A stretch of DNA of 64,000 nucleotides. Origin: Acidobacteriota bacterium (GTDB lineage: Bacteria; Acidobacteriota; Vicinamibacteria; Vicinamibacterales; UBA2999). Shown in pieces: positions 1 to 64,000 of the stretch (position 1 is the stretch's first letter; each line of letters opens with the position of its first letter). Both the position numbers and the translations under genes were made by a program. Below the pieces are notes generated by a model that was not told where the DNA came from, searched no databases, and saw nothing but the letters and a program-made list of their open reading frames with translations. The stretch spans positions 196,690 through 260,689 of the forward strand of contig VFZN01000002.1 of assembly GCA_016871195.1 (NCBI GenBank), in the 5' to 3' direction.

Positions 1-267
1 GCTGTCGGGCGAGGAGGTGAGCTGCAGCCGGTCAGTGCCGTCCCACTTCACCATCCAGATGTCGGTGTTGCGGCGATCCTTCTCGGCATCAATCGTCGTC
101 AGGGTGTAGGCCACCCACTGACCATCGGGCGAGCGCTGCGGGTCAGACACCGCCTGCAGGCGCGAGTGGTCGTCGATGGTGATGGCACGTCTGGCGGGCT
201 GCGCATGGGCCTGCGCCCCTGCGCAGAGCATCAGCGTCGTAACGGCGGCGTAACGGGTGCAGCGCAT
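1..267 (-). CDS. S9-family serine peptidase (prolyl oligopeptidase / dipeptidyl-peptidase type), N-terminal fragment; gene continues past the window edge
   Basis: Own translation of the minus strand from ATG 267: [89 protein letters not shown]. This is a signal peptide followed by the 'SPDG.W.AY' opening of the S9 beta-propeller. It is absent from the ORF track because it has no stop inside the window. Confidence 0.6.
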
Positions 268-273
268 GGCACC

Positions 274-279
274 AATATA
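274..279 (-). promoter_or_regulatory. -10-like hexamer TATATT, 6 nt upstream of the S9 peptidase ATG (leaderless-type promoter)
   Basis: The minus strand reads ATATATT-GGTGCC-ATG. No Shine-Dalgarno is present. This is an AT-only hexamer in GC-rich context. Confidence 0.45.
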
Positions 280-326
280 TGCGCGGGTGTAGACTGGCGC
301 GTCCTCTTTTTTCACGGAGTTGCCCG

Positions 327-1040
327 ATGACACTGACACGACGACAGATGTTCTCCACGCTGGGCCTTGGCGGGTTGATGCTCTCACGCGGCGGTGCCGT
401 GCTGGGCGCCACTGCACAGGCACCGGCCGCGCCCACGGGTCCGTACACCGTGCCCGCACTCGCGTATCCGTTCGCCGCCCTCGAGCCGCACATCGACGCG
501 ATGACGATGCAGATTCACCACGACCGGCATCATCAGACGTATGTGACCAACCTGAACAACCTCGTCGCCACCGCAGGAGCGGCCGGCAAGATGCCGCTCG
601 ACGAGATGCTGAAGAATCTCAATCAGGTACCCGAGAACATCCGCACCGGCATCCGCAACAACGGGGGCGGGCACTGGAACCACGTTCAGTTCTGGACGCT
701 GCTGGCCCCGAATGCCGGCGGGGCCCCCACCGGCGCCATTGCCGATGCCATCAACGGCAGCTTCGGCAGCTTCGACAAGTTCAAGGAGATGTTCACGGCG
801 GCGGCCACGGGGCGCTTCGGCAGCGGCTGGGCGTGGCTGAGCGACGAGAACGGCAAGCTGGTCATTCACAGCACGGCCAACCAGGACACGCCGTCGATGG
901 AGAACAAGCGCGGCATCTTCGGCCTCGACGTGTGGGAGCACGCCTACTACCTCAAGTATCAGAACCGCCGGGCCGACTACATCGGCGCGTTCTGGAATGT
1001 GATCAACTGGGCCGAGGTCAACAAGCGGCTCAAGGGCTGA
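327..1040 (+). CDS. sodA: Mn-type superoxide dismutase with twin-arginine (Tat) signal peptide
   Basis: ORF 279..1040. Motifs [26 protein letters not shown] and DVWEHAYY mark the Fe/Mn SOD family with Mn-type discriminators (GGH; Gln in ANQD). The start is moved to ATG 327 (GGAG 7 nt upstream). The N-terminus [19 protein letters not shown]...AQA matches the Tat consensus T-R-R-x-x-F. Confidence 0.9.
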
Positions 1041-1067
1041 GCTGCGCCCGAGTGCGTTCGTGCAGGG

Positions 1068-1100
1068 AAGCCGGCCCTCTCCGCGTGAGGGGGCCGGCTT
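1068..1100. terminator. Bidirectional terminator-like hairpin between convergent sodA and the PCu(A)C-like gene
   Basis: AAGCCGGCCC(1068-1077) pairs perfectly with GGGCCGGCTT(1091-1100). An inner CCCTC/GAGGG pairing is also present. The hairpin is followed by TTCTGTCGTT. Confidence 0.55.
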
Positions 1101-1108
1101 TCTGTCGT

Positions 1109-1537
1109 TCAGGGCCGCCGCACCTCGGCTGTCACCTTCATCGCCACGCCGCCGTCGGTCGTCAGGACGAGGGGGACCTGATCGCCAGCGGCAAGGGGTT
1201 TCTTCAGACCCGACAGGCGGAGGAACATCCCCCCGGGCTTGAGCGCCACGCCGCCAAACGAGGCCACGGCAAGTTCCTTCACCACGGTCGGCGCCTCGGG
1301 CGTGCCCTGTGCGATCTCGACCGAACCGGCCACTTCACTCGACACACTGACGACATAGATCTCGTACATCGTCGGGTTGTCGATCGCGACGTACCCGACG
1401 GCGGTGATCGCGCCGGCTGCCGGTGCGGCCACCCACGCCTCGGACGCCGACGGCTGCGCCTGCGAGGCCCGTGTGCTGACGGCCCCCATCACGGCCATCG
1501 CGAGGGCAAGGCCGACGTTCTTTATCATCGTGTGCAT
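1109..1537 (-). CDS. PCu(A)C/DUF461-fold periplasmic protein, apparently lacking the canonical Cu(I) His/Met ligands
   Basis: ORF 1109..1549. It has a signal peptide, then '..LKPGGMFLRLSGLKKPLAAGDQVPLVLTT..', which fits the PCuAC pattern KPGG-x-H-x-M-L-x-GLK-x-PL-x-GD-x-vpL. His and Met are replaced (GGMFLRL). The upstream 'ELH.H..M.M' block reads VEIAQGTPEAPTVVKEL. ATG 1537 is preferred as start (GGAGA 5 nt upstream). Confidence 0.65.
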   Translation of the reverse strand: MHTMIKNVGLALAMAVMGAVSTRASQAQPSASEAWVAAPAAGAITAVGYVAIDNPTMYEIYVVSVSSEVAGSVEIAQGTPEAPTVVKELAVASFGGVALKPGGMFLRLSGLKKPLAAGDQVPLVLTTDGGVAMKVTAEVRRP

Positions 1538-1611
1538 CTGCGTCTCCACGCCGACCCGCAGGCGGTCGGCGCCTCAGTATGCCATCACCCGCCCGCGGTC
1601 TCTGCCGCCGA

Positions 1612-2148
1612 TCAGCGCTGTACGGGAAACTTCGACAGCTTCCGCTGCAGCGACCGCCGGTGCAGCCCGAGCACGCGTGCGGCGTATGAAACGTTTCCCT
1701 GACACTCGGTCAGCACGCGCTGGATGTGTTCCCACTCGACACGCGCCAGGGAAGGCACGGTGAACTCGCGCAACATCCCGGCATCCGCGCCGCTGCCGCG
1801 CAGGGCGGTGGCCACCTGATCGGCATCGACCGGCTTGGTCAGGTAGTCGGCCGCACCGCGCTTGAGGCTCTCGACGGCCGTGGCAATCGCGCCGTAGCCG
1901 GTCAGCACCACGATGCGGGTGGTGGCGTCGATGGCGTGCAGGGCGGCGACTACGTCGAGGCCATGGCCATCGGGCAGCCGCAGGTCGATGAGCGCGCATT
2001 CGGGACTGTCGAGCCGTGCCGCCTGCAGGGCGGCCTCGACCGTTCCCGCACGCGTCACCTCGAAGCCGCGCGCCTCGAGGGCCCGCGCCATGCGCGACGC
2101 AAACACGTCATCGTCATCCAGAAGCAGCAGGCTCTGCGCGTCAGACAT
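1612..2148 (-). CDS. regA: RegA/PrrA/ActR-family response regulator (receiver + Fis-type HTH)
   Basis: ORF 1612..2247, trimmed to ATG 2148 (MSDAQSLLLLDDDD...). Receiver motifs are DLRLPDGHG and TKP. The C-terminal HTH GNVSYAARVLGLHRRSLQRKLSK matches the highly conserved RegA helix-turn-helix. The start lies 2 nt downstream of the regB stop. Confidence 0.85.
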   Translation of the reverse strand: MSDAQSLLLLDDDDVFASRMARALEARGFEVTRAGTVEAALQAARLDSPECALIDLRLPDGHGLDVVAALHAIDATTRIVVLTGYGAIATAVESLKRGAADYLTKPVDADQVATALRGSGADAGMLREFTVPSLARVEWEHIQRVLTECQGNVSYAARVLGLHRRSLQRKLSKFPVQR

Positions 2149-2150
2149 GA

Positions 2151-3473
2151 TCAGGCGTGCCTCTCGTCGGAACCTGCGGCGGGCAGCCACAGGGTGGCGC
2201 GCGTGCCGTGTGCCGGTGTCGAGGCGAGACGCAGCACACCGCCCCATCGATCGGCGAAGGTGCGCGCCAGAAAGAGGCCCAGCCCGAATCCGCTGCCGAC
2301 CGGCTTGGTCGTGAAGAAAGGCTCTCCGGCCCTGGCCAGCACGTCCAGGGTCATGCCGCTGCCCTGATCAGAGACGTCGAAGCGTGTGCCGCGATTGTCT
2401 GCACTGGCGGAGACGATGACGCCCTGGCCGCTGGTCGAGGCGTCGAGCGCATTGCGCACCAGCGTGCGGAGCGCACGCGATGCCGATGCCAGCGGCACCG
2501 ACACAAGCGGCGCATCGGCCGACACACGCAGCGACACACGCGCAAGGGCCTCGTCTGTCAGGGTCAGCAGGGCCTCGTCCACCAGGTGCTGCGCCGATAT
2601 GCGCTGGGCCTCGTGCGCAACGGACGCATCGGCGCGACCGCTCATCTGGTCGAGAATTTCGCGGCAGCGTTCCACCTGCGAGCGAATCAGGCGGGCATCC
2701 TCGGCCAGCCCCGGAGGCACACCGGCCGCCGTCGCGGCGATATCGAGTTCGCGCGCGGCCACGGCGATGGCGCTCAGGGGCGTGGCCAGTTCATGGGCCG
2801 CGCCTGCCGCCAGCGTCGTGAGCGACGCCAGGCGCTCCTGCTGGGCCGCCACGCGCTGGGCCTCGGCCAGCGCCTGCTCACGCTCCTCGAGCGCCCGCCT
2901 GATGCGGGTCACAAACGCCGCCGTGAGAATGGCCGCCACCGCAAATGCCACCCCCATCCCGACCTGATGCCCGAGGTCGGGCCCCATGGCCCCGTGCGCC
3001 GCGTGCGGGTCGATGGTGGTGCGCAGCGGCGTGACGAAGAGCAGGCCATAGCCGACGGTCGACGCTGCCGCCGTGGCCCAGGCCCACCGCGCCGTGAGCG
3101 TCACCGCCGCCAGTGTGATGTACACGAGATAGCTGATGGTGAACGGATTGGAAGGCCCGCCCGTGGCCAGCATCAGCGCCGTCAGAATGCCCACATCAAG
3201 CAGCAGGCAGCCACCCATGCGTCCCTCGAGGGCCTCGCGCTCGTGCTGCTGACGCCAGAGCCACAGATTGCTGAGGAACTGGACGGCCAGCAGCGCCGCG
3301 ACCCAGCCCAGTGGCAGCAGCGCCGACAGCAGCCATGTCGAGGCCGTCAGCGCGACGACGGCCCCGGCGATGACCCACCAGCGGAACTGCACCAGCCAGG
3401 CGGCCGTGACGACGGGGGTGGCGAGCGGCAGAGGCACGACCCCATTGTGCGCGTCGTGGCTCCGGTTGCCCAT
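2151..3473 (-). CDS. regB: RegB/PrrB/ActS-family redox-sensing histidine kinase
   Basis: The multi-TM N-terminus contains GGPSNPF, which matches the RegB quinone-site heptapeptide GGXXNPF. The H-box is AAHELATPLSAI. A Cys 43 residues downstream (VERCREIL) matches the position of the RegB redox-active Cys. HATPase boxes are RNALDA, DQGSGM and GSGFGLGL. Confidence 0.85.
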   Translation of the reverse strand: MGNRSHDAHNGVVPLPLATPVVTAAWLVQFRWWVIAGAVVALTASTWLLSALLPLGWVAALLAVQFLSNLWLWRQQHEREALEGRMGGCLLLDVGILTALMLATGGPSNPFTISYLVYITLAAVTLTARWAWATAAASTVGYGLLFVTPLRTTIDPHAAHGAMGPDLGHQVGMGVAFAVAAILTAAFVTRIRRALEEREQALAEAQRVAAQQERLASLTTLAAGAAHELATPLSAIAVAARELDIAATAAGVPPGLAEDARLIRSQVERCREILDQMSGRADASVAHEAQRISAQHLVDEALLTLTDEALARVSLRVSADAPLVSVPLASASRALRTLVRNALDASTSGQGVIVSASADNRGTRFDVSDQGSGMTLDVLARAGEPFFTTKPVGSGFGLGLFLARTFADRWGGVLRLASTPAHGTRATLWLPAAGSDERHA

Positions 3474-3502
3474 GCGTCAAACTGCCGCAGGCCCGGCACC
3501 GC

Positions 3503-4915
3503 CTAGCGCGGCAGGCGTTCGGGCATCTCGGCGACGACGTAGGTCATCACCGCCAGCGCGGCCGCCGCCTTCGAGACATCCTCGGTCGGAATGCGCTCGA
3601 CGGTATCTGCCGGTGTGTGGTGAATGGTGAAGTACTTGGTCGAGTCGCCGCTGTAGGCCATCATCGGCACGCGGCCCGCCTCGGCGATGGGGCCGATATC
3701 GGCCCCGCCCCCGCCGGGCCCCACGTACTGCATGTCAATCGGTGCCAGCAGCGTCCCGATGTCGGCGATGATGCGCCGGGCCGACTCTGATCCGCTGAAG
3801 GCCAGACGGGCAGGCTGGAACACGCCCGAGTCTGACTCGATGGCCAGCACATGATCACCGGCGGCTTTCACATAGGCATCACGATAGGCCGTGCCTCCGC
3901 GCAATCCGTTTTCCTCATTGGTAAAGAGCACCAGCCGCACGGTGCGACGCGGTCTGATGCCCAGCGCCTTCATGAGCCGCAGGCTTTCCCACGTGACAAT
4001 GCATCCCACGGCGTCATCGGAGGCGCCCGTGGCGGCGTCCCACGAATCGAAGTGGCACCCGACCAGCACGATTTCATTCGGGCGCTCGCGTCCCGTCAGT
4101 TCGCCGATCACGTTGGCCGATTCCACATCAGGCTCGAAGTGCGCCTCCATCGTCAGGCGCACGCGCACGCGGCGCCCGCGGTCGATGATGCGGTGGATGC
4201 GCTGGGCGTCCTCGACGGAAATCGCCGCCGCCGGAATCTTCGGGGCATCGTCGCCGTACTGCATGCCGCCGGTATGCGGCGTCCGCAGGCCCATGGGCCC
4301 CACTGACCGCAGCAGCACACCCACGGCCCCGTGCTGCGCGGCGAGCCTGGCCCCGCCCGCGCGATAGACCACGGTCTCGCCATAGTTGGTGTAGGGCACA
4401 TCGAAGAGCACGATGCGTCCGCGGGCCTCGGCCGACCGGCGCTGCAGTTCGTCCTGGCTGCTGACCACCATGACGTCGGCCTCGAGCCCCTCGGGTCGCG
4501 TGGCCACCGACCCGCCCAGCCCCAGCAGCGGAAGGACGTGATGCGGCGGCTCGATGATTTCGAGCCGTTCCTGGCCGCGCACCCACTTGGGGCCCATGAC
4601 CCTTTCGGTGCGGACACCCTCGAACCCATCGGCGCGCATCGTGTCAGCCGCCCACACAATCGCCCGGGTCAGGTTGTCCGATCCGGTCAGGCGCGCCCCG
4701 TAGGTGTCGGTCAGCTCGGCCAGGCGGTTCCAGGCGAACTGATCGGCAGTCGCCGCTGTGATGAGGCGCTGGGCATCACGACGATAGGGCTGCAGCCAAG
4801 TCGGCCCGGCCTCCTGGGCCAGCGCGGGCAATTCGAGCACCGGTTCCGGCAGTGCCAGAGGCACAGCGGCCAGAGCGAGAAGCGCGAGGAGCACAAACGG
4901 TCGCAGGCGGGCCAT
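3503..4915 (-). CDS. Secreted M28-family aminopeptidase with PA (protease-associated) domain
   Basis: Signal peptide MARLRPFVLLALLALAAVP. M28 metal-ligand blocks are HFDSW..GASDDAVG, NEENGLRGG and HHTPADT. Confidence 0.85.
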   Translation of the reverse strand: MARLRPFVLLALLALAAVPLALPEPVLELPALAQEAGPTWLQPYRRDAQRLITAATADQFAWNRLAELTDTYGARLTGSDNLTRAIVWAADTMRADGFEGVRTERVMGPKWVRGQERLEIIEPPHHVLPLLGLGGSVATRPEGLEADVMVVSSQDELQRRSAEARGRIVLFDVPYTNYGETVVYRAGGARLAAQHGAVGVLLRSVGPMGLRTPHTGGMQYGDDAPKIPAAAISVEDAQRIHRIIDRGRRVRVRLTMEAHFEPDVESANVIGELTGRERPNEIVLVGCHFDSWDAATGASDDAVGCIVTWESLRLMKALGIRPRRTVRLVLFTNEENGLRGGTAYRDAYVKAAGDHVLAIESDSGVFQPARLAFSGSESARRIIADIGTLLAPIDMQYVGPGGGGADIGPIAEAGRVPMMAYSGDSTKYFTIHHTPADTVERIPTEDVSKAAAALAVMTYVVAEMPERLPR

Positions 4916-4923
4916 GAGCGCGG

Positions 4924-4931
4924 ATTATAAT
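4924..4931. promoter_or_regulatory. Palindromic ATTATAAT providing a perfect TATAAT -10 on both strands (M28 peptidase leftward, DUF454 gene rightward)
   Basis: The minus strand has TATAAT (4929->4924), then 8 nt, then ATG 4915. The plus strand has TATAAT (4926-4931), then 9 nt, then GTG 4941. This is the only all-A/T octamer in the neighbourhood. Confidence 0.5.
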
Positions 4932-4940
4932 CGGGGCGTC

Positions 4941-5327
4941 GTGACGCGGGCGCTGTATATCGGGCTGGGTCTCATCTCGGTGGGCCTGGCTGCCATCGGG
5001 GCCGTGCTGCCCGGAATGCCCACCACGGTGTTCCTGCTGCTTGCGCTGTGGGCGTTCTCGCGCTCGAGCCGCCATCTGCACGACTGGCTGCGTGCCGCCC
5101 CGCTCTTCCGCGACGCCATGACGCACGTCGACCGCTATCACGCCGAGCGCAGCATTACGCGCGGCGTGAAGGCCATCGCCGTCGGTGCGGCCTGGACCTC
5201 GGTGGCGGCCTTCTTTTACAGCCGCGGCCTCGAGCCCTCGGCGACGGCCGTCATCCTCGTGATGCTGGCCATGGCCTGCACCGTGTTCATGGCGCTCACG
5301 CGCACGGCCGACACGCGCCGCTCCTGA
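4941..5327 (+). CDS. ybaN: DUF454/YbaN-family inner-membrane protein
   Basis: ORF 4914..5327. The signature is GAVLPGMPTTVFLLLALWAFSRSSRHLHDWL. The start is moved to in-frame GTG 4941 because the TATAAT box lies downstream of ATG 4914. ATG 4914 remains an alternative. Confidence 0.7.
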   Translation: MTRALYIGLGLISVGLAAIGAVLPGMPTTVFLLLALWAFSRSSRHLHDWLRAAPLFRDAMTHVDRYHAERSITRGVKAIAVGAAWTSVAAFFYSRGLEPSATAVILVMLAMACTVFMALTRTADTRRS

Positions 5328-5459
5328 ATCGTTTCACCGTCAGACACACCACAGGGCCGGGCCTCCGCCGATGCGGACACCCGACCCCGATGATTGCTGC
5401 ACGCCGGCACCCGGAGGAGGACAGGTGCGGCATCAGCCAGTCGATGCGGTATCGCGGGC

Positions 5460-5491
5460 CCGGGGGCTGCGCTCAGTTGCGCGGCCCCCGG
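5460..5491. terminator. 13-bp GC hairpin downstream of the TonB-dependent receptor (minus strand) and convergent ybaN
   Basis: CCGGGGGCTGCGC(5460-5472) pairs with GCGCGGCCCCCGG(5479-5491) with one G-U wobble and a 6-nt loop. There is no U-tract. Confidence 0.4.
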
Positions 5492-5503
5492 ATGTCCCTG
5501 CCG

Positions 5504-7777
5504 CTAGAAGCCCAGCGTGTAGACCACCCGGAAGGTGCGGCCGCGCTCGGGCACCATCTCCTTCAAATAGTTCAGGTGGTTACGGTAGAGCCGATCGGTC
5601 GCGTTCTCGAGGCGTGCCGTGATGGTGTTGAAGACGCGGCCCTGCACGAAGGAGTATGACGCGAAGAACCGCAGCATCGCATAGCCGTCTGTGGCGGTCT
5701 CCTCACCGAACACGCGGTTCTGGGCCGACGCGGTCACGATACTGCCGCCGGCCTGCAGGCTGGTGCCCTGATACTTGAGTCCAAAAATGCCGCGGGCCGG
5801 AGGAATGCGGGGCAGGGCCTCGTTGGTGTCCTTCAGCCGCCCCCGCACCATGTCGATGGTGAAATCGGCAATCCAGCGATCGGTGATTTTGAAGTCGCCG
5901 TGGGCCTCCATGCCCCAGAGGCGGCTGTCGCGGGCCACAAATTCAACGAAGGGCAGGCCTTCGCCGTGGCCGTGATGCCCCTCGTCGCCGTGGTCGTCCC
6001 CGTGGTCGTCAGACTCACCGTGGACCACACCGAAGCGGTCATCGAACTCCTCTTCGCGCTCCTCGAATTCCTCCTCGGAAATCGGGTTGCGGAAGATGTA
6101 GTTGGCAATGTCATTCGAGAAGAACGTGATTTCTCCCTCGAAACGGCCGCCGCGGGCGCGCAGCGAGACGTCGGCGCCCAGGGCCCGCTCGGCGTCGAGC
6201 GTCGGGTTTCCGATCTCATAGGCAAAGTTCCCGAGGTGGGGGCCGAAGAAGTACAGCTCCTCCATGGCCGGGGCCCGCGCCGCCCGCGCAAAGCTGGCCG
6301 CCAGGACCAGATTGTCGCGTGCAGCCGACGGACGCAGCAGCACGCCGGCCGACCCCGACCACTCGGTGAAGTCACGTGCCGGCAGCACGCCCTGCGGTTC
6401 GTAGGTGGTGCGGTCGACGCGACCGCCGAACTGGAAGGTGGCATGCGCGTTGCCCACTTCCTCATACACAAACGCTGCGGCATTGCGCTGCCCCACCGGC
6501 GGCGACAGCGCCTCGGCGCCACTCACGTTGAAGTCGCGCTGCATGAACCAGCCGCCCACGGTGCCGACGAGGTTGGCGGTCTTGCGGTGCGACAGCAGCA
6601 GTTCGCCCTCGACCGAGCGGTTCTGAAAGGTCGTGCCGACCTCGGTGCCTTCGAGTTCCTGATGCTCGTAGTCGCGGAAGCCGAACGTCGCGCGATACGA
6701 CTGAAAGAAGCCGTTCATCTGCGTGGCGCTGGCGCGTGCGCTCAGCGAGTGCCGGCGGGGCGTGAGGCTGACGTTGCCCTCTTCGATGAAGGGCACGCCA
6801 TACTTTATATCGGTGTAGCTGTAGCTCGCGCCGACATACTGGTTGTCGCCCGTCCATGATCCGCCCACGTTACCGGTGGCCAGAGACGACTGCGAGTTGG
6901 GCACCTTGCCCTCGGGCGTAAAGTAGCTGCCGCTGTCCTGACCGCTGCCGCCAGCCGTGAAGGCAAAGCGCCCGTTACCGACCGTGATGCCGGCCGCCGA
7001 GCCCACCTGATTGCCGTTGTTGGCCAGATCGAAATTGACCCGGCCCGTGGGCGCCGTCACCGGCTGCGTTGGAATCTGGTCGGTGACGACGTTGACCAGA
7101 CCGCCAATGGCGTTGGCGCCGTAGAGTAGCGTCGCAGGGCCACGCACCACTTCCACCCGCCGCGCCGCCGCGGGATTGATCGGCACGCCGTGGTCGGCCG
7201 ACTGGCTCGACAGGTCGCCCATGCGCTGACCGTCTTCCAGCACAATCACGCGGTCGCCATCGAGCCCGCGAATCACCGGGCGCGCGGGCGCGGCACCGAA
7301 CGCGCGTGTCGAGATACCGGGCGAATATTGCAGGGTGCCGGCAATCGTGGTTTCCTGCTGCTGAGCCAGATCCTGCCCGCCCAGCACGGTGGTCGGCTGG
7401 TAGGCCTCGAACTGCGGGCGCGGCGTCGGGCTCACAGACAGCACTTCCGCGAAATGAATGTCGAACTCGACGGCGATGTCCTGCACCGCAGGCGCGCTGC
7501 CGACCGTCACCTCGACCCGTCGGGTGGTCGAGCCGCCGGCGCGCACCCCGAGGTGATACTCGCCGGCAGGCACCCCCTCGAAGCGATACTGGCCAGTGGC
7601 ATCGGTGCGCGTCTCGCGGCGCAGTTCGTCAATAACCACCACCGCATTTGCCAGCGGCTGTCCGCCGTCGGCCTGCGTGATGGTGCCGCTGAGCGTCGTG
7701 CCGGTCTGCGCCATGGCCGCGCCGGAGCAAACGAGACTCAGCGTGAACAGTAGAATAGAGAGTGTTCGGACAAACAT
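5504..7777 (-). CDS. TonB-dependent outer-membrane receptor with N-terminal CarboxypepD_reg domain and a His/Asp-rich loop (candidate metal, zinc-type, receptor)
   Basis: Signal peptide MFVRTLSILLFTLSLVCSGAAMAQT. The CarboxypepD_reg block is GTITQADGGQPLANAVVVIDE...TDATGQYRFEGVPAGEYHL. The plug motif is PVIRGLDGDRVIVLEDG. The C-terminus ...FRVVYTLGF ends in a terminal aromatic residue. The insert is HGESDDHGDDHGDEGHHGHGEG. Confidence 0.88.
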   Translation of the reverse strand: MFVRTLSILLFTLSLVCSGAAMAQTGTTLSGTITQADGGQPLANAVVVIDELRRETRTDATGQYRFEGVPAGEYHLGVRAGGSTTRRVEVTVGSAPAVQDIAVEFDIHFAEVLSVSPTPRPQFEAYQPTTVLGGQDLAQQQETTIAGTLQYSPGISTRAFGAAPARPVIRGLDGDRVIVLEDGQRMGDLSSQSADHGVPINPAAARRVEVVRGPATLLYGANAIGGLVNVVTDQIPTQPVTAPTGRVNFDLANNGNQVGSAAGITVGNGRFAFTAGGSGQDSGSYFTPEGKVPNSQSSLATGNVGGSWTGDNQYVGASYSYTDIKYGVPFIEEGNVSLTPRRHSLSARASATQMNGFFQSYRATFGFRDYEHQELEGTEVGTTFQNRSVEGELLLSHRKTANLVGTVGGWFMQRDFNVSGAEALSPPVGQRNAAAFVYEEVGNAHATFQFGGRVDRTTYEPQGVLPARDFTEWSGSAGVLLRPSAARDNLVLAASFARAARAPAMEELYFFGPHLGNFAYEIGNPTLDAERALGADVSLRARGGRFEGEITFFSNDIANYIFRNPISEEEFEEREEEFDDRFGVVHGESDDHGDDHGDEGHHGHGEGLPFVEFVARDSRLWGMEAHGDFKITDRWIADFTIDMVRGRLKDTNEALPRIPPARGIFGLKYQGTSLQAGGSIVTASAQNRVFGEETATDGYAMLRFFASYSFVQGRVFNTITARLENATDRLYRNHLNYLKEMVPERGRTFRVVYTLGF

Positions 7778-7847
7778 AGTATTTCTAGTCTACCGGCGAC
7801 CGGGGGCCACTCAACAGGTCTGACCGATCAGCACCACGGAGATTTTC

Positions 7848-8561
7848 ATGAATGGTCGTTTTCATGGGATGAGTGGATGGGGCGCGGCCCAGTGCGCGAC
7901 GCTGAGCCTTGCCGTGGCCGCGCTGGTGATGCCACTGACCGCGGCGCAGTCTGCCCGACCCGGCCGCATCACCGGTACCGTGACCACCACGGCCTCAACT
8001 CCCCGCGCCATCCGCGTCGGTTTCGACCAGCAGGTGTGCGGGGCGCAGCAGCCAAACGAGGCGATTGTTGTCGGGCCTCGCGGCGCCCTCGCCAACGTCG
8101 TCGTCACCGTCCGGGGACTCACGGCGCGCACGCCGGCGCGCGAGGTGCGCGTCGTGAACGAGCGCTGCGCCTTCGTGCCCCGCGTGCAGGTCGTCGCCCC
8201 GGGGGGCACGATGGCGACGAGCAGCCGCGATCCGGTGCTGCACACGACCGTGCTGCAGACCCCCGATGGTCGCCAGGTGCTCAACCTCGCCCTGCCCTCG
8301 CCAGCCGTCGAGCTGCGGCGGCCGCTGCCGGGCACCGGCACGCTGCGCGTCGGCTGCAGCACGCATCAGTGGATGCGCGGCTGGATCGTCGTTACCGACG
8401 AGGTATCGGCCGTGACCGGCACCGATGGCACATTCACGTTGCCCGACCTGCCACCCGGCCGATACGAAATCGCGGTGTGGCACGAGCAGCTGCGCGCCTC
8501 CACGCAGATGGTCTCCGTCACTGCGGGCCAGTCGGTGCCGATCACATTCGCGATGCAGTAG
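7848..8561 (+). CDS. Secreted cupredoxin-like protein (amicyanin-type C-x2-H-x2-M motif) fused to a C-terminal CarboxypepD_reg-like domain
   Basis: GGAGA lies 5 nt upstream of ATG 7848. The protein has a signal peptide. The cupredoxin-like pattern is ...CAFVPRVQVV.PGG...SRDPVLHTT...GCSTHQWMRGWIVV, giving candidate His, Cys, His and Met ligands. The tail TGTDGTFTLPDLPPGRYEIAVWHE is CarboxypepD_reg-like. Confidence 0.6.
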   Translation: MNGRFHGMSGWGAAQCATLSLAVAALVMPLTAAQSARPGRITGTVTTTASTPRAIRVGFDQQVCGAQQPNEAIVVGPRGALANVVVTVRGLTARTPAREVRVVNERCAFVPRVQVVAPGGTMATSSRDPVLHTTVLQTPDGRQVLNLALPSPAVELRRPLPGTGTLRVGCSTHQWMRGWIVVTDEVSAVTGTDGTFTLPDLPPGRYEIAVWHEQLRASTQMVSVTAGQSVPITFAMQ

Positions 8562-8571
8562 AGTGCAGGAC

Positions 8572-9972
8572 ATGCGGAGACAGTTCTCGCCTGTCGGGCT
8601 CTCAGTGTGCGGGGCCGTGCTGGCCATGGCCACCGTCCTGGCACAGACGCCGGGGCCCCTGCCTCCAGTCGCCGGACAGATGGCGGTGACCGCCGTCACC
8701 GGCAGCGAGGCGCTGCGGCCCGCAGAGGCCTCGGTCGCCATCAATCCGACCAATCCCCTGCACGTCATCGCCACGCTGATCCAGTCGAATCAGCCGGGAC
8801 GCCAGCCACGTTCATCGAACTGGGGCTATGTGTCGACCGACGGGGGCCGCACCTGGGTCGGCACGCCCGCCGCCAACCCGGGCGGCCGCGTGCAGGGTGA
8901 TGATGTGGTCGCGTTCGGCCGCGACGGCACGGCCTTTCACAGCTACATCGCCTTTGACGGCATCAGGGTCGAACGGCCCGATGTCGCCAGCAGCGGCATC
9001 TTTGTGCGCCGGTCGCGCGACGGCGTCGAGTGGCAGGCCCCCGTTGCGGTGATCGATCACGTGAACACGGCCATGCCGTTCGAAGACAAGCCGTGGCTTG
9101 TCGTCGACCGCGCTGCCGCGTCGCCGCACCGGGGGCAGGTCTACGTCGCGTGGACGCGATTCGATGTCTACGGCAGCAACGACCCGACGCACCGCACACA
9201 CATCTGGTTTGCCCGGTCGAAGGACGGGGGCCAGACATTCCAGCCGCCCTTCCGCATCTCCGACGAGTCGGGAGACGCGCTCGACGGCGACAACACCGTC
9301 GAGGGGGCCGTTCCGGCCGTGGGTCCGAACGGCGAGGTCTATGTGGTGTGGGCTGGCCCGAAGGGCCTCGTCCTCGATCGCTCGGACGATGGAGGATGGA
9401 CCTTCGGGGCAGACCGCATCATCACGCCGCTCACCGGGGGCTGGGATATTCCACTGCCAGGACTCGAGCGCCACAACGGCATGCCCGTGACAGCGGTCGA
9501 CCTCAGCAGCGGCCCCCATCGCGGCAGCCTCTACGTGAACTTCATCGACCAGCGCAACGGCGACACCGATGTGTTCGTGCTGGCCTCGCGTGACGGTGGC
9601 CGTACGTGGGATGCGCCCGTCAGGGTCAACGACGACCCTAAAGGCGCCGACCAGATGTTCACGTGGATGGCCGTTGACCCGGCCGACGGCAGCCTGAATG
9701 TGATCTTTCACGACCGCCGCGGGCAGAAGGGCACACTCACCGGCGTCACCCTCGCACGCAGCATCGACGGGGGGCGTACGTTCATGAACCACCGTGTGCC
9801 GGTCGATCCCTTCGACTGCTGCGCGGCCTCATCGTTCGTCGGCGATTACAACGGCATCGACATCCAGGGGGGGCGGCTGGTGGCGGTGTTCCCCGTCATC
9901 CGCGAGGGCACCCAGCGCATCATGGCCCTCAGCGCGCGGTTCCGCCCCGGCAGCCAGGCACTGCTGCCCTGA
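8572..9972 (+). CDS. Secreted BNR/Asp-box repeat beta-propeller protein (sialidase-fold, function unknown)
   Basis: ORF 8425..9972, trimmed to ATG 8572 (MRRQFSPVGLSVCGAVLAMATVLAQ signal peptide). Six Asp-boxes are present: STDGGRTW, SRDGVEWQ, SKDGGQTF, SDDGGWTF, SRDGGRTW and SIDGGRTF. Confidence 0.8.
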   Translation: MRRQFSPVGLSVCGAVLAMATVLAQTPGPLPPVAGQMAVTAVTGSEALRPAEASVAINPTNPLHVIATLIQSNQPGRQPRSSNWGYVSTDGGRTWVGTPAANPGGRVQGDDVVAFGRDGTAFHSYIAFDGIRVERPDVASSGIFVRRSRDGVEWQAPVAVIDHVNTAMPFEDKPWLVVDRAAASPHRGQVYVAWTRFDVYGSNDPTHRTHIWFARSKDGGQTFQPPFRISDESGDALDGDNTVEGAVPAVGPNGEVYVVWAGPKGLVLDRSDDGGWTFGADRIITPLTGGWDIPLPGLERHNGMPVTAVDLSSGPHRGSLYVNFIDQRNGDTDVFVLASRDGGRTWDAPVRVNDDPKGADQMFTWMAVDPADGSLNVIFHDRRGQKGTLTGVTLARSIDGGRTFMNHRVPVDPFDCCAASSFVGDYNGIDIQGGRLVAVFPVIREGTQRIMALSARFRPGSQALLP

Positions 9973-10017
9973 AGCCGCGGTTGCCCCGCGCGGGGCGGGC
10001 GGCGTACCATCCACGGT

Positions 10018-11130
10018 ATGACACCGCGAATCTGGCCGGCGCTGGCGCTGCTGTGCATCGGGGCCGTCACGCTCGGGGCGCAGGCCCCGCCGGCACCTGC
10101 CGACAACCGTGAGCGCGACTACCTGTCGCGTGTCCGTCGGCTCACCGTCGAGGGCCGTCGCGCGGGCGAGGGCTACTGGTCGCCCGACGGCACGCGGCTC
10201 GTCTTCCAGAGTGAACGCGACCCGGCCAACCCCTTCTACCAGATCTACACGCTCGACTTCGCCACCGGAGACACGAAGCGCGTGTCGCCCGGCACGGGCA
10301 AGACTACGTGCGCGTTCTTCCGGCCGGGCACCGACCAGATTCTCTTCGCGTCGACGCACCACGACCCGCGGTCCCTGCAACTGCAGAAGGAGGAACTCGA
10401 CTTCCGCGCCTCGGGCAAGGAACGCCGCTACGCGTGGGATTACGACCCCGAGATGGACATCTACGCGGTCGCGGAATCATCGGGCACGCTCACGCGCCTG
10501 ACCACCGCCCGGGGCTACGACGCCGAGGCGGGCTATTCCCCCGACGGCCAGTGGATTGTGTTTTCGTCGATGCGCGACGCCTACAACCGTACCCTGACGG
10601 CGGCGGAACAGAAACAGCTCGAGACCGACCCGAGCTATTTCGGCGAGATCTACATCATGAAGGCCGACGGCACCGATCAGCGCCGGCTCACCACCGCGGC
10701 CGGCTACGACGGCGGCCCCTTCTTCACCACGAAGGGCGACCGCATCGTGTGGCGACGCTTCGACGAGCAGGGGCTCATCGCCGACATCTGGACGATGAAG
10801 CCCGATGGCAGCGACAAGCGACAGGTGACGGCCTTCAAGGCGATGAGCTGGGCGCCCTACGAGCATCCGTCAGGCGAGTACCTGCTGTTTGCCTCGAACA
10901 AGCTCGGCTTCGAGAACTTCGAAGTGTTCGTCGTCGACACGGCGGGCACGAAAGAGCCGGTGCGCATCACCTACTCGGATGGCTTCGATGGTCTGCCCGT
11001 GCCCTCGCCCGATGGTCGTCAGGTGGCATTCACCTCGAGCCGCTCGGGCGGCGGTGCCGGACAGATTTTCCTGGCGCAGTGGAATCACGAGGCCGTGCGG
11101 ACGGCGCTGGCGGCTGCGCCGCCACGTTAA
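10018..11130 (+). CDS. Periplasmic TolB-like (PD40/WD40-like) beta-propeller protein
   Basis: The protein has a signal peptide. Repeated 'SPDG..ivF.S.R' PD40 units are present (YWSPDGTRLVFQSER, YSPDGQWIVFSSMRD, PSPDGRQVAFTSSRSG). TACCAT (10005-10010) lies 7 nt upstream of the ATG. Confidence 0.8.
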   Translation: MTPRIWPALALLCIGAVTLGAQAPPAPADNRERDYLSRVRRLTVEGRRAGEGYWSPDGTRLVFQSERDPANPFYQIYTLDFATGDTKRVSPGTGKTTCAFFRPGTDQILFASTHHDPRSLQLQKEELDFRASGKERRYAWDYDPEMDIYAVAESSGTLTRLTTARGYDAEAGYSPDGQWIVFSSMRDAYNRTLTAAEQKQLETDPSYFGEIYIMKADGTDQRRLTTAAGYDGGPFFTTKGDRIVWRRFDEQGLIADIWTMKPDGSDKRQVTAFKAMSWAPYEHPSGEYLLFASNKLGFENFEVFVVDTAGTKEPVRITYSDGFDGLPVPSPDGRQVAFTSSRSGGGAGQIFLAQWNHEAVRTALAAAPPR

Positions 11131-11157
11131 CAGCACCCGACCTGACACTGAAGACTG

Positions 11158-12993
11158 ATGAGGATGTCTATGGCGACTCTGCTCCGCTCTCGCCTCGTTC
11201 CGCTGCTCACCCTGCTGGCCGGCATCGCGGCGTCGGCCTCGGCCCAGTCGGCAGCCCCCCCCACGACACGCGCACACGTCGAGCGGCTGGCCTCACCCTC
11301 GATGGAAGGCCGCCTCGCCGGATCGCCCGGCGAGCAGCAGGCCGCACAGTATCTGGTCGAGCAGCTCACACGCATGGGCGCCCGCCCCCTGCCGGGGCAG
11401 ACCTCGATGCTGTCGCCCTTCACCTTCACCGCAGGGTCGAAGGACGGCGGTTCGTCCATCACCGTCACGCGCGGCACCACGCCGTCGACGTTCCGTAGCA
11501 GCACCGAGGTGCAGGCCCTGTCGTTCTCTGATTCCGCCGAGGTGAGCGGCCCTGTCGTCTTCGCCGGCTACGGCATCGTCGTGCCCTCGTCTGCCACGTT
11601 CGGCTATGACAGCTATCAGGGGCTCGACGTCAAGGACCGCATTGTCGTCGTGCTGCGCTACTTCCCCGAGGATGCCGACGCCACGACCCGCGCCGCTCTC
11701 GCCCGTTACTCGGATCTGCGCTACAAGGCACAGGCCGCCCGCCAGCGCGGCGCAAAGGCACTCGTGGTCATCACCGGCCCGCGGTCGCCGAATGCGGGCG
11801 CCGTGGTACCGATGAGCTTCGACACCGCCCTGGCCGGCTCGGGACTCGTCGCGGCCAGCGCCAGCGGCGCGGTGGCCGAGGCCATCTTCACCGCACTCGA
11901 CGACAAGACGCTCGAAGGGGTGCAGAAGGAATTTGACGCCGGCAACCCGCACACCACCGGCTTTGCCATTCCCAATCTGACGCTGACAGTGTCGGCGCGT
12001 GTGGTGCGCGAGCAGCAGACCGGCCGCAATGTCGTGGCCTATCTGCCCGCCACACCCGCGGCAGCGGCATCGAGGCCCTGGGTGGTCATCGGGGCACATT
12101 ACGACCATCTCGGGCGCGGCAGTGCCGGCAACTCGCTGGCCGCGGCTGACCAGGCCGGACAGATTCATCACGGGGCCGACGACAACGCTTCGGGTACCGC
12201 CGCCGTCCTGGCCATTGCCGACGCGCTGGCGCGCGTGCCGCGCAAACGCCATCTGGTGGTGGCCTTCTGGTCGGGTGAGGAACTCGGGCTCATCGGCTCG
12301 ACCGCGTTTGTGAACGCCCCGCCCGTGCCCATCGCCGAGATGGCGGCCTACCTCAACTTCGACATGGTGGGACGCTCCACGGACAACAAGCTGACCGTGC
12401 AGGCCACTGGCACCAGCCCGGCCTGGCCACGCCTGCTCGAGCAGGCCAATGTGGCCGCCGGCTTCGATCTGGTCCTGCAGGAAGACCCCTATCAGCCGAC
12501 CGACGTGAGCAGCTTCAACGGCGTGGGGGTCGCATCACTCGCCTTCTTCACCGGGGCGCACACCGACTATCACAAGCCGTCAGACACGGCTGAGAAGATC
12601 AACTACGACGACCTCGATCGCATCGCGGGCTTTGCCGGCACCATCGCCCGCCGCCTGCTCGATGCCGATGAGCCGCCCCTGTTCACCAAGGTCGAGCAGA
12701 AGACCGACACCGGCGGGCGGGCCGGCCTGCGCATCTTCACCGGCACCATTCCCGACTACGCCACCGAGGTGAAGGGCCTGCTGCTCGGCGGCGTCATCGG
12801 CGGCGGCCCCGCAGAACAGGCGGGCCTGCAGAAAGGCGATATCATCGTGGAACTGGCTGGCCAGTCGATCGCAAACATTTACGATTACACGTATGCGCTC
12901 GACCTGCTCAAGATCGGGCAGCCGGCGACGGTGGTGTACACACGCGGGTCCGCGCGTCGCACCACGACTCTGACTCCATCGGCTCGGAAGTAG
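11158..12993 (+). CDS. Secreted M28-family peptidase with PA domain and C-terminal PDZ domain
   Basis: M28 blocks are GAHYDHLGRG...HHGADDNASGTA, WSGEELGLIGS and YHKPSDT. The C-terminal PDZ is GLLLGGVIGGGPAEQAGLQKGDIIVELAGQSI. The start is ambiguous among in-frame ATGs 11158, 11164 and 11170. Confidence 0.85.
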   Translation: MRMSMATLLRSRLVPLLTLLAGIAASASAQSAAPPTTRAHVERLASPSMEGRLAGSPGEQQAAQYLVEQLTRMGARPLPGQTSMLSPFTFTAGSKDGGSSITVTRGTTPSTFRSSTEVQALSFSDSAEVSGPVVFAGYGIVVPSSATFGYDSYQGLDVKDRIVVVLRYFPEDADATTRAALARYSDLRYKAQAARQRGAKALVVITGPRSPNAGAVVPMSFDTALAGSGLVAASASGAVAEAIFTALDDKTLEGVQKEFDAGNPHTTGFAIPNLTLTVSARVVREQQTGRNVVAYLPATPAAAASRPWVVIGAHYDHLGRGSAGNSLAAADQAGQIHHGADDNASGTAAVLAIADALARVPRKRHLVVAFWSGEELGLIGSTAFVNAPPVPIAEMAAYLNFDMVGRSTDNKLTVQATGTSPAWPRLLEQANVAAGFDLVLQEDPYQPTDVSSFNGVGVASLAFFTGAHTDYHKPSDTAEKINYDDLDRIAGFAGTIARRLLDADEPPLFTKVEQKTDTGGRAGLRIFTGTIPDYATEVKGLLLGGVIGGGPAEQAGLQKGDIIVELAGQSIANIYDYTYALDLLKIGQPATVVYTRGSARRTTTLTPSARK

Positions 12994-13060
12994 ATCGCTT
13001 GACGTCCGCCTGTCTCGCACGACGGGCGGTGGAACGACGCGCAGGAGGCGCGGTGATGTT

Positions 13061-13426
13061 ATGGCTCAGCTGATTCGCTCGCTTACGTTTGCTCTGGTGC
13101 TCGCGGTGGCGACAGTGGCGCTGCACGCACAGTCGGTCGCCGGCGACTGGGTACTCACCATCAACAGCCCGCAGGGCTCGATGGATACCGACGTCACCTT
13201 CACGCAGGACGGCACCGCCGTCACGGGCAGCATGAGCAGCCCGATGGGCGAAACCGAGTTCAAGGGTGAAGTCAATGGCTCGACGGTCAAGGTGACCTTC
13301 GGCATGGTGACTCCTGGTGGCCCCATCGATATCGTCATGACCGGTGAAGTGACCGGCGACGAAATGAAGGGCACCATGGATGTCGCCGGCTTCGGCGCCA
13401 TCGACTTCACCGGCAAGCGCAAGTAG
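13061..13426 (+). CDS. Small secreted protein of unknown function (Thr/Gly/Met-rich, predicted all-beta)
   Basis: AGGAGG lies 12 nt upstream. The signal peptide is MAQLIRSLTFALVLAVATVALHAQS. The mature part opens GDWVLTINSPQGSMDTDVTFTQDGTAVTG.... I recognised no family motif. Confidence 0.65.
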   Translation: MAQLIRSLTFALVLAVATVALHAQSVAGDWVLTINSPQGSMDTDVTFTQDGTAVTGSMSSPMGETEFKGEVNGSTVKVTFGMVTPGGPIDIVMTGEVTGDEMKGTMDVAGFGAIDFTGKRK

Positions 13427-13447
13427 CCGCGCCCCTCCTCAGCAGCC

Positions 13448-13469
13448 GCTGGTGCCGCAGGGCACCAGC
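13448..13469 (+). terminator. Perfect 9-bp hairpin 22 nt after the small secreted-protein gene
   Basis: GCTGGTGCC-GCAG-GGCACCAGC. No U-tract follows. Confidence 0.4.
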
Positions 13470-13614
13470 CGGCCTGCCCCCGTCAGGATACCGCCCCGGG
13501 CATTCGAGAAGGGGCCTGCCCAGAGCAGGGCCTATTCACCCTGGTCGGTTGGCCACTCATGAGGGCTTTTCGACCAGTCGTGGGTCAGTCGCCCGGCCAG
13601 CCATCCCAACCCGC

Positions 13615-13620
13615 TAGAAT
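13615..13620 (+). promoter_or_regulatory. -10-like TAGAAT, 6 nt upstream of the LytS-type kinase GTG start (leaderless-type)
   Basis: The sequence reads ccgcTAGAATcgagacGTG. No SD is present. Confidence 0.45.
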
Positions 13621-13626
13621 CGAGAC

Positions 13627-15489
13627 GTGACCGCATCGAATGCCGCCGACGTGCTGAACCTCGTGGGCTTTGCCACGGGCACGGCGTTATACGCGATGCT
13701 GCTGATGCTGGTGCTGCGTCGTCGCCAGCCCTCAGACTCCGCTCGTCTTGACCGGTTGCCCCTGGCGACCGCGCTGCTGGGGCTGCTCTGGAATCTCGGT
13801 GCGCTGGCCGCGTATGGCCTGCCCCGGCTCGGGCTGCTCTCGGACAGCGTTCCGCTCTCGGCACTGTCGTTCCCCGCCCTCGGGTTCCTCGCAGCCGTCG
13901 TCGTTCATTCAGTCGCACGCGACCTCGGTGGCGGCCGGTATGTGGTGGGTCTGGCGTATGCCATGGCGGGCATCGCCGCCGTCCTCCACAGCGCGACCAT
14001 GGTGACCGGCGAGACGGCAGCCTCGACGCTGGCGTTCCAGTTGCTGACCGCCTGTTTCACGCTGCTCATCGTGCCACTGGGCCTGTTGACCCGGGCACAG
14101 GCCCACATGCGGCGCGCGTTCTGGGTGCTGGCGCTGGTGCTGTTCGCCGTGTCGGCCACACACCTCGGCAGCTTTCACACCCAGCAGGACAGCTGGTGGA
14201 TGCAGCTGCTCGGACATCACGCGGCCATTCCGCTGGCGTTCGCGATTCTGTATCAGAACTATCGCTTTGCCCTCGGCGATCTCTTTCTCAAGCGCGCCCT
14301 CACGCTGCTGACGGTCGTCACACTCGCGCTGGTCAGCTACTGGGCCGTGACGCGTCTGCCGGACGGCCCGGCCGCGCAGGGCGTGATGCTGGGTCTGTGG
14401 GTGGCGACGGCCCTGCTGACGCCGTGGCTGCGGCAGCAGGTGACGGTCTTCGTCGATCGCGTGCTGCTCGGGCGCATCGACTACGGCGTGCTCCGGGCGA
14501 CACTCGCGCAGGCCGTGGCCGATCAGACATCGGTGGCAGGCGTGATGGACACGGTGACCGAAGCCCTGACGCGCGCACTCAATGCGCGGCGCGTGACATG
14601 GACCGACGCCCCTGCGGACGCGCACGTCCATGAGGCACAGGTGGTGGTACCGACCACCGATCCGCCCGTCATCGTCGTCAGGCCCGGTGAGCTGACCGGC
14701 GGGCGGCAGCTGCTGTCTGATGATGCCGCACTCATCGACGCGGTGGTGGGCATTGCGGCGCGGCGCATCGACGCCATCCGCCTGACACTCGAGCGCTATG
14801 AGGTGCAGCTGCGCGAGGAAGAGATGCACAAGCTGGCGGCCGAGGCCGAGCTGCGCGCCCTGCGGGCGCAGATCAACCCGCACTTTCTCTTCAACGCCCT
14901 GACGACCATCGGCTACCTGATTGAGGCGGCGCCGACGCGCGCGCTGCGCACGCTGCTGCGGCTGACCGGGCTGCTGCGTGCCGTGCTGCGACCCGACGGC
15001 GAGTTCACGACGCTCGGCCGTGAGCTCGAGCTGGTCGAGCATTACCTCGAGATCGAACACGAACGCTTCGAGGAACGGCTGCGGGTCAGTATCGACGTGC
15101 CCGCCGACCTGCGCACAGTGCCGTTGCCGGCACTGGTGCTGCAGCCGCTCGTGGAAAACGCCATTAAACACGGCGTCGCGCCCAGCGTGCAGGGCGGGGA
15201 TGTGATCATCACGGCCAGGCGCGTGTCCGAGCCGGCGCCAGTGCTGCACCTCGTCGTCCGCAATACCGGTCGCCCGCTGGGTACTGACATCATGCGTGGC
15301 GAGGGACACCTCGGCCTGGCCAATGTCGAGCGCCGCCTCGCGGGCCTGTATGGCGGCGGCGCGACGCTGTCGCTGACCTCGGACGAGGCGCACGCCACCG
15401 TGGCCGAGATTTGCCTGCCGCTGGCACTGCCGGCGGCCTCACCACAGCACCCCGATGAGCGAGCCGCTGCGTATCGTACTGGCCGATGA
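13627..15489 (+). CDS. LytS/YehU-family sensor histidine kinase with a large polytopic membrane N-terminus
   Basis: The N-terminal ~330 aa are hydrophobic multi-TM. The His_kinase (PF06580-type) block is LRAQINPHFLFNALTTIGYLI. The HATPase blocks are LVENAIKHG and GHLGLANV. Confidence 0.85.
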   Translation: MTASNAADVLNLVGFATGTALYAMLLMLVLRRRQPSDSARLDRLPLATALLGLLWNLGALAAYGLPRLGLLSDSVPLSALSFPALGFLAAVVVHSVARDLGGGRYVVGLAYAMAGIAAVLHSATMVTGETAASTLAFQLLTACFTLLIVPLGLLTRAQAHMRRAFWVLALVLFAVSATHLGSFHTQQDSWWMQLLGHHAAIPLAFAILYQNYRFALGDLFLKRALTLLTVVTLALVSYWAVTRLPDGPAAQGVMLGLWVATALLTPWLRQQVTVFVDRVLLGRIDYGVLRATLAQAVADQTSVAGVMDTVTEALTRALNARRVTWTDAPADAHVHEAQVVVPTTDPPVIVVRPGELTGGRQLLSDDAALIDAVVGIAARRIDAIRLTLERYEVQLREEEMHKLAAEAELRALRAQINPHFLFNALTTIGYLIEAAPTRALRTLLRLTGLLRAVLRPDGEFTTLGRELELVEHYLEIEHERFEERLRVSIDVPADLRTVPLPALVLQPLVENAIKHGVAPSVQGGDVIITARRVSEPAPVLHLVVRNTGRPLGTDIMRGEGHLGLANVERRLAGLYGGGATLSLTSDEAHATVAEICLPLALPAASPQHPDERAAAYRTGR

Positions 15490-16225
15490 CGAGCGCCCGG
15501 CGCGGCGATTCCTCAGGAACCTGCTCGAGTGTTTTCCTGATGTGTCGGTCGTCGGAGAGGCCGCCAACGGCCATGAGGCGCTGGCGCTCATCGAGCAGGC
15601 CTCGCCGCACCTGGTGCTGCTCGACCTGCACATGCCCGAGCTCGGCGGCCTCGATACCGCGCGGCTGGTGTCGCACGAGGCACCACCCCTCATCGCTTTT
15701 GTCACGGCCCACGACGAATTTGCGGTCGACGCGTTTGAATTGAATGCGGTCGACTATCTGCTCAAGCCGGTCGATCGCGAGCGCCTGGCCGACACGCTGC
15801 AGCGCGCCCGCCAGCGCATGTCCACCACCGAACGTGATCGGCGTGTGGTGGCGGCGGTCACGGCGATGGACCTGGCCGCACGGCGTCCCTACCTCGAGCG
15901 GCTGCCGGTGCGGCGGCGCGATGAAGTGGTGATTCTGCCGGTGCGGCAGATTGCCTCGATTGTCGCCGAAGCCGAGCTGATGCACATCACCACGGTGAGT
16001 GCCGAGCGCTTCACCATCAGCCATCGGCTGCATCTGCTCGAGGCGCGCCTCGATCCGCGGCGGTTTGTGCGGCTGAGCCGCAGCGCACTGGCGGCCCTCG
16101 ATCAGATTCAGCGCGTCAGCGCGATGCCCGGCGGCACGTACCAGGTGACGCTCGCCAACGGCCAGACGCTGCAGGTGAGCCGCATCCAGTCGCGCCGCCT
16201 GCGCGAGACGCTGCTGACGCTCTGA
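15455..16225 (+). CDS. LytTR-family response regulator
   Basis: The receiver is RIVLADDERPAR...LDLHMPELGG.... The LytTR-type C-terminus is ...VRQIASIVAEAELMHITT..ERFTISHRLHLLEARLDP..FVRLSRSALAAL. The gene overlaps the 3' end of the kinase gene by 35 nt. Confidence 0.85.
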   Translation: MSEPLRIVLADDERPARRFLRNLLECFPDVSVVGEAANGHEALALIEQASPHLVLLDLHMPELGGLDTARLVSHEAPPLIAFVTAHDEFAVDAFELNAVDYLLKPVDRERLADTLQRARQRMSTTERDRRVVAAVTAMDLAARRPYLERLPVRRRDEVVILPVRQIASIVAEAELMHITTVSAERFTISHRLHLLEARLDPRRFVRLSRSALAALDQIQRVSAMPGGTYQVTLANGQTLQVSRIQSRRLRETLLTL

Positions 16226-16248
16226 CCCCGCCGTGCTTTAATGCACGG

Positions 16249-17517
16249 ATGCGACCGGCTTCCCGACTCTTCTGGCCCCTCTCCCTGATGCTCGCCGTCG
16301 GCGCCCTGCTGCCCCTCGGCGCTCAGGGCGATCTCAAGACGCGGGCCCTGGCCCTGCACCGCGAAGCACCGCTCGTGGACGGCCACAACGACTATCCGTG
16401 GGCGCTGCGCGAGATTGATCGCGGCGGCGATTTTTCCAGGGCCGACATTACCGGATCAGTGCCGCGGCTCATGACCGACATTCCGCGTCTCAGGGCGGGC
16501 GGCATGGGCGCACAGTTCTGGTCAGTCTACGTGCCCTCGACCATGCAGGCCACCGAGGCCGTGCGGGCGACGCTCGAGCAGATCGACATCGTGCACCGCA
16601 TGATGGCGCGCTGGCCCGACACATTTCAGCTGGCGCTGACGGCCGAGTCGGCCGAGCAGGCATTCAAGGCAGGACGTATCGGCTCGATGATGGGCATGGA
16701 AGGCGGGCACTCGATCGACAACTCGCTCGGCACGCTGCGGCAGATGTACGCGGCCGGCGCGCGCTACATGACGCTGACGCACTCGGACAATGTGCCGTGG
16801 GCCGATGCAGCCACCGCCGAGCCGAAGCTGGGCGGACTTTCGGCATTCGGCGAGGAAGTCGTGCGCGAGATGAACCGGCTCGGCATGCTGGTCGACCTCA
16901 GCCACGTGTCGCCCGACACCATGAAGGATGCGATCGCCGTCAGCGAAGCGCCCGTCATTTTTTCGCATTCCACGGCCCGGGCCCTCTGCAACGTGCCCCG
17001 CGCCGTACCGGACGATGTGCTGGCGCTGCTGCCGAAGAACGGCGGCGTGCTGATGGTGACCTTCGTGCCCGGTTTCATCTCCCAGAAGGTGGCTGACTGG
17101 AACCTGCTCTACTCGGCCCAGCAGCAGCTGATGCGTGCGCAGTTTCCCAGTAACAGCGCGTATGTCTCTGCCGGACTCGAGCGGTGGCGCAGCGAGCATC
17201 CCGAGCCGAGAGCCACGCTGTCAGAGGTGGCCGATCACATCGATCACATCAGGAAGGTGGCCGGCATCGACCACATCGGCCTCGGTGGCGACTTTGACGG
17301 CATCACCAGCGTCGTGCAGGGGCTCGAGGACGTGGCGACCTATCCGGCGCTCACCGCCGAACTGCTGCGGCGTGGCTACAGCGAGACAGACGTGAAAAAG
17401 ATTCTCGGGGGCAATGTGCTGCGGGCCTGGCGTCAGGCCGAGCAGGTCGCGACGCGCCTGCGCGCCTCGCGGGGGCCCTCGACGCGCACCATCGAGCAGA
17501 TGGACGGCCGCCGCTGA
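16249..17517 (+). CDS. Membrane (renal-type) dipeptidase, peptidase family M19, secreted
   Basis: The protein has a signal peptide. Motifs are VDGHNDYPWALRE, LTHSDN, DLSHVS and HIGLGGDFDG. Confidence 0.88.
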   Translation: MRPASRLFWPLSLMLAVGALLPLGAQGDLKTRALALHREAPLVDGHNDYPWALREIDRGGDFSRADITGSVPRLMTDIPRLRAGGMGAQFWSVYVPSTMQATEAVRATLEQIDIVHRMMARWPDTFQLALTAESAEQAFKAGRIGSMMGMEGGHSIDNSLGTLRQMYAAGARYMTLTHSDNVPWADAATAEPKLGGLSAFGEEVVREMNRLGMLVDLSHVSPDTMKDAIAVSEAPVIFSHSTARALCNVPRAVPDDVLALLPKNGGVLMVTFVPGFISQKVADWNLLYSAQQQLMRAQFPSNSAYVSAGLERWRSEHPEPRATLSEVADHIDHIRKVAGIDHIGLGGDFDGITSVVQGLEDVATYPALTAELLRRGYSETDVKKILGGNVLRAWRQAEQVATRLRASRGPSTRTIEQMDGRR

Positions 17518-17539
17518 CGGCCGTCCTCCCTCGCACCCG

Positions 17540-17563
17540 CATCAGCGCCGGATGGCGCTGATG
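17540..17563. terminator. Perfect 10-bp hairpin shared by convergent M19 and S12 genes; it overlaps the S12 stop codon
   Basis: CATCAGCGCC-GGAT-GGCGCTGATG. The S12 stop codon (17542-17544) lies inside the left arm. Confidence 0.5.
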
Positions 17564-18696
17564 ACGCGCTGCACGAACTCGGCTTCGTTGCCGCGATGCC
17601 AGCGCCACACGACCACCAGGTCGTGCTCGGGTGAAATCGTAATCGTGTTGCTGCCGGCCCCGCGCGCGCCGTATGCGGTGGTCGGCAACCCCGGATAGTT
17701 CTTCCCCTGCGTATTGAGCCACCAGAGATAGCCGTAGTCGGGCCCGTGAGCGCTGGGGGCCGTGGCCGCCTTCACAAATGCCTCGGGCAGCAGCTCGCGA
17801 GTGCCCCAGCGGCCGCCGCGCAGCCACAGGTAGCCGAAGCGCGCCATGTCCCACGAGTGAATCCAGACGCCACCGCCCCAGCGCGTGCCGCCGCTGACTG
17901 ACGGCATGCGGCGTCCGTCGATGGTCACGTAGCTGTTGTGGTACGGCACCCACTTCCAGTCGGTCGACGCGCCGATGGGCGTCATGATCTCGTCGCGGAA
18001 GACCTCGGGCACCGGCTTGCGGAACACGCGCAGCAGCGAGAGGCCGAGGCGGTTGATGCGCACGTCGTTGTATTCGTAGAACGTGCCCGGGCGCTGCAGC
18101 TCGCGCGGCTTCCGCTCGCCTTCGCCAAACGCCTCGCGCCCGACAAAGTCGTGCTTCTTGCCGAACAGCTCGCCTTCCCACTCGGTCTCCTGCTGCAGGT
18201 GCATCTTCCAGGTGACCTCGCTGTTGCGCGGCGAGTCATAGCCGCCGTCCTTCACCGTGGTCCCGACGCGGTCATCCACCGCGAGGCGGCCGTCGCGCAC
18301 GCCGAGGGCCGCGACCGTCGCCATCATGCTCTTGGCGACCGAGTAGGTCGGGTCGACGGCCGTGGTTTCACCGAACTCGGCCACCACATAGCCCTTGTAG
18401 ATGACCACGCCGTTGGTGGCCGCGCGACGGGTGGGCACCGAGCCCAGCAGCGAGCCGAAGATGCGTTCCTGATCCGAGAAGTCGAACTCGCGCGTCGACT
18501 CGCGGCTCTGCGCGAACGCCACGGCCTCGGCCAGCCGGGCCGGGTCCATGCCGAGCTCGGCCGGCGGCCTGCGGGCCCAGTCACCTTTGGGTGGAAAGTA
18601 CGTATCACCCTGGGCCGTGAGGGCAGCCGGCTGCAGGGCCAGCACCGCTGCCGCAAGCGCGGCCAGCACCGACAGACGAAGCAGTCGCAGTGTCAT
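17542..18696 (-). CDS. Secreted beta-lactamase-fold serine hydrolase (S12 family, class-C/D-aminopeptidase-like)
   Basis: Signal peptide MTLRLLRLSVLAALAAAVLA. The S-x-x-K motif is in DPTYSVAKSMMA. GAGAGGA lies upstream of the ATG. Confidence 0.75.
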   Translation of the reverse strand: MTLRLLRLSVLAALAAAVLALQPAALTAQGDTYFPPKGDWARRPPAELGMDPARLAEAVAFAQSRESTREFDFSDQERIFGSLLGSVPTRRAATNGVVIYKGYVVAEFGETTAVDPTYSVAKSMMATVAALGVRDGRLAVDDRVGTTVKDGGYDSPRNSEVTWKMHLQQETEWEGELFGKKHDFVGREAFGEGERKPRELQRPGTFYEYNDVRINRLGLSLLRVFRKPVPEVFRDEIMTPIGASTDWKWVPYHNSYVTIDGRRMPSVSGGTRWGGGVWIHSWDMARFGYLWLRGGRWGTRELLPEAFVKAATAPSAHGPDYGYLWWLNTQGKNYPGLPTTAYGARGAGSNTITISPEHDLVVVWRWHRGNEAEFVQRVISAIRR

Positions 18697-18721
18697 GGTG
18701 AGTGTGTCCTCTCGTGTGGTG

Positions 18722-21385
18722 TCAGTAACCCGGCCCCAGCAGCACGGCGTTCATGAACAGCAGCATGGTGCCCTCGCTGAATGCCCGATACGTGGCTTCT
18801 TCGGCAAAGCCGATGATATGCCCCTGGCCCAGCGGCTGATGCATGAGAAACGCCTTCTCGACCAGCAGGCCCTGATTTTCCGGCCAGATGAGCCCGGAGG
18901 CAATCAGCCTTTCGCGCGTGGCGTAGACCCCGACGTTACGGCCGCTGTCGAGCTTGAGCGGGGCGAACACGCGGCTGCCCTCGATCATGGCAGCGCCCTC
19001 GGCATCGTGGCCGGCCGACAGCCAGTGCTCGGTGTCGATGCGCACGCGTAGCAATGCGCCCGGCTGGGCATCGGGCCTCTCGCGATCGGGCTGGATGGCG
19101 GCGTCATAGTTGAACGCGGCCGGATCGGCTGGTTTCGCCGGTGTCTCGCGGCCTTGCCCGGCGGCGGCGACGTTTCCGGGCATGTCGAGATTGCCGTTCT
19201 TGAGCAGCGGCTTTGTCGACAGCAGCCCTACGCTCTCGGACGTGGCCCAGCGGGTGGCCTCGGCCAGCGTGATGAGCGTGCCGCCGCTGCGCACCCATTC
19301 GCGGATGCGCGCCAGCACCGCCTCGCCAATCGCACCGGAATAGTTGCCTGACGGCAGCACCAGCACGTCGACGTCGCTCCACACCACGCGGGCCAGGGCG
19401 CTGACGCGCACGGCCGTCACACGCTGCCCATAACGGCGTTCGAGCACATAGCGCGTCCAACCCGCTGACAGCGACTGCGTCGGCGCATCCCAGGCCAGCA
19501 CCACCCGGGGTGCCCGCAGCGCGGCCGTGTCGTTGCCGCCGAGCGAGACACCGCGGTCGATGAACGCCGAGTCGATGGGCACCACGTCGGCCCCGTGCCG
19601 GGTGGCCAGGCGCTGCAGCCGATCGTGCAGATCGGCGGGGTTGCCCGCGTGCCTCACAAGCGCTGTGCCGATCGGATAGGTGCGGCCCTGCAGTGTGAAG
19701 CTGCCGCCGATGCTCGTCACGCGCAGACCCTCGGCGAGGGCCTCGGCCGTCAGCGCGGCGGTGGCCGATCCCCACGGCAGCAGATACCCCACCTGTCCGC
19801 GCGCGAAGGTGCGCGGCGCGGGCGGTGCGTCGTAGGTGTCAAGCACGGGCGTCGTCGCCACGGTGAGGGGCACGGCACTGGTCACCACCTCGACGTCGTA
19901 CAGCAGCGGCAGGCTCCAGGCTGTGATGTCATAAATCTCATCGGGCAGCCGCCGCGCACGACGCGCCTCCTGTGCCTTCACGAAGGCCTCAGGCAGCGCC
20001 ACGGTGGTATCGAGCAGGTTCCGCACGAGACGACCTGCCGGCTGGGCATGCGCCACCACATAGGCGCCGGCCGGCACTTCTCTCGTCCCCACCTTCGTCG
20101 GCGCCGTGGTCTGCCGCACGGCAATACCCTGCGTGGCCAGATTACGGGCCAGCGCGGCAGCCCTCGATGGATCGTGCCCCGGCAGCAGCACATACTCGCG
20201 TGCCTGGCTCTGTTCGCCTTCGGTGATGGCCGTCTGCCGGAACTCGAGGAAGTTGCGCAGCAGCCGCTCGCGATTGCGCGCCGCAGTCCGGGCCGTGACG
20301 ATGGCGGCGTTGAAGTGGTGCATCACGCCGTCGCGATACGTCATCACCGTGCCGTCGCGACGCGCAAAGGCCAGCGCCCGCGCCGAGGGCTGCTCGTAGG
20401 TCATGCCGATGGACCCGTGCGCGGTCGGCCACGAGTCGCCATAGCCCGGATAGAACGCGTCGTAGACGTCGCGGATGTAATACGACCAGCCTCGCTGGTC
20501 GAACCGCTCGGCGTTGGCCCGCCCGAACATCTCGAGCGAGGCCAGTTGCGACCGTGTGATGTGCGGATTGATGGGGTCGGCCGGCGGGGGAAAGAAGTAA
20601 TGGTTGTCGCCCCCCTGCTCGTGCAGGTCGACGGTCACCTGCGGCCAGTACTCGCGCCCCACCCGCACGCGTCCGCGGCTCTCGGGTTGCGTCTGCGCGA
20701 ACCAGTCGCGGTTCATGTCGAACAGATAGTGGTTCGACCGGCCGCCGGGCCAGGGCTCGTCGTGCTCGGCGTTGTAGGGCACCGGATCGAGGTGGGCAGC
20801 GCGCCCCTGCAGGTTCTGGAAGAGGAAGCGCGCGCGGCCGTCGGGGTTCTGCATCGGATCGATGAGCAGCAGCGTCTCGCGCAGGATCAGGTCGACCTCG
20901 GCATCGCCGCGCGCAGCCAGCAGGTGATAGGCCTCGAGCAGGGCTGCATCGGCCGACGAGATTTCGTTGCCGTGCACCCCGTGCGCCAGCCACACGACCA
21001 CCGGGTTCTGCTGCACCAGCCGCTGCTGGTCCGGCGCAGACAGGCCACGAGGGTCGGCCAGTCGCTGCAGGTCGGCTTTCACGGCATCGAGCGCCGCCAT
21101 GCGGGCCGGCGAGCCCACAATCAGCAGCCACAGCGGACGCCCCTCCCAGCTGCGGGCGTACTCGACCAGCCGCGTGCGGGCCGGGTCGGCCTTCTGCAGG
21201 GCCTGCAGGTAGACGCCAATCTGTTCGGGTGTGGTGATCTCGGTGCCGGGGTCGTGCCCCACGATCTGCCGCAGGGTGGGAATCGCCGGATCGTAGGTGG
21301 CACCCGGCCAGAAGGGCTCGGGCGCGGGCTGGGCCGCCGCCGGGAGGGCCGACAGCAGTGTCAGGGTGAGCAGCCATGTGCGCAT
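18722..21385 (-). CDS. Secreted M14-family zinc carboxypeptidase with a long C-terminal extension
   Basis: ORF 18722..21478, trimmed to ATG 21385 (MRTWLLTLTLLSALPAAAQ signal peptide). The M14 HxxE block is WLAHGVHGNEISS. The downstream blocks NPDGR and DLHE are present. Confidence 0.82.
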   Translation of the reverse strand: MRTWLLTLTLLSALPAAAQPAPEPFWPGATYDPAIPTLRQIVGHDPGTEITTPEQIGVYLQALQKADPARTRLVEYARSWEGRPLWLLIVGSPARMAALDAVKADLQRLADPRGLSAPDQQRLVQQNPVVVWLAHGVHGNEISSADAALLEAYHLLAARGDAEVDLILRETLLLIDPMQNPDGRARFLFQNLQGRAAHLDPVPYNAEHDEPWPGGRSNHYLFDMNRDWFAQTQPESRGRVRVGREYWPQVTVDLHEQGGDNHYFFPPPADPINPHITRSQLASLEMFGRANAERFDQRGWSYYIRDVYDAFYPGYGDSWPTAHGSIGMTYEQPSARALAFARRDGTVMTYRDGVMHHFNAAIVTARTAARNRERLLRNFLEFRQTAITEGEQSQAREYVLLPGHDPSRAAALARNLATQGIAVRQTTAPTKVGTREVPAGAYVVAHAQPAGRLVRNLLDTTVALPEAFVKAQEARRARRLPDEIYDITAWSLPLLYDVEVVTSAVPLTVATTPVLDTYDAPPAPRTFARGQVGYLLPWGSATAALTAEALAEGLRVTSIGGSFTLQGRTYPIGTALVRHAGNPADLHDRLQRLATRHGADVVPIDSAFIDRGVSLGGNDTAALRAPRVVLAWDAPTQSLSAGWTRYVLERRYGQRVTAVRVSALARVVWSDVDVLVLPSGNYSGAIGEAVLARIREWVRSGGTLITLAEATRWATSESVGLLSTKPLLKNGNLDMPGNVAAAGQGRETPAKPADPAAFNYDAAIQPDRERPDAQPGALLRVRIDTEHWLSAGHDAEGAAMIEGSRVFAPLKLDSGRNVGVYATRERLIASGLIWPENQGLLVEKAFLMHQPLGQGHIIGFAEEATYRAFSEGTMLLFMNAVLLGPGY

Positions 21386-21480
21386 AGCGACTCTGAGCTT
21401 ACCGGATGTGCGGGGCGCACGCGGGGGCCGGGGTCGGAACGGCGGAGGCGTCGCCACGCCCTCTGGAATCCCGCCCAAAT

Positions 21481-21496
21481 GTCAAGTAGCCTTGAC
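21481..21496. promoter_or_regulatory. 16-bp palindrome GTCAAGTAGCCTTGAC followed by a T7 run, in the divergent M14 / TonB-receptor intergenic region (candidate operator)
   Basis: The 6-bp arms GTCAAG/CTTGAC are perfect and separated by 4 nt. TTTTTTT lies at 21503-21509. There is no co-oriented upstream gene for it to terminate. Confidence 0.3.
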
Positions 21497-21585
21497 GGAT
21501 CGTTTTTTTGAGACACAAGACGACTCGATGGTCGCCACGCGGTGGCGCCCACCGATGGACGTTCATGCTACTTGGGGAGGACAAC

Positions 21586-24351
21586 ATGACAGTGAGGTTC
21601 GTGAAGCGACTCGGGCTCGTCGCCATGCTGCTGGTGGCGCAGCTGGCCTGGGCCCAGCCGGCCCAGATCGGGACGATTGCCGGCACCGTGACCGACGAAA
21701 GCGGCGGCGTGCTGCCGGGGGTCACGGTCACCATCAGCGACACCCAGCGCGGCGTCACCCGGTCGGGCGTCACCGACACCAACGGCCGCTACCTCTTCGG
21801 CGCGGTGCCCATCGGCATCTACGCCGTGCAGGCGCAGCTGCAGGGCTTCGAGACCGTCCAGCGCACCGACAACCTGGTGGAGACCGAAAAGACCACCTCG
21901 GTTGACTTCGCGCTCAAGGTCGGCGCGCTCACCGACACCGTCCAGGTCGTCGGCGAAGTGCCCATCGTCGACATGACGAACGTCGCCAACAACTCCCGCA
22001 TCCGCAATGACCAGTTCGAAAAGCTGCCCATCGGCCGCAGCTACCAGTCGCTGATCGGCACGGTGCCCGGCGTGGTGGGTACGGGCAACGTCAATGCCCT
22101 GGGCGCACTGTCGAGCCAGAACCAGTTCCTCATCGACAGCGTCGACACCACCGACCCGACCACCGGCACATTCGGCACCAACCTCAACTTCGAGGCCATC
22201 CAGGAAGTGTCGGTCTCGACCTCGGGCGCATCGGCCGAATACGGTCGCGCCCAGGGTGCCATCGTCAATGTCGTGACCAAGTCGGGCACGAACCGATTTG
22301 AAGGGTCGGCCAAGTACATCATCGTCAACGACCAGTGGAACAAGCAGAACACCACCAAGAACCAGGTGAGCGGTGCCTCGCTTGAACGCATCAAGTTCGA
22401 CCAGGTGAACCCGGTCTACGCCCCGACCCTTGGGGGCCCCATCTGGAAGAACCATGCCTGGTTCTTCGGTGCCTTCGAGCGGCAGGAGAACACCACGCCG
22501 CGTCGTCAGACCGTCGGCCTCATCCCCGAGGACTATCAGCAGACCACGGAGGCCGGCTTCCTCAACGTCCGTGCCACCGTGCAGTTGAACTCGGCCAATA
22601 ACGTGTGGGTCAAGTACTATCGCGCCCCGACCAACGGCTTCATCATCGACTACTGGGGCGCCGCTGGTGAGCGGACAGCGCTCACACGCCAGAATCAGGG
22701 TGCCGCCAACTGGGCCGCGCAGTGGAGTGGCGTCATCCGCAACAACTGGACGATGGAGGCGGCTGCGGCCACCTACGAATCACGGATTGACGTCTTGCCC
22801 TTCGAGACCGGCCGGTTGTTCAGTGGTTCGCCGATTTTCAGCCTCGGCGACAATCGCTACTACAACGGGGCCACCTTCGACGGCTTCGTCTCGCGTCCCC
22901 GCCAGCAGGCCAACGCCGCCAGCACCTGGTTCTTCTCGCGCGGCCAGAGCAGCCACAACATCAAGCTCGGCGTCGACTTCCAGATGGTGGAGTCGGGTGC
23001 GCGGTTTGACTATCCCAACAAGCAGCTGTATCTCGTCGACGCCTTCAATCAGGCGACCGGCGCGATTGTGCCCTTCGCTCGCCGCGACTATGAGTCAGGT
23101 GACTCGACATCGACCGGACGCAATCTTGCCGTGTTCCTCCGCGATAAGTTTCAGGTGAACTCGCGCTTCTTCATCGAGGCCGGGCTGCGCTACGAAGCCC
23201 AGTCGGGCAAGAGCGACGTCGGTGCCATCACGGTGAATGCCCAGACCATCTCTCCCCGCCTGGCCAGCAGCTACGCGCTGACCGAGGACGGCCGCACCGT
23301 GGCACAGGCCAGCTATGGCCGCTACTACGTCGGCGTGGTGCAGAGCTTCTCTGACGGCTTCGCGGCCATTCCGCAGCAGACCAACTACAAGAACTATCTG
23401 TGGGACGGCTCGAACTATGTGTTTGCCAACGAGGTGCGTCTCGGCGCCTCCTCGTTCCTGCCCAACCCCGACCTGCGACCGTTTCACATGGACGAGTACA
23501 TGCTCGGCGTGCAGCGTCAGTTCGGCCGGACCCTGGCGGTCGGTGCCCGATTCATCTCGCGTGACTGGGCCAACCTGATCGACGACATCCGGACGTTCAA
23601 CCCCGACCGCAGCATCAAGCGGACCGTGCTCAACTACGAGCCTGCAGAGCGCTCGTATCGCGGCATCCAGTTCACCTTCGAGCGTCGCTTCGCGAATAAC
23701 TGGAGTGCGACGGCCAACTACACCTACTCGCGCACGCGGGGGAATCACTTCGGCACCACGTTCACCTCGCTGGGTGACTACCTGGATGCCGACTGCCGGA
23801 CCACGGTTGACACGACGATTGGCAATGGCGGCGTGATTCCGTGTGCCACGGTTCAGAACGGCGCCAACAAGTTCGGCCGCCCCGCCTATGACCGGCCGCA
23901 CAACCTCAAATTCCAGGGCGCGTATGTGAAGCCGCTCGGCCCGCTCAATCTGGTGCTGGGCGGTGTCACGGACATCATCTCCAAGGCCCGCTTCGAGAAG
24001 AGCCGCGCCGTCAATGTGCTGTTCCCCGGGACCACGACCAACGCCGGCCCCACCGCGACCTATTTCTACGAACCGCTCGGTACGGATGTGTTCGACGGTC
24101 TGCTCATAACCGCTGACCTGTCGGGCGAGCTGACCTGGCGCATTGCCCGCACATACCAGGCCGGCATCAAGGCCGAGGTGTTCAACGTGACCAACACCGA
24201 AACCCAAGTGGGCACGAGCAACACGGCGTGGTGCGGAACGACGGCCAACGCCACCTGCTCAACGGCAGTGGCCAACTACGGTAAGGCCACGGCGCGTGGG
24301 CAGTTCGTGCAGCCCACCAGCGTCCGGTTCTCGTTCATCGTCCGCTTCTGA
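21586..24351 (+). CDS. CarboxypepD_reg-fronted TonB-dependent-receptor-like outer-membrane beta-barrel protein
   Basis: ORF 21508..24351, trimmed to ATG 21586 (GGGGAGG 6 nt upstream). The signal peptide ends ...LAWAQPAQ. The CarboxypepD_reg block is GTIAGTVTDESGGVLPGVTVTISD...TDTNGRYLFGAVPIGIYAV. The C-terminus is SVRFSFIVRF. Confidence 0.85.
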   Translation: MTVRFVKRLGLVAMLLVAQLAWAQPAQIGTIAGTVTDESGGVLPGVTVTISDTQRGVTRSGVTDTNGRYLFGAVPIGIYAVQAQLQGFETVQRTDNLVETEKTTSVDFALKVGALTDTVQVVGEVPIVDMTNVANNSRIRNDQFEKLPIGRSYQSLIGTVPGVVGTGNVNALGALSSQNQFLIDSVDTTDPTTGTFGTNLNFEAIQEVSVSTSGASAEYGRAQGAIVNVVTKSGTNRFEGSAKYIIVNDQWNKQNTTKNQVSGASLERIKFDQVNPVYAPTLGGPIWKNHAWFFGAFERQENTTPRRQTVGLIPEDYQQTTEAGFLNVRATVQLNSANNVWVKYYRAPTNGFIIDYWGAAGERTALTRQNQGAANWAAQWSGVIRNNWTMEAAAATYESRIDVLPFETGRLFSGSPIFSLGDNRYYNGATFDGFVSRPRQQANAASTWFFSRGQSSHNIKLGVDFQMVESGARFDYPNKQLYLVDAFNQATGAIVPFARRDYESGDSTSTGRNLAVFLRDKFQVNSRFFIEAGLRYEAQSGKSDVGAITVNAQTISPRLASSYALTEDGRTVAQASYGRYYVGVVQSFSDGFAAIPQQTNYKNYLWDGSNYVFANEVRLGASSFLPNPDLRPFHMDEYMLGVQRQFGRTLAVGARFISRDWANLIDDIRTFNPDRSIKRTVLNYEPAERSYRGIQFTFERRFANNWSATANYTYSRTRGNHFGTTFTSLGDYLDADCRTTVDTTIGNGGVIPCATVQNGANKFGRPAYDRPHNLKFQGAYVKPLGPLNLVLGGVTDIISKARFEKSRAVNVLFPGTTTNAGPTATYFYEPLGTDVFDGLLITADLSGELTWRIARTYQAGIKAEVFNVTNTETQVGTSNTAWCGTTANATCSTAVANYGKATARGQFVQPTSVRFSFIVRF

Positions 24352-24365
24352 TGCGCAGGTGCGAT

Positions 24366-24392
24366 CCCGGCCCCTCCGACGGAGGGGTCGGG
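24366..24392. terminator. 12-bp GC hairpin after the receptor gene (convergent with the transporter gene)
   Basis: CCCGGCCCCTCC-GAC-GGAGGGGTCGGG, with one G-U wobble and a 3-nt loop. Confidence 0.45.
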
Positions 24393-24586
24393 GCCGCTCC
24401 CCCTTCCATCCTCCCCCGTCCAGCCTGACAGACCACCGCACGACTCAGCCGCCAGCGCGGTCAGGCGTGCGCACGCACGTCCCTCGATGCGCCGCAGCTG
24501 GCCCTGTGTGGTGACGCCACACCCTTGCCGGTCGGCATGGCCGGCCTGGTACCCCCCTTACGCCCCGCCGCTGAACCAGTCGCCCC

Positions 24587-25894
24587 TCACTGGCGGCCGC
24601 GCAGGGTCGCGTCGTGCTGCCGGCCCAGCTGCCACCCGCACACCGCCCACACCAGGGCAATACCGGCCCCGACCAGCGCAGGCGCCGACGGCGACGACAC
24701 CACCGCGTCGAGCGCCGTCTTGAACTGCGCGCCCACATAGTCGGCCGCACGGTAGACCGGCACGTCGATGAAGCTCTTGGCCTTGTACTTGGTCTCGGTG
24801 TCCATCGTGCTCCACAGCATTTCGCGCCCGGGACGGATGAACGCATATTCGCCGTAGCGCCGCATCACCAGCGACACCGCAATCACCGCGAACACGTGCG
24901 ACCCGGCCAGCATCAGAAATGCGCCGATCATCAGCACCGGCACAAACGTCAGCAGCGTCCCCACACCGAAGCGCGCCGCGATGGCCCCCGTCAGGAACAG
25001 CTGCGACACAATCGTCAGCGACTGCACCACAAAGTCGATCGTCGCAAACACCTCGGTACGCCGCGTCGTGTCGGGAAACGTGTCGCTCACAATCTGCAGC
25101 TGCTCGAAATACAGGAAGGTGTTGACCGCCGACAGCAGCATCACGAACACCGCAATGCCCAGCAGGTACGGCGACCGCAGCACGATGGGAATGCCCGCGA
25201 ACGGATTGCCGCCGAGCGCCGCATCCGGCGCCTGTGTCGCCGCCGCCGTCGATGCCGCCGCCGCCCTGATGCCGTCGCGGTCGCGCGTCCAGATGCGAAT
25301 CAGCACCATCTGGCACGCAATGGCCCCGACAAATCCGGCCGTCCCCAGATACAGCACGCCGGCATTGCCCAGCGCATTCACCACCAGCCGGGTCGTCAGC
25401 GGCCCTACCAGCGCCCCGAGCGTGCCACCGGCCGCGATGAATCCGAACAGCCGCGTCGCCTGATCGCTCGAGAACATCTCGAGCAGGAAGCTCCAGAACA
25501 CCGACACCAGCATCAGGTTGAGCACGCTGATCCACACGTAGAAGAACGCCCCCACCCCCACACTCGCCGAGTCGGTCTGCAGCACCGAGCCAATCGCTGC
25601 CAGGATGATCGCCACCGAGCCGTACACACCTGGCAGCAGCCGGCTGCGCCGCACCCGCGCCACCAGCCAGCCGAACACCGGCACAATGAGCATCGAGAAC
25701 AGCGCCGTGTAGAGCCACAGATCGGCCACGCGCTCGCGTCCCAGAATCGTCGCCACGGTCTCGCGCACCGGGCGCACCGCGAAATAGCTGCCCAGCACGA
25801 AGAAGAACAGCAGGAACGAGGCCAGCACCGCCGGCAGTTCGCGGGGTTCGATGCGGGCGACGCGAGAGAGTGCACGATGGAGCAGAGTCGGCAT
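24587..25894 (-). CDS. MFS-like transporter resembling the TLC / Npt ATP:ADP-antiporter family
   Basis: The N-terminus IEPRELPAVLASFLLFFFVLGSYFAVRPVRETV fits the TLC-family opening pattern (I...E..k.ll.f.yfF.il..Y.ilR.lkd.lv). About 12 hydrophobic segments follow. The assignment is from by-eye pattern recognition only. Confidence 0.6.
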   Translation of the reverse strand: MPTLLHRALSRVARIEPRELPAVLASFLLFFFVLGSYFAVRPVRETVATILGRERVADLWLYTALFSMLIVPVFGWLVARVRRSRLLPGVYGSVAIILAAIGSVLQTDSASVGVGAFFYVWISVLNLMLVSVFWSFLLEMFSSDQATRLFGFIAAGGTLGALVGPLTTRLVVNALGNAGVLYLGTAGFVGAIACQMVLIRIWTRDRDGIRAAAASTAAATQAPDAALGGNPFAGIPIVLRSPYLLGIAVFVMLLSAVNTFLYFEQLQIVSDTFPDTTRRTEVFATIDFVVQSLTIVSQLFLTGAIAARFGVGTLLTFVPVLMIGAFLMLAGSHVFAVIAVSLVMRRYGEYAFIRPGREMLWSTMDTETKYKAKSFIDVPVYRAADYVGAQFKTALDAVVSSPSAPALVGAGIALVWAVCGWQLGRQHDATLRGRQ

Positions 25895-25995
25895 GGCCAG
25901 TGGCCGCCATTATCCGCGAGTCGCTCCGTGAAGGGTGTAAAGTTTCCCGCAGGCGCCCGCGTCCGCCGCTGCCGCAGCTGTGCGATCATGCGCCC

Positions 25996-27627
25996 ATGCG
26001 CGCAATCTGGGCCCTCGTCCTCACGGCAGCGATCGTTTTCGTCCTCGTGACACAGCGACCCGCCGATACGCCGGCAGTCACCGCAGACACCACCGCGGCA
26101 GCCTTCGCCCTGGCACCCGCACCGGCGTTTCCCGTCAGGGATCGGCGCGACCGCATGGCCACTGCGTTCGCCGCCATCGACCGGCGCATGGCCGACTATG
26201 CCACCACCGAACACATCCCCGGTCTCATCTGGGGCATCGTCATTGATGAAGGGCTCGCGCATGTCGGCGTGTCGGGCCTGAGCGATGTCGAACGGAAGGC
26301 GCCAGTCACTCCGGAATCGATCTTCCGTATCGCGTCGATGACCAAGAGCTTCACGGCCATGGCTATCCTGAAGCTCAGAGACGAGGAACGGCTGTCGCTC
26401 GACGACCCGGTCGAGCGGTATGTGCCCGAGCTGCGGCAGTGGCGCGGCCCGACCGACGATGCGCCGCGCATCACGCTGCGGCATCTGCTGTCGCACTCAG
26501 CGGGGTTTCCCGAGGACAACCCATGGGGCGATCAGCAGCTGGCCGTCACCGAAGACGAGTTCACGGCCATGCTCGCGCGCGGCATGTCGTTCTCGACCGC
26601 CCCGGGCACCGCCTACGAATATTCCAACTATGGCTTCGCTATCCTGGGGCGCGTCATTTCGCGCGTCGCCGGTGTGCCTTACCGTCAGTACATCCAGCGA
26701 GAAATTCTCGATCCGCTCGGCATGACAGCCACCACACTCGAGCCCGCCCGGGTGAACGATGCGCTGCGTGCACGCGGCTACCGATGGGAAGATGCGCAGT
26801 GGAAAGAGGAGCCTCCGCTGCCGGACGGCGCCTTCGGCGCGATGGGCGGCATGCTCACGTCGATGAGCGACCTGTCGCGCTACGTTGCCACACTGCTCTC
26901 GGCCTGGCCGGCACGCAGCGGCACCGACACCGGTCCTGTGCGCCGCGCGTCGCTGCGCGAAATGCAGCAGGTGGCACGCACACGACCGGCATCCGTCAGC
27001 CGGGCGCCGGGGACCGGAGCCCTGCAGCTGTTCAGTGGCGGGTACGGCTACGGCCTGCGCATTTCGCAGACCTGTGACTTCGGTCACGTGGTGGCACACG
27101 GCGGCGGCCTGCCGGGCTTCGGCTCGGTGATGCAGTGGCTCCCCGACTCCGGCGTCGGCATCATTGTCTTTGGCAACCGCACCTATGCGGGGTTTGGTGG
27201 TGTCGCCAACGAGGCACTTGCGGCCCTGGCCTCGACGGGTGGGCTGGTGCCGCGGCAGTTCGCGCCGTCACCGGCCCTGCAGCACGCCCGCAGCGAAGTG
27301 CTGGCGTTGCTGGAAGGGTGGCGTGATGACCGGGCGCAGGCACTGGCTGCCGTCAATCTGTTCCGTGACCGCGCGATCGAGCGGCGTCGCGCCGAGTTTG
27401 TCGCCCTGCACGACGCCGTCGGGTCGTGTCGCGATACGGGTGCATACCTGCCCCTCGAAAATCCGCTGCGCGGGGTGTGGACGCTCGAGTGCCAGCGCGG
27501 TACCGTACGCGCCGAGGTGACGCTGGCGCCTACCGTGCCGCCGCTCGTGCAGCATCTCGAGGTGGCGCAGGTGCCCCCCGGATCGGTGCAGCCAGCGCCG
27601 ACGTGTGCGGCCCCGACGCTCCCGTAA
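25996..27627 (+). CDS. Beta-lactamase-fold serine hydrolase (S12 family) with N-terminal membrane anchor and C-terminal extra domain
   Basis: ORF 25870..27627, trimmed to ATG 25996 (MRAIWALVLTAAIVFVLV). The S-x-x-K motif is in FRIASMTKSFTAMAIL. The Y-x-N motif is YEYSNYGF. GATCAT lies 6 nt upstream of the ATG. Confidence 0.8.
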   Translation: MRAIWALVLTAAIVFVLVTQRPADTPAVTADTTAAAFALAPAPAFPVRDRRDRMATAFAAIDRRMADYATTEHIPGLIWGIVIDEGLAHVGVSGLSDVERKAPVTPESIFRIASMTKSFTAMAILKLRDEERLSLDDPVERYVPELRQWRGPTDDAPRITLRHLLSHSAGFPEDNPWGDQQLAVTEDEFTAMLARGMSFSTAPGTAYEYSNYGFAILGRVISRVAGVPYRQYIQREILDPLGMTATTLEPARVNDALRARGYRWEDAQWKEEPPLPDGAFGAMGGMLTSMSDLSRYVATLLSAWPARSGTDTGPVRRASLREMQQVARTRPASVSRAPGTGALQLFSGGYGYGLRISQTCDFGHVVAHGGGLPGFGSVMQWLPDSGVGIIVFGNRTYAGFGGVANEALAALASTGGLVPRQFAPSPALQHARSEVLALLEGWRDDRAQALAAVNLFRDRAIERRRAEFVALHDAVGSCRDTGAYLPLENPLRGVWTLECQRGTVRAEVTLAPTVPPLVQHLEVAQVPPGSVQPAPTCAAPTLP

Positions 27628-27656
27628 GGCCCCATGACGCCCCCGCGGTGGTGACC

Positions 27657-27682
27657 GCAACCTGCGCCGATGCGCGGGTTGC
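27657..27682 (+). terminator. 11-bp hairpin 30 nt after the S12 hydrolase gene
   Basis: GCAACCTGCGC-CGAT-GCGCGGGTTGC, with one G-U wobble. A second small CCCGGG-ACGA-CCCGGG hairpin follows. Confidence 0.4.
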
Positions 27683-27784
27683 AGCGTCGAGGGCCGTAGT
27701 CCCGGGACGACCCGGGCCTCGGGGACGCACCGGGCCAAGACACGCAGCCGACGGCCAGAGCATAATGCGCAGCGGAGCCTTCCC

Positions 27785-29389
27785 ATGCGCATCAGACTGC
27801 CACTGATCGTTCTCCTTGTCCTGACGTTCGTTGCGCCCCCGTCCGCGCAGGTCCCACAAGCACCCGCGGCGACCGCCCAGGAGCGCGTCGATGCCGACGT
27901 GCTCTGGAAGATTCGCCGCGAAGCCACCGACCGCTCGCAGCTGATGCAGACGCTGCAGGTGCTCACCGATGTCTATGGCCCGCGGCTCACTGGCTCTCCG
28001 CAGCTGAAAGCCGCGATGGAGTGGGTCGTCACACAGACCACCGGCTGGGGCCTGAAGAATGCCCACCTCGAGCCGTGGGACTTCGGTCATCCCGGCTGGA
28101 CCAACGAACGCCTGTCGATTCACATCGTCTCGCCGGTGAAGGATGCGCTGGTGGCCGAGGCCCTGGCGTGGACGCCGGGCACCGCCGGCCCGGTGACCGC
28201 TGACACGATGATGCTCGAGCTGCCGACGCGCCCGACGCAGGCCCAGCTCACGCAGTTCTTCGACGCGCAGCGCGCCCGCGTGAAGGGGCGCATCGTGCTC
28301 GTCGGCGCCCCGCAGAAGGTGGACGTCACCATCGTGCCGCCAGCCAAGCGCCGCGAGGATGCCGAGGTGCGCGCACAGTTCGAGCGCGACACGCCGGCAG
28401 GCGGTGGTCCGCCGCAGATGCCCGCGGCCCCGAACGGGGACGTGGTGCCGCCGGCTCGCGTGGCCGAGCAGCTCGATGCCTTCCTCGTCAGTGCCGGTGC
28501 GGTGGCACGCATCAATGACGCCGGTCGCGACCACGGACAGATTCGCGCCTTCAACAACCGCACGTTCGACATCAACAAGGCCGTGCCGACGGTGGTGATG
28601 CGCAACGAAGACTATGGCCGCGTGTGGCGCCTCATGGCGACCGGCCGCACCGTCCAGCTCGACATGCACATCGTCAATCAGATGCACCCCGAGGGACGCA
28701 CGCAGCACAACGTGGTGGCCGAGATTCCCGGCACCGACAAGGCGGCCGAGGTGGTCATGCTGGGCGGGCACCTCGATGCGTGGCACTCGGCGACCGGCGC
28801 CACCGACAACGCGGTCGGCTCGGCCACGATGCTCGAGGCCATCCGCATCCTGCAGGCCATCGGCGTGAAGCCCCGCCGCACCATCCGCGTCGCCCTGTGG
28901 GGCGGCGAAGAGCAGGGCCTGCTCGGCTCGCAGGCCTATGTGAAGCAGCACTTCGGCACGGCGGAAAATCCGAAGCCCGAGTTCGCCGGCTTTGCCGGCT
29001 ACTTCAATATCGACTCGGGCACGGGCCGGGCGCGGGGGATGACGGTGTTCGGCCCGTCCGACGCCGCACGCATCCTGCGCGAGGCCACGGCGCCGTTTGC
29101 CGACAACGGGTTCCTCGGGGCCAATGCCACGAGCAGCCGCCGGCGTGGCGGTTCCGACCACACCTCGTTCAACGCAGCCGGTCTGCCCGGCATCGGCGTC
29201 AGCCAGGACCCCATCGAATACGGCACGCACACATGGCACACGAACCTCGACACCTACGAACGGGTCATCGAGGACGATGCGAAGCAGAGCGCGATGGTGA
29301 TTGCGGCGGCGGTGTATCAGCTCGCGATGCGCGACCAGCTGCTGCCGCGCCTCGAGGGTGCAGCACTGCCCAAGCTGCCCACGCAGTAA
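27785..29389 (+). CDS. Secreted M28-family peptidase with PA domain
   Basis: GGAG lies 8 nt upstream. The signal peptide is [23 protein letters not shown]28 blocks are [30 protein letters not shown] and GGSDHTSF. Confidence 0.87.
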
Positions 29390-29401
29390 CGGAACCGCAG
29401 G

Positions 29402-29427
29402 GGGCGGGTCGTCGCAGACCCGCCCCG
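29402..29427. terminator. Perfect 10-bp GC hairpin between convergent genes
   Basis: GGGGCGGGTC-GTCGCA-GACCCGCCCC, 13 nt after the M28 stop. Confidence 0.5.
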
Positions 29428-29475
29428 GTCACCTTCCGGTCAGGCCACACGCGGCCTGACACCGACCGCACGCAC

Positions 29476-30354
29476 TTACCGCTGATAGAGGCGTGGCGTC
29501 GTGAATGTCGAAATCGAGTGCGTATCGTCGAACGCGATGGCGGCCTTGTAGAACTCTTCCATCACATCGGGCACCCACAGCCCGAGCTCGGTGTCGCGGC
29601 GGAACGTCACAAACACATTGGCCCTGACGATGGGGTCGGCGGCGGTCATGGCGGTCTTGACGACGACGCCAGTGCTTGACTCGATCCAGATGTGACCGGT
29701 AAGGGCGAGATCCTTGCCACGCGAGGTCTTGATGAGTGTGGGCCGGGCCTTTTCGATGTAGGCCAGCCGTTCGACCGCGCGCCCGGCGATGACTTCGTCG
29801 CCGGCGGCCTTGAACTCGAAGCGCTCGCGCACCTGCGGGTGCAGCAGCATCATGCCGAACATGGGAATGTTGATGGAGCGCTGCACATTCCCCACGTCGT
29901 AGCGGTGGCTTTCCTGGTGAACCGCCGTCGCTTCGTCAAACGCCTCGGCGCTGCCCGTCTTCAACAGGCGCACCAGCCGATCGTCGCGATCGCGCAGTTC
30001 CGTGCCGTTCACCCAGTGCAGGTCGCGATAGGGTACCCAGCCGCGGCCCGCACCGGCCTGGACGAGCACGTAATCACTGCGGGTCACAGTGCGTCGCTGC
30101 GTCCCGCCGGGGATCATGCCGCCACCGGGGTTGGCGCGTGTGAGACTCGAGCCGGTGTGCACGGGTCGCTCGAGCCACTGGACGTTTTCCTCATCGAGCG
30201 CCAGGGCCCAGTACTCCTGCTCGTACTCGACGACATATCGCGACGCCAGATCGACAAGGTCGCGTACGGCGCGGTTCTGCCGTGCGTGCAGCACGGGCAC
30301 GCAGGCGGCGAACACCAGCAGGACGACGACACCTGACCGCACACGACGAAGCAC
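29476..30354 (-). CDS. Secreted protein of unknown function
   Basis: ORF 29476..30456. The start is moved to GTG 30354 because TATCAT lies exactly 6 nt upstream. This yields a clean signal peptide (M)LRRVRSGVVVLLVFAACVPVLHA. I recognised no family motif. Confidence 0.55.
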   Translation of the reverse strand: MLRRVRSGVVVLLVFAACVPVLHARQNRAVRDLVDLASRYVVEYEQEYWALALDEENVQWLERPVHTGSSLTRANPGGGMIPGGTQRRTVTRSDYVLVQAGAGRGWVPYRDLHWVNGTELRDRDDRLVRLLKTGSAEAFDEATAVHQESHRYDVGNVQRSINIPMFGMMLLHPQVRERFEFKAAGDEVIAGRAVERLAYIEKARPTLIKTSRGKDLALTGHIWIESSTGVVVKTAMTAADPIVRANVFVTFRRDTELGLWVPDVMEEFYKAAIAFDDTHSISTFTTPRLYQR

Positions 30355-30360
30355 GGGCGC

Positions 30361-30366
30361 ATGATA
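30361..30366 (-). promoter_or_regulatory. -10-like TATCAT, 6 nt upstream of GTG 30354 (leaderless-type)
   Basis: The minus strand reads gtgTATCATgcgcccGTG. Confidence 0.4.
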
Positions 30367-30445
30367 CACCCGCGGGTGCACGGGTCCCTCCTCGGGTCTG
30401 CGGGCCCCCCGGGTCTGCAGGCCGGAACGATAAGATGGAAGGCTC

Positions 30446-31771
30446 GTGCTGCGCAATCAACTCGTTCCCACGCTGAGGCTGGCTGTGCCGGTCATCCTCG
30501 CCGAACTTGGCTGGATGGGCATGGGGCTGGTCGACACGCTCATGGTCGCGCCGCTCGGGCCGGCGGCTATCGCCGCCACGGCCGTCGGCAATTCACTGCA
30601 TCTCGGGTTTGCCATCTTCGGCATGGGGCTGCTGCTCGGCCTCGATACGCTCGTGGCCCAGGCCTACGGCGCAGGCGAGCGGGCCCTCTGCCGGCGATGG
30701 CTGACCACCGGCCTGCGCCTGGCGCTGGTCACGACCGTCCCGATGATGGTGCTGCTCGGGGGACTGTGGTGGCTGTCGCCCTCGATGGGATTCCACCCCG
30801 AGACGCAGCCGCTGCTGCAGGGCTACCTGGGCATCCTCATCCTGAGCACGCCCGCCCTGCTCGTCTATGCGGCCCTGCGCCGGTATCTGCAGAGCACGAG
30901 CCATGTCACGGTGGTCATGGTCACGCTGGTGACGGCCAATCTCGTGAACTTCGTCGCCAACTGGGCCTTCATCAACGGTCACCTGGGCCTGCCGGCCCTC
31001 GGGGTCACCGGCGCGGCGTGGGCCACGCTCACCGCCCGCATGTATATGGTCGCCGTGCTGGCGCTCACGGTGTGGCTCAGTGACCGGCAGGTGCCGGCAG
31101 CCACCGCCACCACACCCCCGGCCCCGATGCACCGTCTGCTGTCGCTGGGGCTGCCGGCGGCATCGACGGTCACGGCCGAGGTGGGCATCTTCTCGCTGCT
31201 GACCGCGCTGGCCGGGCAACTGGCCCCGGTCTCAACCGCCGCGCATCAGATTGCGCTGAATATGGCGGCGATGGTCTTCATGGTGCATCTCGGTCTGGCC
31301 TCGGCCGGTGCGATCCGCGTCGGCCACGCCATCGGGGCACGCAACTTTACCGACGCACGGCACGCCGGGTGGACGGTCATCGTCATGAGCGTGAGCCTGT
31401 CGATCGTCACAGGCGCGGTCTTCCTGCGGTATCCCGAGGTGCTCATCGGGGTGTATACGACCGAGGCCGGCGTCGTGCAGCTGGCCTCGCAACTGCTGGC
31501 CATTGCGGCGCTCTTCCAGATCTTCGACGGCCTGCAGGGGGTCACGACCGGCACGTTGCGCGGGCTGGGCGATACCCGCACGGCGATGGTCTCGAATCTC
31601 ACGGCGTTCTGGCTCATCGGCGCGCCGGTAAGCTACGGCCTGTGCTTCGGCCTCGGCTGGGGCGCACCCGGCCTCTGGTGGGGCCTGCTGCTCGGCCTCG
31701 TCCTCACCAGTATCGTGCTGCTGTCGGTGTGGACGCGCACCGTGCGTCAGCGCACCCTCAGCGGCGACTGA
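30446..31771 (+). CDS. MATE-family efflux transporter
   Basis: GTG start. The opening is LRLAVPVILAELGWMGMGLVDTLMV. The protein has 12 TM-like segments and an internal-repeat organisation typical of NorM/DinF. Confidence 0.85.
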   Translation: MLRNQLVPTLRLAVPVILAELGWMGMGLVDTLMVAPLGPAAIAATAVGNSLHLGFAIFGMGLLLGLDTLVAQAYGAGERALCRRWLTTGLRLALVTTVPMMVLLGGLWWLSPSMGFHPETQPLLQGYLGILILSTPALLVYAALRRYLQSTSHVTVVMVTLVTANLVNFVANWAFINGHLGLPALGVTGAAWATLTARMYMVAVLALTVWLSDRQVPAATATTPPAPMHRLLSLGLPAASTVTAEVGIFSLLTALAGQLAPVSTAAHQIALNMAAMVFMVHLGLASAGAIRVGHAIGARNFTDARHAGWTVIVMSVSLSIVTGAVFLRYPEVLIGVYTTEAGVVQLASQLLAIAALFQIFDGLQGVTTGTLRGLGDTRTAMVSNLTAFWLIGAPVSYGLCFGLGWGAPGLWWGLLLGLVLTSIVLLSVWTRTVRQRTLSGD

Positions 31772-31777
31772 CGCACC

Positions 31778-31799
31778 GGCCGGTCAGCGCTGACCGGCC
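31778..31799. terminator. Perfect 22-nt palindrome GGCCGGTCAGC|GCTGACCGGCC between convergent genes; it overlaps the amidohydrolase stop codon
   Basis: The two halves are exact reverse complements. The MATE stop is at 31769-31771 and the amidohydrolase stop at 31784-31786. Confidence 0.45.
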
Positions 31800-34762
31800 A
31801 CCAGCGCCCGCACGTCATGCAGCACGCCGCCCCGCATCACCTGCCGGACGCGCCGCAACTGCCTGATGTCCTCGAGCGGATTGCCGTCGACCACGATCAG
31901 ATCAGCCAGCTTGCCCGCTTCGATCGTCCCGAGGTCGGCACTGATGCCGAGCGCTTCGGCCGGTACCGCCGTCGCCGTGCGGATGACCTCGGCCGGCGTG
32001 AGACCGCCGCGCACATAGTGCTCGAGCTCGAGCAGCAGCGAGATGCCATAGGGATTGATCGGCGAGTCGGTGCCGGCGATGACGCGTCCACCACCGCGGA
32101 CCAGCGCGTGCACCAGCTGCTCCTGCGGCACCACCAGCGCTTCGCGCGCGGCCAAATCGGCCGGAGGCGCGCCTGTCTGTCTGAGCGCGCGTGATGCGGC
32201 CAGCGAGTCGGGCGCGAGGCGCTGCAGGCGTTCATCCTCGAGCCATGCACCGTCACGCAGTGTCAGCACCTGATGCCCGCCCTGAATGCCGATGGTCGGC
32301 GTCAGTGTCATACCCGACGCCGTCAGCAGCTCGATCACATCGCGATAGCTGCGCCGCGTTTCGCTCATCTTCGGATTGAAGCCGCGCCGGCTGGTGCCCC
32401 GCACATGCTCGACACCGTCGGCACCGAAGGCCACCGCCGGATACAGCTCATGCGATGTCACCGGCATGCCGGCCCGATGGGCGGCCGCAATAACCCGACG
32501 CTGCAGCAGGTCAGGCAGCCGCACGTACGACTTGATGAGGTCGAAGCCCAGCGTCTGCGCACGAGCGACATAGGCGTCGATATCCGCGCCGCCGTCGAGG
32601 GCCACGCCACCCGAGTAGTAGATGCGCGTGCCGTCGATGGGCTCGCCCGTCAGCAGCAGCCTCGGCCCCAGTCGGCGACCCGACGCGATCGCTTCGCGAT
32701 CTTCCAGGGCCTCGAAGGCATTGGCCGCCGGATTCCTGACCGTGGTGATGCCGAACGACAGCCACAGGCGGCCCAGGGCTTCCCCGGCATCCTTCCGCAG
32801 GTGCGTGTGACTCTCGATGAGGCCCGGCAGCACCGTGCCTGCGCCGGCGTCCACGACCCGTCCCTCGTGGCCCCCGTCCCGATGCGGCCGCACGTCGCGG
32901 ATGCGATCGCCGTCGATCACCACGTCCACGTCTGTGCGCAGCGTCGTGTCGCGCGCATCGAACAGGCGCGCCGCATGAATCGTCGTCACACCGGTGGTGC
33001 GCGGAGCGGTCACCGTCAGGGCAGGACGAATGGTGTGCACGTCGCCCGACACGGTGTCGACCACCTTGAGCGCGTCGGCGGTCTGATACAGCACATGGCG
33101 CGAATCGCCGGCCCACGACGGCGAACTCGCGAGATCGGCCGTGACCCGACGCACCGACCCGAGCGGCGCCCCGTCGCGCCCCACCGGGAAGATGCTGACA
33201 CTGCCGTCGACAATCGCCACCATCTCCCGGCCGTCAGGTGACCACACCGGTCCGAGGTTCTGCCGCATGCCGATCGACGTGTGCGGCAGCGGATCGATCC
33301 AGCGATCGGGACTGAAGGCATCACGGCCGTCGACCGAGGGCGAGGGCTCGACCTGCACCCACAGCACCTGATTCGTGCCTTCACGGAACCGTGTCGAATA
33401 GGTGCGCAGGGCCGACATCACCACGGCGCGCCCGTCGGGCGACCAGCTCGGCTTGCCCGGTTCATTCAGGCGGCCGTGAGCCGTGCGGGCCTCGCCACTG
33501 GCCACGGTCACGACGCGCAGCTGCGAGTCAGGATCGAGGAAGGCCACGCGGGTGCCGTCGGGCGAGTAGGTGGGCAGCGATCCGGCCTCAGCCAGGCGCC
33601 GGTCCTGTCCCGATCGCAGATCGCGAATCCACAGATCCATCTGCCCGCCGCGATCCGACGAAAACACCAGCGACTGGCCATCGGGGGCCCACGCGGGATT
33701 CATCTCGACCGCGGCGTCATCCGTCAGGCGCTGCGGCACCGGCTCGGCCTCGGTCAGCGACACCAGCCACAGATCACCGAGCGCCACGAACGCGGCACGC
33801 TGCCCGTCGGGCGCCATCACCGGCTGCATCACACCACGCACCGGCTGCGCACGGTCATACTGCGTCACCGAACGACGCGGCACAAAGCCGTCCCTCGCAA
33901 ACGAGACCTGGGCCGCGAAGGGCACCACGGCGGCAGCCCCTCCAGCACGCGGGCGACGCCTGACCTCTCCACTCGCGGTGTACCAGATCTGCCCGGCCCC
34001 GTCCCACGTCGGGCGGAAGGGAAACACATCCTCACCGGCATCTGAGATCGCGCGGCCGTCCACCATGAGCCGGCTCGAGGCGCCCGCGACTGACACATGC
34101 GCCATCGACCGCCCGTCAGGTGACCACGACGGCGAGTGCGCCACATCACGGTCGGCCACCACGAGTCGCTCAGCCCCACTGTCGACACGCCGCGCATAGA
34201 TGCCTCGGCCCTCGCGGTCTGAGACAAACGCGATTTCGCGTCCATCAGGCGACCAGGCCGGCATGCTGTCATTCGCCGGATCGGTCGTCAGTCGCGTGAC
34301 AGCCCCCGTGGCCAGCGTGAGCATCCAGATGTCATAGTGCCCGCTGCGGTCGGAGGAAAATGCCAGTCGCGTGCCGTCAGGCGACCAGTGCGGCTCGCGA
34401 TCGTCGAACGGACCGGCGGTGACTTCGGCGAGGCCCGATCCGTCGGCGTTCATCACCCACAGATGCCATGTGTCCTTCAGGTACGCCTGGAAGGCGACGC
34501 GCCGGCCATCAGATGACCATGCCGGGGCGTGCGCGTCGTACCCGTCGGGCAACAACCGTCTCGCTTCGCCGCCCCCGGCATCGACGGACCACAGCACGCC
34601 GAGCAGATCGATCATCACCGTGCGGCCATCGGGCGACGGTGCCGCAGCCATCGATGTGCCTTCACGCAGGGTGACCCGCACCTCGCGGCGGGCGTCCTGC
34701 GCCAGCAGCAGCCCACTCAGCGCACACAGCATCGCTCCAGCCACCCAGACCATCCGTCGCAT
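31784..34762 (-). CDS. Secreted fusion protein: tandem TolB-like PD40 beta-propellers + C-terminal metal-dependent amidohydrolase domain
   Basis: ORF 31784..35269, trimmed to ATG 34762 (GAGGAG 7 nt upstream; MRRMVWVAGAMLCALSGLLLAQ signal peptide). This avoids overlap with abgT. Many 'SPDG...aF.S.R' repeats are present. The amidohydrolase HxH is LPGLIESHTHL and the C-terminal block is AGTDSP. Confidence 0.82.
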   Translation of the reverse strand: MRRMVWVAGAMLCALSGLLLAQDARREVRVTLREGTSMAAAPSPDGRTVMIDLLGVLWSVDAGGGEARRLLPDGYDAHAPAWSSDGRRVAFQAYLKDTWHLWVMNADGSGLAEVTAGPFDDREPHWSPDGTRLAFSSDRSGHYDIWMLTLATGAVTRLTTDPANDSMPAWSPDGREIAFVSDREGRGIYARRVDSGAERLVVADRDVAHSPSWSPDGRSMAHVSVAGASSRLMVDGRAISDAGEDVFPFRPTWDGAGQIWYTASGEVRRRPRAGGAAAVVPFAAQVSFARDGFVPRRSVTQYDRAQPVRGVMQPVMAPDGQRAAFVALGDLWLVSLTEAEPVPQRLTDDAAVEMNPAWAPDGQSLVFSSDRGGQMDLWIRDLRSGQDRRLAEAGSLPTYSPDGTRVAFLDPDSQLRVVTVASGEARTAHGRLNEPGKPSWSPDGRAVVMSALRTYSTRFREGTNQVLWVQVEPSPSVDGRDAFSPDRWIDPLPHTSIGMRQNLGPVWSPDGREMVAIVDGSVSIFPVGRDGAPLGSVRRVTADLASSPSWAGDSRHVLYQTADALKVVDTVSGDVHTIRPALTVTAPRTTGVTTIHAARLFDARDTTLRTDVDVVIDGDRIRDVRPHRDGGHEGRVVDAGAGTVLPGLIESHTHLRKDAGEALGRLWLSFGITTVRNPAANAFEALEDREAIASGRRLGPRLLLTGEPIDGTRIYYSGGVALDGGADIDAYVARAQTLGFDLIKSYVRLPDLLQRRVIAAAHRAGMPVTSHELYPAVAFGADGVEHVRGTSRRGFNPKMSETRRSYRDVIELLTASGMTLTPTIGIQGGHQVLTLRDGAWLEDERLQRLAPDSLAASRALRQTGAPPADLAAREALVVPQEQLVHALVRGGGRVIAGTDSPINPYGISLLLELEHYVRGGLTPAEVIRTATAVPAEALGISADLGTIEAGKLADLIVVDGNPLEDIRQLRRVRQVMRGGVLHDVRALVAGQR

Positions 34763-34794
34763 CGCCACTCTCCTCACGCGGTCGTGCGCCACAC

Positions 34795-36360
34795 TCACAC
34801 GCCTGGCACGGGCGGTGCCCCGGCCACGGGCAGAAACAACGGGGCCCCCGGGCCGGTGGGCCAGCCCATCCAGACCCACAGCACCAGCATCAGCATCCAC
34901 GCCACCAGATTCACCAGCGTGTAGGGCAGCATCATTGCCGTCAGCGTGCCGATGCCGGCCTTCGGCTCGTAACGCTGCAGGAACATGAGCACCAGGGGGA
35001 AGTTCGAGGACAGGGGCGTGATGATGTTCGTCAGACTGTCGCCCACGCGATAGGCCGTCTGCGTCAGCTCGGGCGAGTAGCCCAGCAGCATGAACATCGG
35101 CACCAGCACCGGCCCGAGCAGCGCCCACTTGGCCGAGGCTGATCCCAGAAACAAATCGATGACACACGTCAGCAGCATCAGGCCCACGAGCAGCGGAATC
35201 GGTCCGAGGCCGAGGCCCTTCAGCCAGCCCGCTCCGGCCACAGCCGTCACCACACCGAGGTTCGACCACGCGAACAGCGCCACAAACTGCGCGATGAAGA
35301 AGACCACCACAAGGTAACCGCTGACCAGCGCCAACGTGTCCTGCATGGCGGCATACGCATCGGTATCGCGACGCACCGTGCCGACGATGCGTCCGTAGAC
35401 CAGGCCGGGAATCAGCCCGAACAGGAACAGGAAGAACACAAGGCCGCGCAGGAACACTGAATTGACAAGGCTAGGCGACTTGGCATCGCGCAGCATGCCA
35501 TCGGCGGGCCAGAGTCCGGCGACGACCATGGCCACAAGCACCAGCGTCACCAGCAGTGCGGCACGAAGACCTCGCCTTTCGAGTGGCGACAGCGGCACGG
35601 CCGCATCGGCCACAACGGCCCCCGTGTAGCGCCCGAGCCGTGGCTCGACCAGACGCTCGGTGACCAGCGCCCCGGTCACGGTCACCAGCGGCACTGATGC
35701 GGCGAGAAAGAAATAGCTCGCCACCCCGGTCACCGAATAGTCGGGATGAATCAGCCGCGCCGCTTCCTGTGTGATGCCGGCCAGCGTGAAGTCGGTGGGC
35801 GACAGCAGCAGATTCGCGGCGAATCCACCCGACACACCGGCGAAGGCGGCGGCCAGCCCGGCCAGCGGATGCCGGCCGGCCGCATGAAACAGCGAGGCAC
35901 TGAGCGGCAGCAGCAGCACGTAACCCACATCGCCCGCCGTATGCGACATCGCGCCCGCGCACACCACGCCCCACGTCAGCCCCCGGCCGTGCGCGGCCCC
36001 GATGATGAGGCGCACGGTGGCCCCCAGCAGCCCGCTGCGCTCGGCCACCGACAGGCCCAGCATGCTGACCAGCAACGGACCCATCGGCCCGAAGCCCGTG
36101 AAGTTGGGGACAACGTTGAGAATCAGCCGCTGCAGACCCTCCACCGACAGCAGGTTGACGACCGCCACCGATTTTCCTGTGAGGGGATGTGCCACCGCCA
36201 CCTGCATCGCCGACAGGACGGCCGACAGCGTCATCACCGCGGCCGACAACAGCACAAACAGCGTGGCCGGATGCGGCAGCGCATTACCGGCACGCTCGAC
36301 ACGTACCAGCATCGAGGCCAGCCAGCCGTCTGCCGCAAACGACCCGCGTGCGTCACTCAT
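34795..36360 (-). CDS. abgT: AbgT-family transporter (p-aminobenzoyl-glutamate / dipeptide-like substrate transporter family)
   Basis: The N-terminus is LVRVERAGNALPHPATLFVLLSAAV. The protein is polytopic and family-typical in length (521 aa). The start overlaps the upstream gene's stop (ATGA). Confidence 0.82.
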   Translation of the reverse strand: MSDARGSFAADGWLASMLVRVERAGNALPHPATLFVLLSAAVMTLSAVLSAMQVAVAHPLTGKSVAVVNLLSVEGLQRLILNVVPNFTGFGPMGPLLVSMLGLSVAERSGLLGATVRLIIGAAHGRGLTWGVVCAGAMSHTAGDVGYVLLLPLSASLFHAAGRHPLAGLAAAFAGVSGGFAANLLLSPTDFTLAGITQEAARLIHPDYSVTGVASYFFLAASVPLVTVTGALVTERLVEPRLGRYTGAVVADAAVPLSPLERRGLRAALLVTLVLVAMVVAGLWPADGMLRDAKSPSLVNSVFLRGLVFFLFLFGLIPGLVYGRIVGTVRRDTDAYAAMQDTLALVSGYLVVVFFIAQFVALFAWSNLGVVTAVAGAGWLKGLGLGPIPLLVGLMLLTCVIDLFLGSASAKWALLGPVLVPMFMLLGYSPELTQTAYRVGDSLTNIITPLSSNFPLVLMFLQRYEPKAGIGTLTAMMLPYTLVNLVAWMLMLVLWVWMGWPTGPGAPLFLPVAGAPPVPGV

Positions 36361-37220
36361 GCCTCTGCCTCACGCAGCACCCGGGCCGCCGTCATCACTA
36401 CTGCGCGGCAGAAGTCAGCCAGCGTCGCCTGCAGCGCCGCAAAGCCGTCGCTGCGGGTGAATCGCGCTTCCTCCATGTAGAGCGCACGATTGAGTTCCAC
36501 CTGCAGGCTGTGGCGTCCGTCAGCCGGGGCACCGAACGTGGCAACCAGATGCCCGCCCTGATACGGGTCATTCACCTGCGTCCGCAGGCCGGCCTCGCGG
36601 AACCACTCGGCGGCCCACTGTGTCAGCGCCGGAGACGCCGTCGTCCCCCGCCGGTCACTGACCACCACATCGGGACGCATCGCCCCGGCATCAACATTCA
36701 TGGCGTTACCGCGTGATTTCATCGAATGCGCGTTGATATGCACGACATGGCCGTGCTGCCGCACGGCACGCGTTAACGCATCGGCCACCGCCGCGCGATA
36801 GGGCCGGTAGTGCCGAACCAGCCGGGCCATCACGGCCTCAGTGCTCAGCGGTTCGGCGTACATCGGCACGCCGGGCAGCGCCAGTCGCCTGATGAGCCCC
36901 ATCCCGCGGCGCGAGTAGTCGGTCGGCGCCAGCGGGTGCGGCCACGGCGACGCCAGCAGTGCAGGGTCGATGTCATCTTCGCTGCGGTTGGCGTCAATGT
37001 AGGCGCGCGGAAACGTCGCCCGCACCAGCGTGCCGCCGGTCGCAGGCGCGCCGGCCCACAGTTCGTCGACAAAGGCGTCCCACGACGTCAGGATTGATTC
37101 GCGGGACGCCATCGGCGTGAAGTCGGCAGGCCACTGCATGCCGCTATGCGGTGAATCGACCACGAGCGGCGCCGCCGGCACGGTGGGCGGGATCACGACC
37201 ACCGGGTCGGCGACGCGCAT
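36357..37220 (-). CDS. N-formylglutamate amidohydrolase (FGase, PF05013-type) family protein
   Basis: ORF 36357..37679, trimmed to ATG 37220 (MRVADPVVVIPP...), which removes the overlap with the upstream gene. Blocks are VVDSPHSGMQWP, FPRAYIDANR, INAHSM and NDPYQGGH. Confidence 0.75.
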   Translation of the reverse strand: MRVADPVVVIPPTVPAAPLVVDSPHSGMQWPADFTPMASRESILTSWDAFVDELWAGAPATGGTLVRATFPRAYIDANRSEDDIDPALLASPWPHPLAPTDYSRRGMGLIRRLALPGVPMYAEPLSTEAVMARLVRHYRPYRAAVADALTRAVRQHGHVVHINAHSMKSRGNAMNVDAGAMRPDVVVSDRRGTTASPALTQWAAEWFREAGLRTQVNDPYQGGHLVATFGAPADGRHSLQVELNRALYMEEARFTRSDGFAALQATLADFCRAVVMTAARVLREAEA

Positions 37221-37240
37221 GTCAGTCACCAGCGGCCGTC

Positions 37241-40200
37241 CTATTTCGGAATCGGCTTCAGGGCCGGAAACACCGCGCCGGCCCCCACCAGTTCCTTCAC
37301 CAGCCCAGGCAGCTTGCCCATCGCGGCATTGGCCTGATCGATCACCAGCGGCATCGCCGCCCTGGCCTCGCGAATCTGCATCAGCTGCGTCGTCGTCGGC
37401 ACCGACGTCGAGCCCATGATGGCGTTCTTGAGCTGACCGATGCGGCCGCGCACATTCTGTGCGTTGCCAAAGCCACCACCGGCCAGCCCCAGCCGGCCGC
37501 GCGCTACCTCGAGTTCCTTCTGCACCGACTCCATCGAGGCCTTCGCCGAAGCCGAGAGCGTCTGTCCGCGTGTCTGTGTCTGCAGCTGCTGGAACTGCGC
37601 CCAGGCCTGCTGCACGACAGCGGCGGCATCGTTGGCGGCCTGCTGCATCTGATGCAGATCGCTGGCCGTCTCGAACCACGTGCGCCGGTCAGCCTCGCTG
37701 ATCGCAATATCGGGATCGCCCTTGACGGTCACCGTCACCGGCGCCGCATCACGGCCGTCCACCGTCAGCGTGGCCCGATACGCACCGGGCAGCACGAACG
37801 GGCCGTTGTTGCCGCCCCCGCCGAATCCACCACCACCGCCTCCGCCCTGCCCGTTGGCCCCAGGGGGAGGCGGCACGGGCCGCAGCGGCTGAATCCGCAG
37901 ATCCCACTTCACGATGTTGAGCCCCGCGACGGACTGCCCCTTCACGGCATCGCCGCTCAGCTCGCGCACCACGCGGCCACCCGCATCACGAATGGTCCAC
38001 TTCACATCCTTCGCGTCCGCCTTCAGGCGATACGCCAGCGTCGCCCCGGGCGCGGGGTTCTGCCCCAGGAACAGTCGGTCGCCCTCGAAGCCCTTCATCT
38101 GATCATTGGCCTGATTGAAGGCCACCGCCGGGTCGGGCTCGAACGCCACAGCGGCCGCGTCGCCGCCCCGGCCCCACTGCTGAATGATGCCCACGTCGTC
38201 CAGAATCCAGACGCCGCGCGCGTGCGTGGCCAGAATCAGGTCGTTATCACGCGGGTGCTGCTTGATCTCATAGATCGGCATCGTCGGCAGGTTGGCCTTG
38301 AGCCGCGTCCACTGCCCGCCCCGGTTCCACGACACCCACAGGCCCGTCTCGGTGCCGAGATACAGCAGGTCGGGCACCTTCCGATCCTCGGCCAGCGACC
38401 GCACCACTTCCCCCTTCGGCAGGTTCGACACGATCGAACGCCACGTATTGCCGAAGTCGGTCGTCATGAAGACATACGTGCCGTAATCGCCGCCGCGGTG
38501 ACCGTCGAACGCCACATACGCCGTGCCGGCCGCCGCTCTCGACGGCAGCACATCCGACACATACGTGAACTTCGGCACGCCGGGAATCTTCGCCGTCACA
38601 TTGCTCCACGTCTTGCCGCTGTCCTGCGTCACGCTAACGACGCCGTCATCGCTGCCCACCCAGACGACGCCAGCCCGGGCTGCCGACTCTTCGAGGGTGA
38701 CGATATTGCCGAACGACCCCACACCGTCGTGTTTCGCGATCTTGATGTCCTTCCCGGCGACGCCCATGATCTCAAGCGACTCGCGCTCGGTGTTGGTCGT
38801 CAGGTCGGGGCTGATCGGCAGATAGCTGACGCCACGGTCACTCGACTTGAGCACCACATTCGCACCGATGTAGATCGTCTTGGAATCAAACGGCGACAGC
38901 TGCATCGCCGTGTCCCAGTTGAACCGGTAGGTCGTCGACGGCTCGAGCGGCTTCTGCTCGGGCGGCTCGGGGCGCACGACCGTGCGCTCGTTCGTCGTGC
39001 GATCGACGCGGTTCATGCGCCCGTCCTGCGACTCGGCGTACACGGTGCGGGCATCGTTGGGGTCCATCAGCGGCTGGAACCCGTCGCCGCCGTTGATCAC
39101 ATACCAGTCGTCATTGGTGATGCCGCTGTTGGTGCGCACCGCGCTCGGGCCGCACCAGGTGTTGTTGTCCTGCAGCCCGGCGCACACATGGTAGGGCGTC
39201 TGCATGTCGAACTCGACATGGTAGGCCTGCGCCAGCAGCAGGTTCGGCAGAAACACCCAGGTGGCCGACGCGTCGTACGACAGCGCCAGACCGCCGTCGT
39301 TGCCCAGGATGATGTGGCGCGGATTGGCCGGGTTGATCCACATCGCATGATGATCGACATGGATGCGCTCGGCACCGTCCTCACGGAAGGTGCGCCCCCC
39401 GTCATCCGACACGTGCAGCGACACGCCCAGCACATAGATGCGCGAGTCGGTCTGCGGGTCGATCCGGATTTGGCTGAAGTACATCGGCCGCGGATTCACA
39501 CTGCTCAGCTTCCGCCACGACGCCCCGCCATCGTCTGTGCGATAGACGCCGCTGTCGGTCGCGTGTTCGATGCGGGCGTACAGCACGTTCGGGTTGCGCC
39601 GGTAGATGTCCATGCCGATGCGGCCCTTCGGCCCGGCGGGCAGTCCGGCTTCGGCTTTCGCCCACGTCTGTCCGGCATCGGTCGACTTCCAGATCGTGCT
39701 GCCGGGCCCGCCACCGTTCATGCCCCACTGCGCACGGCGGCGCTGGTAGGTCGCGGCATACAGCGTCTTGTTGTTGGCCGGGTCCATCACCAGTTCGGTG
39801 GCCCCGGTGTCGTCATCCACATGCAGCACCCGCGCCCACGTCAGACCGCCATCGGTGGTCTTGTAGACGCCGCGCTCGCCACCCGCCGCCCACAAATCGC
39901 CCAGTACCGCCACATAGACCACGTTGAAGTCGACCGGATCGACGATGATGCGGGCGATCTGGCGGCTCACCTTGAGTCCCATGTGCTTCCAGTGACGACC
40001 GCCATCGGTCGACTTGTAGACGCCGTCGCCCCATGAACTGCTCTGCCGGTTGTTGTTCTCGCCCGTACCGACCCACACGAGGTTGGCATCGGTCGCCGCG
40101 ATGGCCAGATCGCCCACCGATGAACTGCCCTCATGATCGAAGACCGACGTGAACGTCGTGCCGTTGTTCACCGTCTTGTAGACGCCGCCCGTAGCCGTGC

Positions 40201-40420
40201 CTACATAAAAGGTCGACGGATCACTCTCGAGCACGGCCACGTCATCGACGCGCCCTGACGGGGCGGCCGGCCCGATGGCGCGGAACGCCAGCCGATCGAG
40301 CGGACCGCTGCCCGGTGAGTCGGTGGTGACAAACGGCGTCGGCCGGGGAGGCGCCTGCGCGAGCAGGCCCGTGCCCAGTGCGGCCATGGCACCGGCGAAC
40401 AGCAGGATGTGTCTCTTCAT
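37241..40420 (-). CDS. Secreted 1059-aa sortilin/VPS10-like BNR (Asp-box) double-propeller protein with poly-Gly insert and alpha-helical C-terminal tail
   Basis: Signal peptide MKRHILLFAGAMAALGTGLLAQ. Asp-boxes are STDGGRHW, TTDGGLTW, STDAGQTW, TDDGGASW, SDDGGRTF, SSDRGVSY and TQDSGKTW. The low-complexity insert is PPPPGANGQGGGGGGGFGGGGNNGP. Confidence 0.8.
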   Translation of the reverse strand: MKRHILLFAGAMAALGTGLLAQAPPRPTPFVTTDSPGSGPLDRLAFRAIGPAAPSGRVDDVAVLESDPSTFYVGTATGGVYKTVNNGTTFTSVFDHEGSSSVGDLAIAATDANLVWVGTGENNNRQSSSWGDGVYKSTDGGRHWKHMGLKVSRQIARIIVDPVDFNVVYVAVLGDLWAAGGERGVYKTTDGGLTWARVLHVDDDTGATELVMDPANNKTLYAATYQRRRAQWGMNGGGPGSTIWKSTDAGQTWAKAEAGLPAGPKGRIGMDIYRRNPNVLYARIEHATDSGVYRTDDGGASWRKLSSVNPRPMYFSQIRIDPQTDSRIYVLGVSLHVSDDGGRTFREDGAERIHVDHHAMWINPANPRHIILGNDGGLALSYDASATWVFLPNLLLAQAYHVEFDMQTPYHVCAGLQDNNTWCGPSAVRTNSGITNDDWYVINGGDGFQPLMDPNDARTVYAESQDGRMNRVDRTTNERTVVRPEPPEQKPLEPSTTYRFNWDTAMQLSPFDSKTIYIGANVVLKSSDRGVSYLPISPDLTTNTERESLEIMGVAGKDIKIAKHDGVGSFGNIVTLEESAARAGVVWVGSDDGVVSVTQDSGKTWSNVTAKIPGVPKFTYVSDVLPSRAAAGTAYVAFDGHRGGDYGTYVFMTTDFGNTWRSIVSNLPKGEVVRSLAEDRKVPDLLYLGTETGLWVSWNRGGQWTRLKANLPTMPIYEIKQHPRDNDLILATHARGVWILDDVGIIQQWGRGGDAAAVAFEPDPAVAFNQANDQMKGFEGDRLFLGQNPAPGATLAYRLKADAKDVKWTIRDAGGRVVRELSGDAVKGQSVAGLNIVKWDLRIQPLRPVPPPPGANGQGGGGGGGFGGGGNNGPFVLPGAYRATLTVDGRDAAPVTVTVKGDPDIAISEADRRTWFETASDLHQMQQAANDAAAVVQQAWAQFQQLQTQTRGQTLSASAKASMESVQKELEVARGRLGLAGGGFGNAQNVRGRIGQLKNAIMGSTSVPTTTQLMQIREARAAMPLVIDQANAAMGKLPGLVKELVGAGAVFPALKPIPK

Positions 40421-40465
40421 GGGGCGTGCGGTCCTCTCGTGCGTGTGATGCCTGGGGTGTGCCGG

Positions 40466-41386
40466 TTACTTCTTCTCGCTGGCTTCGTCGAAGGACAGTC
40501 CCAGGACGAACGGCAGATTGATGCGGGGATTCGGCCCGACATAGTCTTCGAAGCCCTTGAGGGCCGGCAGCTTCTGCAGCTCTTCCTTCGACTGCCCCGA
40601 CGCCACGGCACGGCGTCCGGCCTCGAGCAGCGCGGTCAGATAGTCGCGGAAGGCCAGCACGCCGGCCCGTTCCATGCGCGGCGTCTGGTTCATCGCATGG
40701 CCGGCGATGAACACGGTGTCGGCCGATGCGGTCTTCGCCACGCGCTCGAGCAGCACAATCCAGTTGTCGATGCGCGCCCCCGCGGCGCGGTCAATGTTCG
40801 GATGCGCATGGTTGAACATCAGGTCGCCGAGATGGATGACGTTCGCCTGCTGGAAGGTCACCACCGAATCGCCGCTCGTGTGGCCCGGGCCATAGTGGCG
40901 CATCTCGATGCGCTCGTTGCCGAACGACTCGGTCCAGCTGTCGGTGTAGGTGACGTCCGCAATCGCCTGCTGGGCCAGCGTGTTGGCCTGCTCGGCCACC
41001 GTGCGCTGCCACTTCGCGCAATTGGCATGCGCCACGATGCGTTTCACCAGGGGCTTGAATGCCATGTTGCCACCGGTGTGATCGCCGTGGTGGTGCGTGT
41101 TGAGCAGCATGGCAATGCCCTTCGGGGCCAACTGCTTCAGGCCAGCCACGCACAGCTCGGCGGTGTTCATGAACTGGCTGTCGACCGCCACGGCGCCATC
41201 CGCATTCACCAGATAGCCGATGGTGCCGCCCTGCCCGGTGAAGTACCCGACTCCGCGGCGAATCTCGTTGAAGGTGGTGATCGGCGGCGCCTGGGCCGCA
41301 GGGGCCTGCGCGCCGAGCGGCAGGCGTCCCAGCACAACACCAGCGGCGGCGGCGGTCGACGTGGCAACAAAGTGACGACGATTCAT
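40466..41386 (-). CDS. Tat-exported metallo-beta-lactamase-fold hydrolase
   Basis: AAGGAG lies 6 nt upstream. The twin-arginine signal is MNRRHFVATSTAAAAGVVLG. The MBL motif is NTHHHGDHTGG. Confidence 0.85.
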   Translation of the reverse strand: MNRRHFVATSTAAAAGVVLGRLPLGAQAPAAQAPPITTFNEIRRGVGYFTGQGGTIGYLVNADGAVAVDSQFMNTAELCVAGLKQLAPKGIAMLLNTHHHGDHTGGNMAFKPLVKRIVAHANCAKWQRTVAEQANTLAQQAIADVTYTDSWTESFGNERIEMRHYGPGHTSGDSVVTFQQANVIHLGDLMFNHAHPNIDRAAGARIDNWIVLLERVAKTASADTVFIAGHAMNQTPRMERAGVLAFRDYLTALLEAGRRAVASGQSKEELQKLPALKGFEDYVGPNPRINLPFVLGLSFDEASEKK

Positions 41387-41444
41387 GACGGGCTCCTTCG
41401 TGAGAGACGACGCCCGAGGGGGCGTCTGTGTCGTTCAGTGACGG

Positions 41445-42740
41445 TCAGCGACGGTTCAGATAATCGATCGTCAGCGACGTGAGCGCACGCACGCCCACGG
41501 GCAGCGCCGACTCATCGGCAAAAAAGAGCGGCGAGTGATTCTGCGCCGCTGTGGCCTCGCCGCCCGGAGGCGTGACGCCGAGAAAGAAGAACAGGCCCGG
41601 CACCTGCTGCTGGAAGTAGGAAAAGTCTTCGGCCGTGCCCGTCATCGGGGCTTCACTCACGCGGTCATCCCCTGCGGCACGCCGCAGCGAGGGCAGCATC
41701 TGCCGGGTCAGCTCCGGATCGTTCTGCGTCACGGGATACCCGAGCCCCCACGTCACCGTCGCCGACCCACCGGCAGCGGCGGCATAGTTGGTCGCCATGT
41801 CGGTGATGCGCTGCCGAATCTTCGTGCGCTCGCCCTCATCGAAGGCGCGGACGGTGCCCACGATTTCCGCCGAGTCGGGAATGATGTTCGAGCGGTTGCC
41901 GCCGGAAAACTTCCCGACGGTGACCACCGCCGGTGCCTGCGAGATATTGACGGCGCGCGACACGATCGACTGCATCGACGTCACCAGCTGCGCCCCGATC
42001 ACGATCGGATCGACGCCGCCCCACGGCACAGCCCCGTGCGTCTGCTTGCCGTTGATGACGATGGTGAACTCGTCGGCGCTGGCCATGAGCGGGCCCGAGC
42101 GATAGCGGATGGTACCTGCGGTGAAGGGAAACACGTGCAGACCGAACACGGCATCGACCTTCGGGTTCTCGAGTACGCCGGCCTTCACCATCGGCTCGGC
42201 ACCGCCCGGCCCCTCTTCGGCCGGCTGGAACAGGAACTTGACGGTGCCCGCCAGCTCGGCCCGGTGCCGGGCCAGCACGGTCGCCGTGCCCATGAGAATG
42301 GCCATGTGATTGTCGTGACCGCACGCATGCATCACGCCGGTCTCCTGGCCGTTCCACGTGACCTTCTGCGTCGACTTGAAGGGCAGGTCGACCTGCTCGG
42401 TCACCGGCAGCCCGTCCATATCGGCGCGCAGGGCCACTACCTTGCCGGGGCGTCCGCCTTTCAGCACGCCGACCACGCCCGTGCCGCCGACGCCGGTCTG
42501 CACCTCCATGCCCAGCGAGCGCAGGTGCTCGGCGATGACGCGCGACGTGCGCGTCTCCTGCAGCCCCAGTTCGGGAAACTGATGGAAGTCGCGGCGCCAG
42601 GTGACCACCTGGGGAAGAATTTCCGTGATCGTGCGATCGACCGCGGGCGTCGCCGGCGTGCCGGCGGCAGTCTGTGCCTGGCTGGCCAGGGGAGCGGACA
42701 CGGTGAGGCCGAGGGCGAACCCCGCCAGGTACATGCGCAT
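41445..42740 (-). CDS. Secreted M20D-family amidohydrolase (N-acyl-L-amino-acid amidohydrolase / hippurate-hydrolase type)
   Basis: ORF 41445..43217, trimmed to ATG 42740 (AGGAGG 8 nt upstream). The signal peptide is MRMYLAGFALGLTVSAPLASQAQ. The block MHACGHDNHMAILMG and the typical M20D length support the call. Confidence 0.82.
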   Translation of the reverse strand: MRMYLAGFALGLTVSAPLASQAQTAAGTPATPAVDRTITEILPQVVTWRRDFHQFPELGLQETRTSRVIAEHLRSLGMEVQTGVGGTGVVGVLKGGRPGKVVALRADMDGLPVTEQVDLPFKSTQKVTWNGQETGVMHACGHDNHMAILMGTATVLARHRAELAGTVKFLFQPAEEGPGGAEPMVKAGVLENPKVDAVFGLHVFPFTAGTIRYRSGPLMASADEFTIVINGKQTHGAVPWGGVDPIVIGAQLVTSMQSIVSRAVNISQAPAVVTVGKFSGGNRSNIIPDSAEIVGTVRAFDEGERTKIRQRITDMATNYAAAAGGSATVTWGLGYPVTQNDPELTRQMLPSLRRAAGDDRVSEAPMTGTAEDFSYFQQQVPGLFFFLGVTPPGGEATAAQNHSPLFFADESALPVGVRALTSLTIDYLNRR

Positions 42741-42832
42741 GCTGTGCCTCCTGAGGCTCCGCATTCTACTACCCGCCTGCGCGGGGCACCGAGTGATCTG
42801 TGCGCGGGCGTTTCCGGCGAGGCAGCGGACCG

Positions 42833-43417
42833 CTAGCCGATCTTCCGGCCGAGCCAGGTGAACGGGCCTCCGGGACTTCTCTCGGGGGGAGCCTGACCCA
42901 CCATGTCCTTGGCCGCATACTTCGCGCTGACCTGCCACACAAAATCCATCTCGGACATGATGGCCCCGAGGGCCATGCGCGACTCGATGACGAGCAGCAC
43001 CGACGCATACAGCATGAACACCGACCCGAGCAGGCCCAGCCCGGCGGCGACCCACGTGAACGACCGGGCCGCTGCCGAGACCACCGCAATGGCCACGCTG
43101 CTCGAAATGAACGTGCACAGCGCCGCATAGAACGCCACCATCGCGCGCTGCAGCAGGCGTGCACGGGAGGTCTGCCGATCGAGCTGTTCGAACACGATGA
43201 CGCGGCGCTCTTCCCACAGAGGATCATCCTCGCGGCTGCGCGACAGGGCCTCAAAGCGCTCTGACAGGGTCCGCACGCGGTCGACCACGCGCCCCATGCG
43301 GGTGCTGGTCGAGAAGATGAGCGCCCCGCATGCGGAAATCAGCACGGCTGGCGTGATCATCGCCGTCAGCACGGCGAGGGCGTTCTGGGGGCTTTCGAGA
43401 CGCGACAGCCAGTCCAT
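42833..43417 (-). CDS. DUF2721-family membrane protein
   Basis: ORF 42833..43474, trimmed to ATG 43417 (MDWLSRLESPQNALAVLTAMITPAVLISACGALIFSTSTRMGRVVDRVR). TACAAT lies 6 nt upstream. Confidence 0.65.
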   Translation of the reverse strand: MDWLSRLESPQNALAVLTAMITPAVLISACGALIFSTSTRMGRVVDRVRTLSERFEALSRSREDDPLWEERRVIVFEQLDRQTSRARLLQRAMVAFYAALCTFISSSVAIAVVSAAARSFTWVAAGLGLLGSVFMLYASVLLVIESRMALGAIMSEMDFVWQVSAKYAAKDMVGQAPPERSPGGPFTWLGRKIG

Positions 43418-43422
43418 CCGCT

Positions 43423-43434
43423 GATTGTACAATC
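43423..43434. promoter_or_regulatory. Perfect 12-bp palindrome GATTGTACAATC giving TACAAT -10 boxes on both strands for two divergent, apparently leaderless genes
   Basis: The intergenic region is only 23 nt. The plus strand has TACAAT (43428-43433), then 7 nt, then ATG 43441. The minus strand has TACAAT (43429->43424), then 6 nt, then ATG 43417. No SD is present on either side. Confidence 0.55.
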
Positions 43435-43440
43435 CGGCGC

Positions 43441-44412
43441 ATGCAGGCCATTGTTGTCCGTCAGCACGGGGCACCCGAGGTGCTTCAGCTCGAGACGCTG
43501 CCCGATCCCGTCGCCGGTTCCGGAGAGATTCGCGTGCGGGTGGCGGCCATCGGCGTCAACCCCTACGACACCTACATGCGCGCCGGCGGCTACGCCAATG
43601 CGCCCGACTGCCCCTACATTCCCGGGGCTGACGCCGCAGGCGTCATCGACCAGATCGGCCCCGGCGTGACGGGCCTGTCGGTCGGCGAACGCGTCTATGT
43701 GGGCGGCACCGCCGCCGGGAAGTCACACGGGGCGTATGCGTCGCTGGTGGTCTGCCGTCCGACGCAGGTGCATGCCCTGCCGGCCCATCTGACGTTCGCC
43801 CAGGGCGCTGCGATCCATGTGCCCTACGCGACGGCGTGGCGCGCCCTCTTCGGCCGCGCGCAGCTCAAGGCGGGCGAGACGGTCTTCGTGCACGGCGGCA
43901 GCGGCGCAGTCGGGCTCGCCACCATTCAGATCGCCCGCGCGGCCGGTCACACCGTCGTGGCGACCGCGAGCACGCCCGAGGGCACCGCCCTGGCCCAGCA
44001 GGCCGGGGCCGCGCATGTCTTCAACCACCGCACGCCGGGCTACCTCGACCAGGTCGCGGCGGCCCTGCCCGGTGGCCCCTCTGTCATTGTGGAAATGCTC
44101 GCCAACGTGAACCTCGACCACGACCTGACCCTGCTCGCCAGGCACGGCCGCATCGTGGTGGTGGGCAACCGCGGACGCATCGAGATCGACCCGCGGAAAA
44201 TCATGGGGAAGGAAGCCGGCGTCTACGGCATGGCGTTGTGGAACCTGTCCGAAGACGAGCTGGCCGGCATTCACGGCCAGCTGGCGGCGGGACTGGCCGG
44301 CGGCGCGCTGTCGCCGGTCGTGAACGTCGAGCTGCCACTGGCCGAGGCCCCGCGGGCACACGCGCTCATCATGGAGCCAGGCGCGCGCGGCAAGATTGTG
44401 CTGGCGCCCTGA
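43441..44412 (+). CDS. qor: NADPH:quinone oxidoreductase / zeta-crystallin-type medium-chain dehydrogenase
   Basis: MQAIVVRQHGAPEVLQLETLPDP...IRVRVAAIGVNPYDTYMRAG. The Rossmann block is VHGGSGAVG. Confidence 0.8.
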   Translation: MQAIVVRQHGAPEVLQLETLPDPVAGSGEIRVRVAAIGVNPYDTYMRAGGYANAPDCPYIPGADAAGVIDQIGPGVTGLSVGERVYVGGTAAGKSHGAYASLVVCRPTQVHALPAHLTFAQGAAIHVPYATAWRALFGRAQLKAGETVFVHGGSGAVGLATIQIARAAGHTVVATASTPEGTALAQQAGAAHVFNHRTPGYLDQVAAALPGGPSVIVEMLANVNLDHDLTLLARHGRIVVVGNRGRIEIDPRKIMGKEAGVYGMALWNLSEDELAGIHGQLAAGLAGGALSPVVNVELPLAEAPRAHALIMEPGARGKIVLAP

Positions 44413-44417
44413 CGCGG

Positions 44418-45509
44418 CTACTTGCCGCTCACCCGGGCCAGTTCTTCGTCGATCACCTGCTTGAAGACTTCGAAGGGCTGCGCGCCCACCAGCGGCCGTC
44501 CGTTGATGAACAGGCTCGGCGTCGAGTTCACACCCAGGCCTTCGCCCTGATCCAGATCGGCGGCCACCTTCGACGTGTACTTGCCGCCATCGAGACACTG
44601 ATCGAACGCCGACTGATCGATGCCGAGCGTCGATGCGGTCTTCTTGATCTGATCCACCTGCAGGGCCGACTGGTTGGCGAAGAGCCGCGCGTGCATCTCC
44701 CAGTACTTGCCCTGATCGCCCGCGCAGCGGGCCGCCTCGGCGGCCTTCGGCGCCTGTGCGTGACTCGGCAGCGGGAAGTCCTTGAACACCCGGCGCACCT
44801 TGCCCCCGTACGTCTTCATCACACGGTCCATCGTCGGAGTGACGCGCGCACAGAACGGGCACTGATAGTCGGAAAACTCGACGATCGTAATGGGCGCATC
44901 CGCAGCCCCCTCGGCAGGATCTCCGGCCGACACGTCCACCGACACGCGGGGCGGCTCGAGCATGACCTTCACCCCGGCAGCCGACGTGCTGCGCAGCGCA
45001 TCCACCAGCTTTGCGCGTGCCTGCTGTGTCCGCTGGCTCTGCAAAAAGGCCTCAATCGCCGGGCGCAGTTCGTCCATCGACCGCCCCTGCGCCCGATCCT
45101 TGTTCTCTTCGTAGAACTGACGGATGTCCGCATCCGTCACCGGCTGCGCCGCCTTGCCCAACTCCCGTGCCGAATAGTCGTCGACTGACAGGTTGGCCGC
45201 CTTGGCCGCCTCGGCGATGAGCGCATCGCCCACCAGCAGGTCGATCATGTTCCGGCGGCTCTGATACATCATCTGCGTGACGCGCGCACGCTCGGCCGCG
45301 TCAAATTCCTGCCAGCGGGCGTCGACCTCACTCAGCAGGATGCGGCGTCCGCCCGCCTCGGCCACCACGGGGTCGGCCGCCGTGCCGGCCGCGGGGCCGG
45401 ATGGCGTCTGTGCGGAGGCCGACGGGTCCTTGCAGCCGGAGGCGAGCACGGCCAGGCACACCACGAGCACGGGAAGACGCATCAGGGACATGTCACGAGC
45501 ATAGCGCAT
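44418..45509 (-). CDS. Lipoprotein with SurA-N-like chaperone region fused to a DsbA-type thioredoxin domain (CPFC)
   Basis: The lipobox is LAVLASGC. The active site is FSDYQCPFCAR. The DsbA-like C-terminus is GVNSTPSLFINGR. The start could alternatively be ATG 45491 or 45482. Confidence 0.8.
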   Translation of the reverse strand: MRYARDMSLMRLPVLVVCLAVLASGCKDPSASAQTPSGPAAGTAADPVVAEAGGRRILLSEVDARWQEFDAAERARVTQMMYQSRRNMIDLLVGDALIAEAAKAANLSVDDYSARELGKAAQPVTDADIRQFYEENKDRAQGRSMDELRPAIEAFLQSQRTQQARAKLVDALRSTSAAGVKVMLEPPRVSVDVSAGDPAEGAADAPITIVEFSDYQCPFCARVTPTMDRVMKTYGGKVRRVFKDFPLPSHAQAPKAAEAARCAGDQGKYWEMHARLFANQSALQVDQIKKTASTLGIDQSAFDQCLDGGKYTSKVAADLDQGEGLGVNSTPSLFINGRPLVGAQPFEVFKQVIDEELARVSGK

Positions 45510-45748
45510 CAGGCGGGCGTTCCCCCGGGGCCACGGCTCCCCGGGGCCACCGACGGATCAGGAGCGCCCTCCGAGCCGGCCTGGACCGGGGCATACCCCG
45601 GGCAGTGGCGCACCGGCAGCACCGGGTACCGACGAAAACGTGGGTCGTCAAACGCCCGCCGGCACAGATAGAACCGCGACCGGGCCGCATCGATCACCTG
45701 GCAGTGCGCACACGTCGCGCAGCGTCCCGCATCCATGGTGTGTTCCAT
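45509..45748 (-). CDS. Small (79 aa) Cys/His-rich protein, putative zinc-ribbon-like; its stop overlaps the DsbA-like start by 1 nt
   Basis: ORF 45509..45850, trimmed to ATG 45748: MEHTMDAGRCATCAHCQVIDAARSRFYLCRRAFDDPRFRRYPVLPVRHCPGY.... The pattern is C-x2-C-x2-C ... LC ... HC. An alternative start is ATG 45736. Confidence 0.5.
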   Translation of the reverse strand: MEHTMDAGRCATCAHCQVIDAARSRFYLCRRAFDDPRFRRYPVLPVRHCPGYAPVQAGSEGAPDPSVAPGSRGPGGTPA

Positions 45749-45760
45749 TGTAGGTCGCAC

Positions 45761-45766
45761 TAGAAT
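45761..45766 (+). promoter_or_regulatory. -10-like TAGAAT, 6 nt upstream of the VWA gene ATG (leaderless-type)
   Basis: The sequence reads gcacTAGAATgcggatATG. The intergenic region is only 24 nt and has no SD. Confidence 0.5.
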
Positions 45767-45772
45767 GCGGAT

Positions 45773-46681
45773 ATGACCCGACTGCGTTCCCACCTGCCGG
45801 TGCTGTGCCTGCTGCTGGCGATTGCCGCCGTCGCCCAACCGGCCGTCCATGGCCAGCCGATGTTCCGATCCACCGTGCGCACGGTGCCGATTTACGCCAC
45901 GGTCATCGACAGCGGTGGCCGTCTGGTACCCGACCTCACACAGGACGACTTCACCGTCTTCGATAACGGCAAGCCGTCCGAAACCGCCCTGTTTTCGAGT
46001 GACCCGCAGCCCTTCACCGCTGTCGTCATGCTCGATACGAGCGCCAGCATGACGGCCAACCTCAAGCTGCTCAACCGTGCCGCCGAACAGTTTCTGCTGC
46101 GGCTGCTGCCCGTCGACCGCGCGCAGGTCGGCGCCTTTAACGACAAGATTCAGCTGAGCGGCACGTTCACCAACGACCGCGATGCGCTGATTCGCGCGCT
46201 CAACGAACTCTACTTCGGCAATCCCACCCGACTGAACGATGCCATCGCCACCAGCCTCGACGCGCTCAAGGCGGTCGATGGCCGCCGCGTCATTCTGGTG
46301 TTCACCGATGGGGAAGACACCTCGAGCCGCGAGCGCTTCGGCACCGTGCTCGGCCGCGCCCGCGACGAGGAAGTGATGGTCTACTCGATCGGCCTTGAAT
46401 CGGAATACTTCAACGGCCTGCGTCCCGTGCGCACGCGCCCGTCACGCGACCTCCGGAAGATTTCCGAGGAAACCGGCGGCGGCTACTTCGAACTGCAGCA
46501 GACCGACGAACTGGGCCCGGCATTCGGACGAGTGGCGCAGGAGCTGCGCAGCCAGTACCTCATCGGGTTCACACCGGCGGCGCTCGATGGCAAAGTGCAC
46601 AAGCTCGAGGTGCGCACCCGCAAGCCGGGCATGACCGTCCGTGCGCGGAAGAGCTTTCTCGCCAGCGGCGACAAGAGCTAA
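45773..46681 (+). CDS. Secreted von Willebrand factor A domain protein of the 'VWFA-related Acidobacterial domain' type
   Basis: The protein has a signal peptide. The opening FRSTVRTVPIYATVIDSGGRLVPDLTQDDFTVFDNGKPSE matches my recollection of the TIGR03436-type N-terminus. The MIDAS-like block is MLDTSASM. Confidence 0.78.
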   Translation: MTRLRSHLPVLCLLLAIAAVAQPAVHGQPMFRSTVRTVPIYATVIDSGGRLVPDLTQDDFTVFDNGKPSETALFSSDPQPFTAVVMLDTSASMTANLKLLNRAAEQFLLRLLPVDRAQVGAFNDKIQLSGTFTNDRDALIRALNELYFGNPTRLNDAIATSLDALKAVDGRRVILVFTDGEDTSSRERFGTVLGRARDEEVMVYSIGLESEYFNGLRPVRTRPSRDLRKISEETGGGYFELQQTDELGPAFGRVAQELRSQYLIGFTPAALDGKVHKLEVRTRKPGMTVRARKSFLASGDKS

Positions 46682-47511
46682 CGCGCCGGCAGCAGCCTGA
46701 CCACCGGCATCCAGGGGGCATCGGCGAGCAGCGCCTCGACCAGCGGCCGATGGCCCCGCGCGTGCACCAGCACCCATGGACCATCGGCGGCCTCGCCCAG
46801 CGTGATCTCGAAGCCTTCGGCCGATAGCGCCCGGATGACCGGTGCGGCCGACACCCCTACCGCGACCCACAGCTCCGTGGCCGCGTAGCGCACGGGCGTG
46901 CCGAACTCGCCCGCCGCGGCAGCCACGGCAACCCAGGGCCGTCCGGCACTCGGCACCACACCAGGGGCCGCAGGGCCCGAGCGACTCAGCACGTGTCCAC
47001 CCCGCTGCCACGTCGCGCGCACCACGAGTTCACTCTCAGCGTCGTATCGCTCACCGGCAACGCCCTCGTCTTCCAGTGACACTTCCCGAAGCCGCTCGGG
47101 CGTCGGCAGCCCACGCGCAAAGGCGTCGACGGCCCGCTCGTAATCGCGCTGCGACGCATCCTGTGAGACGCGCGCGGCCTGCTGAATCTCGCGCTCGGCC
47201 TGCAGGGCCCGGGCCCGCTGCTCGGGATGCAGCGGATTGGCCACAAGAGTCACCACCGCTTCCTCACGAGACGTGGAGGGCAACCGCAGCCACGGCGCGT
47301 CCGCGCGTCCATCGCGCGGCGTGCCATCGGGATCGCTGTCGGGCACCGCAATGGCCCCGGCCACGGCCTCACGCAGGGCCGTCGCCAGCCGAGCCGCATC
47401 CGTCGACGCCGCCACGGCGCCGCGCCCCTGGGCGCGAAGCACCCCGGGCACACCAGCCGCGAGCCACATCGCACTGGTGGCCAACAGGCAGCGACGGGTC
47501 AGGCGCGGCAT
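46678..47511 (-). CDS. Hypothetical exported protein with Tat-like signal
   Basis: MPRLTRRCLLATSAMWLAAGVPGVLRAQG. I recognised no family motif. TAGAAT lies 6 nt upstream of the ATG. Its stop overlaps the VWA gene stop on the opposite strand. Confidence 0.5.
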   Translation of the reverse strand: MPRLTRRCLLATSAMWLAAGVPGVLRAQGRGAVAASTDAARLATALREAVAGAIAVPDSDPDGTPRDGRADAPWLRLPSTSREEAVVTLVANPLHPEQRARALQAEREIQQAARVSQDASQRDYERAVDAFARGLPTPERLREVSLEDEGVAGERYDAESELVVRATWQRGGHVLSRSGPAAPGVVPSAGRPWVAVAAAAGEFGTPVRYAATELWVAVGVSAAPVIRALSAEGFEITLGEAADGPWVLVHARGHRPLVEALLADAPWMPVVRLLPAR

Positions 47512-47517
47512 GGCGTG

Positions 47518-47523
47518 ATTCTA
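47518..47523 (-). promoter_or_regulatory. -10-like TAGAAT, 6 nt upstream of ATG 47511 (leaderless-type)
   Basis: The minus strand reads ctggaTAGAATcacgccATG. Confidence 0.45.
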
Positions 47524-47550
47524 TCCAGACGCCGGGCGAAATCGCTCCGC

Positions 47551-47556
47551 TACAAT
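47551..47556 (+). promoter_or_regulatory. -10-like TACAAT, 6 nt upstream of the GGT ATG 47563 (leaderless-type)
   Basis: The sequence reads ccgcTACAATcgcggcATG. No SD is present. Confidence 0.5.
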
Positions 47557-47562
47557 CGCGGC

Positions 47563-49224
47563 ATGTCTCATCCGGCCTCTGGTGATCGCCCCGCCGGCAA
47601 CCCCGCATCGACACGGTCGCCCGCGGTGGGCCGCCACGGCATGATCGCCACCAGCCAGCCGCTGGCATCGGCCGCCGGGCTGCGCGTGCTGATGGAGGGC
47701 GGCACTGCCGTCGACGCCGCGGTCACCGCCGCTGCCGTGCTGGCCGTCGTCGAGCCCGCCATGAACGGCATCGGCGGCGACCTGTTCGCTCTCGTCTACG
47801 ACCCAGCCACCTCGGCGGTGTATGGCCTCGACTCGTGCGGCGCTGCCGGGCGGCTGGCCTCGGCCGGAACCCTCAGGGCCCAGGGCCTCACCGAGATGCC
47901 CGCAGGGGGGCCGCTCACGGTCACCGTGCCGGGTGTCGTCGACGGCTGGCACCATCTGCTGCAGCGCTTCGGGCAACGCACGCTCGCCGACGCCCTCGCA
48001 CCGGCCATCCGTCACGCCCACGACGGGTTCCCCGTGGCGGAACTGGCCGCCGCCGAGTGGGACGCCGCCGCCACGCGCCTCGCGGCCGACCCGGCGGCCG
48101 CGCGCACGTTCCTGCCCGGAGGACGTGCCCCTGTGCACGGTGCGCTCTTCAGCAACCCCGCACTGGGCCGCAGTCTGGAAGTCCTGGCTCGTGATGGCCG
48201 CGACGCCTTCTATCGGGGACCCCTCGCACACGCCATCGTCGACGACCTGCAGCAGCGTGGCGGACTGCTCACGGCCGAGGATTTCGCCGCGCACGCCGCC
48301 GCATGGGTCACGCCGCTCCGCGGCACCTATCGCGGCATCGACCTCTACGAGATGCCCCCGAGCACGCAGGGCTTCGTCGCCATCGAGATGCTGAACATCC
48401 TCGAGCACGACGACATCGCCGCACTGGGGCACGACAGTGCCGACTACCTGCACCTGCTCTGCGAAGCCAAGCAGATCGCGTTCGCCGATCGCACCGCATT
48501 CCTCGCTGATCGCCTCCGCATGCCGCCCGCGGTCCTCGAGCGCCTCGTCTCGAAGGCGTATGCCGCCGAACGCAGGCGTGACATCGACATGATGCAGGCA
48601 CGCACGCACGGCCCAGCGAGGGTCGCCGACATCGCCGGCCGTGCCCGTCCCGTGCGTGACTTCGCTGGCGAAGATCGGGGCGACACCGTGTATCTCACCG
48701 TGGCCGATGGCTCGGGCATGATGGTGTCGTTCATCCAGTCGATCTTCGCGTCGTTCGGGTCAGGCCTCGTCGCCGGAGACACAGGCATCACCCTGCACAA
48801 CCGCGGTTCTGGCTTCTCGCTTGAGGCCGGGCATCCCAATGAACTCGCACCCGGACAGCGCCCCCTGCACACGCTGGTGCCGGCCATGCTGGTGCGCGAC
48901 GGGGCCCCCTGGGTCACCTTCGGCGTCATGGGCGGCGACAATCAGGCGCAGGCCCATGTGCAGATCGTGGCCAACCTCGTCGACTTCGGCATGCACATCC
49001 AGCAGGCCGGTGATGCGGCCCGCCTGCGGGACCAGGGACACTCGGTCGCCATCGAACGCGGGGTGCCCGCCGAGGTGCGGCAGGCACTGGCCGCCCGGGG
49101 ACACCTGGTTGTCGACGGCCGCGGCCTGATGGGTGGCTATCAGGGCATCATGCGCGACTCGCACACGGGCGTGCTGCGGGGCGGGTCTGATCTGCGCAAG
49201 GACGGCCTGGCCATTGGCTTCTGA
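47563..49224 (+). CDS. ggt: Gamma-glutamyltransferase-family protein without signal peptide
   Basis: ORF 47227..49224, trimmed to ATG 47563, which removes the overlap with the divergent gene. Blocks are GMIATSQPLASAAGLRVLMEGGTAVDAAV, PAMNGIGGD and the autoprocessing/nucleophile block GDTVYLTVADGSG. Confidence 0.85.
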   Translation: MSHPASGDRPAGNPASTRSPAVGRHGMIATSQPLASAAGLRVLMEGGTAVDAAVTAAAVLAVVEPAMNGIGGDLFALVYDPATSAVYGLDSCGAAGRLASAGTLRAQGLTEMPAGGPLTVTVPGVVDGWHHLLQRFGQRTLADALAPAIRHAHDGFPVAELAAAEWDAAATRLAADPAAARTFLPGGRAPVHGALFSNPALGRSLEVLARDGRDAFYRGPLAHAIVDDLQQRGGLLTAEDFAAHAAAWVTPLRGTYRGIDLYEMPPSTQGFVAIEMLNILEHDDIAALGHDSADYLHLLCEAKQIAFADRTAFLADRLRMPPAVLERLVSKAYAAERRRDIDMMQARTHGPARVADIAGRARPVRDFAGEDRGDTVYLTVADGSGMMVSFIQSIFASFGSGLVAGDTGITLHNRGSGFSLEAGHPNELAPGQRPLHTLVPAMLVRDGAPWVTFGVMGGDNQAQAHVQIVANLVDFGMHIQQAGDAARLRDQGHSVAIERGVPAEVRQALAARGHLVVDGRGLMGGYQGIMRDSHTGVLRGGSDLRKDGLAIGF

Positions 49225-49279
49225 CCGGTCAGTCATATGATGAGGGCCATCTGGCGTACGTCGTCGAAGGGAGCCACTG

Positions 49280-49933
49280 ATGAATCGCATCGCACTCATG
49301 CTGGTGACAGGCGCACTGGTCGTTTCGGTCGCTTGTGGAAAGTCTGACGCCGAGAAGCAGGCGGAAGAGGCGGCCGCCAACCTCGAGAAGGCCAGTGAAG
49401 CCCTCTCAAAGGCCGCCGAGGGCAAGGGCTCGGCTGAAGACCTGGCCGAGGGCATGAAGGCCCTCACCGACGCCATGAACGGCGACGGCAAGACCGTCGA
49501 CCCGGTGTCGTTCCAGTCGCTCGAGGCCCTGCTGCCCAGCCTCTCCGGTTGGGAACGCGATACGCCACGCAGCGAGCGCATGACCTCGCCGGTGGCCTAC
49601 GCGCAGACCGAGGCCCATTACTCACGCGGTGATGCGTCGCTCGACATCACCATCACCGACTCGGGATTCGCGCAGGCCGTACTCGCCCCGTTTTCGATGA
49701 TGGCCATGATGGGGATGAACCGCGAATCGCGCGAGGGCTACGAGAAGGGCGTCACCCTGAAGGGTCAACCCGGCTTTGAGGAATGGCGCAACGAAAACCG
49801 TGACGGCGAACTCACCTTGCTCGTCGGCAAGCGGTTCCTCGTGGCCGTGAAGGGCAGCCAGTTGCCCGGGGCCGGCACCCTCCAGGACGCCGCCCGCGCC
49901 ATCGACTTCGGCAAGCTCGCCGCGCTGCAGTAA
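49280..49933 (+). CDS. Lipoprotein of unknown function
   Basis: GGGAG lies 8 nt upstream. The lipobox is LVVSVAC. There is an N-terminal helical Ala/Glu/Lys-rich segment. I recognised no family motif. Confidence 0.6.
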   Translation: MNRIALMLVTGALVVSVACGKSDAEKQAEEAAANLEKASEALSKAAEGKGSAEDLAEGMKALTDAMNGDGKTVDPVSFQSLEALLPSLSGWERDTPRSERMTSPVAYAQTEAHYSRGDASLDITITDSGFAQAVLAPFSMMAMMGMNRESREGYEKGVTLKGQPGFEEWRNENRDGELTLLVGKRFLVAVKGSQLPGAGTLQDAARAIDFGKLAALQ

Positions 49934-49943
49934 GTCGGCGCCG

Positions 49944-50942
49944 CTAGATCTGGAAGCCCGACCGCAACGGGTCGTCGGCGTCCAGCACAAACGTGTGCAT
50001 CCCGGTCATCCAGGCCTCACCCTCGATGACCGGGATCACCGCCGTGCGCTCCTCCATCCGCTGCAGCCCCGCCACCCGGCCGGTCAGTGTGAGTCCGAGC
50101 AGCGATTCCTGCACAAACGGCTGATCGTCAAGCAGCAGCCCCATCTCGGTCAGCACCGCCATCACGGCGGCCGTGGCCGTGCCACTCGCCGTGCGATCCA
50201 CCTGACCATCACTGCCCACCGCCACGCTCCGCAGGTGCGCATCACCCGTCGCCGGCCCGGTGAACACGGTCCCCGCCACGCCCGCCAGGTGCTCGTGCTG
50301 CGGATGCTGCACCCGCCGCAGCGCCGACACCTCGGCCGCAATCGCCACGCCCATGCGCCGCAGATCGTCGAGCCGATCGGGTCTGAGCGGAATGCCCACC
50401 GCCTCGGCATCCACCACCGCATGGAAGACCCCGCCGAACGCCAGATCGGCCCGCACGGTGCGCTCCTGTACCACCACGGGCACGCCGGCCTCCCACACAA
50501 ACGCGGGCACACCGGTGACACGCACCTGCGCCCCCTGTGCCGGTCCGCTGCCGTGAGACACATCCACGTCGGCCGTCACCCGGCCCGCCACCGTATCGAA
50601 GCGCCACGTGCTGATGTCACCACGCAGCAGGCCCTCACCAACGGCCAGCGCCGCCACGGCCATCAGTGCCTGCAGGTTGAGGGCCGGCCATCCACTGCCG
50701 TGCATGAACAGCACCCCGGCATGGCCATCCTCCGATGCCGCGTCGGTCAGCATCGCCCCCCACAGGTCGCGATGCCCCCGGGGCTCGCGCATCAGCGCCA
50801 GCCGATAGTGATCGAGCCGCCGCTCGGCCCACGCCTGCCGCTCGTGCATGCGCCGCCCCTGCGGGGCCGGCAACCCGTCGACCACGAGCCGAAGCGGCCC
50901 GCCGGCCACATGCGCATCCAGCGTCCGGAACGTATGAGTCAC
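49944..50942 (-). CDS. Proline racemase / 4-hydroxyproline epimerase superfamily protein, apparently lacking both catalytic Cys residues
   Basis: This is the C-terminal half of ORF 49944..51845. The start is set at GTG 50942 (GATAAT 6 nt upstream): (M)THTFRTLDAHVAGGPLRLVVDG.... Family blocks are GVLFMHGSGWPALNLQAL (versus GV.FfN..Gyl.MCGHgtI) and VDRTASGTATAA (versus DRSPCGTGTSA). Confidence 0.72.
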   Translation of the reverse strand: MTHTFRTLDAHVAGGPLRLVVDGLPAPQGRRMHERQAWAERRLDHYRLALMREPRGHRDLWGAMLTDAASEDGHAGVLFMHGSGWPALNLQALMAVAALAVGEGLLRGDISTWRFDTVAGRVTADVDVSHGSGPAQGAQVRVTGVPAFVWEAGVPVVVQERTVRADLAFGGVFHAVVDAEAVGIPLRPDRLDDLRRMGVAIAAEVSALRRVQHPQHEHLAGVAGTVFTGPATGDAHLRSVAVGSDGQVDRTASGTATAAVMAVLTEMGLLLDDQPFVQESLLGLTLTGRVAGLQRMEERTAVIPVIEGEAWMTGMHTFVLDADDPLRSGFQI

Positions 50943-50948
50943 CGCGGC

Positions 50949-50954
50949 ATTATC
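50949..50954 (-). promoter_or_regulatory. -10-like GATAAT, 6 nt upstream of GTG 50942 (leaderless-type)
   Basis: The minus strand reads ctGATAATgccgcgGTG. Confidence 0.4.
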
Positions 50955-50984
50955 AGTCAGGCCGTGGTGTACGCTGTGGGCGGC

Positions 50985-51914
50985 GTGCGCGCGTTCTATT
51001 CCGATCATTTCGTCCTGCCGCTGCCCGAGGGCCACCGCTTTCCGATGGCCAAGTATTCGGGGCTGCGCCAGCGCATCCTCGACAACGGCATCCTTCCGCG
51101 CACCGCCCTGCACGAGGCCCCGGCCGCCTCCTGGGATGACCTCCGGCTCGTGCACACACCCGCCTACGTCGACGCCGTGGCCACCGGCACCGTGGCCCCC
51201 GACATCCAGCGCCGCATCGGCTTTCCGTGGACGCCCGGCATGGTCGAGCGTTCGCGCCGCTCGGTCGGTGCCACCATCGCCGCCACGCAGGCGGCGCTCG
51301 ATGACGGCCTCGCCGCCAATCTCGCGGGGGGCACACATCATGCGTTTGCCGATCGCGGCGAAGGCTACTGCGTCTTCAACGACGTGGCGGTCGCCGCACG
51401 CGTGCTGCTGCGCGACTCTGCCCTCTCGCGCGTCGCCATCGTCGACTGCGATGTGCACCAGGGCAACGGCACCGCGGCCATCTTCCACCACGACCCGTCC
51501 GTGTTCACCTTCTCGATGCACGGCGCGACCAACTTTCCCTTCCGGAAGGAAGAGAGCGATCTCGATATCGCCCTGCCGGATGGCACGGGCGACGATGCGT
51601 ATCTGACGCTGCTTGAGACGCACCTGGCGCAGGTGCTCGACAGCCATCAGCCCGAGTGCGTGTACTATCTCGCCGGCGCCGATCCCTACGAAGGTGACCG
51701 CCTCGGCAAATTGAAACTCACGATCGCCGGCCTGCGTCGCCGCGACGACATCGTGCTGCAGCGGTGCCACGCCCTCGGCATTCCGACGGTCATCACCATG
51801 AGCGGCGGCTATGCCTATGACATCGACGCCATCGTCACGATTCACGCGGCCACCATCGAGGTGGCGGCCCGTCTCTCCGGAGTCTTGCCATGTCCCAGTC
51901 GTTCCGCCTGCTGA
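50985..51914 (+). CDS. Histone-deacetylase-family (class II HDAC / acetylpolyamine-amidohydrolase-like) zinc deacetylase
   Basis: This is the C-terminal half of ORF 49995..51914. The start is set at GTG 50985 ((M)RAFYSDHFVLPLPEGHRFPMAKY, a typical family N-terminus). Alternative GTGs are at 50964, 50967 and 50976. Catalytic blocks are GGTHHAFADRGEGYCVFND, VDCDVHQGNG, GADPYEGD and SGGY. Confidence 0.8.
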   Translation: MRAFYSDHFVLPLPEGHRFPMAKYSGLRQRILDNGILPRTALHEAPAASWDDLRLVHTPAYVDAVATGTVAPDIQRRIGFPWTPGMVERSRRSVGATIAATQAALDDGLAANLAGGTHHAFADRGEGYCVFNDVAVAARVLLRDSALSRVAIVDCDVHQGNGTAAIFHHDPSVFTFSMHGATNFPFRKEESDLDIALPDGTGDDAYLTLLETHLAQVLDSHQPECVYYLAGADPYEGDRLGKLKLTIAGLRRRDDIVLQRCHALGIPTVITMSGGYAYDIDAIVTIHAATIEVAARLSGVLPCPSRSAC

Positions 51915-52879
51915 ATGAAGCCGAAGTCGCTTCGCTGCTCTCGATGGGCGAGCTCATCGGCGTGATGGAAAGTGCGCTGGCGCGCTTCTCGGCCGGTGAT
52001 GTGCTGCAGCCGGTGCGCACCGTGCTGTCTGTCGGTCCGACGAAGGCGTTCTTCGGCGTGATGCCCGCCTACCTGCCCGACCCCGGCCGCATGGGCGCCA
52101 AGCTGGTGACGGTGTTCAACGGCAACGAGGCCCGCGGATTGCCCTCGCACCTGGCGACCATCCTGCTGCTCGACGCCGAGACCGGGGCCCTGTGCGGCAT
52201 CCTCGATGGCCGGTTCATCACCGAAGCGCGCACCGCTGCCGTATCCGCCGTCTCGGCGCGTCACCTGTCGCGCGTCGAGGCCTCGACACTCGCCATCCTT
52301 GGCACCGGCGTGCAGGCACGCAGCCACCTCGAGGCCCTGAAGGAAGTGCGCGGCCTCAAGGACATCCGGGTGTGGTCGCCCCGTCTCACGAGCCGTGAAC
52401 GCTTTGTGGAAGAGATGGCCCCGCACGTCACCGGCACGCTGCGGGCCACGCGTCATGCCGAGCAGGCGGTCGAAGGCGTCGACCTCATCGTGCTGGCGAC
52501 CTCGTCACCGACACCGGTCATCGAAAATGGCTGGGTGAGCGACGGCGCGCACATCATGTCCGTCGGGGCCTGCCGTCCCGACCAGCGCGAGATGGACCCG
52601 CGCCTCGTGGCCCGCGCCGAACTCTATGTCGACTCGAAGGCGGCCGCGCTCGTCGAGTCGGGCGACGTCGTCATGGGTATCAGGGAAGGCCGCTTCGGCG
52701 AGGCACACCTGCGGGGAGAACTCGGCGAGGTGGTGCTGCGCCGCGTGCATGCCCGCACGTCGCACGATCAGGTCACCATCTTCAAGTCGCTCGGCATGGC
52801 CGTCGAGGACGTGGCCGCAGCCGGCCTCGTGCTCGACCGCGCACACGAGCGTGGCATCGGCCAGTGGCTCGAGATCTGA
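51890..52879 (+). CDS. Ornithine cyclodeaminase / mu-crystallin family protein (candidate delta1-pyrroline-2-carboxylate reductase or cyclodeaminase)
   Basis: The opening is MSQSFRLLNEAEVASLLSMGELIGVMESAL. The Rossmann block is LAILGTGVQARSHLEAL. The gene overlaps the HDAC-like 3' end by 25 nt. Confidence 0.8.
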   Translation: MSQSFRLLNEAEVASLLSMGELIGVMESALARFSAGDVLQPVRTVLSVGPTKAFFGVMPAYLPDPGRMGAKLVTVFNGNEARGLPSHLATILLLDAETGALCGILDGRFITEARTAAVSAVSARHLSRVEASTLAILGTGVQARSHLEALKEVRGLKDIRVWSPRLTSRERFVEEMAPHVTGTLRATRHAEQAVEGVDLIVLATSSPTPVIENGWVSDGAHIMSVGACRPDQREMDPRLVARAELYVDSKAAALVESGDVVMGIREGRFGEAHLRGELGEVVLRRVHARTSHDQVTIFKSLGMAVEDVAAAGLVLDRAHERGIGQWLEI

Positions 52880-52888
52880 CGCCGGGGG

Positions 52889-53980
52889 TCAGAGTACGCG
52901 CTCAGCCCGCGGGTAGCTGCCCAGCACAGACAGCCGCGCACAGTGGCGCCCCGCATCAGCCAGCGCCCGCTGCATGGCCGGGTCATCCTTGTGCGCCAGC
53001 GCATCGAGGAAGAACAGATAGTCCCAGTGCGCATCGCCGCTGGGACGCTTCTCGATGTGCGACAGGTTGACGCCTTCGCGTCGGAAGCTGTCGAGCACTT
53101 CCACGAGCCCGCCGGCGCGATCGGCAAACGCAAACCACAGCGTGGTCTTGTCGGCACCGGTCGGCGGCACCGGCGCGCGCCCAATCACCAGGAAACGCGT
53201 GACATTGCCCGGGCGATCTTCGATGTGGTCGAACAGGGTACGCACGCCGTACAGCGTGCCCGCAAAGGATGAGGCCAGCGCCGCCGCACCCTCCTCGTCC
53301 CGCGCGCGCAGGACCGCGGCACTTGTGCTCGACTCGGCCACAAACTCGGCCTCGGGCATGACCCGCGCGCACCAGGCCCGGCACTGTGCATACGCCTGCG
53401 GCTTCGAGTAGAGCCGCCGCACCTCGCCCGGGGCGCAGTTGGCCAGGCACGCCAGCCTCACGCCCACCAGCGCCTCGGCCCTGATCGCCACCGGATGCGC
53501 CACCAGGGCATCGAGCGTCTCGTGAATCGAGCCGGTCGTCGAGTTTTCGTACGGCACCAGGCCATGATCGGCGCGACCCGCTTCCACCTCGATCACCACA
53601 TCTTCGATCGACGGCACAAACGCCAGCTCGACGCTCGAGCCGAAGTGACGGACCGACGCCAGATGGCTGTAGCTGCCCGAGGGTCCGAGGGCCGCCACAC
53701 GCAGCGGACGCTCGAGGGCGAACGAGCCCGACATGATTTCGCGGAACACCGCTTCGATCGTCGTGGCGCTGAGCGGTCCGTGGTTGCGGGCCACCGCACG
53801 CTCGATCACGGCACGCTCACGGCTCGGCGCGTACACCGGCACGTTCTCGTGCCGCTTGGCGTGGCCCACTTCGACGACGAGACGGGCCCGTTCCTCGAGG
53901 AGCCCGACGAGGCGGTCGTCGACGTCGTCAATGAGCGTCCGCAGTTCGGCGAGCGTGCGCGGGTGTGAAGGGGAAGACAT
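52889..53980 (-). CDS. pheA: Bifunctional chorismate mutase / prephenate dehydratase (P-protein)
   Basis: The N-terminal CM helix is LAELRTLIDDVDDRLVGLLEERARLV. The PDT block is VAALGPSGSYSHLA...ENSTTGSI. The C-terminal ACT domain is TTLWFAFADRAGGLVEVL..F...GVNLSHIEKRP. Confidence 0.88.
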   Translation of the reverse strand: MSSPSHPRTLAELRTLIDDVDDRLVGLLEERARLVVEVGHAKRHENVPVYAPSRERAVIERAVARNHGPLSATTIEAVFREIMSGSFALERPLRVAALGPSGSYSHLASVRHFGSSVELAFVPSIEDVVIEVEAGRADHGLVPYENSTTGSIHETLDALVAHPVAIRAEALVGVRLACLANCAPGEVRRLYSKPQAYAQCRAWCARVMPEAEFVAESSTSAAVLRARDEEGAAALASSFAGTLYGVRTLFDHIEDRPGNVTRFLVIGRAPVPPTGADKTTLWFAFADRAGGLVEVLDSFRREGVNLSHIEKRPSGDAHWDYLFFLDALAHKDDPAMQRALADAGRHCARLSVLGSYPRAERVL

Positions 53981-54032
53981 GCGGGGGTATTAGCCTGATC
54001 GCGTCAGGGTATCAGGAGCCACGGGCTCCGGG

Positions 54033-55466
54033 CTAGAGATTGAGAAACTTCTGGATGCGCTCGATCAGCGTGTCCTTGTGCGATAGCCGCCCGGCATCGG
54101 CGGCATCGGCCACCTGCTGCGCCTCGGCAAGGCCGGTGCGCCGCTCGGCAATCACACGCCCGATGGGTTCCAGCAGCGACGGATGTTCGCGCAGCAGCCC
54201 GGCCAGTGTCCCGGCACTGATCTCGAGCACCTGACAGGCAGAGGTCGCCCTGACCGTCGCTGACCGCGGAGCGCCGGTGAGCGCCGACATTTCGCCAAAG
54301 ACGCCGCCGACACCGATCGTGGCCACCTGCTGCTGGGAGGGTTCGAGCACCACCGCCACGTCACCCGACAGCACGACGAACATCGACCGTCCCGATGTGC
54401 CCTGCCGCACGATGGCCTCGCCGCGCGTGAACCACTGCAGCGGACTGGCCGTCGCGAGGCGCTGCCACAGGCTGGCAGGCAGGTGTGCGAAGAGCTCAAC
54501 ACGCCCCACGACCTCGGCGGCGCGCGCCTCGTCGTCGGTCGTCTGCGCGGGCGGCTCGGGGCGGCTGTACTCGACCTGAATCGGCCATGGAATCTCGATG
54601 CCGCTGCGACGGAACTCGTACCACAGGTTCGAGCGCACCTGATCGCGTGCCACCCGATCGGCGGCATAGTCGTCGATCCAGAACCTGATGCCGTAGTCGA
54701 CCGACGAGGCGCTGAAGGCATCGATGGTCACCAGCGGCGCCGGTGTCCGGTTGACCAGGGGCGCGTTGTCGAGGGCACGGCCGATGGCTTCCTTCACCGC
54801 GTGCGGCGGCGTGAGGTAGCTGACGCCAACGGTCACCTCGAGTCGCGTCGGCACGACCGGCTCGGAATAGTTGAGGATGACGTCCTTGGCCACCGTGCTG
54901 TTCGGCACGATCAGGAACTGGCCCATCTTGGTATGCAGCTTCGTCGCCCGCCAGGTCACTTCCTCGACGCGCCCCTCATGGCCGCCGATGCTGACCCACT
55001 GCCCCACGCGGAACGGCTTTTCGATCTGGATGGCCAGCCCCGCGAACAGATTGCCCAGCGTGTCCTGCAGGGCAAAGCCTACAACCACCGCGCCGACGGC
55101 AGAGGTCGCCAGCAGCTGCTCGCGCAAGATCAGCGTGGCGATCACCCCGAACAGCACGAGCACCGACGCATCCTGCACGATGGCCGGCATGCGCTCAGAC
55201 GGCCGCGATTCCTTCCACGGATTCGCCGCGACAGCCACCGTCATCGTCAGGACGGCGAGGACAACGGTGAGGCGCGCCAGCCCGGCCAGCAGCACCTGAT
55301 CGCCCAGCCCCTGGGCCAGTGCCGCATCGAGCCCCAGTGACACGACGAGCAGTGCGGCCGAAAACAGCAGGCGTCCGCGGATGTACCGGCTGCGGATGAT
55401 CACCGCCAGCAGCGCGATGGCCAGCAGGCCCGCAGCGGCGGCGATGACAGCGGTGGTCAGCGGCAC
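54033..55466 (-). CDS. MscS-family mechanosensitive channel with C-terminal cyclic-nucleotide-binding domain (bCNG-type)
   Basis: GTG start. The protein has TM helices and the MscS core LGNLFAGLAIQIEKPFRVGQWVSIGGHEGRVEEVTWRATKL. The CNBD is ...GEAIVRQGTSGRSMFVVLSG...FGEMSALTGAPRSATVRA. Confidence 0.82.
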   Translation of the reverse strand: MPLTTAVIAAAAGLLAIALLAVIIRSRYIRGRLLFSAALLVVSLGLDAALAQGLGDQVLLAGLARLTVVLAVLTMTVAVAANPWKESRPSERMPAIVQDASVLVLFGVIATLILREQLLATSAVGAVVVGFALQDTLGNLFAGLAIQIEKPFRVGQWVSIGGHEGRVEEVTWRATKLHTKMGQFLIVPNSTVAKDVILNYSEPVVPTRLEVTVGVSYLTPPHAVKEAIGRALDNAPLVNRTPAPLVTIDAFSASSVDYGIRFWIDDYAADRVARDQVRSNLWYEFRRSGIEIPWPIQVEYSRPEPPAQTTDDEARAAEVVGRVELFAHLPASLWQRLATASPLQWFTRGEAIVRQGTSGRSMFVVLSGDVAVVLEPSQQQVATIGVGGVFGEMSALTGAPRSATVRATSACQVLEISAGTLAGLLREHPSLLEPIGRVIAERRTGLAEAQQVADAADAGRLSHKDTLIERIQKFLNL

Positions 55467-55480
55467 GTGATCGCCTTGCG

Positions 55481-56644
55481 CTATGCGCCCGCGGCCGTCA
55501 GGCCGCCAGCCTTGCGGAATGCCTGCAGGTCGGCTGCGGAAATCGACACGGCCACCAGCGCCGGGTTGCTCCCGCCGCGCGCATCACGTTCGGGATCGAC
55601 TCCGCGGGCCGCGCCCGAGCCGGTCACCTGCGCCTGCGATTTTTCGCCGCCGCTGCCGGGCATCATGCGGCCCAGCCCGAAGCTGCGGCGCCTGGGCTCG
55701 TCCTTCTTCGCCTTGTCGTCTGCCGGGGCCGGCGCCGGTGCAGCCTTGCTGTCGCTGCCGGTCAGGCCGGCGGCACCGGCATCAACGGTGGCAATGTCGG
55801 AAAGGGGCTTCGGGGTGTAGGTGATGGCCTGGCGATAGCGCTCTGACAGCGTCACCGTGCCCGTCAGCTTCTGCTTCGTGATGGTGCCGGCAATGCCATC
55901 GAGGCGCGACTGCATGTCGGGATGCGAGGCGAACAGCCCACGCCGTTCCCTGGACGAGGCGTTGCGCTCCTTGAGGCGTGCGAGGATCGTGCCGAGCGCC
56001 GCGGGCTGATAGCCGACGCGACTGATGAGGGCCACGCCTGCCGCATCAGATTCGCGCTCGTCCTCGCGCCCGAATCCACGCTCGACAATCGACTCGTAGG
56101 TCGCGGCGACCACCCGATCGAGCAGCGCCGCGTTGCCAGAGAGAGTTTCCGAGGCCCCCATCTGCACGGCCTTCGTCTTCTGCATCGACCGGATGGTGTG
56201 CTTTCCGGTGATGTGCACAATCTCGTGCGCCAGCACGCCCGCCAGTTCGGCCTCGTCCTGCATCAGCGCCAGCGCGCCGCGTGTGATGTGCACATATCCG
56301 CCGGGCGCCGCAAAGGCGTTGACGCCGTCTGTGTCGAGCACGATGAACGTCCACGGCAGCGCCGGACGGCTGCTGGCGGCGGCGATGGTGCGGCCGACGA
56401 GGGACACATAGCGATGCACGGGCGCACTCTGCACCACGCCGTAGCGCTCGCGGATGCGCGCGCTGACATCCTGCCCCAGCTGCTGCTCCTCGGCGTCGGT
56501 CACCTGCAGGTCGCGCAGTTCACCGACCTTCTTCACGCCCTCGGTGACTTTGCCCAGCTGGCCGAGCTGTCCGGCCCCGGCCTCGACGCCCGACAGGGTG
56601 ATCAGCAGGGCCACCACGGTCATTCCCGTTCGACTGACTCTCAT
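55481..56644 (-). CDS. Secreted M48-family zinc metallopeptidase with low-complexity Ala/Pro/Lys linker and short C-terminal module
   Basis: The protein has a signal/anchor. The HEXXH is LAHEIVHITGKH and the downstream ligand region is ERESD. Its start overlaps the cyclase stop (ATGA). Confidence 0.8.
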   Translation of the reverse strand: MRVSRTGMTVVALLITLSGVEAGAGQLGQLGKVTEGVKKVGELRDLQVTDAEEQQLGQDVSARIRERYGVVQSAPVHRYVSLVGRTIAAASSRPALPWTFIVLDTDGVNAFAAPGGYVHITRGALALMQDEAELAGVLAHEIVHITGKHTIRSMQKTKAVQMGASETLSGNAALLDRVVAATYESIVERGFGREDERESDAAGVALISRVGYQPAALGTILARLKERNASSRERRGLFASHPDMQSRLDGIAGTITKQKLTGTVTLSERYRQAITYTPKPLSDIATVDAGAAGLTGSDSKAAPAPAPADDKAKKDEPRRRSFGLGRMMPGSGGEKSQAQVTGSGAARGVDPERDARGGSNPALVAVSISAADLQAFRKAGGLTAAGA

Positions 56645-58665
56645 GCGCGCACCTCGAAAATCTCCGCGGGCTGCGTCTTGCCCTTCACGGTCACCGTCCC
56701 CAGCGGCCGCACATCGTACTGTCCCCGCAGCAGGGCCCGTGTCGCCTCGCTGATGATGATACGCGTACCATACTCCTTGTTGAGCGACTCGAGGCGCGCC
56801 CCCAAGTTGACCGCGTCGCCGATGACCGTGTAGCTCATCACCTGATCCGATCCGATGTTCCCGGCGACCATCTCGCCGCTGTTGATGCCGATGCCGATGT
56901 CGAACGGCGGCGCCCCCCGGGTGGCGCGCTCGGCATTGAGGGCTGCCAGCGCCCGCACCATCGCCAGCGCCGTCTGCACCGCGTGGTCGGCGTGGGCCTC
57001 GTCATCGACCGGCGCGCCGTAGAGCGCCATCACCATGTCACCGACAAACTTGTCGAGCGTCCCCTGGTGGGCAAACACGAGCGCCACCATGCGCGTGAAA
57101 TAGTCGTTGAGCTGCGCCACCATCGCCTCGGGCGACTCGCGTTCGGTCAGGCTGGTAAACCCGCGCATGTCCGAAAACAGCACCGTCATGAACCGCCGCG
57201 TGCCGCCGAGCTGCGCCAGCTGCGGCGCCTCGAGCAGTTGCTGGTAGACCGCCTTCGACACATAGCGCGAGAAGAGACGCGTCACCTTCCGTCGCTCGCG
57301 CCCTTCGACCACATAGTGCCAGCCGAGATCGCCGACAAACGCCAGCCCCAGCGCCGCCAGCGGCATCACCATCGGCCACCACACACCACCGCCGAAGGTG
57401 ACGACCGTGCCCCACACCCACGCGCCGCCGGTCACCAGGGCCACGGCCCCGGCCACCCACACGGTCGACAGGGCCCCCACCACCGACACCAGCAGCGTCA
57501 GGGCCACCATGGCCCCGAGGGCCTGCCAGCGCGGGGCCTGCACCAGCTGGCGCCCGCCGAGCATCGCGTCGATGGTCTGCGCATGCACCTCGGGGCCGGC
57601 CATCTTCCCTTCGGTGAATGGGGTGGTGAACACATCGTGCAGCCCCTGGGCCGTCACGCCCACCACCACCACCTTGTCGCGGAACTGCGCAGGCGCCACA
57701 GACGGCGTCACTCCTTCCATCAGCTCCTGTTGCGCAAGAAACAGGTCATAGAACGACTGCCTCGGCAACGCCGCAGTGCCATCCGAGCCGACGGCAGCGG
57801 CGGCCCAGGGCAGCAGCGCCCGGCAGGTCGTGCGCACCGTGCCATCCGGTTCCTCGAGGCGACCGGCCATCAGCGGCCAGTCAAGGGCCCCCGCGCGCAG
57901 GTGCGTCGGCGAGGCAGTGAGGTCACGTCCGGTCAGGCCTTGTGCCAGCAGCACCGCGGCCAGCGGCAGCGAGGGCAGCACCACTGGCCCACCGCCGGGA
58001 CGCTCGACGCTCACGAGCGGCACCACGCGCCGCAGCGGACCGTCGGCGTCGTAGACCATCAGGCTGTGGCCCACGCCCGCCGATGCCTGCGCCAGCTCGG
58101 GAAACGGCAGCACGGTCTGCGGACGTCCTTCGACACAGGCCGTGTGTCCGAGCCGGGCCGTGCGGTCGGGCAGCACCGACACATCCACCGGCAGCGCCCG
58201 CGCGGCATCGCGCGCCCCGCTGCTGGCTGCCTCGGCGGCATGCACGACCATACCCGCCGCCCGGGTCGAGTCGACGAGTGCCTGGTCCGATTCCTGACCC
58301 GTCCACTCGGTCTCACCGACCATGAACGTGCGCCGGTCCCCTTCCGCAAACAGCACGTCGTAGACGACCGCCCGCGCCCCCGCGGCCGCCAGATAGTCGA
58401 CGACGAGCGCATGCACCAGGCGCGGCCATGGCCAGCGGCCCACCAGTGGCTCCATGCGCCGCAGGCTCTCATCGTCAATGGCGACGACGATGACGGGTGA
58501 CGAGGGGCTGAGGCGATCCGCCGTCGTCTGTCGTACGCGCCAGTCGTAGGTCTTGAGCTCGATGGTGTCGGCGAAGCCTGTCAGACTCAGCCCGGCCGCC
58601 ACGAGGGACGCGGCCAGGGCGAGCAGCAGCCGTGGCGCAAGGCGAGTGAGTCGACCAGCGGGCAT
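56641..58665 (-). CDS. CHASE2-domain membrane sensor fused to a class III adenylate/guanylate cyclase
   Basis: ORF 56641..58686 (GTG). I prefer ATG 58665 (GATAAT 6 nt upstream) or 58668. The CHASE2 opening is TGFADTIELKTYDWRVR, followed by TM helices. The cyclase core is VTVLFSDMRGFTSLTE...FVGDMVMALYGAP...GINSGEMVAGNIGS...YTVIGDAVNLGARLE. Confidence 0.85.
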   Translation of the reverse strand: MPAGRLTRLAPRLLLALAASLVAAGLSLTGFADTIELKTYDWRVRQTTADRLSPSSPVIVVAIDDESLRRMEPLVGRWPWPRLVHALVVDYLAAAGARAVVYDVLFAEGDRRTFMVGETEWTGQESDQALVDSTRAAGMVVHAAEAASSGARDAARALPVDVSVLPDRTARLGHTACVEGRPQTVLPFPELAQASAGVGHSLMVYDADGPLRRVVPLVSVERPGGGPVVLPSLPLAAVLLAQGLTGRDLTASPTHLRAGALDWPLMAGRLEEPDGTVRTTCRALLPWAAAAVGSDGTAALPRQSFYDLFLAQQELMEGVTPSVAPAQFRDKVVVVGVTAQGLHDVFTTPFTEGKMAGPEVHAQTIDAMLGGRQLVQAPRWQALGAMVALTLLVSVVGALSTVWVAGAVALVTGGAWVWGTVVTFGGGVWWPMVMPLAALGLAFVGDLGWHYVVEGRERRKVTRLFSRYVSKAVYQQLLEAPQLAQLGGTRRFMTVLFSDMRGFTSLTERESPEAMVAQLNDYFTRMVALVFAHQGTLDKFVGDMVMALYGAPVDDEAHADHAVQTALAMVRALAALNAERATRGAPPFDIGIGINSGEMVAGNIGSDQVMSYTVIGDAVNLGARLESLNKEYGTRIIISEATRALLRGQYDVRPLGTVTVKGKTQPAEIFEVRA

Positions 58666-58671
58666 CATGGG

Positions 58672-58677
58672 ATTATC
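58672..58677 (-). promoter_or_regulatory. -10-like GATAAT immediately upstream of the tandem ATG-ATG of the cyclase gene
   Basis: The minus strand reads cgcGATAATcccATGATG. The spacing is 3 nt to the first ATG and 6 nt to the second. Confidence 0.4.
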
Positions 58678-58886
58678 GCGGGGCACCCGCGACTGGGCAG
58701 TCGGGAGAAGACGGAGGCATCCTCAGGAACGGTAGCAACGGCACGGGCAACCGTGCACGAGGATAGCGGATTAGCTGCCGCAGTGCTCCGCTGGAAGGAG
58801 AGACAGGGGATGCTCCGTGGCAGGGCTGCCTGCGAGGTGCGAATACCCACCGCGCCCGGCACCGGCGAGAGCATCGCCCCCGGACA

Positions 58887-59195
58887 CTACCCCCCGCTCC
58901 GCCGCTGGTCGAGAAACCGATTGAACGCCTCGCGGGCCTCGACGCTCGTGAACAGCGCCTCGTGGGCGCCGCCAGGCATCTCGAAGACACTGTTTCGCGG
59001 GCAGCTGCTGCACGCGTCAAGGGCCTGTCTGAACAGCGGCCACGACCGCATCTGGATGGCCGTGTCGGCCAGCCCCTGCACAAACAGGGCGTCGGCGCGA
59101 AATCCCGAGGTGAACGACAGCAGCGAGCGATCGCGATAGGGCCTGGGATTCGCGGACGGCCCCCCGGGGCCAGGACCACCGTGGACGATGACCGG
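58887..59195 (-). pseudogene. Remnant of an alpha/beta-hydrolase (S9/dienelactone-hydrolase-like) gene with the nucleophile-containing core missing
   Basis: Own translation of the ORF 58887..59081 frame extended upstream: ..PVIVHGGPGPGGPSANPRPYRDRSLLSFTSGFRADALFVQGLADTAIQMRSWPLFRQALDA...FEMPGGAHEALFTSVEAREAFNRFLDQ*. The HGGPG oxyanion-type block and the C-terminal 'G.D......GGxHe' His block are only about 70 aa apart. There is no GxSxG block and no plausible start codon. Confidence 0.45.
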
Positions 59196-59276
59196 ACCGG
59201 GTCGTCGCCGTGACCTCGGCCGACCCGGTCCGACTGGCTGGCACGCTGCCTCCGTTCGATGCGCCGCGTCGCATCC

Positions 59277-59492
59277 TCACTGCGGAGCGACCGTCGTGGT
59301 CGCCGGCGCACCGCGCGTGTACTTGTCGAACCAGTGGCGGAGATACAGCTGCGTACGCACGAAATTCGACGGCGTGCTGGTCGTGCCGTGAGCCTCGTTA
59401 TTGAAGCGGATCATCGCTGTCGGCACCTTGAGCAGCTTCAACGCACTGTAGAACTGCTCCGTCTGCGGCATCGGCGTCCGCATACGCGGCAC
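59277..59492 (-). pseudogene. Isolated C-terminal fragment of an S9-family peptidase
   Basis: ..RMRTPMPQTEQFYSALKLLKVPTAMIRFNNEAHGTTSTPSNFVRTQLYLRHWFDKYTRG matches the S9 C-terminus pattern (RvP..Q.eqfy.ALk..gvp.....yp.E.HG......N......l.WFdkYL). An in-frame TGA lies just upstream. No catalytic Ser domain is found in any frame. Confidence 0.45.
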
Positions 59493-59749
59493 GGCCCAGG
59501 CTCGCCAGGTGCTTCATGTAGACCTGAAACTCCCCGTGCCAATCATGGTACGCATCAGGATGCGGACGTCTGCAGACCGACGGTTGCCTCGGCAACGAAA
59601 GAGTGCCTGTCGCTCGGGACGACGTGACGGAATTCGCCCGGGAGAGGGCAGACGCAGGAGGAGATACCCGAGCGCGCACGCTTCACGCGACAAGTGACGC
59701 ACCAGACCGCCGGTCACTGCCTGCGCACGAATGGTCCGGTCGATCCGTG

Positions 59750-59778
59750 TTTACAGTCACCCGGGCATGCTGTATGCT
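59750..59778 (+). promoter_or_regulatory. Sigma70-like promoter TTTACA-N17-TATGCT upstream of the third TonB-receptor-like gene
   Basis: The -35 is TTTACA (59750-59755) and the -10 is TATGCT (59773-59778), with a 17-nt spacer. About 80 nt of leader ends in AAAGGAG 6 nt before ATG 59865. Confidence 0.4.
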
Positions 59779-59864
59779 CCGCGCGTCAGTCGAAGACCCC
59801 GGCAACACCGCAACACAGTTCTGTCCTTCGCTTCGCTCAAGTCGGATCGTGAAAGGAGTCGCGG

Positions 59865-62792
59865 ATGCGTGTACGGCAATCTGCAAGTCTGGCGCTGGGT
59901 CTGTACCTGGCATTGTCAACACTTCCTGCGATGGCACAGACCGGCGCCGGCGGTCTGCGTGGGTTCGTTAAGGATGAATCGGGCGGTGTGCTGCCGGGCG
60001 TGACGGTGACGGCCACCGGCCCCGAGTTGATTCAGCCGGTCGTCGTCGTCACCGACGAGACCGGCCTGTATCGTTTAATCAACCTTCCTCCAGGCACGTT
60101 CACGATCGCGGCCGAACTGGCCGGCTTCACCACCACGCAGCGCGAGGGCATTCTCGTCCGCGCCGGCCAGACCTTCACGCTCGACATCCAGATGGGGCTG
60201 AGCACCCTGGCCGAGACGATCACCGTCTCCGGCGAGTCGCCGATGATCGAGACGACGAAGGCGACGACGTCGATCACTCTCGATCGTGATCTGATTCGCG
60301 CGGCGCCGATCAGTTCGCGGCGTGTATTCAGCGACGCGCTTGACCTGGCGCCGGGCATCTCGTCGCGGAATGTGGACGACGGCGTCGGCCGCCGCTCCTA
60401 CTACTTCAAGGGCGCGGTCATCTTCGCCCACGTCTTCACGCTCGAGGGCGCGCCGGCCGGCTCGTTCCTCGACTCCTCGGCGCACTCGATCGGTTTCGGG
60501 GGCGAGAACATCCAGGATACCGAGCTGAAGCTGGCGGGCGTCGATCCCGCCTCGCCGACCGGCACCGGCGTCGTCATGAACATCATGGCGCCGCGCGGCG
60601 GCAACCAGTTCCGGGGCGCCTTCATGTACGACTACCAGAGCATCGACTGGAACTCGGACAACACCAAGGGCGGCAGCGCGCCGGGCGGGCTGCCGACGAT
60701 CCAGTCGGTCAACCAGTTCGACGCCTCGCTCGGCGGGCCGATCATGCGGGACCGGATCTGGTTCTTCTCGTCCTTCCGGCGTGCCGATCTGGCCAACGGC
60801 ATCAGCCGGTCCGAGTTCAACGTCGACAACGTGCGGGCCAACGACCCGAACTTCCGCGACTTCAACAACTTCATGGAGAGCAACCAGCCGTTCGTGAAGG
60901 TCACCGCGCAGCTCAACTCCCGGCACGAGTTGACCGGTTTCTACCAGAATGACCGCTCGCGCTTCTCCAGCAACCGCGAACTCGACAACCGGCCGTACCT
61001 GTTCAACTCCACCGGCGGCGGTCTCTACCACGGCCGGGTCAACTCGGTGTGGACCAACCAGCTGACGACCTCGCTCGCCTACAACTACAACAACAAGCGC
61101 GGCAACGACGAGGACACCTATCGCGACCTGGTCATCACCGGGCCGCAGCGCGAGATTCACCAGAACGCGTTCACCCAGCAGGGCCTTCAGGTCGGCACCG
61201 GCTCGCTGGCCCGCTTCGACAACCCGGCCCAGATCGCGCTCTCGAAGTCGAACATGACGGTGATCCGCGGCGACCTCACCTACTACAAGACGGGTTGGAA
61301 GGGTGGCCACGAGTTCCGCACCGGCATCTGGTGGGCGCCCGAGCTGGTGCGCGAGACGACGACGCGATACCCGAACGGCGGCTTCTCGCTGCAGTTCGAT
61401 CGGTACACCAATGGCGTCGATCCGTCAGGCGGCTACACGACGTTCCGGCAGCAGTTCCGCTCGCCCGAACTCGTCCCAACCATCCGCGAACGCGACAAGG
61501 TGTTCGCCTTCTACGTCCAGGACGCCTGGACGCCGAGCTCGCGCCTGACTATCAATGGCGGCGTGCGTGTTGACGTCAATCGCCGCTTCGACGAACTGCT
61601 CCAGGTTCACCGCCAGAAGGCCACGATGGTGCAGCCGCGCGTCGGCGTGTCGTACCTGATTACCGACGACGCGCGCAATGTCATCCGCGCCAGTTACGGC
61701 CGCCTCGCCGAGCAGGTGAATGGCCGTGACTACATGGTGACTTTCAATACGCTGGGTGCAGTCGAAACCACCGACGTGTACATCGCTCCGGATGGCAGCC
61801 GGACCACGGTCGTGACACCGCCCACCCGCAGCATTGATCCGAGCGTGCTGTTCGACCCCAACCTGCACCAGCCGTTCGTCGACGAGATGTCGGTCGGCTA
61901 CAACAGGCAGTTGCCCGGACAGATCAGCGTTGGCGCCGCGTTCACCCATCGCCGCTACCAGGACAACTTCGCCGAGGTCGACATCAACGGCTTCTATCCT
62001 TCCGGGCCGTTCCAGCCGTTCGGCGGCTTCGGGCGGGTCGATCCGAATCAGGGCATCGTCACCCAGCAGACCAATAACGCCTGGACCGACGTCGTCGTCA
62101 ACGCCGCGGAGGTGACGTTCGCCAAGAACATGGCCAACAACTTCCAGCTCATCGGCAGCGCGACCTACCAGTGGCAGTTCCTGTCGGGCACGTGGAACCC
62201 GACGGACCCTGCCCGGTTCGTCCAGCCGGATGCCTTCGCCAACAACCGGGATCTGTCCCAGCAGCTCTTCGGCAATGGCGACGACAACACGCTGAACGGA
62301 GGCGGACGCGAATCTGGCGCTGCCTATCGACCGTTCTCGGTCCGCATCGGCGGACAGTGGAACGCGCCGTGGGGCATCAGCGTGGGCGGCAGCTACGTCA
62401 TCCAGGCTGGGGGGTTCGTCGGTCCGCTGCTGGTCCAGTTGCCCGCCACCGACCCTCAGGTCACTCAGTTCGGGCCGTCGACGGTTCGCCTCGCCAACGG
62501 TCGCACCCAGCCGAATCCGCTGGCTACGCGCCTGCGCTTTCAGGGGCCGACGCGCAGTGAGGGTCAGATCCGTAACGACGATGCGAAGTTCCTGCAGCTG
62601 AAAATCGGCCGGATCTTCCGTTTCGGGATGCGCAGCATCGAGCCGGCCGTCAACATCTTCAACGTCTTCAACAACAACGCGAACACGCAGTGGAACATCG
62701 GCGCCAACCAGATCTACAGCCCGAACTACCTGGCGCGGTTCAACCGGCATCCGCCCCGCTCGTTTCAGTTGTCGGCGGCGCTGAAGTTCTAG
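59865..62792 (+). CDS. CarboxypepD_reg-fronted TonB-dependent-receptor-like outer-membrane beta-barrel protein
   Basis: The signal peptide ends ..LPAMAQT. The CarboxypepD_reg block is GLRGFVKDESGGVLPGVTVTATG...TDETGLYRLINLPPGTFTI. The C-terminus is FQLSAALKF. Confidence 0.85.
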   Translation: MRVRQSASLALGLYLALSTLPAMAQTGAGGLRGFVKDESGGVLPGVTVTATGPELIQPVVVVTDETGLYRLINLPPGTFTIAAELAGFTTTQREGILVRAGQTFTLDIQMGLSTLAETITVSGESPMIETTKATTSITLDRDLIRAAPISSRRVFSDALDLAPGISSRNVDDGVGRRSYYFKGAVIFAHVFTLEGAPAGSFLDSSAHSIGFGGENIQDTELKLAGVDPASPTGTGVVMNIMAPRGGNQFRGAFMYDYQSIDWNSDNTKGGSAPGGLPTIQSVNQFDASLGGPIMRDRIWFFSSFRRADLANGISRSEFNVDNVRANDPNFRDFNNFMESNQPFVKVTAQLNSRHELTGFYQNDRSRFSSNRELDNRPYLFNSTGGGLYHGRVNSVWTNQLTTSLAYNYNNKRGNDEDTYRDLVITGPQREIHQNAFTQQGLQVGTGSLARFDNPAQIALSKSNMTVIRGDLTYYKTGWKGGHEFRTGIWWAPELVRETTTRYPNGGFSLQFDRYTNGVDPSGGYTTFRQQFRSPELVPTIRERDKVFAFYVQDAWTPSSRLTINGGVRVDVNRRFDELLQVHRQKATMVQPRVGVSYLITDDARNVIRASYGRLAEQVNGRDYMVTFNTLGAVETTDVYIAPDGSRTTVVTPPTRSIDPSVLFDPNLHQPFVDEMSVGYNRQLPGQISVGAAFTHRRYQDNFAEVDINGFYPSGPFQPFGGFGRVDPNQGIVTQQTNNAWTDVVVNAAEVTFAKNMANNFQLIGSATYQWQFLSGTWNPTDPARFVQPDAFANNRDLSQQLFGNGDDNTLNGGGRESGAAYRPFSVRIGGQWNAPWGISVGGSYVIQAGGFVGPLLVQLPATDPQVTQFGPSTVRLANGRTQPNPLATRLRFQGPTRSEGQIRNDDAKFLQLKIGRIFRFGMRSIEPAVNIFNVFNNNANTQWNIGANQIYSPNYLARFNRHPPRSFQLSAALKF

Positions 62793-62797
62793 TCGAG

Positions 62798-62826
62798 CCC
62801 GGGGCCCCGTCGAGGGGCCCCGGGCG
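62798..62826 (+). terminator. Perfect 12-bp GC hairpin 6 nt after the receptor stop
   Basis: GCCCGGGGCCCC-GTCGA-GGGGCCCCGGGC. Confidence 0.5.
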
Positions 62827-62894
62827 CGGTCCTACGAGGACAGTCGAAGTTCGCGCTTGCCGGTCCTGTGGCGTTTATGGTGCAGTAAGGTTCC

Positions 62895-64000
62895 ATGACT
62901 CGCGCGCATGACCGGCGTGCCCCCTCAGTGTCCCGGTCTGGTCCGGCGGCCGGCGCTGCGGCAGGCGGACGTAGGGCACTACTGCTCGGCGCAGCCGCGC
63001 TCATGGTTATCGGCAGCGGAGTCGCATGGTACCTCGGCAGACCAGACGGCGGAAGAGAGCCCCCTGGCGCCGGAAGTCCGGCGCGGGCGCCCGACATCCT
63101 GCTCATTACCCTGGACACCACACGGGCGGATCGGCTCGGCACTTATGGCTACGCGGCGGCCGCCACGCCGCGCCTTGATCAGCTCGCACGCCAGGGCGTG
63201 CGCTTCGAGCGGGCACTGTCCCCGGTGCCGCTCACATTGCCTGCGCACGCCAGCCTGATGACCGGACGTGAACCGTTCCGGCACGGAGTCCGCAACAACG
63301 GCCACTTCGTCCTGCCCGGCGACGTGCCGACGTTGGCCGAGGCGCTGACCGCGCGGGGCTATGACACGGCGGCGTTTGTCAGCGCGTTCGTGCTCGATCG
63401 ACGGTTCGGCCTCGCCCGCGGTTTCGGTCACTACGACGACGGGCTGGACGCCCCCGCGACCGGGGCCTTCGTATCGCTGGAGCTGGAGCGACGCGGCGAT
63501 CGCACCGTAGCTGCGGCCCGCGCCTGGCTGGACACGGCGACTCGACGCAATGGTCGCCGGCCGTACTTCGTCTGGGTGCACCTCTACGACGCCCACGAGC
63601 CCTACGCACCGCCGTCCCCGTTCCGCGAGCGCTTCGACGGTCGCTCATACGACGGTGAGCTCGCCTTTCAGGACGCCGTCGTCGGCGAACTGCTCGACGC
63701 CACGGGATTCGGAGGCGCCGCGTCGCCGCTTGTGGTGGTCGCCGGCGATCACGGCGAAAGTCTGGGTGAGCACGGCGAGAGCACCCACGGGCTGTTCGTT
63801 TATGATGCCGTCCTGCGCGTGCCGTTGATCGTCGCGTGGCCCGCTCGACTGCAGCCGGCGACCGTGTCGACCCCGGTCCGCCTGCTGGACCTCGCCCCGA
63901 CGATCCTCGATCTGGCCGGCGGACCCGGACTGGATGGGGCCGATGGCCTGACACTGCGCGGCCTGCTGGAGCCCCGTGGACAGGCCGACGAGCCGTCACC
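62895..64000 (+). CDS. Sulfatase-fold (alkaline-phosphatase superfamily) membrane-anchored protein, 5' part; continues past the window end
   Basis: Own translation from ATG 62895: MTRAHDRRAPS...ALLLGAAALMVIGSGVAWYL...PDILLITLDTTRADRLGTYGY..TPRLDQLARQGVRFERALSPVPLTLPAHASLMTGR...YFVWVHLYDAHEPY...VVVAGDHGESLGEHGESTHG...DLAPTILDLAG. The frame is open to the window end. It is absent from the ORF track because it has no stop. Confidence 0.8.
   Translation, partial: MTRAHDRRAPSVSRSGPAAGAAAGGRRALLLGAAALMVIGSGVAWYLGRPDGGREPPGAGSPARAPDILLITLDTTRADRLGTYGYAAAATPRLDQLARQGVRFERALSPVPLTLPAHASLMTGREPFRHGVRNNGHFVLPGDVPTLAEALTARGYDTAAFVSAFVLDRRFGLARGFGHYDDGLDAPATGAFVSLELERRGDRTVAAARAWLDTATRRNGRRPYFVWVHLYDAHEPYAPPSPFRERFDGRSYDGELAFQDAVVGELLDATGFGGAASPLVVVAGDHGESLGEHGESTHGLFVYDAVLRVPLIVAWPARLQPATVSTPVRLLDLAPTILDLAGGPGLDGADGLTLRGLLEPRGQADEPS

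Follow-up and report, generated by a model that had tools for sequence, protein, structure and literature searches.

A −10-like hexamer at a fixed short distance from start codons and predicted leaderless transcripts in a Vicinamibacterales-like acidobacterium

In the 64-kb stretch of soil-type acidobacterial DNA analyzed here (the window) and in related contigs, about a third of genes have a hexamer of the −10 type at 6–9 nt from the start codon, with a peak at 6–7 nt. The signal lies far above chance and is lineage-specific, it does not co-occur with a Shine-Dalgarno (SD) core, and orthologues conserve both hexamer and spacing. We consider it probable that these hexamers are −10-only housekeeping promoters of the sigma-70 family, from which transcription would start on the first base of the ATG or GTG, giving leaderless mRNAs. 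The first-pass annotation had proposed this interpretation, and as a whole it is supported, with the position of the transcription start, the mode of translation, and the term "leaderless" itself being predictions from sequence.

Hexamers at gene starts in the window and in orthologues

All 18 strings given in the first-pass annotation proved exact in hexamer, spacer, start codon, and strand when re-read in the window sequence. Thirteen of them are strict TANNNT at N6–N9 (starts 267, 4915, 4941, 10018, 13627, 30354, 43417, 43441, 45773, 47511, 47563, 7777, and 30446) and one, 21385, is TANNNT at N10. The other four deviate at hexamer position 1 or 2 (TTTAAT at 16249, GATCAT at 25996, GATAAT at 50942 and 58665). 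These relaxed hexamers had been counted as part of the signal, but no enrichment of GATAAT, GATCAT, and TTTAAT as a class was found. A nineteenth site, TACGCT-N9-GTG50985(+), was missing from the list. The hexamers are conspicuous in this GC-rich DNA, as had been claimed: TANNNT occurs 146 times on both strands of the window, TANNNT-N6-[AG]TG only 10 times in 128 kb of strand sequence (seven of these being listed gene starts), and nine window genes carry TANNNT at N6–7 before a candidate start versus 0–2 for each of five control spacer pairs. A pyrimidine occupies −1 at 14 of the 18 sites (p = 0.015). Translation from the proposed starts yields N-termini that are signal peptides or agree with Pfam or homologue N-termini. 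At the N8–N10 sites (4915, 4941, 7777, 21385, 30446, and 50985), the usual transcription start would miss the start codon.

Hexamer and spacing are kept at 13 window sites in syntenic relatives, whose flanks have diverged; the orthologues concerned share 60–98% protein identity. TATATT (274–279) stands N6 before ATG267 (265..279, minus strand) of an unknown secreted protein truncated by the window edge. Its N-terminus resembles a signal peptide, and the start is less certain owing to in-frame GTGs upstream. ATG4915 of an M28 peptidase (TATAAT at 4924–4929, N8; 4913..4929, minus strand) has no competing start codon downstream of the preceding stop, and it opens a signal peptide. The protein starting at GTG4941 (TATAAT at 4926–4931, N9; 4926..4943, plus strand) aligns with residues 3–119 to positions 1–111 of the Pfam DUF454 profile. 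ATG7777 of a TonB-dependent receptor, a weaker case (TAGACT at 7787–7792, N9; 7775..7792, minus strand), diverges from the SD-led start 7848(+); its orthologue was sought among the related contigs and none was recovered. ATG10018 (TACCAT-N7; 10005..10020, plus strand), the only candidate start of a PD40 beta-propeller protein, has the counterpart TACGAT-N7-ATG between diverged flanks in the relative L081. L081 also keeps TAGAAT-N6-GTG at the LytS-type histidine kinase gene (GTG13627; 13615..13629, plus strand) despite an extra gene inserted upstream there.

The M19 membrane dipeptidase at ATG16249 (TTTAAT-N6; 16237..16251, plus strand) has homologues of 419–424 aa that begin with MR. Of 50 orthologous loci, about 35 carry a −10-like hexamer 6–8 nt ahead of the ATG, with unrelated sequence contexts upstream, and three have adopted an SD site instead. 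In the window, the hexamer lies in the loop of a hairpin (CCGTGC/GCACGG) that is kept in close relatives only. The listed starts had been described as first in their transcription units, a status that is an assumption for ATG16249, 23 nt downstream of a same-strand stop, and for ATG10018, 45 nt downstream of a same-strand gene. At the weaker case ATG21385, encoding an M14 carboxypeptidase (TAAGCT at 21396–21401, N10; 21383..21401, minus strand), TAAGCT-N10-ATG is kept in L085, and the transcript would likely have a leader of 3–4 nt. The beta-lactamase-family gene at ATG25996 (GATCAT-N6, not a TANNNT; 25984..25998, plus strand) encodes 543 aa and is called with 544 aa in L162, from which the upstream sequence was sought and not recovered.

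GTG30354 of a conserved hypothetical secreted protein (TATCAT at 30361–30366, N6; 30352..30366, minus strand) is matched by the N-termini of distant homologues (MRA/MRS...). In the window, the in-frame GTG30381 behind GAGGAGG-N5 is a good SD-led rival; the L162 counterpart reads TATGAT-N6-GTG and has no GAGGAGG. The MatE transporter start GTG30446, also a weaker case (TAAGAT-N9; 30431..30448, plus strand), is kept in L162 as GATAAGATGGAAGGCT[CT]GTG and has a partial SD-like GGAAGG upstream. ATG43417 (TACAAT at 43424–43429, N6; 43415..43429, minus strand) begins a DUF2721 protein with orthologues of 187–194 aa at 99–100% coverage, and ATG43441 (TACAAT-N7; 43428..43443, plus strand) is the only candidate start of a zinc-type alcohol dehydrogenase (ADH). 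Both sites are kept in L165. The DUF2721 site reads TAATCT-N6 in L169 and TATCCT-N6 in L171, where the ADH gene has TACAAT-N6. Upstream of the VWA-domain protein at ATG45773 (TAGAAT-N6; 45761..45775, plus strand), L165, L169, and L171 carry TAGAAT-N6, TAAGAT-N6, and TAAAAT-N6, with flanks diverged in all. ATG47511 (TAGAAT at 47518–47523, N6; 47509..47523, minus strand) of an unknown protein with a twin-arginine-like N-terminus corresponds to TAGAAT-N6-ATG in L171 and TAGAAT-N7-ATG in L165.

For the gamma-glutamyltranspeptidase (GGT) at ATG47563 (TACAAT-N6; 47551..47565, plus strand), CTCCGCTACAATCGCG-N-ATG is kept in L165, where the gene caller picked a start 20 codons downstream. In the proline-racemase-family protein at GTG50942 (GATAAT at 50949–50954, N6; 50940..50954, minus strand), position 2 of the Pfam Pro_racemase profile aligns seven residues past the start; L165 has GATAAT-N6-GTG and L171 GATAAT-N7-ATG. 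Divergent from it, GTG50985 (50970..50987, plus strand) encodes a histone-deacetylase-family protein whose Pfam domain begins about 17 residues past the start. In L171, its N-terminus VRAFYS is called identically behind TACGCT-N7, and L165 retains TACGCT-N9 with a diverged spacer. ATG58665 (GATAAT at 58672–58677, N6, or N3 to ATG58668; 58663..58677, minus strand) starts a CHASE2 adenylate/guanylate cyclase with CHASE2 coverage from residue 20. The five starts that had been ambiguous are supported by these data: 4941 and 58665 by domain coverage, 50942 by domain coverage and conservation in L165 and L171, 30354 by homologue N-termini and the L162 DNA, and 47563 by its conservation in L165.

Positional enrichment and relation to Shine-Dalgarno sites

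Enrichment was determined on ~578 kb (about 0.6 Mb) of related contigs, with gene sets taken from our own codon-bias gene finder, not from validated annotation. An unbiased set comprised 96 genes from the relatives and the window, each with a single possible start codon. Here, TANNNT at spacer 6 was found 15 times versus 0.5 per background bin (Poisson p~1e-17). The peak persisted with TA[CT]NNT, which holds no stop codon, and is thus not an artefact of in-frame stops. A gene-model-free scan of the 578 kb for TANNNT and an ATG/GTG opening a coding ORF of 100 aa or more gave 61 cases at spacer 6 and 39 at spacer 7 over a background of about 10. The positional enrichment that the first-pass annotation had proposed to check thus appears as a peak 1–2 nt wide at 6–7, with other spacers flat. 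The same procedure applied to 477 kb of Proteobacteria loci with at least 60% GC gave a flat profile (11 at N6, background about 10). Such an ORF start followed at N6–10 in 70 of 158 TAN[AC]AT hexamers of the related contigs versus one of 163 in the Proteobacteria control.

Determined de novo, base frequencies ahead of the single-start genes highlight A at −11 (0.47), T at −12 (0.32), T at −7 (0.29), and C at −1 (0.46). A logo of 82 sites reads TAnaAT with C at −1 in 60%, and its −35 region held no information. For genes that are divergent or widely spaced, the motif share is 24–25%; for those following closely on a same-strand gene it is 12%, and control spacers give 2–8%. The 12% require either internal promoters or a role independent of transcription.

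In the unbiased set, the −10 motif occurs in 28/96 genes, an SD core in 14/96, and both in 0/96. The anticorrelation that had likewise been proposed for checking is therefore present (SD core in 0/28 motif genes versus 14/68 others; Fisher p = 0.009). Among the listed starts, the partial GGAAGG at 30446 and the rival GTG30381 of 30354 qualify the claimed lack of SD sites. Neither a clear SD nor the motif was seen in 54/96 genes, which in any case calls for SD-independent initiation on leaders. The SD sites cited by the first-pass annotation were all located: GGAG-N7 (327), GGAG-N6 (7848), AGGAGG (13061), GGAGG-N5 (21586), AGGAG-N7 (34762), AGGAG-N6 (41386), and AGGAGG-N6 (42740). At the last, an M20 peptidase gene, TAGAAT (42763–42768) lies 22 nt before ATG42740 and AGGAGG at 6 nt (42738..42768, minus strand), and GTAGTAGAAT and the SD are kept in L165 and L169. 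This gene shows the same −10 type in the apparent role of an ordinary promoter. A second leadered gene, for an M28 peptidase, has CATAAT 18 nt before ATG27785 and GGAG-N7 (27761..27787, plus strand); L162 has GATAAT...GGAG at identical spacing.

Promoter function and alternative explanations

According to our model, sigma region 2 would read TAnaAT, with A −11 and T −7 being critical and a −35 hexamer dispensable. RNA polymerase would melt the DNA, and the first transcribed base, 6–7 nt past the hexamer, would be the A or G that opens the ATG or GTG, as a rule preceded by C at −1. Each mRNA would then begin with 5'-AUG or 5'-GUG, free of an SD, and the ribosome with initiator tRNA would bind this 5'-terminal start codon directly. 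Transcripts from the N8–N10 sites probably carry a leader of 1–4 nt, and operon-internal and longer-leader genes would rely on GGAG-type SD sites. Where two such leaderless-type genes diverge, the −10 boxes lie end to end or overlap, forming a short palindrome (ATTGTACAAT, ATTATAAT), which would give a bidirectional promoter with two start codons 24–28 bp apart. A literature search retrieved mapped 5' ends neither for these genes nor for any member of the phylum.

Alternatively, the promoters could lie further upstream and the hexamer could act in the 5' leader as an unstructured or S1-binding non-SD translation site, like the AT-rich "group B" motif of Bacteroidota. The 54 genes with neither signal and the motif before closely following genes such as 10018 and 16249 fit this explanation, which we nevertheless regard as improbable. 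The conserved bases are the sigma-70 −10 invariants (T −12, A −11, T −7), not general A/T richness; the narrow spacing peak coincides with the canonical distance between a −10 box and the start; and a purine preceded by C at −1 agrees with the rule for transcription-start selection. Closely following genes have the motif half as often, whereas group-B motifs are found before first and internal genes alike (PMC6028130). Leadered genes keep identical hexamers (TAGAAT/CATAAT) at about 20 nt upstream of their SD sites, and the L165 GGT gene retains hexamer and start although everything upstream of −18 has been replaced. That the pattern arose by chance, from A/T-richer intergenic DNA and free choice among alternative starts, is scarcely credible. 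Five starts had indeed been chosen with the motif itself, and in-frame TAG/TAA within hexamers can set ORF boundaries. However, chance origin is refuted by the peak in single-start genes, its survival with TA[CT]NNT, and the flat high-GC Proteobacteria; the flat control spacers and the conservation in orthologues also speak against it.

A further explanation concerns the divergent pairs. GATTATAATC (4923–4932), a perfect palindrome between 4915(−) and 4941(+), has as one half the 4915 hexamer, which overlaps the opposite-strand 4941 hexamer by 4 bp. GATTGTACAATC (43422–43433), also perfect, joins the 43417(−) and 43441(+) hexamers and is identical in L165. With 10–12 bp, both are centred between the divergent starts, as expected if they were primarily operators of dimeric transcription factors and only secondarily resembled −10 elements. 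We judge such a primary operator role to be very unlikely. The L171 ADH gene retains TACAAT-N6-ATG without the palindrome in a different, 56-nt intergenic spacer, unrelated gene pairs in relatives are arranged likewise with different, non-palindromic back-to-back hexamers (e.g., ATTGTATAGAAT), and pseudo-symmetric −10 elements are known to give bidirectional promoters. Operator and bidirectional promoter are compatible and not mutually exclusive readings of the palindromes.

Comparison with known systems

Bidirectional sigma-70 promoters with a pseudo-symmetric −10 element have been described by Warman et al. 2021, according to whose summary in PMC12825309 divergent starts are commonly 10, 18, or 23 bp apart. 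The opposite-strand hexamers overlap or abut here as well, and ATTGTACAAT predicts starts 24 bp apart. Unlike in those promoters, both transcripts would be leaderless; the start codons are separated by 24–28 bp, and hardly any further intergenic DNA is present.

GeneMarkS-2 models the leaderless signature as "group C" (PMC6028130), and in its main text Actinobacteria and Deinococcus-Thermus appear as rich in this group, with no mention of Acidobacteria there. Leaderless genes of Actinobacteria (Mycobacterium, Streptomyces, Corynebacterium) resemble those of the window in having TANNNT 6–8 nt ahead of first genes and SD sites at the rest, in using ATG and GTG starts at high GC, and in that a quarter to half of transcripts are predicted to be leaderless. 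In contrast to Actinobacteria, the host is a Gram-negative, Vicinamibacterales-like member of the Acidobacteriota. The "−10 region adjacent to ORFs" of Deinococcus-Thermus (de Groot et al. 2014, as cited in the account of PMC12340547) likewise combines TANNNT, strict spacing to the ORF, and coexisting GGAG ribosome-binding sites. The motif share is similar, with about 30% of ORFs there (PMC12340547) versus 29% (28/96) in our unbiased set. The leaderless mechanism for this motif was validated experimentally in Deinococcus, transcription and the need for spacing being demonstrated by mutation and reporter assays (PMC12340547), whereas our evidence consists of sequence statistics and conservation.

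The remark that such genes were not known as a described hallmark of the lineage was too strong. In the same phylum, the same in-silico signature, TANNNT about 10–12 bp upstream of the translation start, had led Zheng et al. 2011 (PMC3160421, Table 2) to predict TA-led (leaderless) genes in 3/3 Acidobacteria genomes then available. Their share of 9.7–19.4% of genes compares with about 29% here (strict TANNNT, unambiguous starts), a difference that is indicative only since the methods are not comparable. Vicinamibacterales, with about 30% of genes, are a new addition to this known kind of system; the mechanism itself is not new.

Hexamers before start codons in the window

The window has a GC content of 66–69% and encodes about 47 genes, among them numerous peptidases (M28 in three copies, M19, M14, M20, and M48), TonB-dependent receptors with CarboxypepD_reg domains, two-component systems, and transporters. 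Its proteins matched metagenome contigs at up to 93–98% identity. The best named homologues, with 58–76% identity, were assigned to "Vicinamibacterales bacterium" or "Acidobacteria bacterium", and because of these hits we treated the source lineage as Vicinamibacterales-like Acidobacteriota. A search of genome contigs with the gamma-glutamyltranspeptidase (GGT) protein returned mostly distant phyla, the best match being a Vicinamibacterales MAG at 58%; its hits served as a negative control. Neither an Rfam search nor a tRNA scan of the intergenic regions of the window produced a hit to known RNA elements.

The first-pass annotation had listed 15 main and three weaker sites at which a −10-like hexamer shortly precedes the start codon, and had read the corresponding genes as leaderless. 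All 18 strings were present, with hexamer, spacer, codon, and strand as described. Start codons are designated here by the window position of their first base, and N6 denotes a spacer of 6 nt between hexamer and start codon. A strict TANNNT hexamer at N6–N9 was found at 13 of the 18 sites and one at N10 before 21385; hexamer position 1 or 2 deviates at four sites, namely TTTAAT (16249), GATCAT (25996), and GATAAT (50942 and 58665). Among the 15 main sites, 12 have a spacer of N6–7 and 11 a strict hexamer. One further site, TACGCT-N9 before GTG50985(+) of a histone-deacetylase-family gene, had been overlooked. The Shine-Dalgarno (SD) sites quoted for other window genes were confirmed in the sequence.

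TANNNT occurs only 146 times on both strands of the whole window, and TANNNT-N6-[AG]TG only 10 times, seven of which are gene starts from the original list. When all in-frame candidate starts of all genes were taken into account, nine window genes carried TANNNT at N6–7, as compared to 0–2 for each of five control spacer pairs. The relaxed classes [ACG]AN[AC]AT and T[CGT]NAAT, to which the four deviating hexamers belong, showed no positional enrichment. Support for the relaxed sites 16249 and 50942 consists of orthologue conservation; the sites 25996 and 58665 have no further support.

Enrichment and conservation among related contigs

A metagenome scan with the M19 dipeptidase yielded 80 related loci comprising 625 kb at 62–71% GC. 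In a test independent of gene models, we recorded for each TANNNT the downstream offset of an ATG or GTG opening an ORF that spans 100 codons or more and has a positive codon-bias score. With the close relatives of the window left out (578 kb), 61 such starts were counted at spacer 6, 39 at spacer 7, 15–26 at spacers 8–10, and approximately 10 elsewhere. For TAN[AC]AT, 70 of 158 hexamers in the same 578 kb had a coding start at N6–10, 33 of them at N6, against a background of about 1.5. Proteobacteria loci (477 kb with at least 60% GC) were flat by the same procedure, with 11 starts at N6 versus about 10 and a coding start for one of 163 TAN[AC]AT hexamers; the Deinococcota positive control of only 31 kb was too small to be informative.

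An unbiased set was obtained by keeping only genes in which no more than one start codon is possible after the upstream stop and before coding bias sets in (96 genes, nine of them from the window). TANNNT was found 15, 4, 4, and 5 times at N6, N7, N8, and N9, respectively, and 0.5 times in each of the other bins, the excess at N6 corresponding to a Poisson p of ~1e-17. The N6 peak was kept with TA[CT]NNT hexamers, which cannot make an in-frame stop. Thus, the enrichment is not an artefact of ORF boundaries. The motif preceded 28 of the 96 genes and an SD core at 4–12 nt preceded 14, with a spacer peak at 5–7 nt; no gene had both (0/28 motif genes versus 14/68 others, Fisher p = 0.009). Both the positional enrichment and the anticorrelation with SD motifs, which the first-pass annotation had named as checks of its reading, were therefore found, the former in the related contigs as well as in the window. 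A chance origin is excluded by the peak in single-start genes, its presence with TA[CT]NNT, and the flat profile of the Proteobacteria. The signal is specific to the lineage and goes beyond base composition, and the observed pattern of hexamers and starts is real and statistically overwhelming.

The motif had been ascribed to genes that are first in their transcription unit. TANNNT at N6–7 preceded 24% of divergent genes and 25% of genes separated by 60 nt or more from a preceding gene on the same strand, but also 12% of those with a gap below 60 nt, with controls at 2–8%. The motif is thus over-represented at the starts of units but also occurs elsewhere. Window sites with a short same-strand gap are 10018 (45 nt) and 16249 (23 nt).

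Conservation was followed in about 50 M19 dipeptidase loci with 61–98% identity, whose upstream DNA and neighbouring genes are unrelated. Approximately 35 of them have a −10-like hexamer, including TACAAT, TATCAT, TAAGCT, TAAGAT, TATAGT, and TTTAAT, 6–8 nt before an ATG beginning Met-Arg, and three loci (L123, L128, and L150) carry an AGGAG-type SD in its place. In six syntenic relatives (contigs L081, L085, L162, L165, L169, and L171), hexamer and spacing were kept while the flanks had diverged, as seen for 10018, 13627, 16249, 21385, 30354, 30446, 43417, 43441, 45773, 47511, 47563, 50942, and 50985. The hexamer of the VWA gene (45773) varies between TAGAAT, TAAGAT, and TAAAAT, always with N6. 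The TACAAT of the zinc-type alcohol dehydrogenase gene (43441) lies at N7 in the window and at N6 in L171, which has another intergenic spacer. At the GGT gene (47563), an extra gene in L165 replaces all DNA upstream of −18, and CTCCGCTACAATCGCG-N-ATG remains. Hexamers of the same types are conserved, too, some 20 nt ahead of genes that have an SD (TAGAAT before AGGAGG at 42740, CATAAT or GATAAT before GGAG at 27785), which is expected if they act as promoters but not if they bind ribosomes.

Several local structures were observed near such starts. A perfect 6-bp hairpin, CCGTGC-TTTAAT-GCACGG (16231–16248), holds the −10-like hexamer in its loop between the stop codon of a LytTR response regulator gene and ATG16249. 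It is kept in relatives at 93–98% identity and might modulate read-through or promoter access. A role as a terminator or translation structure was considered, but as the main feature the hairpin was rejected because distant orthologues drop the hairpin yet retain the −10 at N6–8. In the related loci L110, L115, and L102, TGACATTCGACAAGAG-N10-CTCTTGTCG stands directly before the ATG of an orthologous gene, forming a 9-bp hairpin that abuts the start codon; the L102 stems (CGACAGGAG/CTCTTGTCG) differ in a compensatory-looking manner. This element is absent from the window. Short tandem repeats with units including GCCTTTT, GGGATCC/GTCCGGGATCC, CTCTGAC, and GCCGTCTGCCGGTT lie directly upstream of the −10 and start in seven related loci (L088, L091, L102, L107, L146, L149, and L171); no comparable intergenic arrays were found in the window. 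At the MFS transporter gene starting at ATG25894(−), 14 nt separate a conserved [GC]ATAAT from the ATG and an SD is lacking (25892–25914). L085 and L162 show the same arrangement, which suggests a leader of approximately 7 nt that would be neither leaderless nor SD-led.

Proposed promoter architecture and alternative readings

A logo of 82 sites in the relatives reads T-A-n-a-A-T, with A at 0.49 in position 4 and 0.63 in position 5. G is modestly enriched (0.50) two bases before the hexamer, and the sixth base after it, which at N6 sites precedes the start codon, is C in 0.60. The start codons comprise 67 ATG and 15 GTG. Upstream of the 96 single starts, the base profile shows A at 0.47 at −11, T at 0.32 at −12, T at 0.29 at −7, and C at 0.46 at −1. 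A pyrimidine occupies −1 at 14 of the 18 window sites (p = 0.015). RNA polymerase usually prefers to initiate at a purine (+1) that follows a pyrimidine (−1). The −35 region of the logo carries no information anywhere, and a two-hexamer sigma-70 scan of window positions 42000–52000 recovered none of the eight sites there. A classical promoter with −35 TTGACA, a 17-bp spacer, and −10 TATAAT was rejected on these two grounds.

On the simplest account, these sites are −10-only promoters of the housekeeping sigma-70-family holoenzyme. Transcription would start 6–7 nt downstream of the hexamer, at the first base (A or G) of the start codon, and the message would begin with AUG or GUG and be translated without an SD; the N8–N10 sites would probably yield leaders of 1–4 nt. 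We infer the position of the 5′ ends and the mode of translation of these mRNAs from the sequence evidence, by which the leaderless interpretation of the window sites is well, though indirectly, supported. Alternatively, the hexamer could lie within a leader and act as a non-SD ribosome-binding site, as in the group B or Bacteroidota type. We disfavour this explanation, since the invariant −10 bases A-11 and T-7 are present, the spacing is narrow, and the −1/+1 positions are biased. Moreover, the motif occurs half as often ahead of genes that closely follow another, and leadered genes conserve the same hexamers upstream of their SD sites.

The −10-only promoter would also account for two close divergent pairs (43415–43443 and 4913–4943). 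In the former, the hexamers at 43424–43429(−) and 43428–43433(+) have TA in common and the distance between the start codons is 24 bp; in the latter, those at 4924–4929(−) and 4926–4931(+) overlap by 4 bp with start codons 26 bp apart. Divergent start codons 24–28 bp apart recur at unrelated genes in the relatives (L088:4328–4352; L128:4313–4341 and 15266–15293; L115:1585–1613; L146:7313–7341), and in the window and relatives alike the paired −10-like hexamers abut or overlap (GATTGTACAATC, GATTATAATC, ATTGTATAGAAT). Such pairs would represent ultra-compact bidirectional leaderless promoters, which, if true, two polymerases could not bind at once. Symmetric −10 elements are known to make bidirectional promoters with divergent starts commonly 10, 18, or 23 bp apart (PMC12825309). 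In their sequence geometry, the window pairs fit this class. The two window palindromes, both perfect and situated between divergent genes, might serve as operators as well. Against this, the back-to-back hexamers recurring at 24–28 bp in the relatives are non-palindromic and belong to unrelated gene pairs, and the geometry also matches the known bidirectional class.

Start-codon assignment and known leaderless systems

The protein N-termini appear to fit the proposed starts, as judged indirectly from Pfam coverage, homologue lengths and N-termini, and signal peptides beginning at the Met or Val. The DUF454 profile aligned from residue 3 of the protein starting at 4941, and position 2 of the Pro_racemase profile aligned seven residues into that starting at 50942, in agreement with the starts chosen in the first-pass annotation. 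Homologue lengths agree with 16249 and 43417, and 11 proposed N-termini are signal-peptide-like from their first residues. The start at 30354 has a rival in GTG30381, located behind GAGGAGG-N5, from which the 98%-identical homologue P0121 was called. Alignment places the N-termini (MRA/MRS...) of distant homologues at 30354, and at its counterpart the ~90% relative L162 has TATGAT-N6-GTG without an SD. For these two reasons GTG30381 is disfavoured, and we provisionally favour 30354.

Within 49944–51953, both strands of the same 2 kb bear long ORFs (about 630 aa) whose codon bias is good. Pfam divides the region into a proline-racemase-family gene (49944–50942(−), GTG50942) and a histone-deacetylase-family gene (50985–51914(+), GTG50985), and the overlap is a typical high-GC shadow-ORF trap. 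The NCBI calls for L165 (GCA_964643765.1; 2313–3914, 503–1594, and 5892–6734) disagree with the −10-supported starts and illustrate systematic start misannotation in the lineage. The GGT gene was called 20 codons short, the proline-racemase-family gene 31 codons long (extended to 363 aa), and one start was placed on an ATG overlapping a TAGAAT box, that is, inside the −10 box. As a separate observation, the Fe/Mn superoxide dismutase (327–1040), read from the SD-led ATG327, is extended at its N-terminus by about 50 residues; the extension looks like a twin-arginine export signal and would mean an exported enzyme.

The Vicinamibacteria rank with the most abundant uncultured bacteria of soil and freshwater, and their genes are known almost entirely from automatic metagenome calls. 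If a third of these genes were leaderless, SD-based callers would misplace many starts and thereby distort predictions of signal peptides, localisation, and domains. We lean towards the view that the Vicinamibacterales-like Acidobacteriota constitute a third major lineage, beside Actinobacteria and Deinococcus-Thermus, in which about 30% of genes would give true leaderless mRNAs from −10-only promoters devoid of a −35 element, including GTG messages and bidirectional pairs with starts 24–28 bp apart. If so, RNA polymerase and ribosomes would be adapted at the level of the lineage, and start codons would be systematically misannotated in the group's metagenome bins, which are very abundant in soil and freshwater. 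The finding also brings a Gram-negative lineage of non-extremophiles into the discussion of why some phyla make common use of leaderless expression, and provides a minimal promoter rule, TAnaAT-N6-ATG, for engineering these organisms. The practical use lies in annotating an abundant uncultured group; no new mechanism is revealed.

The first-pass annotation had not known of the signature as a described hallmark of this lineage. This impression is only partly right, because Zheng et al. (2011) had predicted TA-led genes in each of the three genomes of Acidobacteria that existed at the time, amounting to 9.7–19.4% of genes (PMC3160421, Table 2). Our literature search found no statement on Vicinamibacteria, nor any mapping of transcription starts in Acidobacteria, a phylum that goes unmentioned in the MetaGeneMark-2 preprint. 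In Actinobacteria and Deinococcus-Thermus, ORF-adjacent TANNNT and leaderless mRNAs are established features, and GeneMarkS-2 models them as "group C" (PMC6028130). Experiments in Deinococcus radiodurans demonstrated that the motif acts as a promoter and that this depends on its spacing (PMC12340547). The system is thus of a known kind, in this lineage previously only glimpsed in silico, and mechanistically unsurprising. Like the TA-led and group C genes, the motif genes of the window and its relatives have TANNNT about 6–8 nt before the start and no SD, with SD sites at other genes. The level reported for Deinococcus and Actinobacteria is similar to the 29% of unambiguous starts with a strict TANNNT found here, the estimates being not directly comparable.

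What the first reader, a model, noticed from the sequence alone, without database searches (positions are those of the whole stretch)
49944..52879. Proline-racemase-family protein without either catalytic Cys, divergent from an HDAC-like deacetylase overlapped by an OCD/mu-crystallin gene
Established knowledge: Cys/Cys members of this superfamily are proline racemases or 4-Hyp epimerases. Members with Thr at the second position are trans-3-hydroxy-L-proline dehydratases. Their product, delta1-pyrroline-2-carboxylate, is reduced by OCD/mu-crystallin-family reductases. A PRAC-like and OCD-like pairing therefore suggests a hydroxyproline-type pathway.

In this gene, my ungapped by-eye alignment puts Asn (about residue 89, PALNLQAL) where the first Cys (MCGH) should be. 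It puts Ser (about residue 253, DRTASGT) where the second Cys or Thr (DRSPCGT) should be. That pair matches neither known activity class.

An apparently intact zinc deacetylase (HHA, D-x-D-x-H, GGY blocks) sits between the two genes. It starts about 42 nt from the PRAC-like start on the other strand, and the OCD-like gene overlaps its end by 25 nt. A deacetylase coupled to a cyclic-imino-acid module could mean that an N-acetylated substrate, or a different cyclic amino acid, is processed. The nearby GGT and many collagen- or peptide-type peptidases fit an imino-acid scavenging context.
Basis: partly seen in the sequence, partly recalled or inferred. Interest (0 to 1): 0.6.

Follow-up and report, generated by a model that had tools for sequence, protein, structure and literature searches.

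The report
Proline-racemase homologue lacking both catalytic cysteines
A soil acidobacterium carries a well-folded proline-racemase-family protein that has lost both catalytic cysteines yet is still kept by selection, so it can no longer do the family's known chemistry and has probably been put to another, still unknown, use.

Summary
The minus-strand gene 49944-50942 encodes a full-length proline-racemase-family protein (PF05544). It has Asn89 in place of the first catalytic Cys and Ser253 in place of the second. A class IV HDAC-like gene starts 42 nt away on the other strand, and an OCD/mu-crystallin gene overlaps its end by 25 nt.

The Asn/Ser pair is not a feature of the three-gene module. 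At least 17 related Vicinamibacterales loci carry a Cys/Cys protein at the same position, always next to the OCD gene. The Asn/Ser form occurs only in one narrow lineage (five loci plus one partial protein, 80-98% identical).

That lineage changed 35 of 138 family-invariant residues and evolved faster on its stem. It still shows purifying selection (dN/dS 0.16-0.22), intact reading frames and a confident racemase fold (pLDDT 94, TM 0.93).

Two other lineages at the same locus also lack the cysteines: Ser/Gly (HDAC and OCD absent) and Ala/Ala (OCD absent). Cys-less relatives are common in metagenomes.

My best reading is a repurposed, non-racemising racemase-fold protein. Its function is unknown.

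The HDAC belongs to clade A of class IV, whose natural substrate is unknown. Its link to the other two genes is confined to this bacterial group.

The parts
49944..50942 (-). PRAC-like gene (332 aa, GTG start, stop included). Proline racemase family, catalytic pair Asn89/Ser253.
   Evidence: PF05544 at 2.6e-73 over the full profile. PDB alignments. AF2 pLDDT 94.2, pTM 0.93. Foldseek TM 0.93 to 6R76 and 1W61. dN/dS 0.16-0.22. Start supported by codon-position bias.
50661..50693 (-). First catalytic loop, GWPALNLQALM, in place of GWSTMCGHG(V/I)(I/V). The Asn89 codon AAC is at 50676-50678. Gly90 is replaced by Leu and His91 by Gln.
50175..50198 (-). Second catalytic loop, DRTASGTA, in place of DRSPCGTG. 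The Ser253 codon AGT is at 50184-50186. Asp249, Arg250, Gly254 and Thr255 are retained.
50943..50984 (.). 42-nt divergent intergenic region. A GATAAT hexamer lies 6 nt upstream of the PRAC-like GTG. The same or a similar hexamer (GATAAT or CATAAT) is present in three of the four Cys/Cys orthologues aligned (L007, L014, L096; not L015).
   Evidence: The consensus promoter scan found no full sigma-70 match, so any promoter role is inference only.
50985..51914 (+). Class IV (HDAC11-like) clade-A zinc deacylase homologue, 309 aa, catalytic residues intact.
   Evidence: PF00850 at 2.1e-62. Best PDB hit is 9RJE (C. reinhardtii HDAC11-1, clade A) at 6.3e-72. It carries the clade-A signatures Arg in H-R-F and Thr in GGTHH (PMC13325672). 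dN/dS 0.09.
51890..52879 (+). OCD/mu-crystallin-family gene (329 aa), resembling Pyr2C reductases. It overlaps the HDAC end by 25 nt (51890-51914).
   Evidence: PF02423 at 1.1e-79. Best PDB hit is 6T3E, the T. litoralis Pyr2C reductase, at 3.8e-67. No NCBIfam equivalog cut-off is reached. dN/dS 0.07-0.09.
54033..58686 (-). Conserved synteny anchor: MscS channel with a cNMP-binding domain (54033-55466), M48 peptidase (55481-56644) and CHASE2 adenylate/guanylate cyclase (56641-58686). These genes mark the same locus in all related genomes.
47641..49933 (+). Syntenic flank on the other side: gamma-glutamyltranspeptidase (about 47641-49224) and a 217-aa protein with no Pfam match (49280-49933).

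Best explanation
The gene is the positional orthologue of a Cys/Cys proline-racemase-family enzyme. In Vicinamibacterales that enzyme is paired with a Pyr2C-reductase-like OCD gene and usually with a class IV clade-A HDAC-like gene.

**Shown**
- In one narrow lineage both catalytic thiols were replaced (Cys to Asn, Cys to Ser).
- The Gly-His after the first Cys and about a quarter of the family-invariant residues were replaced too, including ligand-contacting and domain-closure residues (Met88 to Leu, Tyr174 to His, Tyr61 to Trp, Tyr223 to Ala).
- The protein still folds as a racemase and is still under purifying selection.

**Inferred**
[quoted passage not shown] It also cannot carry out the Cys-dependent alpha-proton abstraction of trans-3-Hyp dehydratases.
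- It therefore persists as a repurposed, non-racemising racemase-fold protein. Most likely it binds a small carboxylate or imino-acid-like ligand, or acts as a structural or regulatory partner. The Asp-Arg pair and the Gly-Thr of the second loop are retained, which fits residual ligand binding.
- The neighbouring HDAC and OCD genes remain fully functional and do not depend on its catalysis.
For: **Residue pair and fold:**

**Positional orthology.** Cys/Cys genes sit at the same place, between the CHASE2-M48-MscS block and GGT, in L007-L010, L012-L023, L025, L102 and L103.

**Acceleration confined to this gene.**
- Asn/Ser versus L007: PRAC 57% identity, against HDAC 70% and OCD 74%.
- Between the Cys/Cys loci L007 and L012: PRAC 71%, about the same as HDAC 69% and OCD 72%.

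**Remodelling of conserved sites.**
- 35 of 138 positions that are at least 95% invariant in Cys/Cys proteins are changed.
- Inside the Asn/Ser clade the changed positions vary as freely as ordinary variable sites: 26% against 40% (p=0.16).
- The retained positions vary far less: 6% (p=0.003). This points to a released active site on a conserved scaffold.

**Continued selection.**
- dN/dS is 0.16-0.22 at dS 0.5-0.8. Cys/Cys orthologues of similar divergence give 0.07-0.19.
- No stop codon or frameshift in five loci.
- A conserved upstream GATAAT hexamer.

**Long-term persistence of such proteins.**
- The Ser/Gly clade (18 clusters, 61-84% identical) at the same locus keeps its new residues: Ser89, Leu90, Gln278 and His82 in 17 of 17 sequences.
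- It is as constrained as its flanking genes, although HDAC and OCD are gone.

**Ligand and closure residues** are taken from PMC9309405.
Against: - No biochemical data exist. Ser/Cys members are active 4-Hyp epimerases (PMC4113996), so the family tolerates unexpected active sites.
- His174, newly placed at a ligand-contacting position and invariant in the clade, could be a new general base.
- HDAC and OCD stay tightly linked and strongly constrained (dN/dS 0.07-0.09). That could mean the three proteins still work together on a substrate.
- dN/dS is only about 1.5 times that of the Cys/Cys orthologues. This would also fit a fully active enzyme with a new specificity.
- NG86 estimates in a 68% GC genome with dS near saturation are crude.
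- The clade is shallow (five sequences), so conservation of the new residues is weakly informative.
Confidence: 0.5

Rival explanations
1. It is a neofunctionalised enzyme. The remodelled pocket (Asn89, Ser253, His174, several large-to-small replacements) catalyses a different reaction, or acts on a different cyclic or N-substituted amino acid. It may work on the product of the adjacent clade-A HDAC-like amidohydrolase and feed the OCD-family reductase. This is essentially the first reader's idea.
For: - Purifying selection is close to that of active orthologues.
- HDAC and OCD are retained, overlap, and are strongly constrained in this lineage.
- The trio is kept through a rearrangement in L102, with translational coupling of HDAC and PRAC.
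- Asn/Ser and Ser/Gly proteins changed 19 of the same invariant positions, against 8 expected (p=1.6e-6). Seven changed to the same residue, including a two-step Gly to Leu. That looks directional rather than random.
- There is precedent for non-canonical active sites in the Ser/Cys 4-Hyp epimerases (PMC4113996).
Against: - The shared replacements mostly remove functional groups or fill the catalytic loop (Arg to Gln, His to Gln, Asn to Gly, Phe to Val, Gly to Leu).
- Changed positions are not more conserved than background within the clade.
- The two other Cys-less lineages at this locus lack OCD (Ser/Gly and Ala/Ala). HDAC is absent from the Ser/Gly loci, so the Cys-less protein does not need those partners.
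- No candidate base is shared between the Cys-less clades.
- The HDAC link is absent outside Vicinamibacteria.
Confidence: 0.3
2. It is a dead relic on its way to loss. Catalysis was lost recently and the gene persists only through inertia or weak selection against disruption of the divergent promoter region.
For: - Stem acceleration and loss of a quarter of the invariant residues.
- Formerly invariant sites now drift.
- Gene callers mis-start the gene.
- No Shine-Dalgarno-like sequence is visible upstream.
Against: - The loss predates the split of lineages separated by dS 0.5-0.8, yet all five reading frames are intact and dN/dS is about 0.2, not about 1.
- 103 retained invariant positions remain 94% invariant.
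- The fold is predicted with high confidence.
- The older Ser/Gly clade shows that Cys-less forms persist over long divergence.
Confidence: 0.1
3. The Asn/Ser gene does not descend in place from the local Cys/Cys gene. It belongs with the Ser/Gly clade (and perhaps the Ala/Ala gene) to one older Cys-less subfamily, and replaced the resident allele by recombination between conserved flanks. This concerns origin, not function, and is compatible with any of the functional readings above.
For: - Neighbour-joining bootstraps place Asn/Ser next to Ser/Gly in 80% of replicates at variable sites and 99% at all sites.
- The first loop is strikingly similar: GWPALNLQALM against GWPAISLHGLM.
- Six group-consensus sites support Asn/Ser with Ser/Gly, and none supports the species-tree grouping.
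Against: - Asn/Ser is more similar to L007-type Cys/Cys proteins (57% overall; up to 47% at variable sites) than to any Ser/Gly protein (42-50%; up to 40%).
- Flanking genes, HDAC and OCD all place the host next to L007, L014 and L015 and far from the Ser/Gly hosts.
- Three of four sites diagnostic for the L007 group are shared by Asn/Ser.
- All six sites supporting the grouping are former invariant positions, where convergence is expected.
- Both branches are long, and simple-distance neighbour-joining is prone to long-branch attraction.
Confidence: 0.25

Closest known systems
[quoted passage not shown]
   Same: - Best sequence and fold match for the PRAC-like protein: 6.6e-58, TM 0.93.
- Best match for the OCD gene: 3.8e-67.
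- Same pairing of a PRAC-family gene with an OCD-family gene.
   Different: - That enzyme has Cys/Thr with the first Cys as base. Here the pair is Asn/Ser.
- Ligand and closure residues Met103, Tyr188, Tyr76 and Tyr241 (PMC9309405 numbering) are replaced by Leu, His, Trp and Ala.
- NCBIfam dehydratase cut-offs are missed: 211 against 540, and 133 against 550.
Cys/Cys proline racemases and 4-hydroxyproline epimerases (TcPRAC 1W61, A. sticklandii ProR 7PB3, T. litoralis ProR-like 6J7C)
   Same: - Same Pfam family and fold.
- Its own positional orthologues in related genomes are Cys/Cys proteins.
   Different: - Both catalytic Cys and the Gly-His of MCGH are absent.
- Equivalog cut-offs are missed: 233 against 556 for ProR, and 194 against 376 for 4HypE.
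- Even the Cys/Cys orthologues pass no equivalog cut-off, so the ancestral activity is itself unassigned.
Ser/Cys 4-hydroxyproline epimerase of Agrobacterium vitis (B9K4G4, PDB 4LB0); the 'Ser-Cys/Ser-Thr type, function unknown' of Watanabe et al.
   Same: A non-canonical catalytic pair within the same superfamily. This is the precedent that sequence alone can mislead (PMC4113996, PMC4364671).
   Different: That enzyme keeps one Cys. The present protein keeps none. Identity is only about 26%.
Ser/Gly clade of Vicinamibacteria (P0069, P0121-P0137) and the Ala/Ala protein of L024. All are uncharacterised.
   Same: - Same syntenic locus and no catalytic Cys.
- 19 shared remodelled invariant positions, 7 with identical replacements.
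   Different: - Different residue pairs and a different serine codon family.
- More distant host lineages.
- OCD is absent next to them, and HDAC is absent from the Ser/Gly loci. The Asn/Ser lineage keeps both.
Class IV HDAC clade A (C. reinhardtii HDAC11-1, 9RJE; V. cholerae HdaH, 9GKV)
   Same: - The neighbouring HDAC-like gene has an intact zinc site.
- It carries the clade-A signatures, Arg in the H-P-F-D position and a Thr gatekeeper (PMC13325672).
   Different: - Clade A has no known substrate and no reported gene-cluster association.
- Here the gene is translationally coupled to OCD, or to PRAC in L102, but only within Vicinamibacteria.

Membership tests
Proline racemase superfamily (Pfam PF05544) | Full-length match above the gathering score | tested here: met
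   247.4 bits against a cut-off of 27; profile positions 2-325 of 325.
Proline racemase superfamily (Pfam PF05544) | Two-domain pseudo-symmetric alpha/beta racemase fold | tested here: met
   AF2 pLDDT 94.2, pTM 0.93. Foldseek TM 0.93 to 6R76 and 1W61.
Proline racemase / 4-Hyp epimerase (Cys/Cys type) | Catalytic Cys in the MCGH loop | tested here: not met
   Asn89 in LNLQ.
Proline racemase / 4-Hyp epimerase (Cys/Cys type) | Catalytic Cys in the DRSPCGT loop | tested here: not met
   Ser253 in DRTASGT.
Proline racemase / 4-Hyp epimerase (Cys/Cys type) | NCBIfam equivalog score cut-off | tested here: not met
   ProR 232.6 against 556. 4HypE 194.3 against 376, 114 against 450 and 76 against 442.
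Proline racemase / 4-Hyp epimerase (Cys/Cys type) | Racemase or epimerase activity | not testable with these tools
   Needs an enzyme assay.
trans-3-Hyp dehydratase (Cys/Thr type) | First Cys retained as the base, Thr at the second position | tested here: not met
   The pair is Asn/Ser. NCBIfam 211.4 against 540 and 132.8 against 550.
trans-3-Hyp dehydratase (Cys/Thr type) | Neighbouring Pyr2C reductase gene | tested here: inconclusive
   An OCD-family gene lies two genes away, and its best PDB hit is the Pyr2C reductase 6T3E. It reaches no Pyr2C-reductase equivalog cut-off: 246.8 against 322, 180.5 against 266 and 151.9 against 400.
Ser/Cys 4-Hyp epimerase (B9K4G4 type) | Ser at the first position and Cys at the second | tested here: not met
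   The pair is Asn/Ser.
Pseudoenzyme (catalytically inactive homologue kept by selection) | Loss of the residues essential for the family's chemistry | tested here: met
   Both Cys residues are lost, with Gly90, His91 and 31 further invariant positions.
Pseudoenzyme (catalytically inactive homologue kept by selection) | Continued purifying selection and an intact fold | tested here: met
   dN/dS 0.16-0.22. Five intact reading frames. Retained invariant sites are 94% invariant. pLDDT 94.
Pseudoenzyme (catalytically inactive homologue kept by selection) | Demonstrated absence of catalytic activity | not testable with these tools
   Needs biochemistry.
Class IV HDAC, clade A (the neighbouring gene) | Intact zinc and catalytic residues, with the clade-A signatures (Arg in H-R-F, Thr gatekeeper in GGTHH) | tested here: met
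   The signatures are as defined in PMC13325672.
Conserved PRAC-HDAC-OCD gene cluster | Co-occurrence of the three genes in relatives beyond shared macro-synteny | tested here: inconclusive
   - Present in the Vicinamibacteria loci, including the rearranged, translationally coupled L102.
- HDAC is absent in L103.
- No PRAC, and no OCD homologue above about 30% identity, in the other 68 clade-A HDAC loci.

The most novel reading that the evidence does not exclude
Cys-less proline-racemase-fold proteins (Asn/Ser here, Ser/Gly and Ala/Ala at the same locus, and many Ser/Ser, Ser/Gly and Asn/x lineages in metagenomes) may form an unrecognised functional class of the superfamily. That class would have arisen repeatedly from Cys/Cys enzymes through convergent remodelling of the same roughly 19 pocket positions, with a new ligand or reaction. 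In addition, the conserved coupling of a clade-A class IV HDAC to PRAC and OCD genes in Vicinamibacteria may point to N-acyl imino or amino acids as the long-sought natural substrates of that orphan HDAC clade.
Probability: 0.25. Interest if true: 0.75.

Novelty: new variant of a known kind. Interest (0 to 1): 0.5.

Why it matters
- Function in the proline racemase superfamily is routinely predicted from the catalytic residue pair. The sources that name this protein family's relatives call them "proline racemase" or "trans-L-3-hydroxyproline dehydratase". For this protein those names are almost certainly wrong.
- The locus is a natural experiment. The same orthologous gene is Cys/Cys in many genomes and Cys-less in at least three lineages, with matching changes in whether the partner reductase is kept. 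That makes the fate of an enzyme after loss of catalysis directly testable by back-mutation and ligand screening.
- About half of the closest 50%-identity cluster representatives have non-canonical pairs. The uncharacterised space is therefore large.
- Separately, the cluster gives a concrete, though lineage-restricted, lead on the substrate of clade-A HDAC11-like enzymes. A 2026 study left that substrate open (PMC13325672).

Tried and rejected
- **Alignment artefact: rejected.** Four PDB pairwise alignments, three multiple alignments and the structure model all agree.
- **Pseudogene: rejected.** Reading frames are intact, dN/dS is about 0.2, and third-position bias holds even in the first 31 codons that gene callers omit.
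- **Asn/Ser as a property of the three-gene module: rejected.** The syntenic orthologues are Cys/Cys.
- **General HDAC-PRAC-OCD association across bacteria: not found.** 68 of 80 HDAC loci lack PRAC within 8 kb, and OCD appears only as a ~30% match in two Methylibium loci. In Burkholderiales the HDAC neighbours look like nitroreductase, phasin, patatin and thioesterase genes, judged by eye and not checked against Pfam.
- **More Asn/Ser members.** The metagenome scan gave only L094 (98%) and L095 (80%). The GTDB species-representative scan returned no locus from this lineage; the best HDAC identity was 76%.
- **Independent origin versus common origin with the Ser/Gly clade.** Identity by site class, flanking-gene identity, diagnostic sites, quartet counts and neighbour-joining bootstraps gave conflicting signals. 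This stays unresolved.
- **Literature.** No paper in the library pairs "proline racemase" with "pseudoenzyme".
- **Promoter scan of the 42-nt gap.** It found no sigma-70 consensus match.
- **Other gaps.** NCBIfam gave no match for the HDAC. I could not check whether the genome also holds a Cys/Cys paralogue outside the 64-kb window.

Full report
**1. What is in the sequence**

The region holds three genes.
- A PRAC-like gene on the minus strand, 49944-50942. It starts at GTG and encodes 332 aa.
- An HDAC-like gene on the plus strand, 50985-51914. It starts at GTG, and in-frame GTGs also lie at 50964, 50967 and 50976.
- An OCD/mu-crystallin gene on the plus strand, 51890-52879.

The divergent gap is 42 nt. 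OCD overlaps the HDAC end by 25 nt.

Pfam matches are full length: PF05544 at 2.6e-73, PF00850 at 2.1e-62 and PF02423 at 1.1e-79. No NCBIfam equivalog cut-off is reached by the PRAC-like or OCD proteins, and the HDAC has no NCBIfam match.

Automatic gene calls in the protein collection start the PRAC-like gene at Met32 (301 aa; P0001 and P0003). The upstream GTG is the better start. It aligns with the Met of the orthologues. Substitutions in the first 31 codons fall 3-4, 0-2 and 10-14 on codon positions 1, 2 and 3.

**2. The residue pair**

phmmer alignments to 6R76, 7PB3, 7QPO and 1W61 and MAFFT alignments with 120 and 238 homologues give the same answer.
- LNLQ replaces MCGH, so Asn89 sits on the first catalytic Cys.
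- DRTASGTA replaces DRSPCGTG, so Ser253 sits on the second catalytic Cys (or Thr).
- The codons are at 50676-50678 and 50184-50186.

The AlphaFold2 model is confident (pLDDT 94.2, pTM 0.93). It superposes on the T. litoralis trans-3-Hyp dehydratase and on the T. cruzi proline racemase with TM 0.93.

The papers read here recognise Cys-Cys, Cys-Thr and Ser-Cys/Ser-Thr types (PMC4364671, PMC3958920). Ser/Cys proteins have been shown to be 4-Hyp epimerases (PMC4113996). Asn/Ser is not among these types.

**3. Where the gene comes from**

Asn/Ser occurs only in a tight clade. Its members are the window, L094 (98%), L005/P0003 (87%), P0004 (84%, partial), L001/P0002 (81%) and L095 (80%). The next relatives are 57% identical Cys/Cys proteins annotated as Vicinamibacterales.

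Those Cys/Cys genes lie at the same position. On one side are a CHASE2 cyclase, an M48 peptidase and an MscS/cNMP channel. On the other side are a 217-aa protein and GGT. OCD and HDAC lie next to the PRAC gene (L007-L010, L012, L013; L014-L023, L025).

The window's protein is therefore the positional orthologue of an ordinary Cys/Cys enzyme. By flanking genes its host is closest to the L007, L014 and L015 genomes.

**4. How it evolved**

*Acceleration is specific to this gene.*
- Between the Cys/Cys loci L007 and L012, PRAC is as conserved as its neighbours: 71% identity, against HDAC 69% and OCD 72%.
- Between the window and L007, PRAC drops to 57%, while HDAC is 70% and OCD 74%.

*Conserved sites were remodelled.* Of 138 positions at least 95% invariant in Cys/Cys proteins, 35 are changed.
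- Both catalytic loops are affected.
- Glu15 is replaced by Gly.
- The ligand-contacting Met and Tyr are replaced by Leu88 and His174.
- The Tyr-Tyr pair that closes the domains is replaced by Trp61 and Ala223. Residue roles come from PMC9309405.

*Constraint within the Asn/Ser clade differs by site class*.
- Retained invariant positions: 6% variable.
- Changed positions: 26% variable.
- Ordinary variable positions: 40% variable.
- Fisher tests give p=0.003 for changed against retained, and p=0.16 for changed against variable.

So the scaffold is still constrained, and the old active site is largely released.

*The gene is not decaying.* dN/dS is 0.16-0.22 at dS 0.5-0.8. Cys/Cys pairs of similar divergence give 0.07-0.19, and HDAC and OCD give 0.07-0.09. 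All five reading frames are intact.

A GATAAT hexamer lies just upstream of the start. The same or a similar hexamer is present in three of the four Cys/Cys orthologues aligned. This is inference only, because the promoter scan found no consensus match.

**5. Other Cys-less lineages at the same locus**

- A Ser/Gly clade (P0069, P0121-P0137; 61-84% identical; GWRPLSLHALM and DRSPGGxATAA) sits beside the same CHASE2-M48-MscS block. HDAC and OCD are absent there.
- L024 carries an Ala/Ala protein next to HDAC, with no OCD.
- In every Cys/Cys locus examined OCD is adjacent. This includes L103 (OCD and PRAC without HDAC) and L102 (OCD divergent from HDAC-PRAC, with an ATGA stop/start overlap between HDAC and PRAC).

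The reductase thus tracks the catalytic cysteines, except in the Asn/Ser lineage.

The Ser/Gly proteins keep their new residues across the whole clade. Their dN/dS (0.29) is like that of the flanking genes (0.26-0.28). Cys-less forms can therefore persist for a long time.

Asn/Ser and Ser/Gly changed 19 of the same invariant positions, against 8 expected (p=1.6e-6). Seven changed to the same residue.

Whether this reflects convergence or common origin is unresolved.
- For in-place origin from a Cys/Cys gene: overall and variable-site identity, host relationships, and three of four diagnostic sites.
- For common origin with Ser/Gly: neighbour-joining bootstraps group the two long branches.

Beyond this locus, the 150 best 50%-identity representatives include only 56 Cys/Cys and 21 Cys/Thr proteins. 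The rest carry Ser/Ser, Ser/Gly, Cys/Gly, Cys/Ser, Asn/Gly, Asn/Asn and other pairs. That query profile was built from Cys-less sequences, so the fraction is biased upward.

**6. The neighbours**

*OCD.* Its best solved relative is the T. litoralis Pyr2C reductase (6T3E, 3.8e-67).

*HDAC.* It is a class IV enzyme.
- Its best solved relative is the clade-A C. reinhardtii HDAC11-1 (9RJE, 6.3e-72).
- It has the clade-A Arg (GHRFP) and Thr gatekeeper (GGTHH), and all zinc and catalytic residues.
- Clade A showed no peptide deacylase activity, and its substrate is unknown (PMC13325672).

*Distribution of the HDAC link.* An HDAC-centred scan of species-representative genomes returned 80 loci.
- Twelve, all with Vicinamibacterales-type synteny, carry the PRAC gene beside HDAC. 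Nine of them show OCD downstream. In two more the contig ends at or before that position. L024 has none.
- The other 68 come from Burkholderiales, Gemmatimonadota, Chloroflexota, Planctomycetota, Myxococcota and other groups. None has a PRAC homologue within 8 kb, and OCD appears only as a ~30%-identical match in two Methylibium loci.

The rearranged but coupled trio in L102 argues for a real functional link within Vicinamibacteria. The evidence does not reach further than that group.

**7. Interpretation**

*Shown:* orthology to Cys/Cys genes, loss of both thiols and of many pocket residues, a preserved fold, and continued selection.

*Inferred:* the protein cannot carry out the thiol-dependent proton abstraction behind every characterised activity of the family. 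It survives in a different role.

| Reading | Confidence |
|---|---|
| Non-racemising ligand-binding or partner protein | about 0.5 |
| Enzyme with new chemistry | about 0.3 |
| Relic heading for loss | about 0.1 |

The question of origin (in-place descent versus an older Cys-less subfamily) is separate from these three readings.

The pathway idea is only partly supported. The PRAC-OCD link is real, and the trio is conserved locally. But the unusual pair is a derived state of one lineage, and nothing shows an N-acetylated substrate.

**8. Verdict**

This is a new variant of a known kind. It is of moderate interest as a clean evolutionary case of catalytic-residue loss. It also gives a lead on two orphan groups: Cys-less PRAC-fold proteins and clade-A HDAC11-like enzymes.

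Noticed in passing
P0239-P0386 (representatives): Non-canonical catalytic pairs are very common among relatives. Of the 150 best 50%-identity representatives, 56 are Cys/Cys and 21 Cys/Thr. There are also 17 Ser/Ser, 11 Ser/Gly, 8 Cys/Gly, 8 Cys/Ser and 4 Ser/Cys, plus Asn/Gly (P0240), Asn/Asn (P0249), Asn/Cys (P0324) and others. The query profile was built from Cys-less sequences, so the fraction is biased upward.
   Followed up: partly
L102:5034-8002: A rearranged version of the trio: OCD on the minus strand, then HDAC and a Cys/Cys PRAC gene on the plus strand. The HDAC stop and the PRAC start overlap as ATGA, which suggests translational coupling.
   Followed up: yes
L097:6682-9026, L098:6582-8990, L024:6963-8909: Two further Cys-less forms occupy the same syntenic locus. 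The Ser/Gly form has a TPR gene where OCD and HDAC would be. The Ala/Ala form sits next to HDAC without OCD.
   Followed up: yes
window 50850-50942 (the first 31 codons of the PRAC-like gene): Automatic gene calls in the protein collection (P0001, P0003; 301 aa) start the gene at Met32. That cuts off the conserved N-terminal strands. The GTG at 50942 is the supported start.
   Followed up: yes
window 50949-50954; L007, L014 and L096 upstream of the PRAC start: A GATAAT or CATAAT hexamer lies 6-8 nt upstream of the start codon in the Asn/Ser genes and in three of the four Cys/Cys orthologues aligned. It may be a -10 element giving a very short or absent leader. No -35 match was found.
   Followed up: partly
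L007:6726-6980 (C-terminus of the HDAC gene): The L007 HDAC orthologue carries a roughly 80-aa low-complexity tail with repeated SDFEFRR-like units. The other orthologues lack it.
   Followed up: no
L026-L093, within 3.5 kb of the HDAC match: In Burkholderiales and other non-acidobacterial genomes the clade-A HDAC gene is flanked repeatedly by ORFs that look like nitroreductase, phasin, patatin-like lipase, 4HBT thioesterase and FKBP genes. It is never flanked by PRAC. These identities were judged by eye and not checked against Pfam.
   Followed up: partly
L024 (CAYLTD010000004.1) and L019 (JAYWEJ010000157.1): These records are titled 'uncultured Bifidobacterium sp.' and 'Acidimicrobiia bacterium'. 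Both carry Vicinamibacterales-type synteny and 65-71% identical HDAC, so they look like mis-binned or mislabelled MAG contigs.
   Followed up: no
window 3503-4915, 11158-12993, 16249-17517, 18722-21478, 27785-29389, 31784-35269, 41445-43217: The window is unusually rich in peptidases and amidohydrolases: three M28, plus M19, M14, M20 and a PD40-amidohydrolase fusion. It also holds three TonB-type or carboxypeptidase-regulatory-domain outer-membrane barrel proteins. This fits a peptide-scavenging lifestyle but is not specific to hydroxyproline.
   Followed up: partly
window 34795-37679: An AbgT-family transporter gene lies directly downstream of an N-formylglutamate-amidohydrolase-family gene on the minus strand, with a 4-nt overlap. 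They may form an operon for uptake and deacylation of small acylated amino acids.
   Followed up: no
window 54033-58686 and all related loci: A CHASE2 adenylate/guanylate cyclase, an M48 peptidase and an MscS channel with a cNMP-binding domain form a strictly conserved triad across Vicinamibacteria. The cyclase and M48 genes overlap by 4 nt. This hints at a cyclic-nucleotide-gated mechanosensitive module.
   Followed up: no

Follow-up and report, generated by a model that had tools for sequence, protein, structure and literature searches.

Results

Gene layout at the locus

In a soil acidobacterium of the Vicinamibacterales, three genes, all encoded on the minus strand, form one tight cluster within the window, i.e., the whole 64-kb stretch of DNA that was analyzed. 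The first gene (positions 56641 to 58686; an open reading frame [ORF] of 681 aa) encodes a putative CHASE2 receptor adenylate cyclase, the second (positions 55481 to 56644; 387 aa) encodes a secreted M48 zinc metalloprotease, and the third (positions 54033 to 55466; 477 aa) encodes an MscS-type channel with a cyclic-nucleotide-binding domain (CNBD). The TGA stop codon of the cyclase gene overlaps the ATG start codon of the M48 gene in the sequence ATGA (positions 56641 to 56644, minus strand), and the same 4-nt overlap was found in at least 10 related loci. The M48 gene ends with TAG (positions 55481 to 55483) and is followed by a 14-nt spacer (positions 55467 to 55480, minus strand), in which AAGG lies approximately 8 nt upstream of the GTG start codon of the channel gene at position 55466. 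Since the cyclase homologues are only 668 to 669 aa long, versus 681 aa in the window, the actual cyclase start may be one of two adjacent ATGs located 6 to 7 codons downstream of the GTG at position 58686.

No terminator-like sites were detected between positions 52500 and 60000, neither a convincing promoter nor meaningful repeats were found in the operon region, and there were no Rfam matches between positions 50000 and 64000. From the gene overlaps, the absence of predicted terminators, and the conserved gene order described below, we infer that the cyclase, M48, and channel genes are cotranscribed. The neighbors of the locus include housekeeping genes such as pheA and those for ornithine cyclodeaminase and proline racemase. 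The pheA gene was rejected as a member of the operon, since it lies 3' of the channel gene only in the window and in L096, a locus read from an 87%-identical relative.

Domains and conserved residues

The Pfam matches in all three proteins were far above the gathering scores. In the cyclase, the extracytoplasmic CHASE2 sensor domain comprises aa 27 to 402 (positions 57481 to 58608, minus strand; PF05226, 4.6e-52, 177.6 bits versus a cutoff of 26.3), and the class III catalytic domain comprises aa 500 to 672 (positions 56671 to 57189, minus strand; PF00211 Guanylate_cyc, 99 bits). Hydropathy peaks were found at aa 20 to 38 and aa 389 to 429, and a hydrophobic stretch that continues to about aa 470 was read from the sequence. 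The protein thus has the topology of a CHASE2 receptor, with a first transmembrane helix (approximately aa 20 to 38), a periplasmic CHASE2 domain, a cluster of transmembrane helices (approximately aa 389 to 470), and a cytoplasmic class IIIb cyclase domain. Upon alignment with Cya2 (2W01) and Pseudomonas aeruginosa CyaB (3R5G), the metal-binding residues D506 and D550, the transition-state residues N627 and R631, and the specificity pair K546 and T620 were all found to be present. K546 sits in the sequence DKFVGD, at a site occupied by Glu in the guanylate cyclase Cya2, and T620 sits in YTVIG, as in P. aeruginosa CyaB. On the basis of the established class III literature, we take such a Lys/Thr pair to specify ATP and to denote a class IIIb adenylate cyclase. 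By its residues, the window enzyme is therefore classed as a class IIIb adenylate cyclase that is putatively cAMP-making, and the cyclase motifs are retained in nearly all orthologues.

The M48 protein begins with a signal-like segment, and its Peptidase_M48 domain (Pfam, 98 bits) comprises aa 79 to 251. This domain contains HEIVH at aa 140 to 144, and E196, D200, the plug histidine H241, and R247 are further key residues. H140, E141, H144, and E196 are invariant and align with H136, E137, H140, and E201 of BepA. The BepA-type latency residues H241, R247, and D200 are likewise invariant across 58 M48 orthologues, and the HExxH motif was retained in all 60 of the 60 M48 ORFs from CHASE2-bearing loci. 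BepA is latent in that its plug histidine is held by an Arg and an Asp, resulting in self-inhibition (bioRxiv 10.64898/2026.07.01.735768). Because these residues are retained, the window M48 is probably also a regulated (latent) protease. Its nearest solved relatives are BepA and an uncharacterized Geobacter M48 protein (3C37), and a soluble M48 fold is common to the window protein and BepA (Foldseek E value of about 1e-8). Assignment to BepA itself was rejected, as the NCBIfam model M48_BAM_BepA scored 97.7 bits versus a cutoff of 570 and no tetratricopeptide repeat (TPR) match was found with Pfam. LoiP (58 bits versus a cutoff of 365) and HtpX (models at no more than 28 bits versus cutoffs of 355 to 422) were rejected on the same NCBIfam basis.

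C-terminal to the protease domain, a low-complexity Ala/Pro/Lys linker (approximately aa 296 to 320) leads to a conserved module of about 70 residues (C-module; aa 316 to 387; positions 55484 to 55699, minus strand) that was delimited by conservation and by homology to a free C-module. The module follows the pattern FGLGRM.P..GGEK..AQVTGSGAARGVDPE..(G)GSNP..V.V.IS.ADL.AFRKAGGL and has an invariant ARG(V/L)(D/S)xE segment; one M48 protein carries three tandem copies of its first half. Outside the Acidobacteriota, a small secreted protein with a C-module, and often with an SH3b domain, is encoded between the cyclase and the M48 protease. When the fused and free modules were compared with hhalign, they matched over 64 columns (P = 9.6e-5; 58% probability), bridging ORFs matched the hidden Markov models of both forms, and a two-part signature was visible by eye in both. 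A profile search of the whole library with the fused module as the query yielded 151 cluster representatives with a fused C-module; every one was either of the fused form known from Acidobacteriota or a fragment of that form, and the small proteins of the proteobacteria were not among them. Since that search missed the proteobacterial proteins, homology between the window C-module and the free module protein is concluded, at a moderate profile score, from the profile-profile comparison, the bridging sequences, and the genomic context. In an AlphaFold model of the full-length M48 protein, the invariant motif lay in a flexible region modeled with low confidence, and the final 25 or so residues had pLDDT values of 94 to 97; when the C-module was folded alone, the confidence of this terminal helix fell modestly, to approximately 78 to 88. 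A search for the free small protein on plasmids gave no match. When the small protein of Undibacterium served as the query in a word-indexed search, 75 matches were returned, all annotated as "hypothetical" or "SH3 domain-containing" and none of them from a model organism.

The channel protein matched MS_channel_2nd (72 bits) and MS_channel_3rd (39 bits), and its CNBD comprises aa 344 to 428 (positions 54183 to 54437, minus strand; PF00027 cNMP_binding, 71 bits). The sequence FGEMSAL...PRSATVRA is found at aa 390 to 407, and alignment with the domains of PKG, PKA, HCN, and MloK1 identified the phosphate-binding cassette as F390-G391-E392 ... R401-S-A403-T. This cassette was invariant in 31 channel orthologues, as was the pore motif GFALQDTLGN.FAG among the channel orthologues. 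With an MscS-type pore helix, vestibule (beta and alpha-beta) domains, and a CNBD, the protein has the features of the bCNG channels; it thus belongs to the MscS type, carries a canonical binding domain of the cAMP type at its cytoplasmic end, and is putatively gated by cAMP.

A preliminary description of this DNA had reported three tightly packed minus-strand genes with an ATGA overlap and a 14-nt gap, and this proved exact to the base. Its domain assignments also held, namely, a CHASE2 sensor joined to an intact class III cyclase core (178 and 99 bits), an Ala/Pro/Lys-rich linker and small C-terminal module on the M48 protein, both of which are real, and an MscS-family channel with a canonical CNBD. 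It had further named missing catalytic Asp/Asn/Arg residues or a CNBD incapable of binding nucleotide as grounds for doubt; upon proper alignment all of the catalytic residues were in place, and the phosphate-binding cassette is intact.

Distribution and conservation of gene order

A CHASE2 protein adjoins an M48 protein in 54 nonredundant loci, the window included, in a genome sample that was seeded with M48 motifs and hence shows that this M48 subfamily lies almost always beside CHASE2, while saying nothing about the share of CHASE2 cyclases that have the protease. These loci belong to the Acidobacteriota, Pseudomonadota, Planctomycetota, Gemmatimonadota, and Nitrospirota, and the adjacency was reconfirmed by independent gene calls and Pfam marks. 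Cultured Betaproteobacteria and Gammaproteobacteria also have the system (Undibacterium terreum, Chitiniphilus shinanonensis, and Vibrio profundi). Across 83 loci, just four real gene families recurred, namely, those of the CHASE2 protein, the M48 protease, the channel, and the small protein, and no other flanking family occurred in more than 7 loci. The immediate flanks were heterogeneous, and a Pfam census of 114 immediate neighbors revealed no further conserved partner, only scattered cAMP-related genes.

The preliminary description had proposed co-occurrence of the trio in related genomes as a check, and the trio does recur. The channel was present in 15 of the 18 nonredundant acidobacterial loci, which are deeply diverged (M48 pairwise identity mostly 40 to 60%). 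In the other three (L002, L010, and L024), the cyclase-M48 pair was retained but the channel was absent. At least three losses of the channel thus left the pair intact, which means that the cyclase must act on other targets as well. Four CHASE2 receptors lacked any cyclase motif yet retained both the small protein and the M48 protein, which argues that this pair goes with the sensor and not with the output domain. A module protein and an M48 protein with no CHASE2 within 7 kb were found in two loci (L048, from Nitrospirales, and L070, from Nitrospinaceae). As judged from these comparisons, the cyclase and the M48 protease are the conserved core of the system, and the channel is a clade-specific acidobacterial addition. 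The protease had previously been viewed as a gene wedged between the other two with no obvious role; rather, no other partner of this family of CHASE2 cyclases is conserved as widely, its range extending over five phyla. The earlier proposal of a self-contained cyclic nucleotide circuit likewise stands with respect to the recurrence of the trio and the intact residues, but its emphasis does not, as the M48 pairing is the core and the channel is lineage specific.

Discussion

We consider it somewhat better than an even chance (probability of roughly 0.55) that the three genes constitute one signaling pathway that begins at the cell envelope and ends at an ion channel. In such a pathway, the M48 protease and the C-module would act in the periplasm as a cosensor of CHASE2. 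The protease would stay latent until an envelope cue freed its plug, upon which it would either cleave the CHASE2 ectodomain or act on the invariant, flexible ARG(V/L)(D/S)xE stretch of the module by cutting or releasing it. This cleavage or release event would switch the cyclase, and the resulting cAMP would bind to the CNBD of the channel and alter its gating, leading to a flux of ions or solutes. The idea, first raised as speculation, that the protease might target the CHASE2 sensor or the signal that it perceives gains comparative support. A more far-reaching version is tentative, and we would bet against it as it stands; it holds that CHASE2, a widespread sensor domain, is a protease-gated receptor, that in five or more phyla it is served in the periplasm by two dedicated partners, the latent M48 protease and the peptide module (either free with SH3b or fused), that the cleavage state of the module is the signal read by CHASE2, and that the pathway in Vicinamibacteria ends at a cAMP-gated MscS channel. 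If true, this would be a complete bacterial cascade from receptor cyclase to channel and would assign the first physiological input to the bCNG channels.

Alternatively, the M48 protein might be a dedicated maintenance protease that matures, folds, or clears damaged CHASE2 receptor or module protein, with CHASE2 alone sensing the cue. Its closest solved relatives are, after all, the quality-control protease BepA and the uncharacterized Geobacter protein, and BepA also has a nonproteolytic, chaperone-like role. Moreover, the tight operon coupling would suit a cosensor and an obligate biogenesis factor equally well. However, maintenance would leave unexplained the conserved module, its invariant flexible motif and its fusion to the protease, as well as the SH3b domain on the partner protein; the window M48 protein also lacks the TPR domain of BepA and scores far under the NCBIfam cutoffs for both BepA and LoiP. 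We thus regard a purely maintenance function as unlikely.

The channel, for its part, might lie beside the cyclase only through inherited gene order and be either a plain mechanosensitive valve or a channel that answers the cAMP of any cyclase, with no private circuit. Indeed, cAMP is diffusible, the channel is limited to one phylum-level clade with three losses, and all four of the bCNG-like channels that were sampled from Azospirillum, Rhizobium, and Burkholderia replicons had no adjacent cyclase. Nevertheless, the adjacency has outlasted inversion of the channel gene in L009 and both inversion and reordering in L021, and it spans lineages with M48 identities of only 35 to 50%, despite turnover of the flanking genes. 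The M48 and channel genes even overlap by 4 to 8 nt in three loci (L001, L016, and L019), and the CNBD cassette is invariant. A cyclase close to a cAMP-regulated MscS channel has also been noted in marine Synechococcus islands (PMC7522525). We judge inherited gene order alone to be quite improbable as an explanation. A Pycsar-like antiphage system, in which infection would trigger a cyclic nucleotide and a CNBD membrane effector would kill the cell by permeabilization, is very hard to credit, for although the PADLOC Pycsar cyclase and effector models match the cyclase domain (1.6e-25) and the CNBD (2.5e-17) of two genes that lie close together, these matches cover only the generic folds, the cyclase is of the receptor type with a purine Lys/Thr pair and a periplasmic domain as opposed to a cytosolic pyrimidine cyclase, the protease has no PADLOC match, and the locus lies in core genome that is syntenic throughout an order, in a housekeeping context with no defense or mobile genes nearby.

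The pathway from envelope to channel thus remains the preferred reading, and its component domains are all known, but their assembly looks undescribed. In the library that was searched, no relevant paper joined CHASE2 and M48, and none of the 40 best-ranked of the 68 papers that mention CHASE2 dealt with such an association. CHASE2 was reportedly catalogued about two decades ago, by Zhulin and colleagues in 2003. The factors that it recognizes were still unknown in 2016 (PMC5192318), and a receptor-protease pairing over five phyla hints at how this orphan sensor may be controlled, with the conserved, cotranslated protease and peptide module as concrete candidates for CHASE2 switching. According to PMC13591265, which summarizes Caldwell et al. 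(2010) and Malcolm et al. (2012), published bCNG channels mostly failed to protect Escherichia coli against osmotic downshock, and that 2026 review gives these channels neither a physiological role nor a structure; in the window, such a channel is tied to a defined cyclase, which makes its physiological role open to testing. Three or four genes would suffice to reconstruct the system, and genetics should be feasible in the cultured betaproteobacterial and gammaproteobacterial carriers.

Among known systems, CyaD1, CyaD2, and CyaK of Sinorhizobium meliloti are, like the window protein, CHASE2 receptor adenylate cyclases, and they need a separate envelope protein for perception; they act with the outer membrane protein NsrA and the regulator Clr, and the signal is proteinaceous (PMC13001267 and references therein). 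In S. meliloti, an outer membrane beta-barrel serves as the accessory protein and cAMP is received by a CRP-type transcription factor, whereas the window has an M48 protease with a module and an ion channel. The Burkholderia "BiofilmReg" operon (PMC5192318) also combines a CHASE2 sensor with a secreted protein of the cell wall-binding type (LysM there, SH3b in the proteobacterial form of our system), but it differs in having a histidine kinase output, a periplasmic partner with LysM and FecR, no protease, and no C-module.

In E. coli BepA (6AIT and 6SAR), each zinc ligand, the plug histidine, and the Arg and Asp securing the plug have an exactly aligned counterpart in the window M48 protein. 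The latter differs in having no TPR domain, a shorter and less hydrophobic lid, another C-terminal module, and another genomic partner. The proteases of the CpxA-CpxP and PdeC systems are general ones, DegP/DegQ. These systems resemble the proposed pathway in logic only, in that proteolysis of a periplasmic accessory or sensor domain alters the output of a membrane enzyme (PMC4160245 and PMC5897775); the families are unrelated, and the protease is not encoded in the same operon.

The described members of the bCNG family are mostly cyanobacterial (PMC13591265), whereas the window channel is from Acidobacteriota. A further difference is that a specific receptor cyclase is encoded in the same operon, which is not the case for the four sampled proteobacterial relatives. 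In sea urchin sperm, a receptor guanylate cyclase acts directly on a cGMP-gated K+ channel, with no transcription step. That cascade is eukaryotic and involves another channel family and another mode of ligand perception, and its likeness to the proposed pathway is one of analogy and not of homology.

Organization and distribution of the CHASE2-M48 gene pair

Three genes follow one another on the minus strand of the window, encoding a CHASE2 cyclase (56641-58686; 681 aa; Pfam CHASE2 and Guanylate_cyc), an M48 protease (55481-56644; 387 aa; Pfam Peptidase_M48), and a channel (54033-55466; 477 aa; Pfam MS_channel_2nd, MS_channel_3rd, and cNMP_binding). The cyclase stop and the M48 start overlap in ATGA at 56641-56644, and the M48 stop lies 14 nt from the channel start, a GTG codon at 55466. 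The coordinates, overlap, and gap in the preliminary description were all exact on the sequence, and its assignment of domains (CHASE2 with a class III cyclase, M48, and an MscS channel with a cyclic-nucleotide-binding domain [CNBD]) was confirmed by Pfam matches far above the curated cut-offs for all three proteins, whose top matches were from Vicinamibacterales, phylum Acidobacteriota. Downstream of the channel, the next gene is pheA (52889-53980, minus strand), for a chorismate mutase/prephenate dehydratase that also has an ACT domain by Pfam; its start lies 52 nt past the channel stop, and both genes run in the same direction. Of the loci read, only that of an 87%-identical relative (L096) shared this order, which was absent from more distant lineages. 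Upstream, the genes differ in an 87%-identical relative. Between the cyclase and a divergent 975-aa gene at 59865-62792, a gap of 1.2 kb holds two minus-strand fragments in one shared frame, each a C-terminal part with the N-terminal part missing, one alpha/beta hydrolase-like (58887-59126; ...GGAHEALF...RRSGG*) and one S9 peptidase-like (59277-59471; MPQTEQ...NNEAHG...APQ*); these are apparent pseudogene remnants.

A scan seeded with M48 motifs, using one genome per GTDB species, yielded 80 loci, which were searched together with 8 contig loci by tblastn with pieces of the three window proteins. ORFs of the fetched loci were called mechanically, checked by conservation between loci, and clustered with those of the window region, giving 83 loci once near-duplicates were removed; the sample is centered on M48 and consists mostly of metagenome-assembled genomes. 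Scan loci without CHASE2 mostly carried BepA-like paralogues of 477 to 597 aa bearing the seed motifs. The earlier view of the M48 gene as one wedged into the trio was not upheld, as a CHASE2 protein directly adjoined an M48 protease of the window subfamily in 54 non-redundant loci across phyla. Besides Acidobacteriota, these included Betaproteobacteria and Gammaproteobacteria (Undibacterium terreum, Chitiniphilus shinanonensis, Vibrio profundi, Gallionella, Thiobacillus, and others), Planctomycetota (Tepidisphaerales), Gemmatimonadota, and Nitrospirota, and the pairing was confirmed on two more contigs with independent gene calls. A small module-like protein and a short M48 were also encoded in a Nitrospirales locus (L048:6270-7726) and a Nitrospinaceae locus (L070:6118-7693), where the surrounding 7 kb encoded no CHASE2 protein; these two loci either depart from the pairing or have the partner gene at another site.

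Nearly all cyclases of the CHASE2-bearing loci kept the class IIIb motifs. Four CHASE2 receptors lacking any cyclase motif (L041:4600-6306, L043:4627-6336, L072:4377-6185, and L086:4570-6198) were nonetheless followed by both a small secreted protein and M48, which indicated that these partners belong with the sensor domain. The cytoplasmic domain of the four receptors, about 200 aa with no Pfam match, may be a degenerate cyclase-like domain. cAMP-related genes were scattered near the proteobacterial triads (L040:2801-4459, among others). Immediate neighbors encoded GAF + HD_5 proteins in 4 loci and a class II cAMP phosphodiesterase in 2; an HD/HD_5 protein lay about 1.4 kb upstream of the cyclase in another locus (L093:1472-2776), and a CRP-type regulator lay 3 kb off in a further one (L095:10235-10987). 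Separate lineages may attach different cAMP readers or erasers to one sensor cassette.

The M48 protease and its C-terminal module

The HEIVH motif (aa 140 to 144) and Glu196 of the window M48 aligned with the zinc ligands of BepA, and His241, Arg247, and Asp200 aligned with BepA His246, Arg252, and Asp205. This histidine is an auto-inhibitory plug in BepA, held by that Arg and Asp, and such a plug is described as generally keeping M48 proteases latent (bioRxiv 10.64898/2026.07.01.735768). The TPR domain of BepA, in contrast, is absent, with no Pfam match to TPR in the window M48. The protease core was confidently predicted by AlphaFold, and among solved structures it came closest to 3C37, an M48 of Geobacter, and to the protease domain of BepA. 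HExxH was kept in 60/60 M48 ORFs of CHASE2-bearing loci. As a candidate BepA, LoiP, or HtpX, the protein fell short of the NCBIfam cut-offs.

Non-acidobacterial loci contained an extra gene between the cyclase and M48 genes, usually with 4-nt overlaps at both ends. Its product, labeled "hypothetical" or "SH3 domain-containing" in databases, is a secreted protein of about 160 to 200 aa comprising a signal peptide, a bacterial SH3 domain, and a conserved C-module (SGSSG.TV.TGVRGLSEEDL..A.PN...L......A..FA..GKL) that matched no Pfam or NCBIfam model. In the protein of Vibrio profundi, Pfam SH3_3 scored 34 bits (cut-off, 27 bits); that of Chitiniphilus, at 25 bits, fell under the cut-off, and no match was obtained in the other two small proteins scanned. 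Profile-profile comparison of this module with the window M48 C terminus aligned 64 columns, with the motifs in matching order (P = 9.6e-5; probability, 58%), intermediate proteins of three loci (L080, L059, and L070) matched the HMMs of both the fused and the free module, and the two-part signature A.RG(L/V) then F(K/Q).(D/E)GK(L/I) recurred in small, divergent proteins from Planctomycetota, Terriglobales, and other Acidobacteriota. On this evidence, moderate in its homology score, the conserved C terminus of the window M48 (72 residues) is the same module. The small C-terminal module noted earlier is therefore real but not peculiar to M48, being free in a small secreted protein elsewhere, and the acidobacterial M48 is a protease-module fusion minus the SH3 domain. 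Since the fused order (M48 and then module) reverses the gene order elsewhere, simple read-through cannot account for the fusion.

In a 481-aa acidobacterial-type M48 (P0291), the first half of the module (GGFLGKLS.P.GSGEKQ.RAEVTGTGAGRGVG.E) is repeated three times in tandem ahead of one copy of the terminal helix part. In the AlphaFold model of the window M48, the invariant ARGVDPE stretch was unstructured (pLDDT, 30 to 60), and the last ~25 residues were confident; the tandem copies and this model both fit a short linear motif that serves as a binding or cleavage site. Partner duplication was seen as two tandem small-protein genes followed by one M48 gene (L068:5647-7684 and L083:5635-7684) and as two successive small-protein/M48 pairs (L028:746-3730). 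One predicted product of 962 aa (P0361) joins a CHASE2 cyclase directly to the signal peptide and protease of M48; it probably stems from read-through or a frameshift where the two genes overlap in ATGA, or from an error in gene calling. The cyclase ORF of a Gemmatimonadaceae locus (L037:4041-6872) continues without a stop for a further ~270 aa, in which a hydrophobic segment resembling a signal peptide and a motif like that of the module (ASAGARGV) occur; the cause is either an error in sequencing or an unusual arrangement with the cyclase and small-protein genes in frame. M48 could plausibly be a maintenance protease for the receptor, but such a role leaves both the module and its fusion unexplained.

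Cyclase and channel

The catalytic domain of the cyclase aligned end to end with two class III enzymes of solved structure, Synechocystis Cya2 (2W01) and Pseudomonas aeruginosa CyaB (3R5G). Both metal-binding aspartates, D506 (FSDMRGFT) and D550 (FVGD), and the transition-state residues Asn627 and Arg631 (VNLGARLE) were kept, in agreement with the intact core first proposed. The substrate-specifying positions are Lys546, which is Glu in the guanylate cyclase Cya2, and Thr620 (YTVIG), as in CyaB. A Lys/Thr pair is an established mark of class IIIb adenylate cyclases, and the window cyclase is assigned to this class by its residues. Hydropathy gave a single N-terminal helix and a helix cluster past CHASE2, placing CHASE2 in the periplasm and the cyclase domain in the cytoplasm. 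The channel CNBD aligned with the PKG, PKA, HCN, and MloK1 domains through the cassette FGEMSAL...PRSATV, of which F390, G391, E392, R401, and A403 were invariant across 31 orthologues, some from lineages only 33 to 46% identical overall; the MscS pore motif was likewise invariant. The alignment thus supports the predicted canonical CNBD.

In Vicinamibacterales, genes called independently on contigs from metagenomes and genomes placed cyclase, M48, and channel together in several lineages and cyclase and M48 alone in one. Of 18 non-redundant loci from Acidobacteriota, the window among them (M48 pairwise identity, mostly 40 to 60%), the cyclase adjoined M48 in 18/18 and the channel was present in 15/18, so that the trio does co-occur in related genomes; the 4-nt cyclase/M48 overlap was found again in at least 10 loci. 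The channel could owe its position to inherited gene order only, and it has been lost three times; moreover, 4/4 proteobacterial bCNG-like channels inspected had no cyclase neighbor, which together with the losses argues that the cyclase-channel link is clade-specific. Inherited order as the explanation is weakened, however, by adjacency that outlasts inversion (L009, channel on the opposite strand) and reordering (L021, Thermoanaerobaculia; M48-cyclase order, channel on the opposite strand) while the flanks turn over. Because adjacency persisted and no flanking gene family was common to more than 7 loci, the trio is bound together more tightly than its surroundings. A bCNG-like channel on Azospirillum lipoferum 4B plasmid AZO_p2 (L089:5138-12478) has no cyclase in its vicinity and is flanked by a BLUF (blue-light) domain gene and the genes for synthesis of the osmoprotectant NAGGN. 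A Pycsar-like defense system, a reading that arises because PADLOC cyclase and effector models match the trio's generic domains, is argued against by the purine-type residues at the specificity positions, the receptor layout of the cyclase, and synteny with housekeeping genes.

Proposed mechanism and comparison with known systems

The sequences make evident which domains are present, that their key residues are intact, how the proteins are oriented in the membrane, that the genes stay adjacent, and that protease and module are fused, and we propose a receptor cyclase in which CHASE2, the latent M48, and the module would work jointly in the periplasm. An envelope cue would remove the plug from the protease, and the freed protease may act on the module or on the CHASE2 ectodomain; cyclase output would shift as a result, and cAMP binding to the channel CNBD would alter gating.

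By sequence, the three parts belong to described families, the bCNG channels, CHASE2 cyclases, and M48 proteases. For bCNG channels, a 2026 review lists no known physiological role and no structure (PMC13591265). Cyclase-channel proximity is not wholly new, since in islands of marine Synechococcus adenylate cyclases have been noted close to an MscS channel regulated by cAMP (PMC7522525). In the literature searched, which extends to few subscription journals, no report was found linking CHASE2 with an M48 protease or the module. The logic of the proposed mechanism has precedents: Sinorhizobium meliloti CHASE2 cyclases depend on the envelope protein NsrA, the signal being a protein (PMC13001267), the genes for CHASE2 kinases occur together with one for a periplasmic LysM-FecR protein (PMC5192318), and Cpx (PMC4160245) and PdeC (PMC5897775) are tuned via periplasmic accessory proteins and proteolysis. 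Class III cyclases of Myxococcus respond to high osmotic pressure, which by analogy would fit an MscS-type output and proves nothing for the window trio. A latent M48 protease with a conserved module as accessories, and direct channel output, appear to be undescribed; the general type, a receptor cyclase assisted by envelope proteins, is known.
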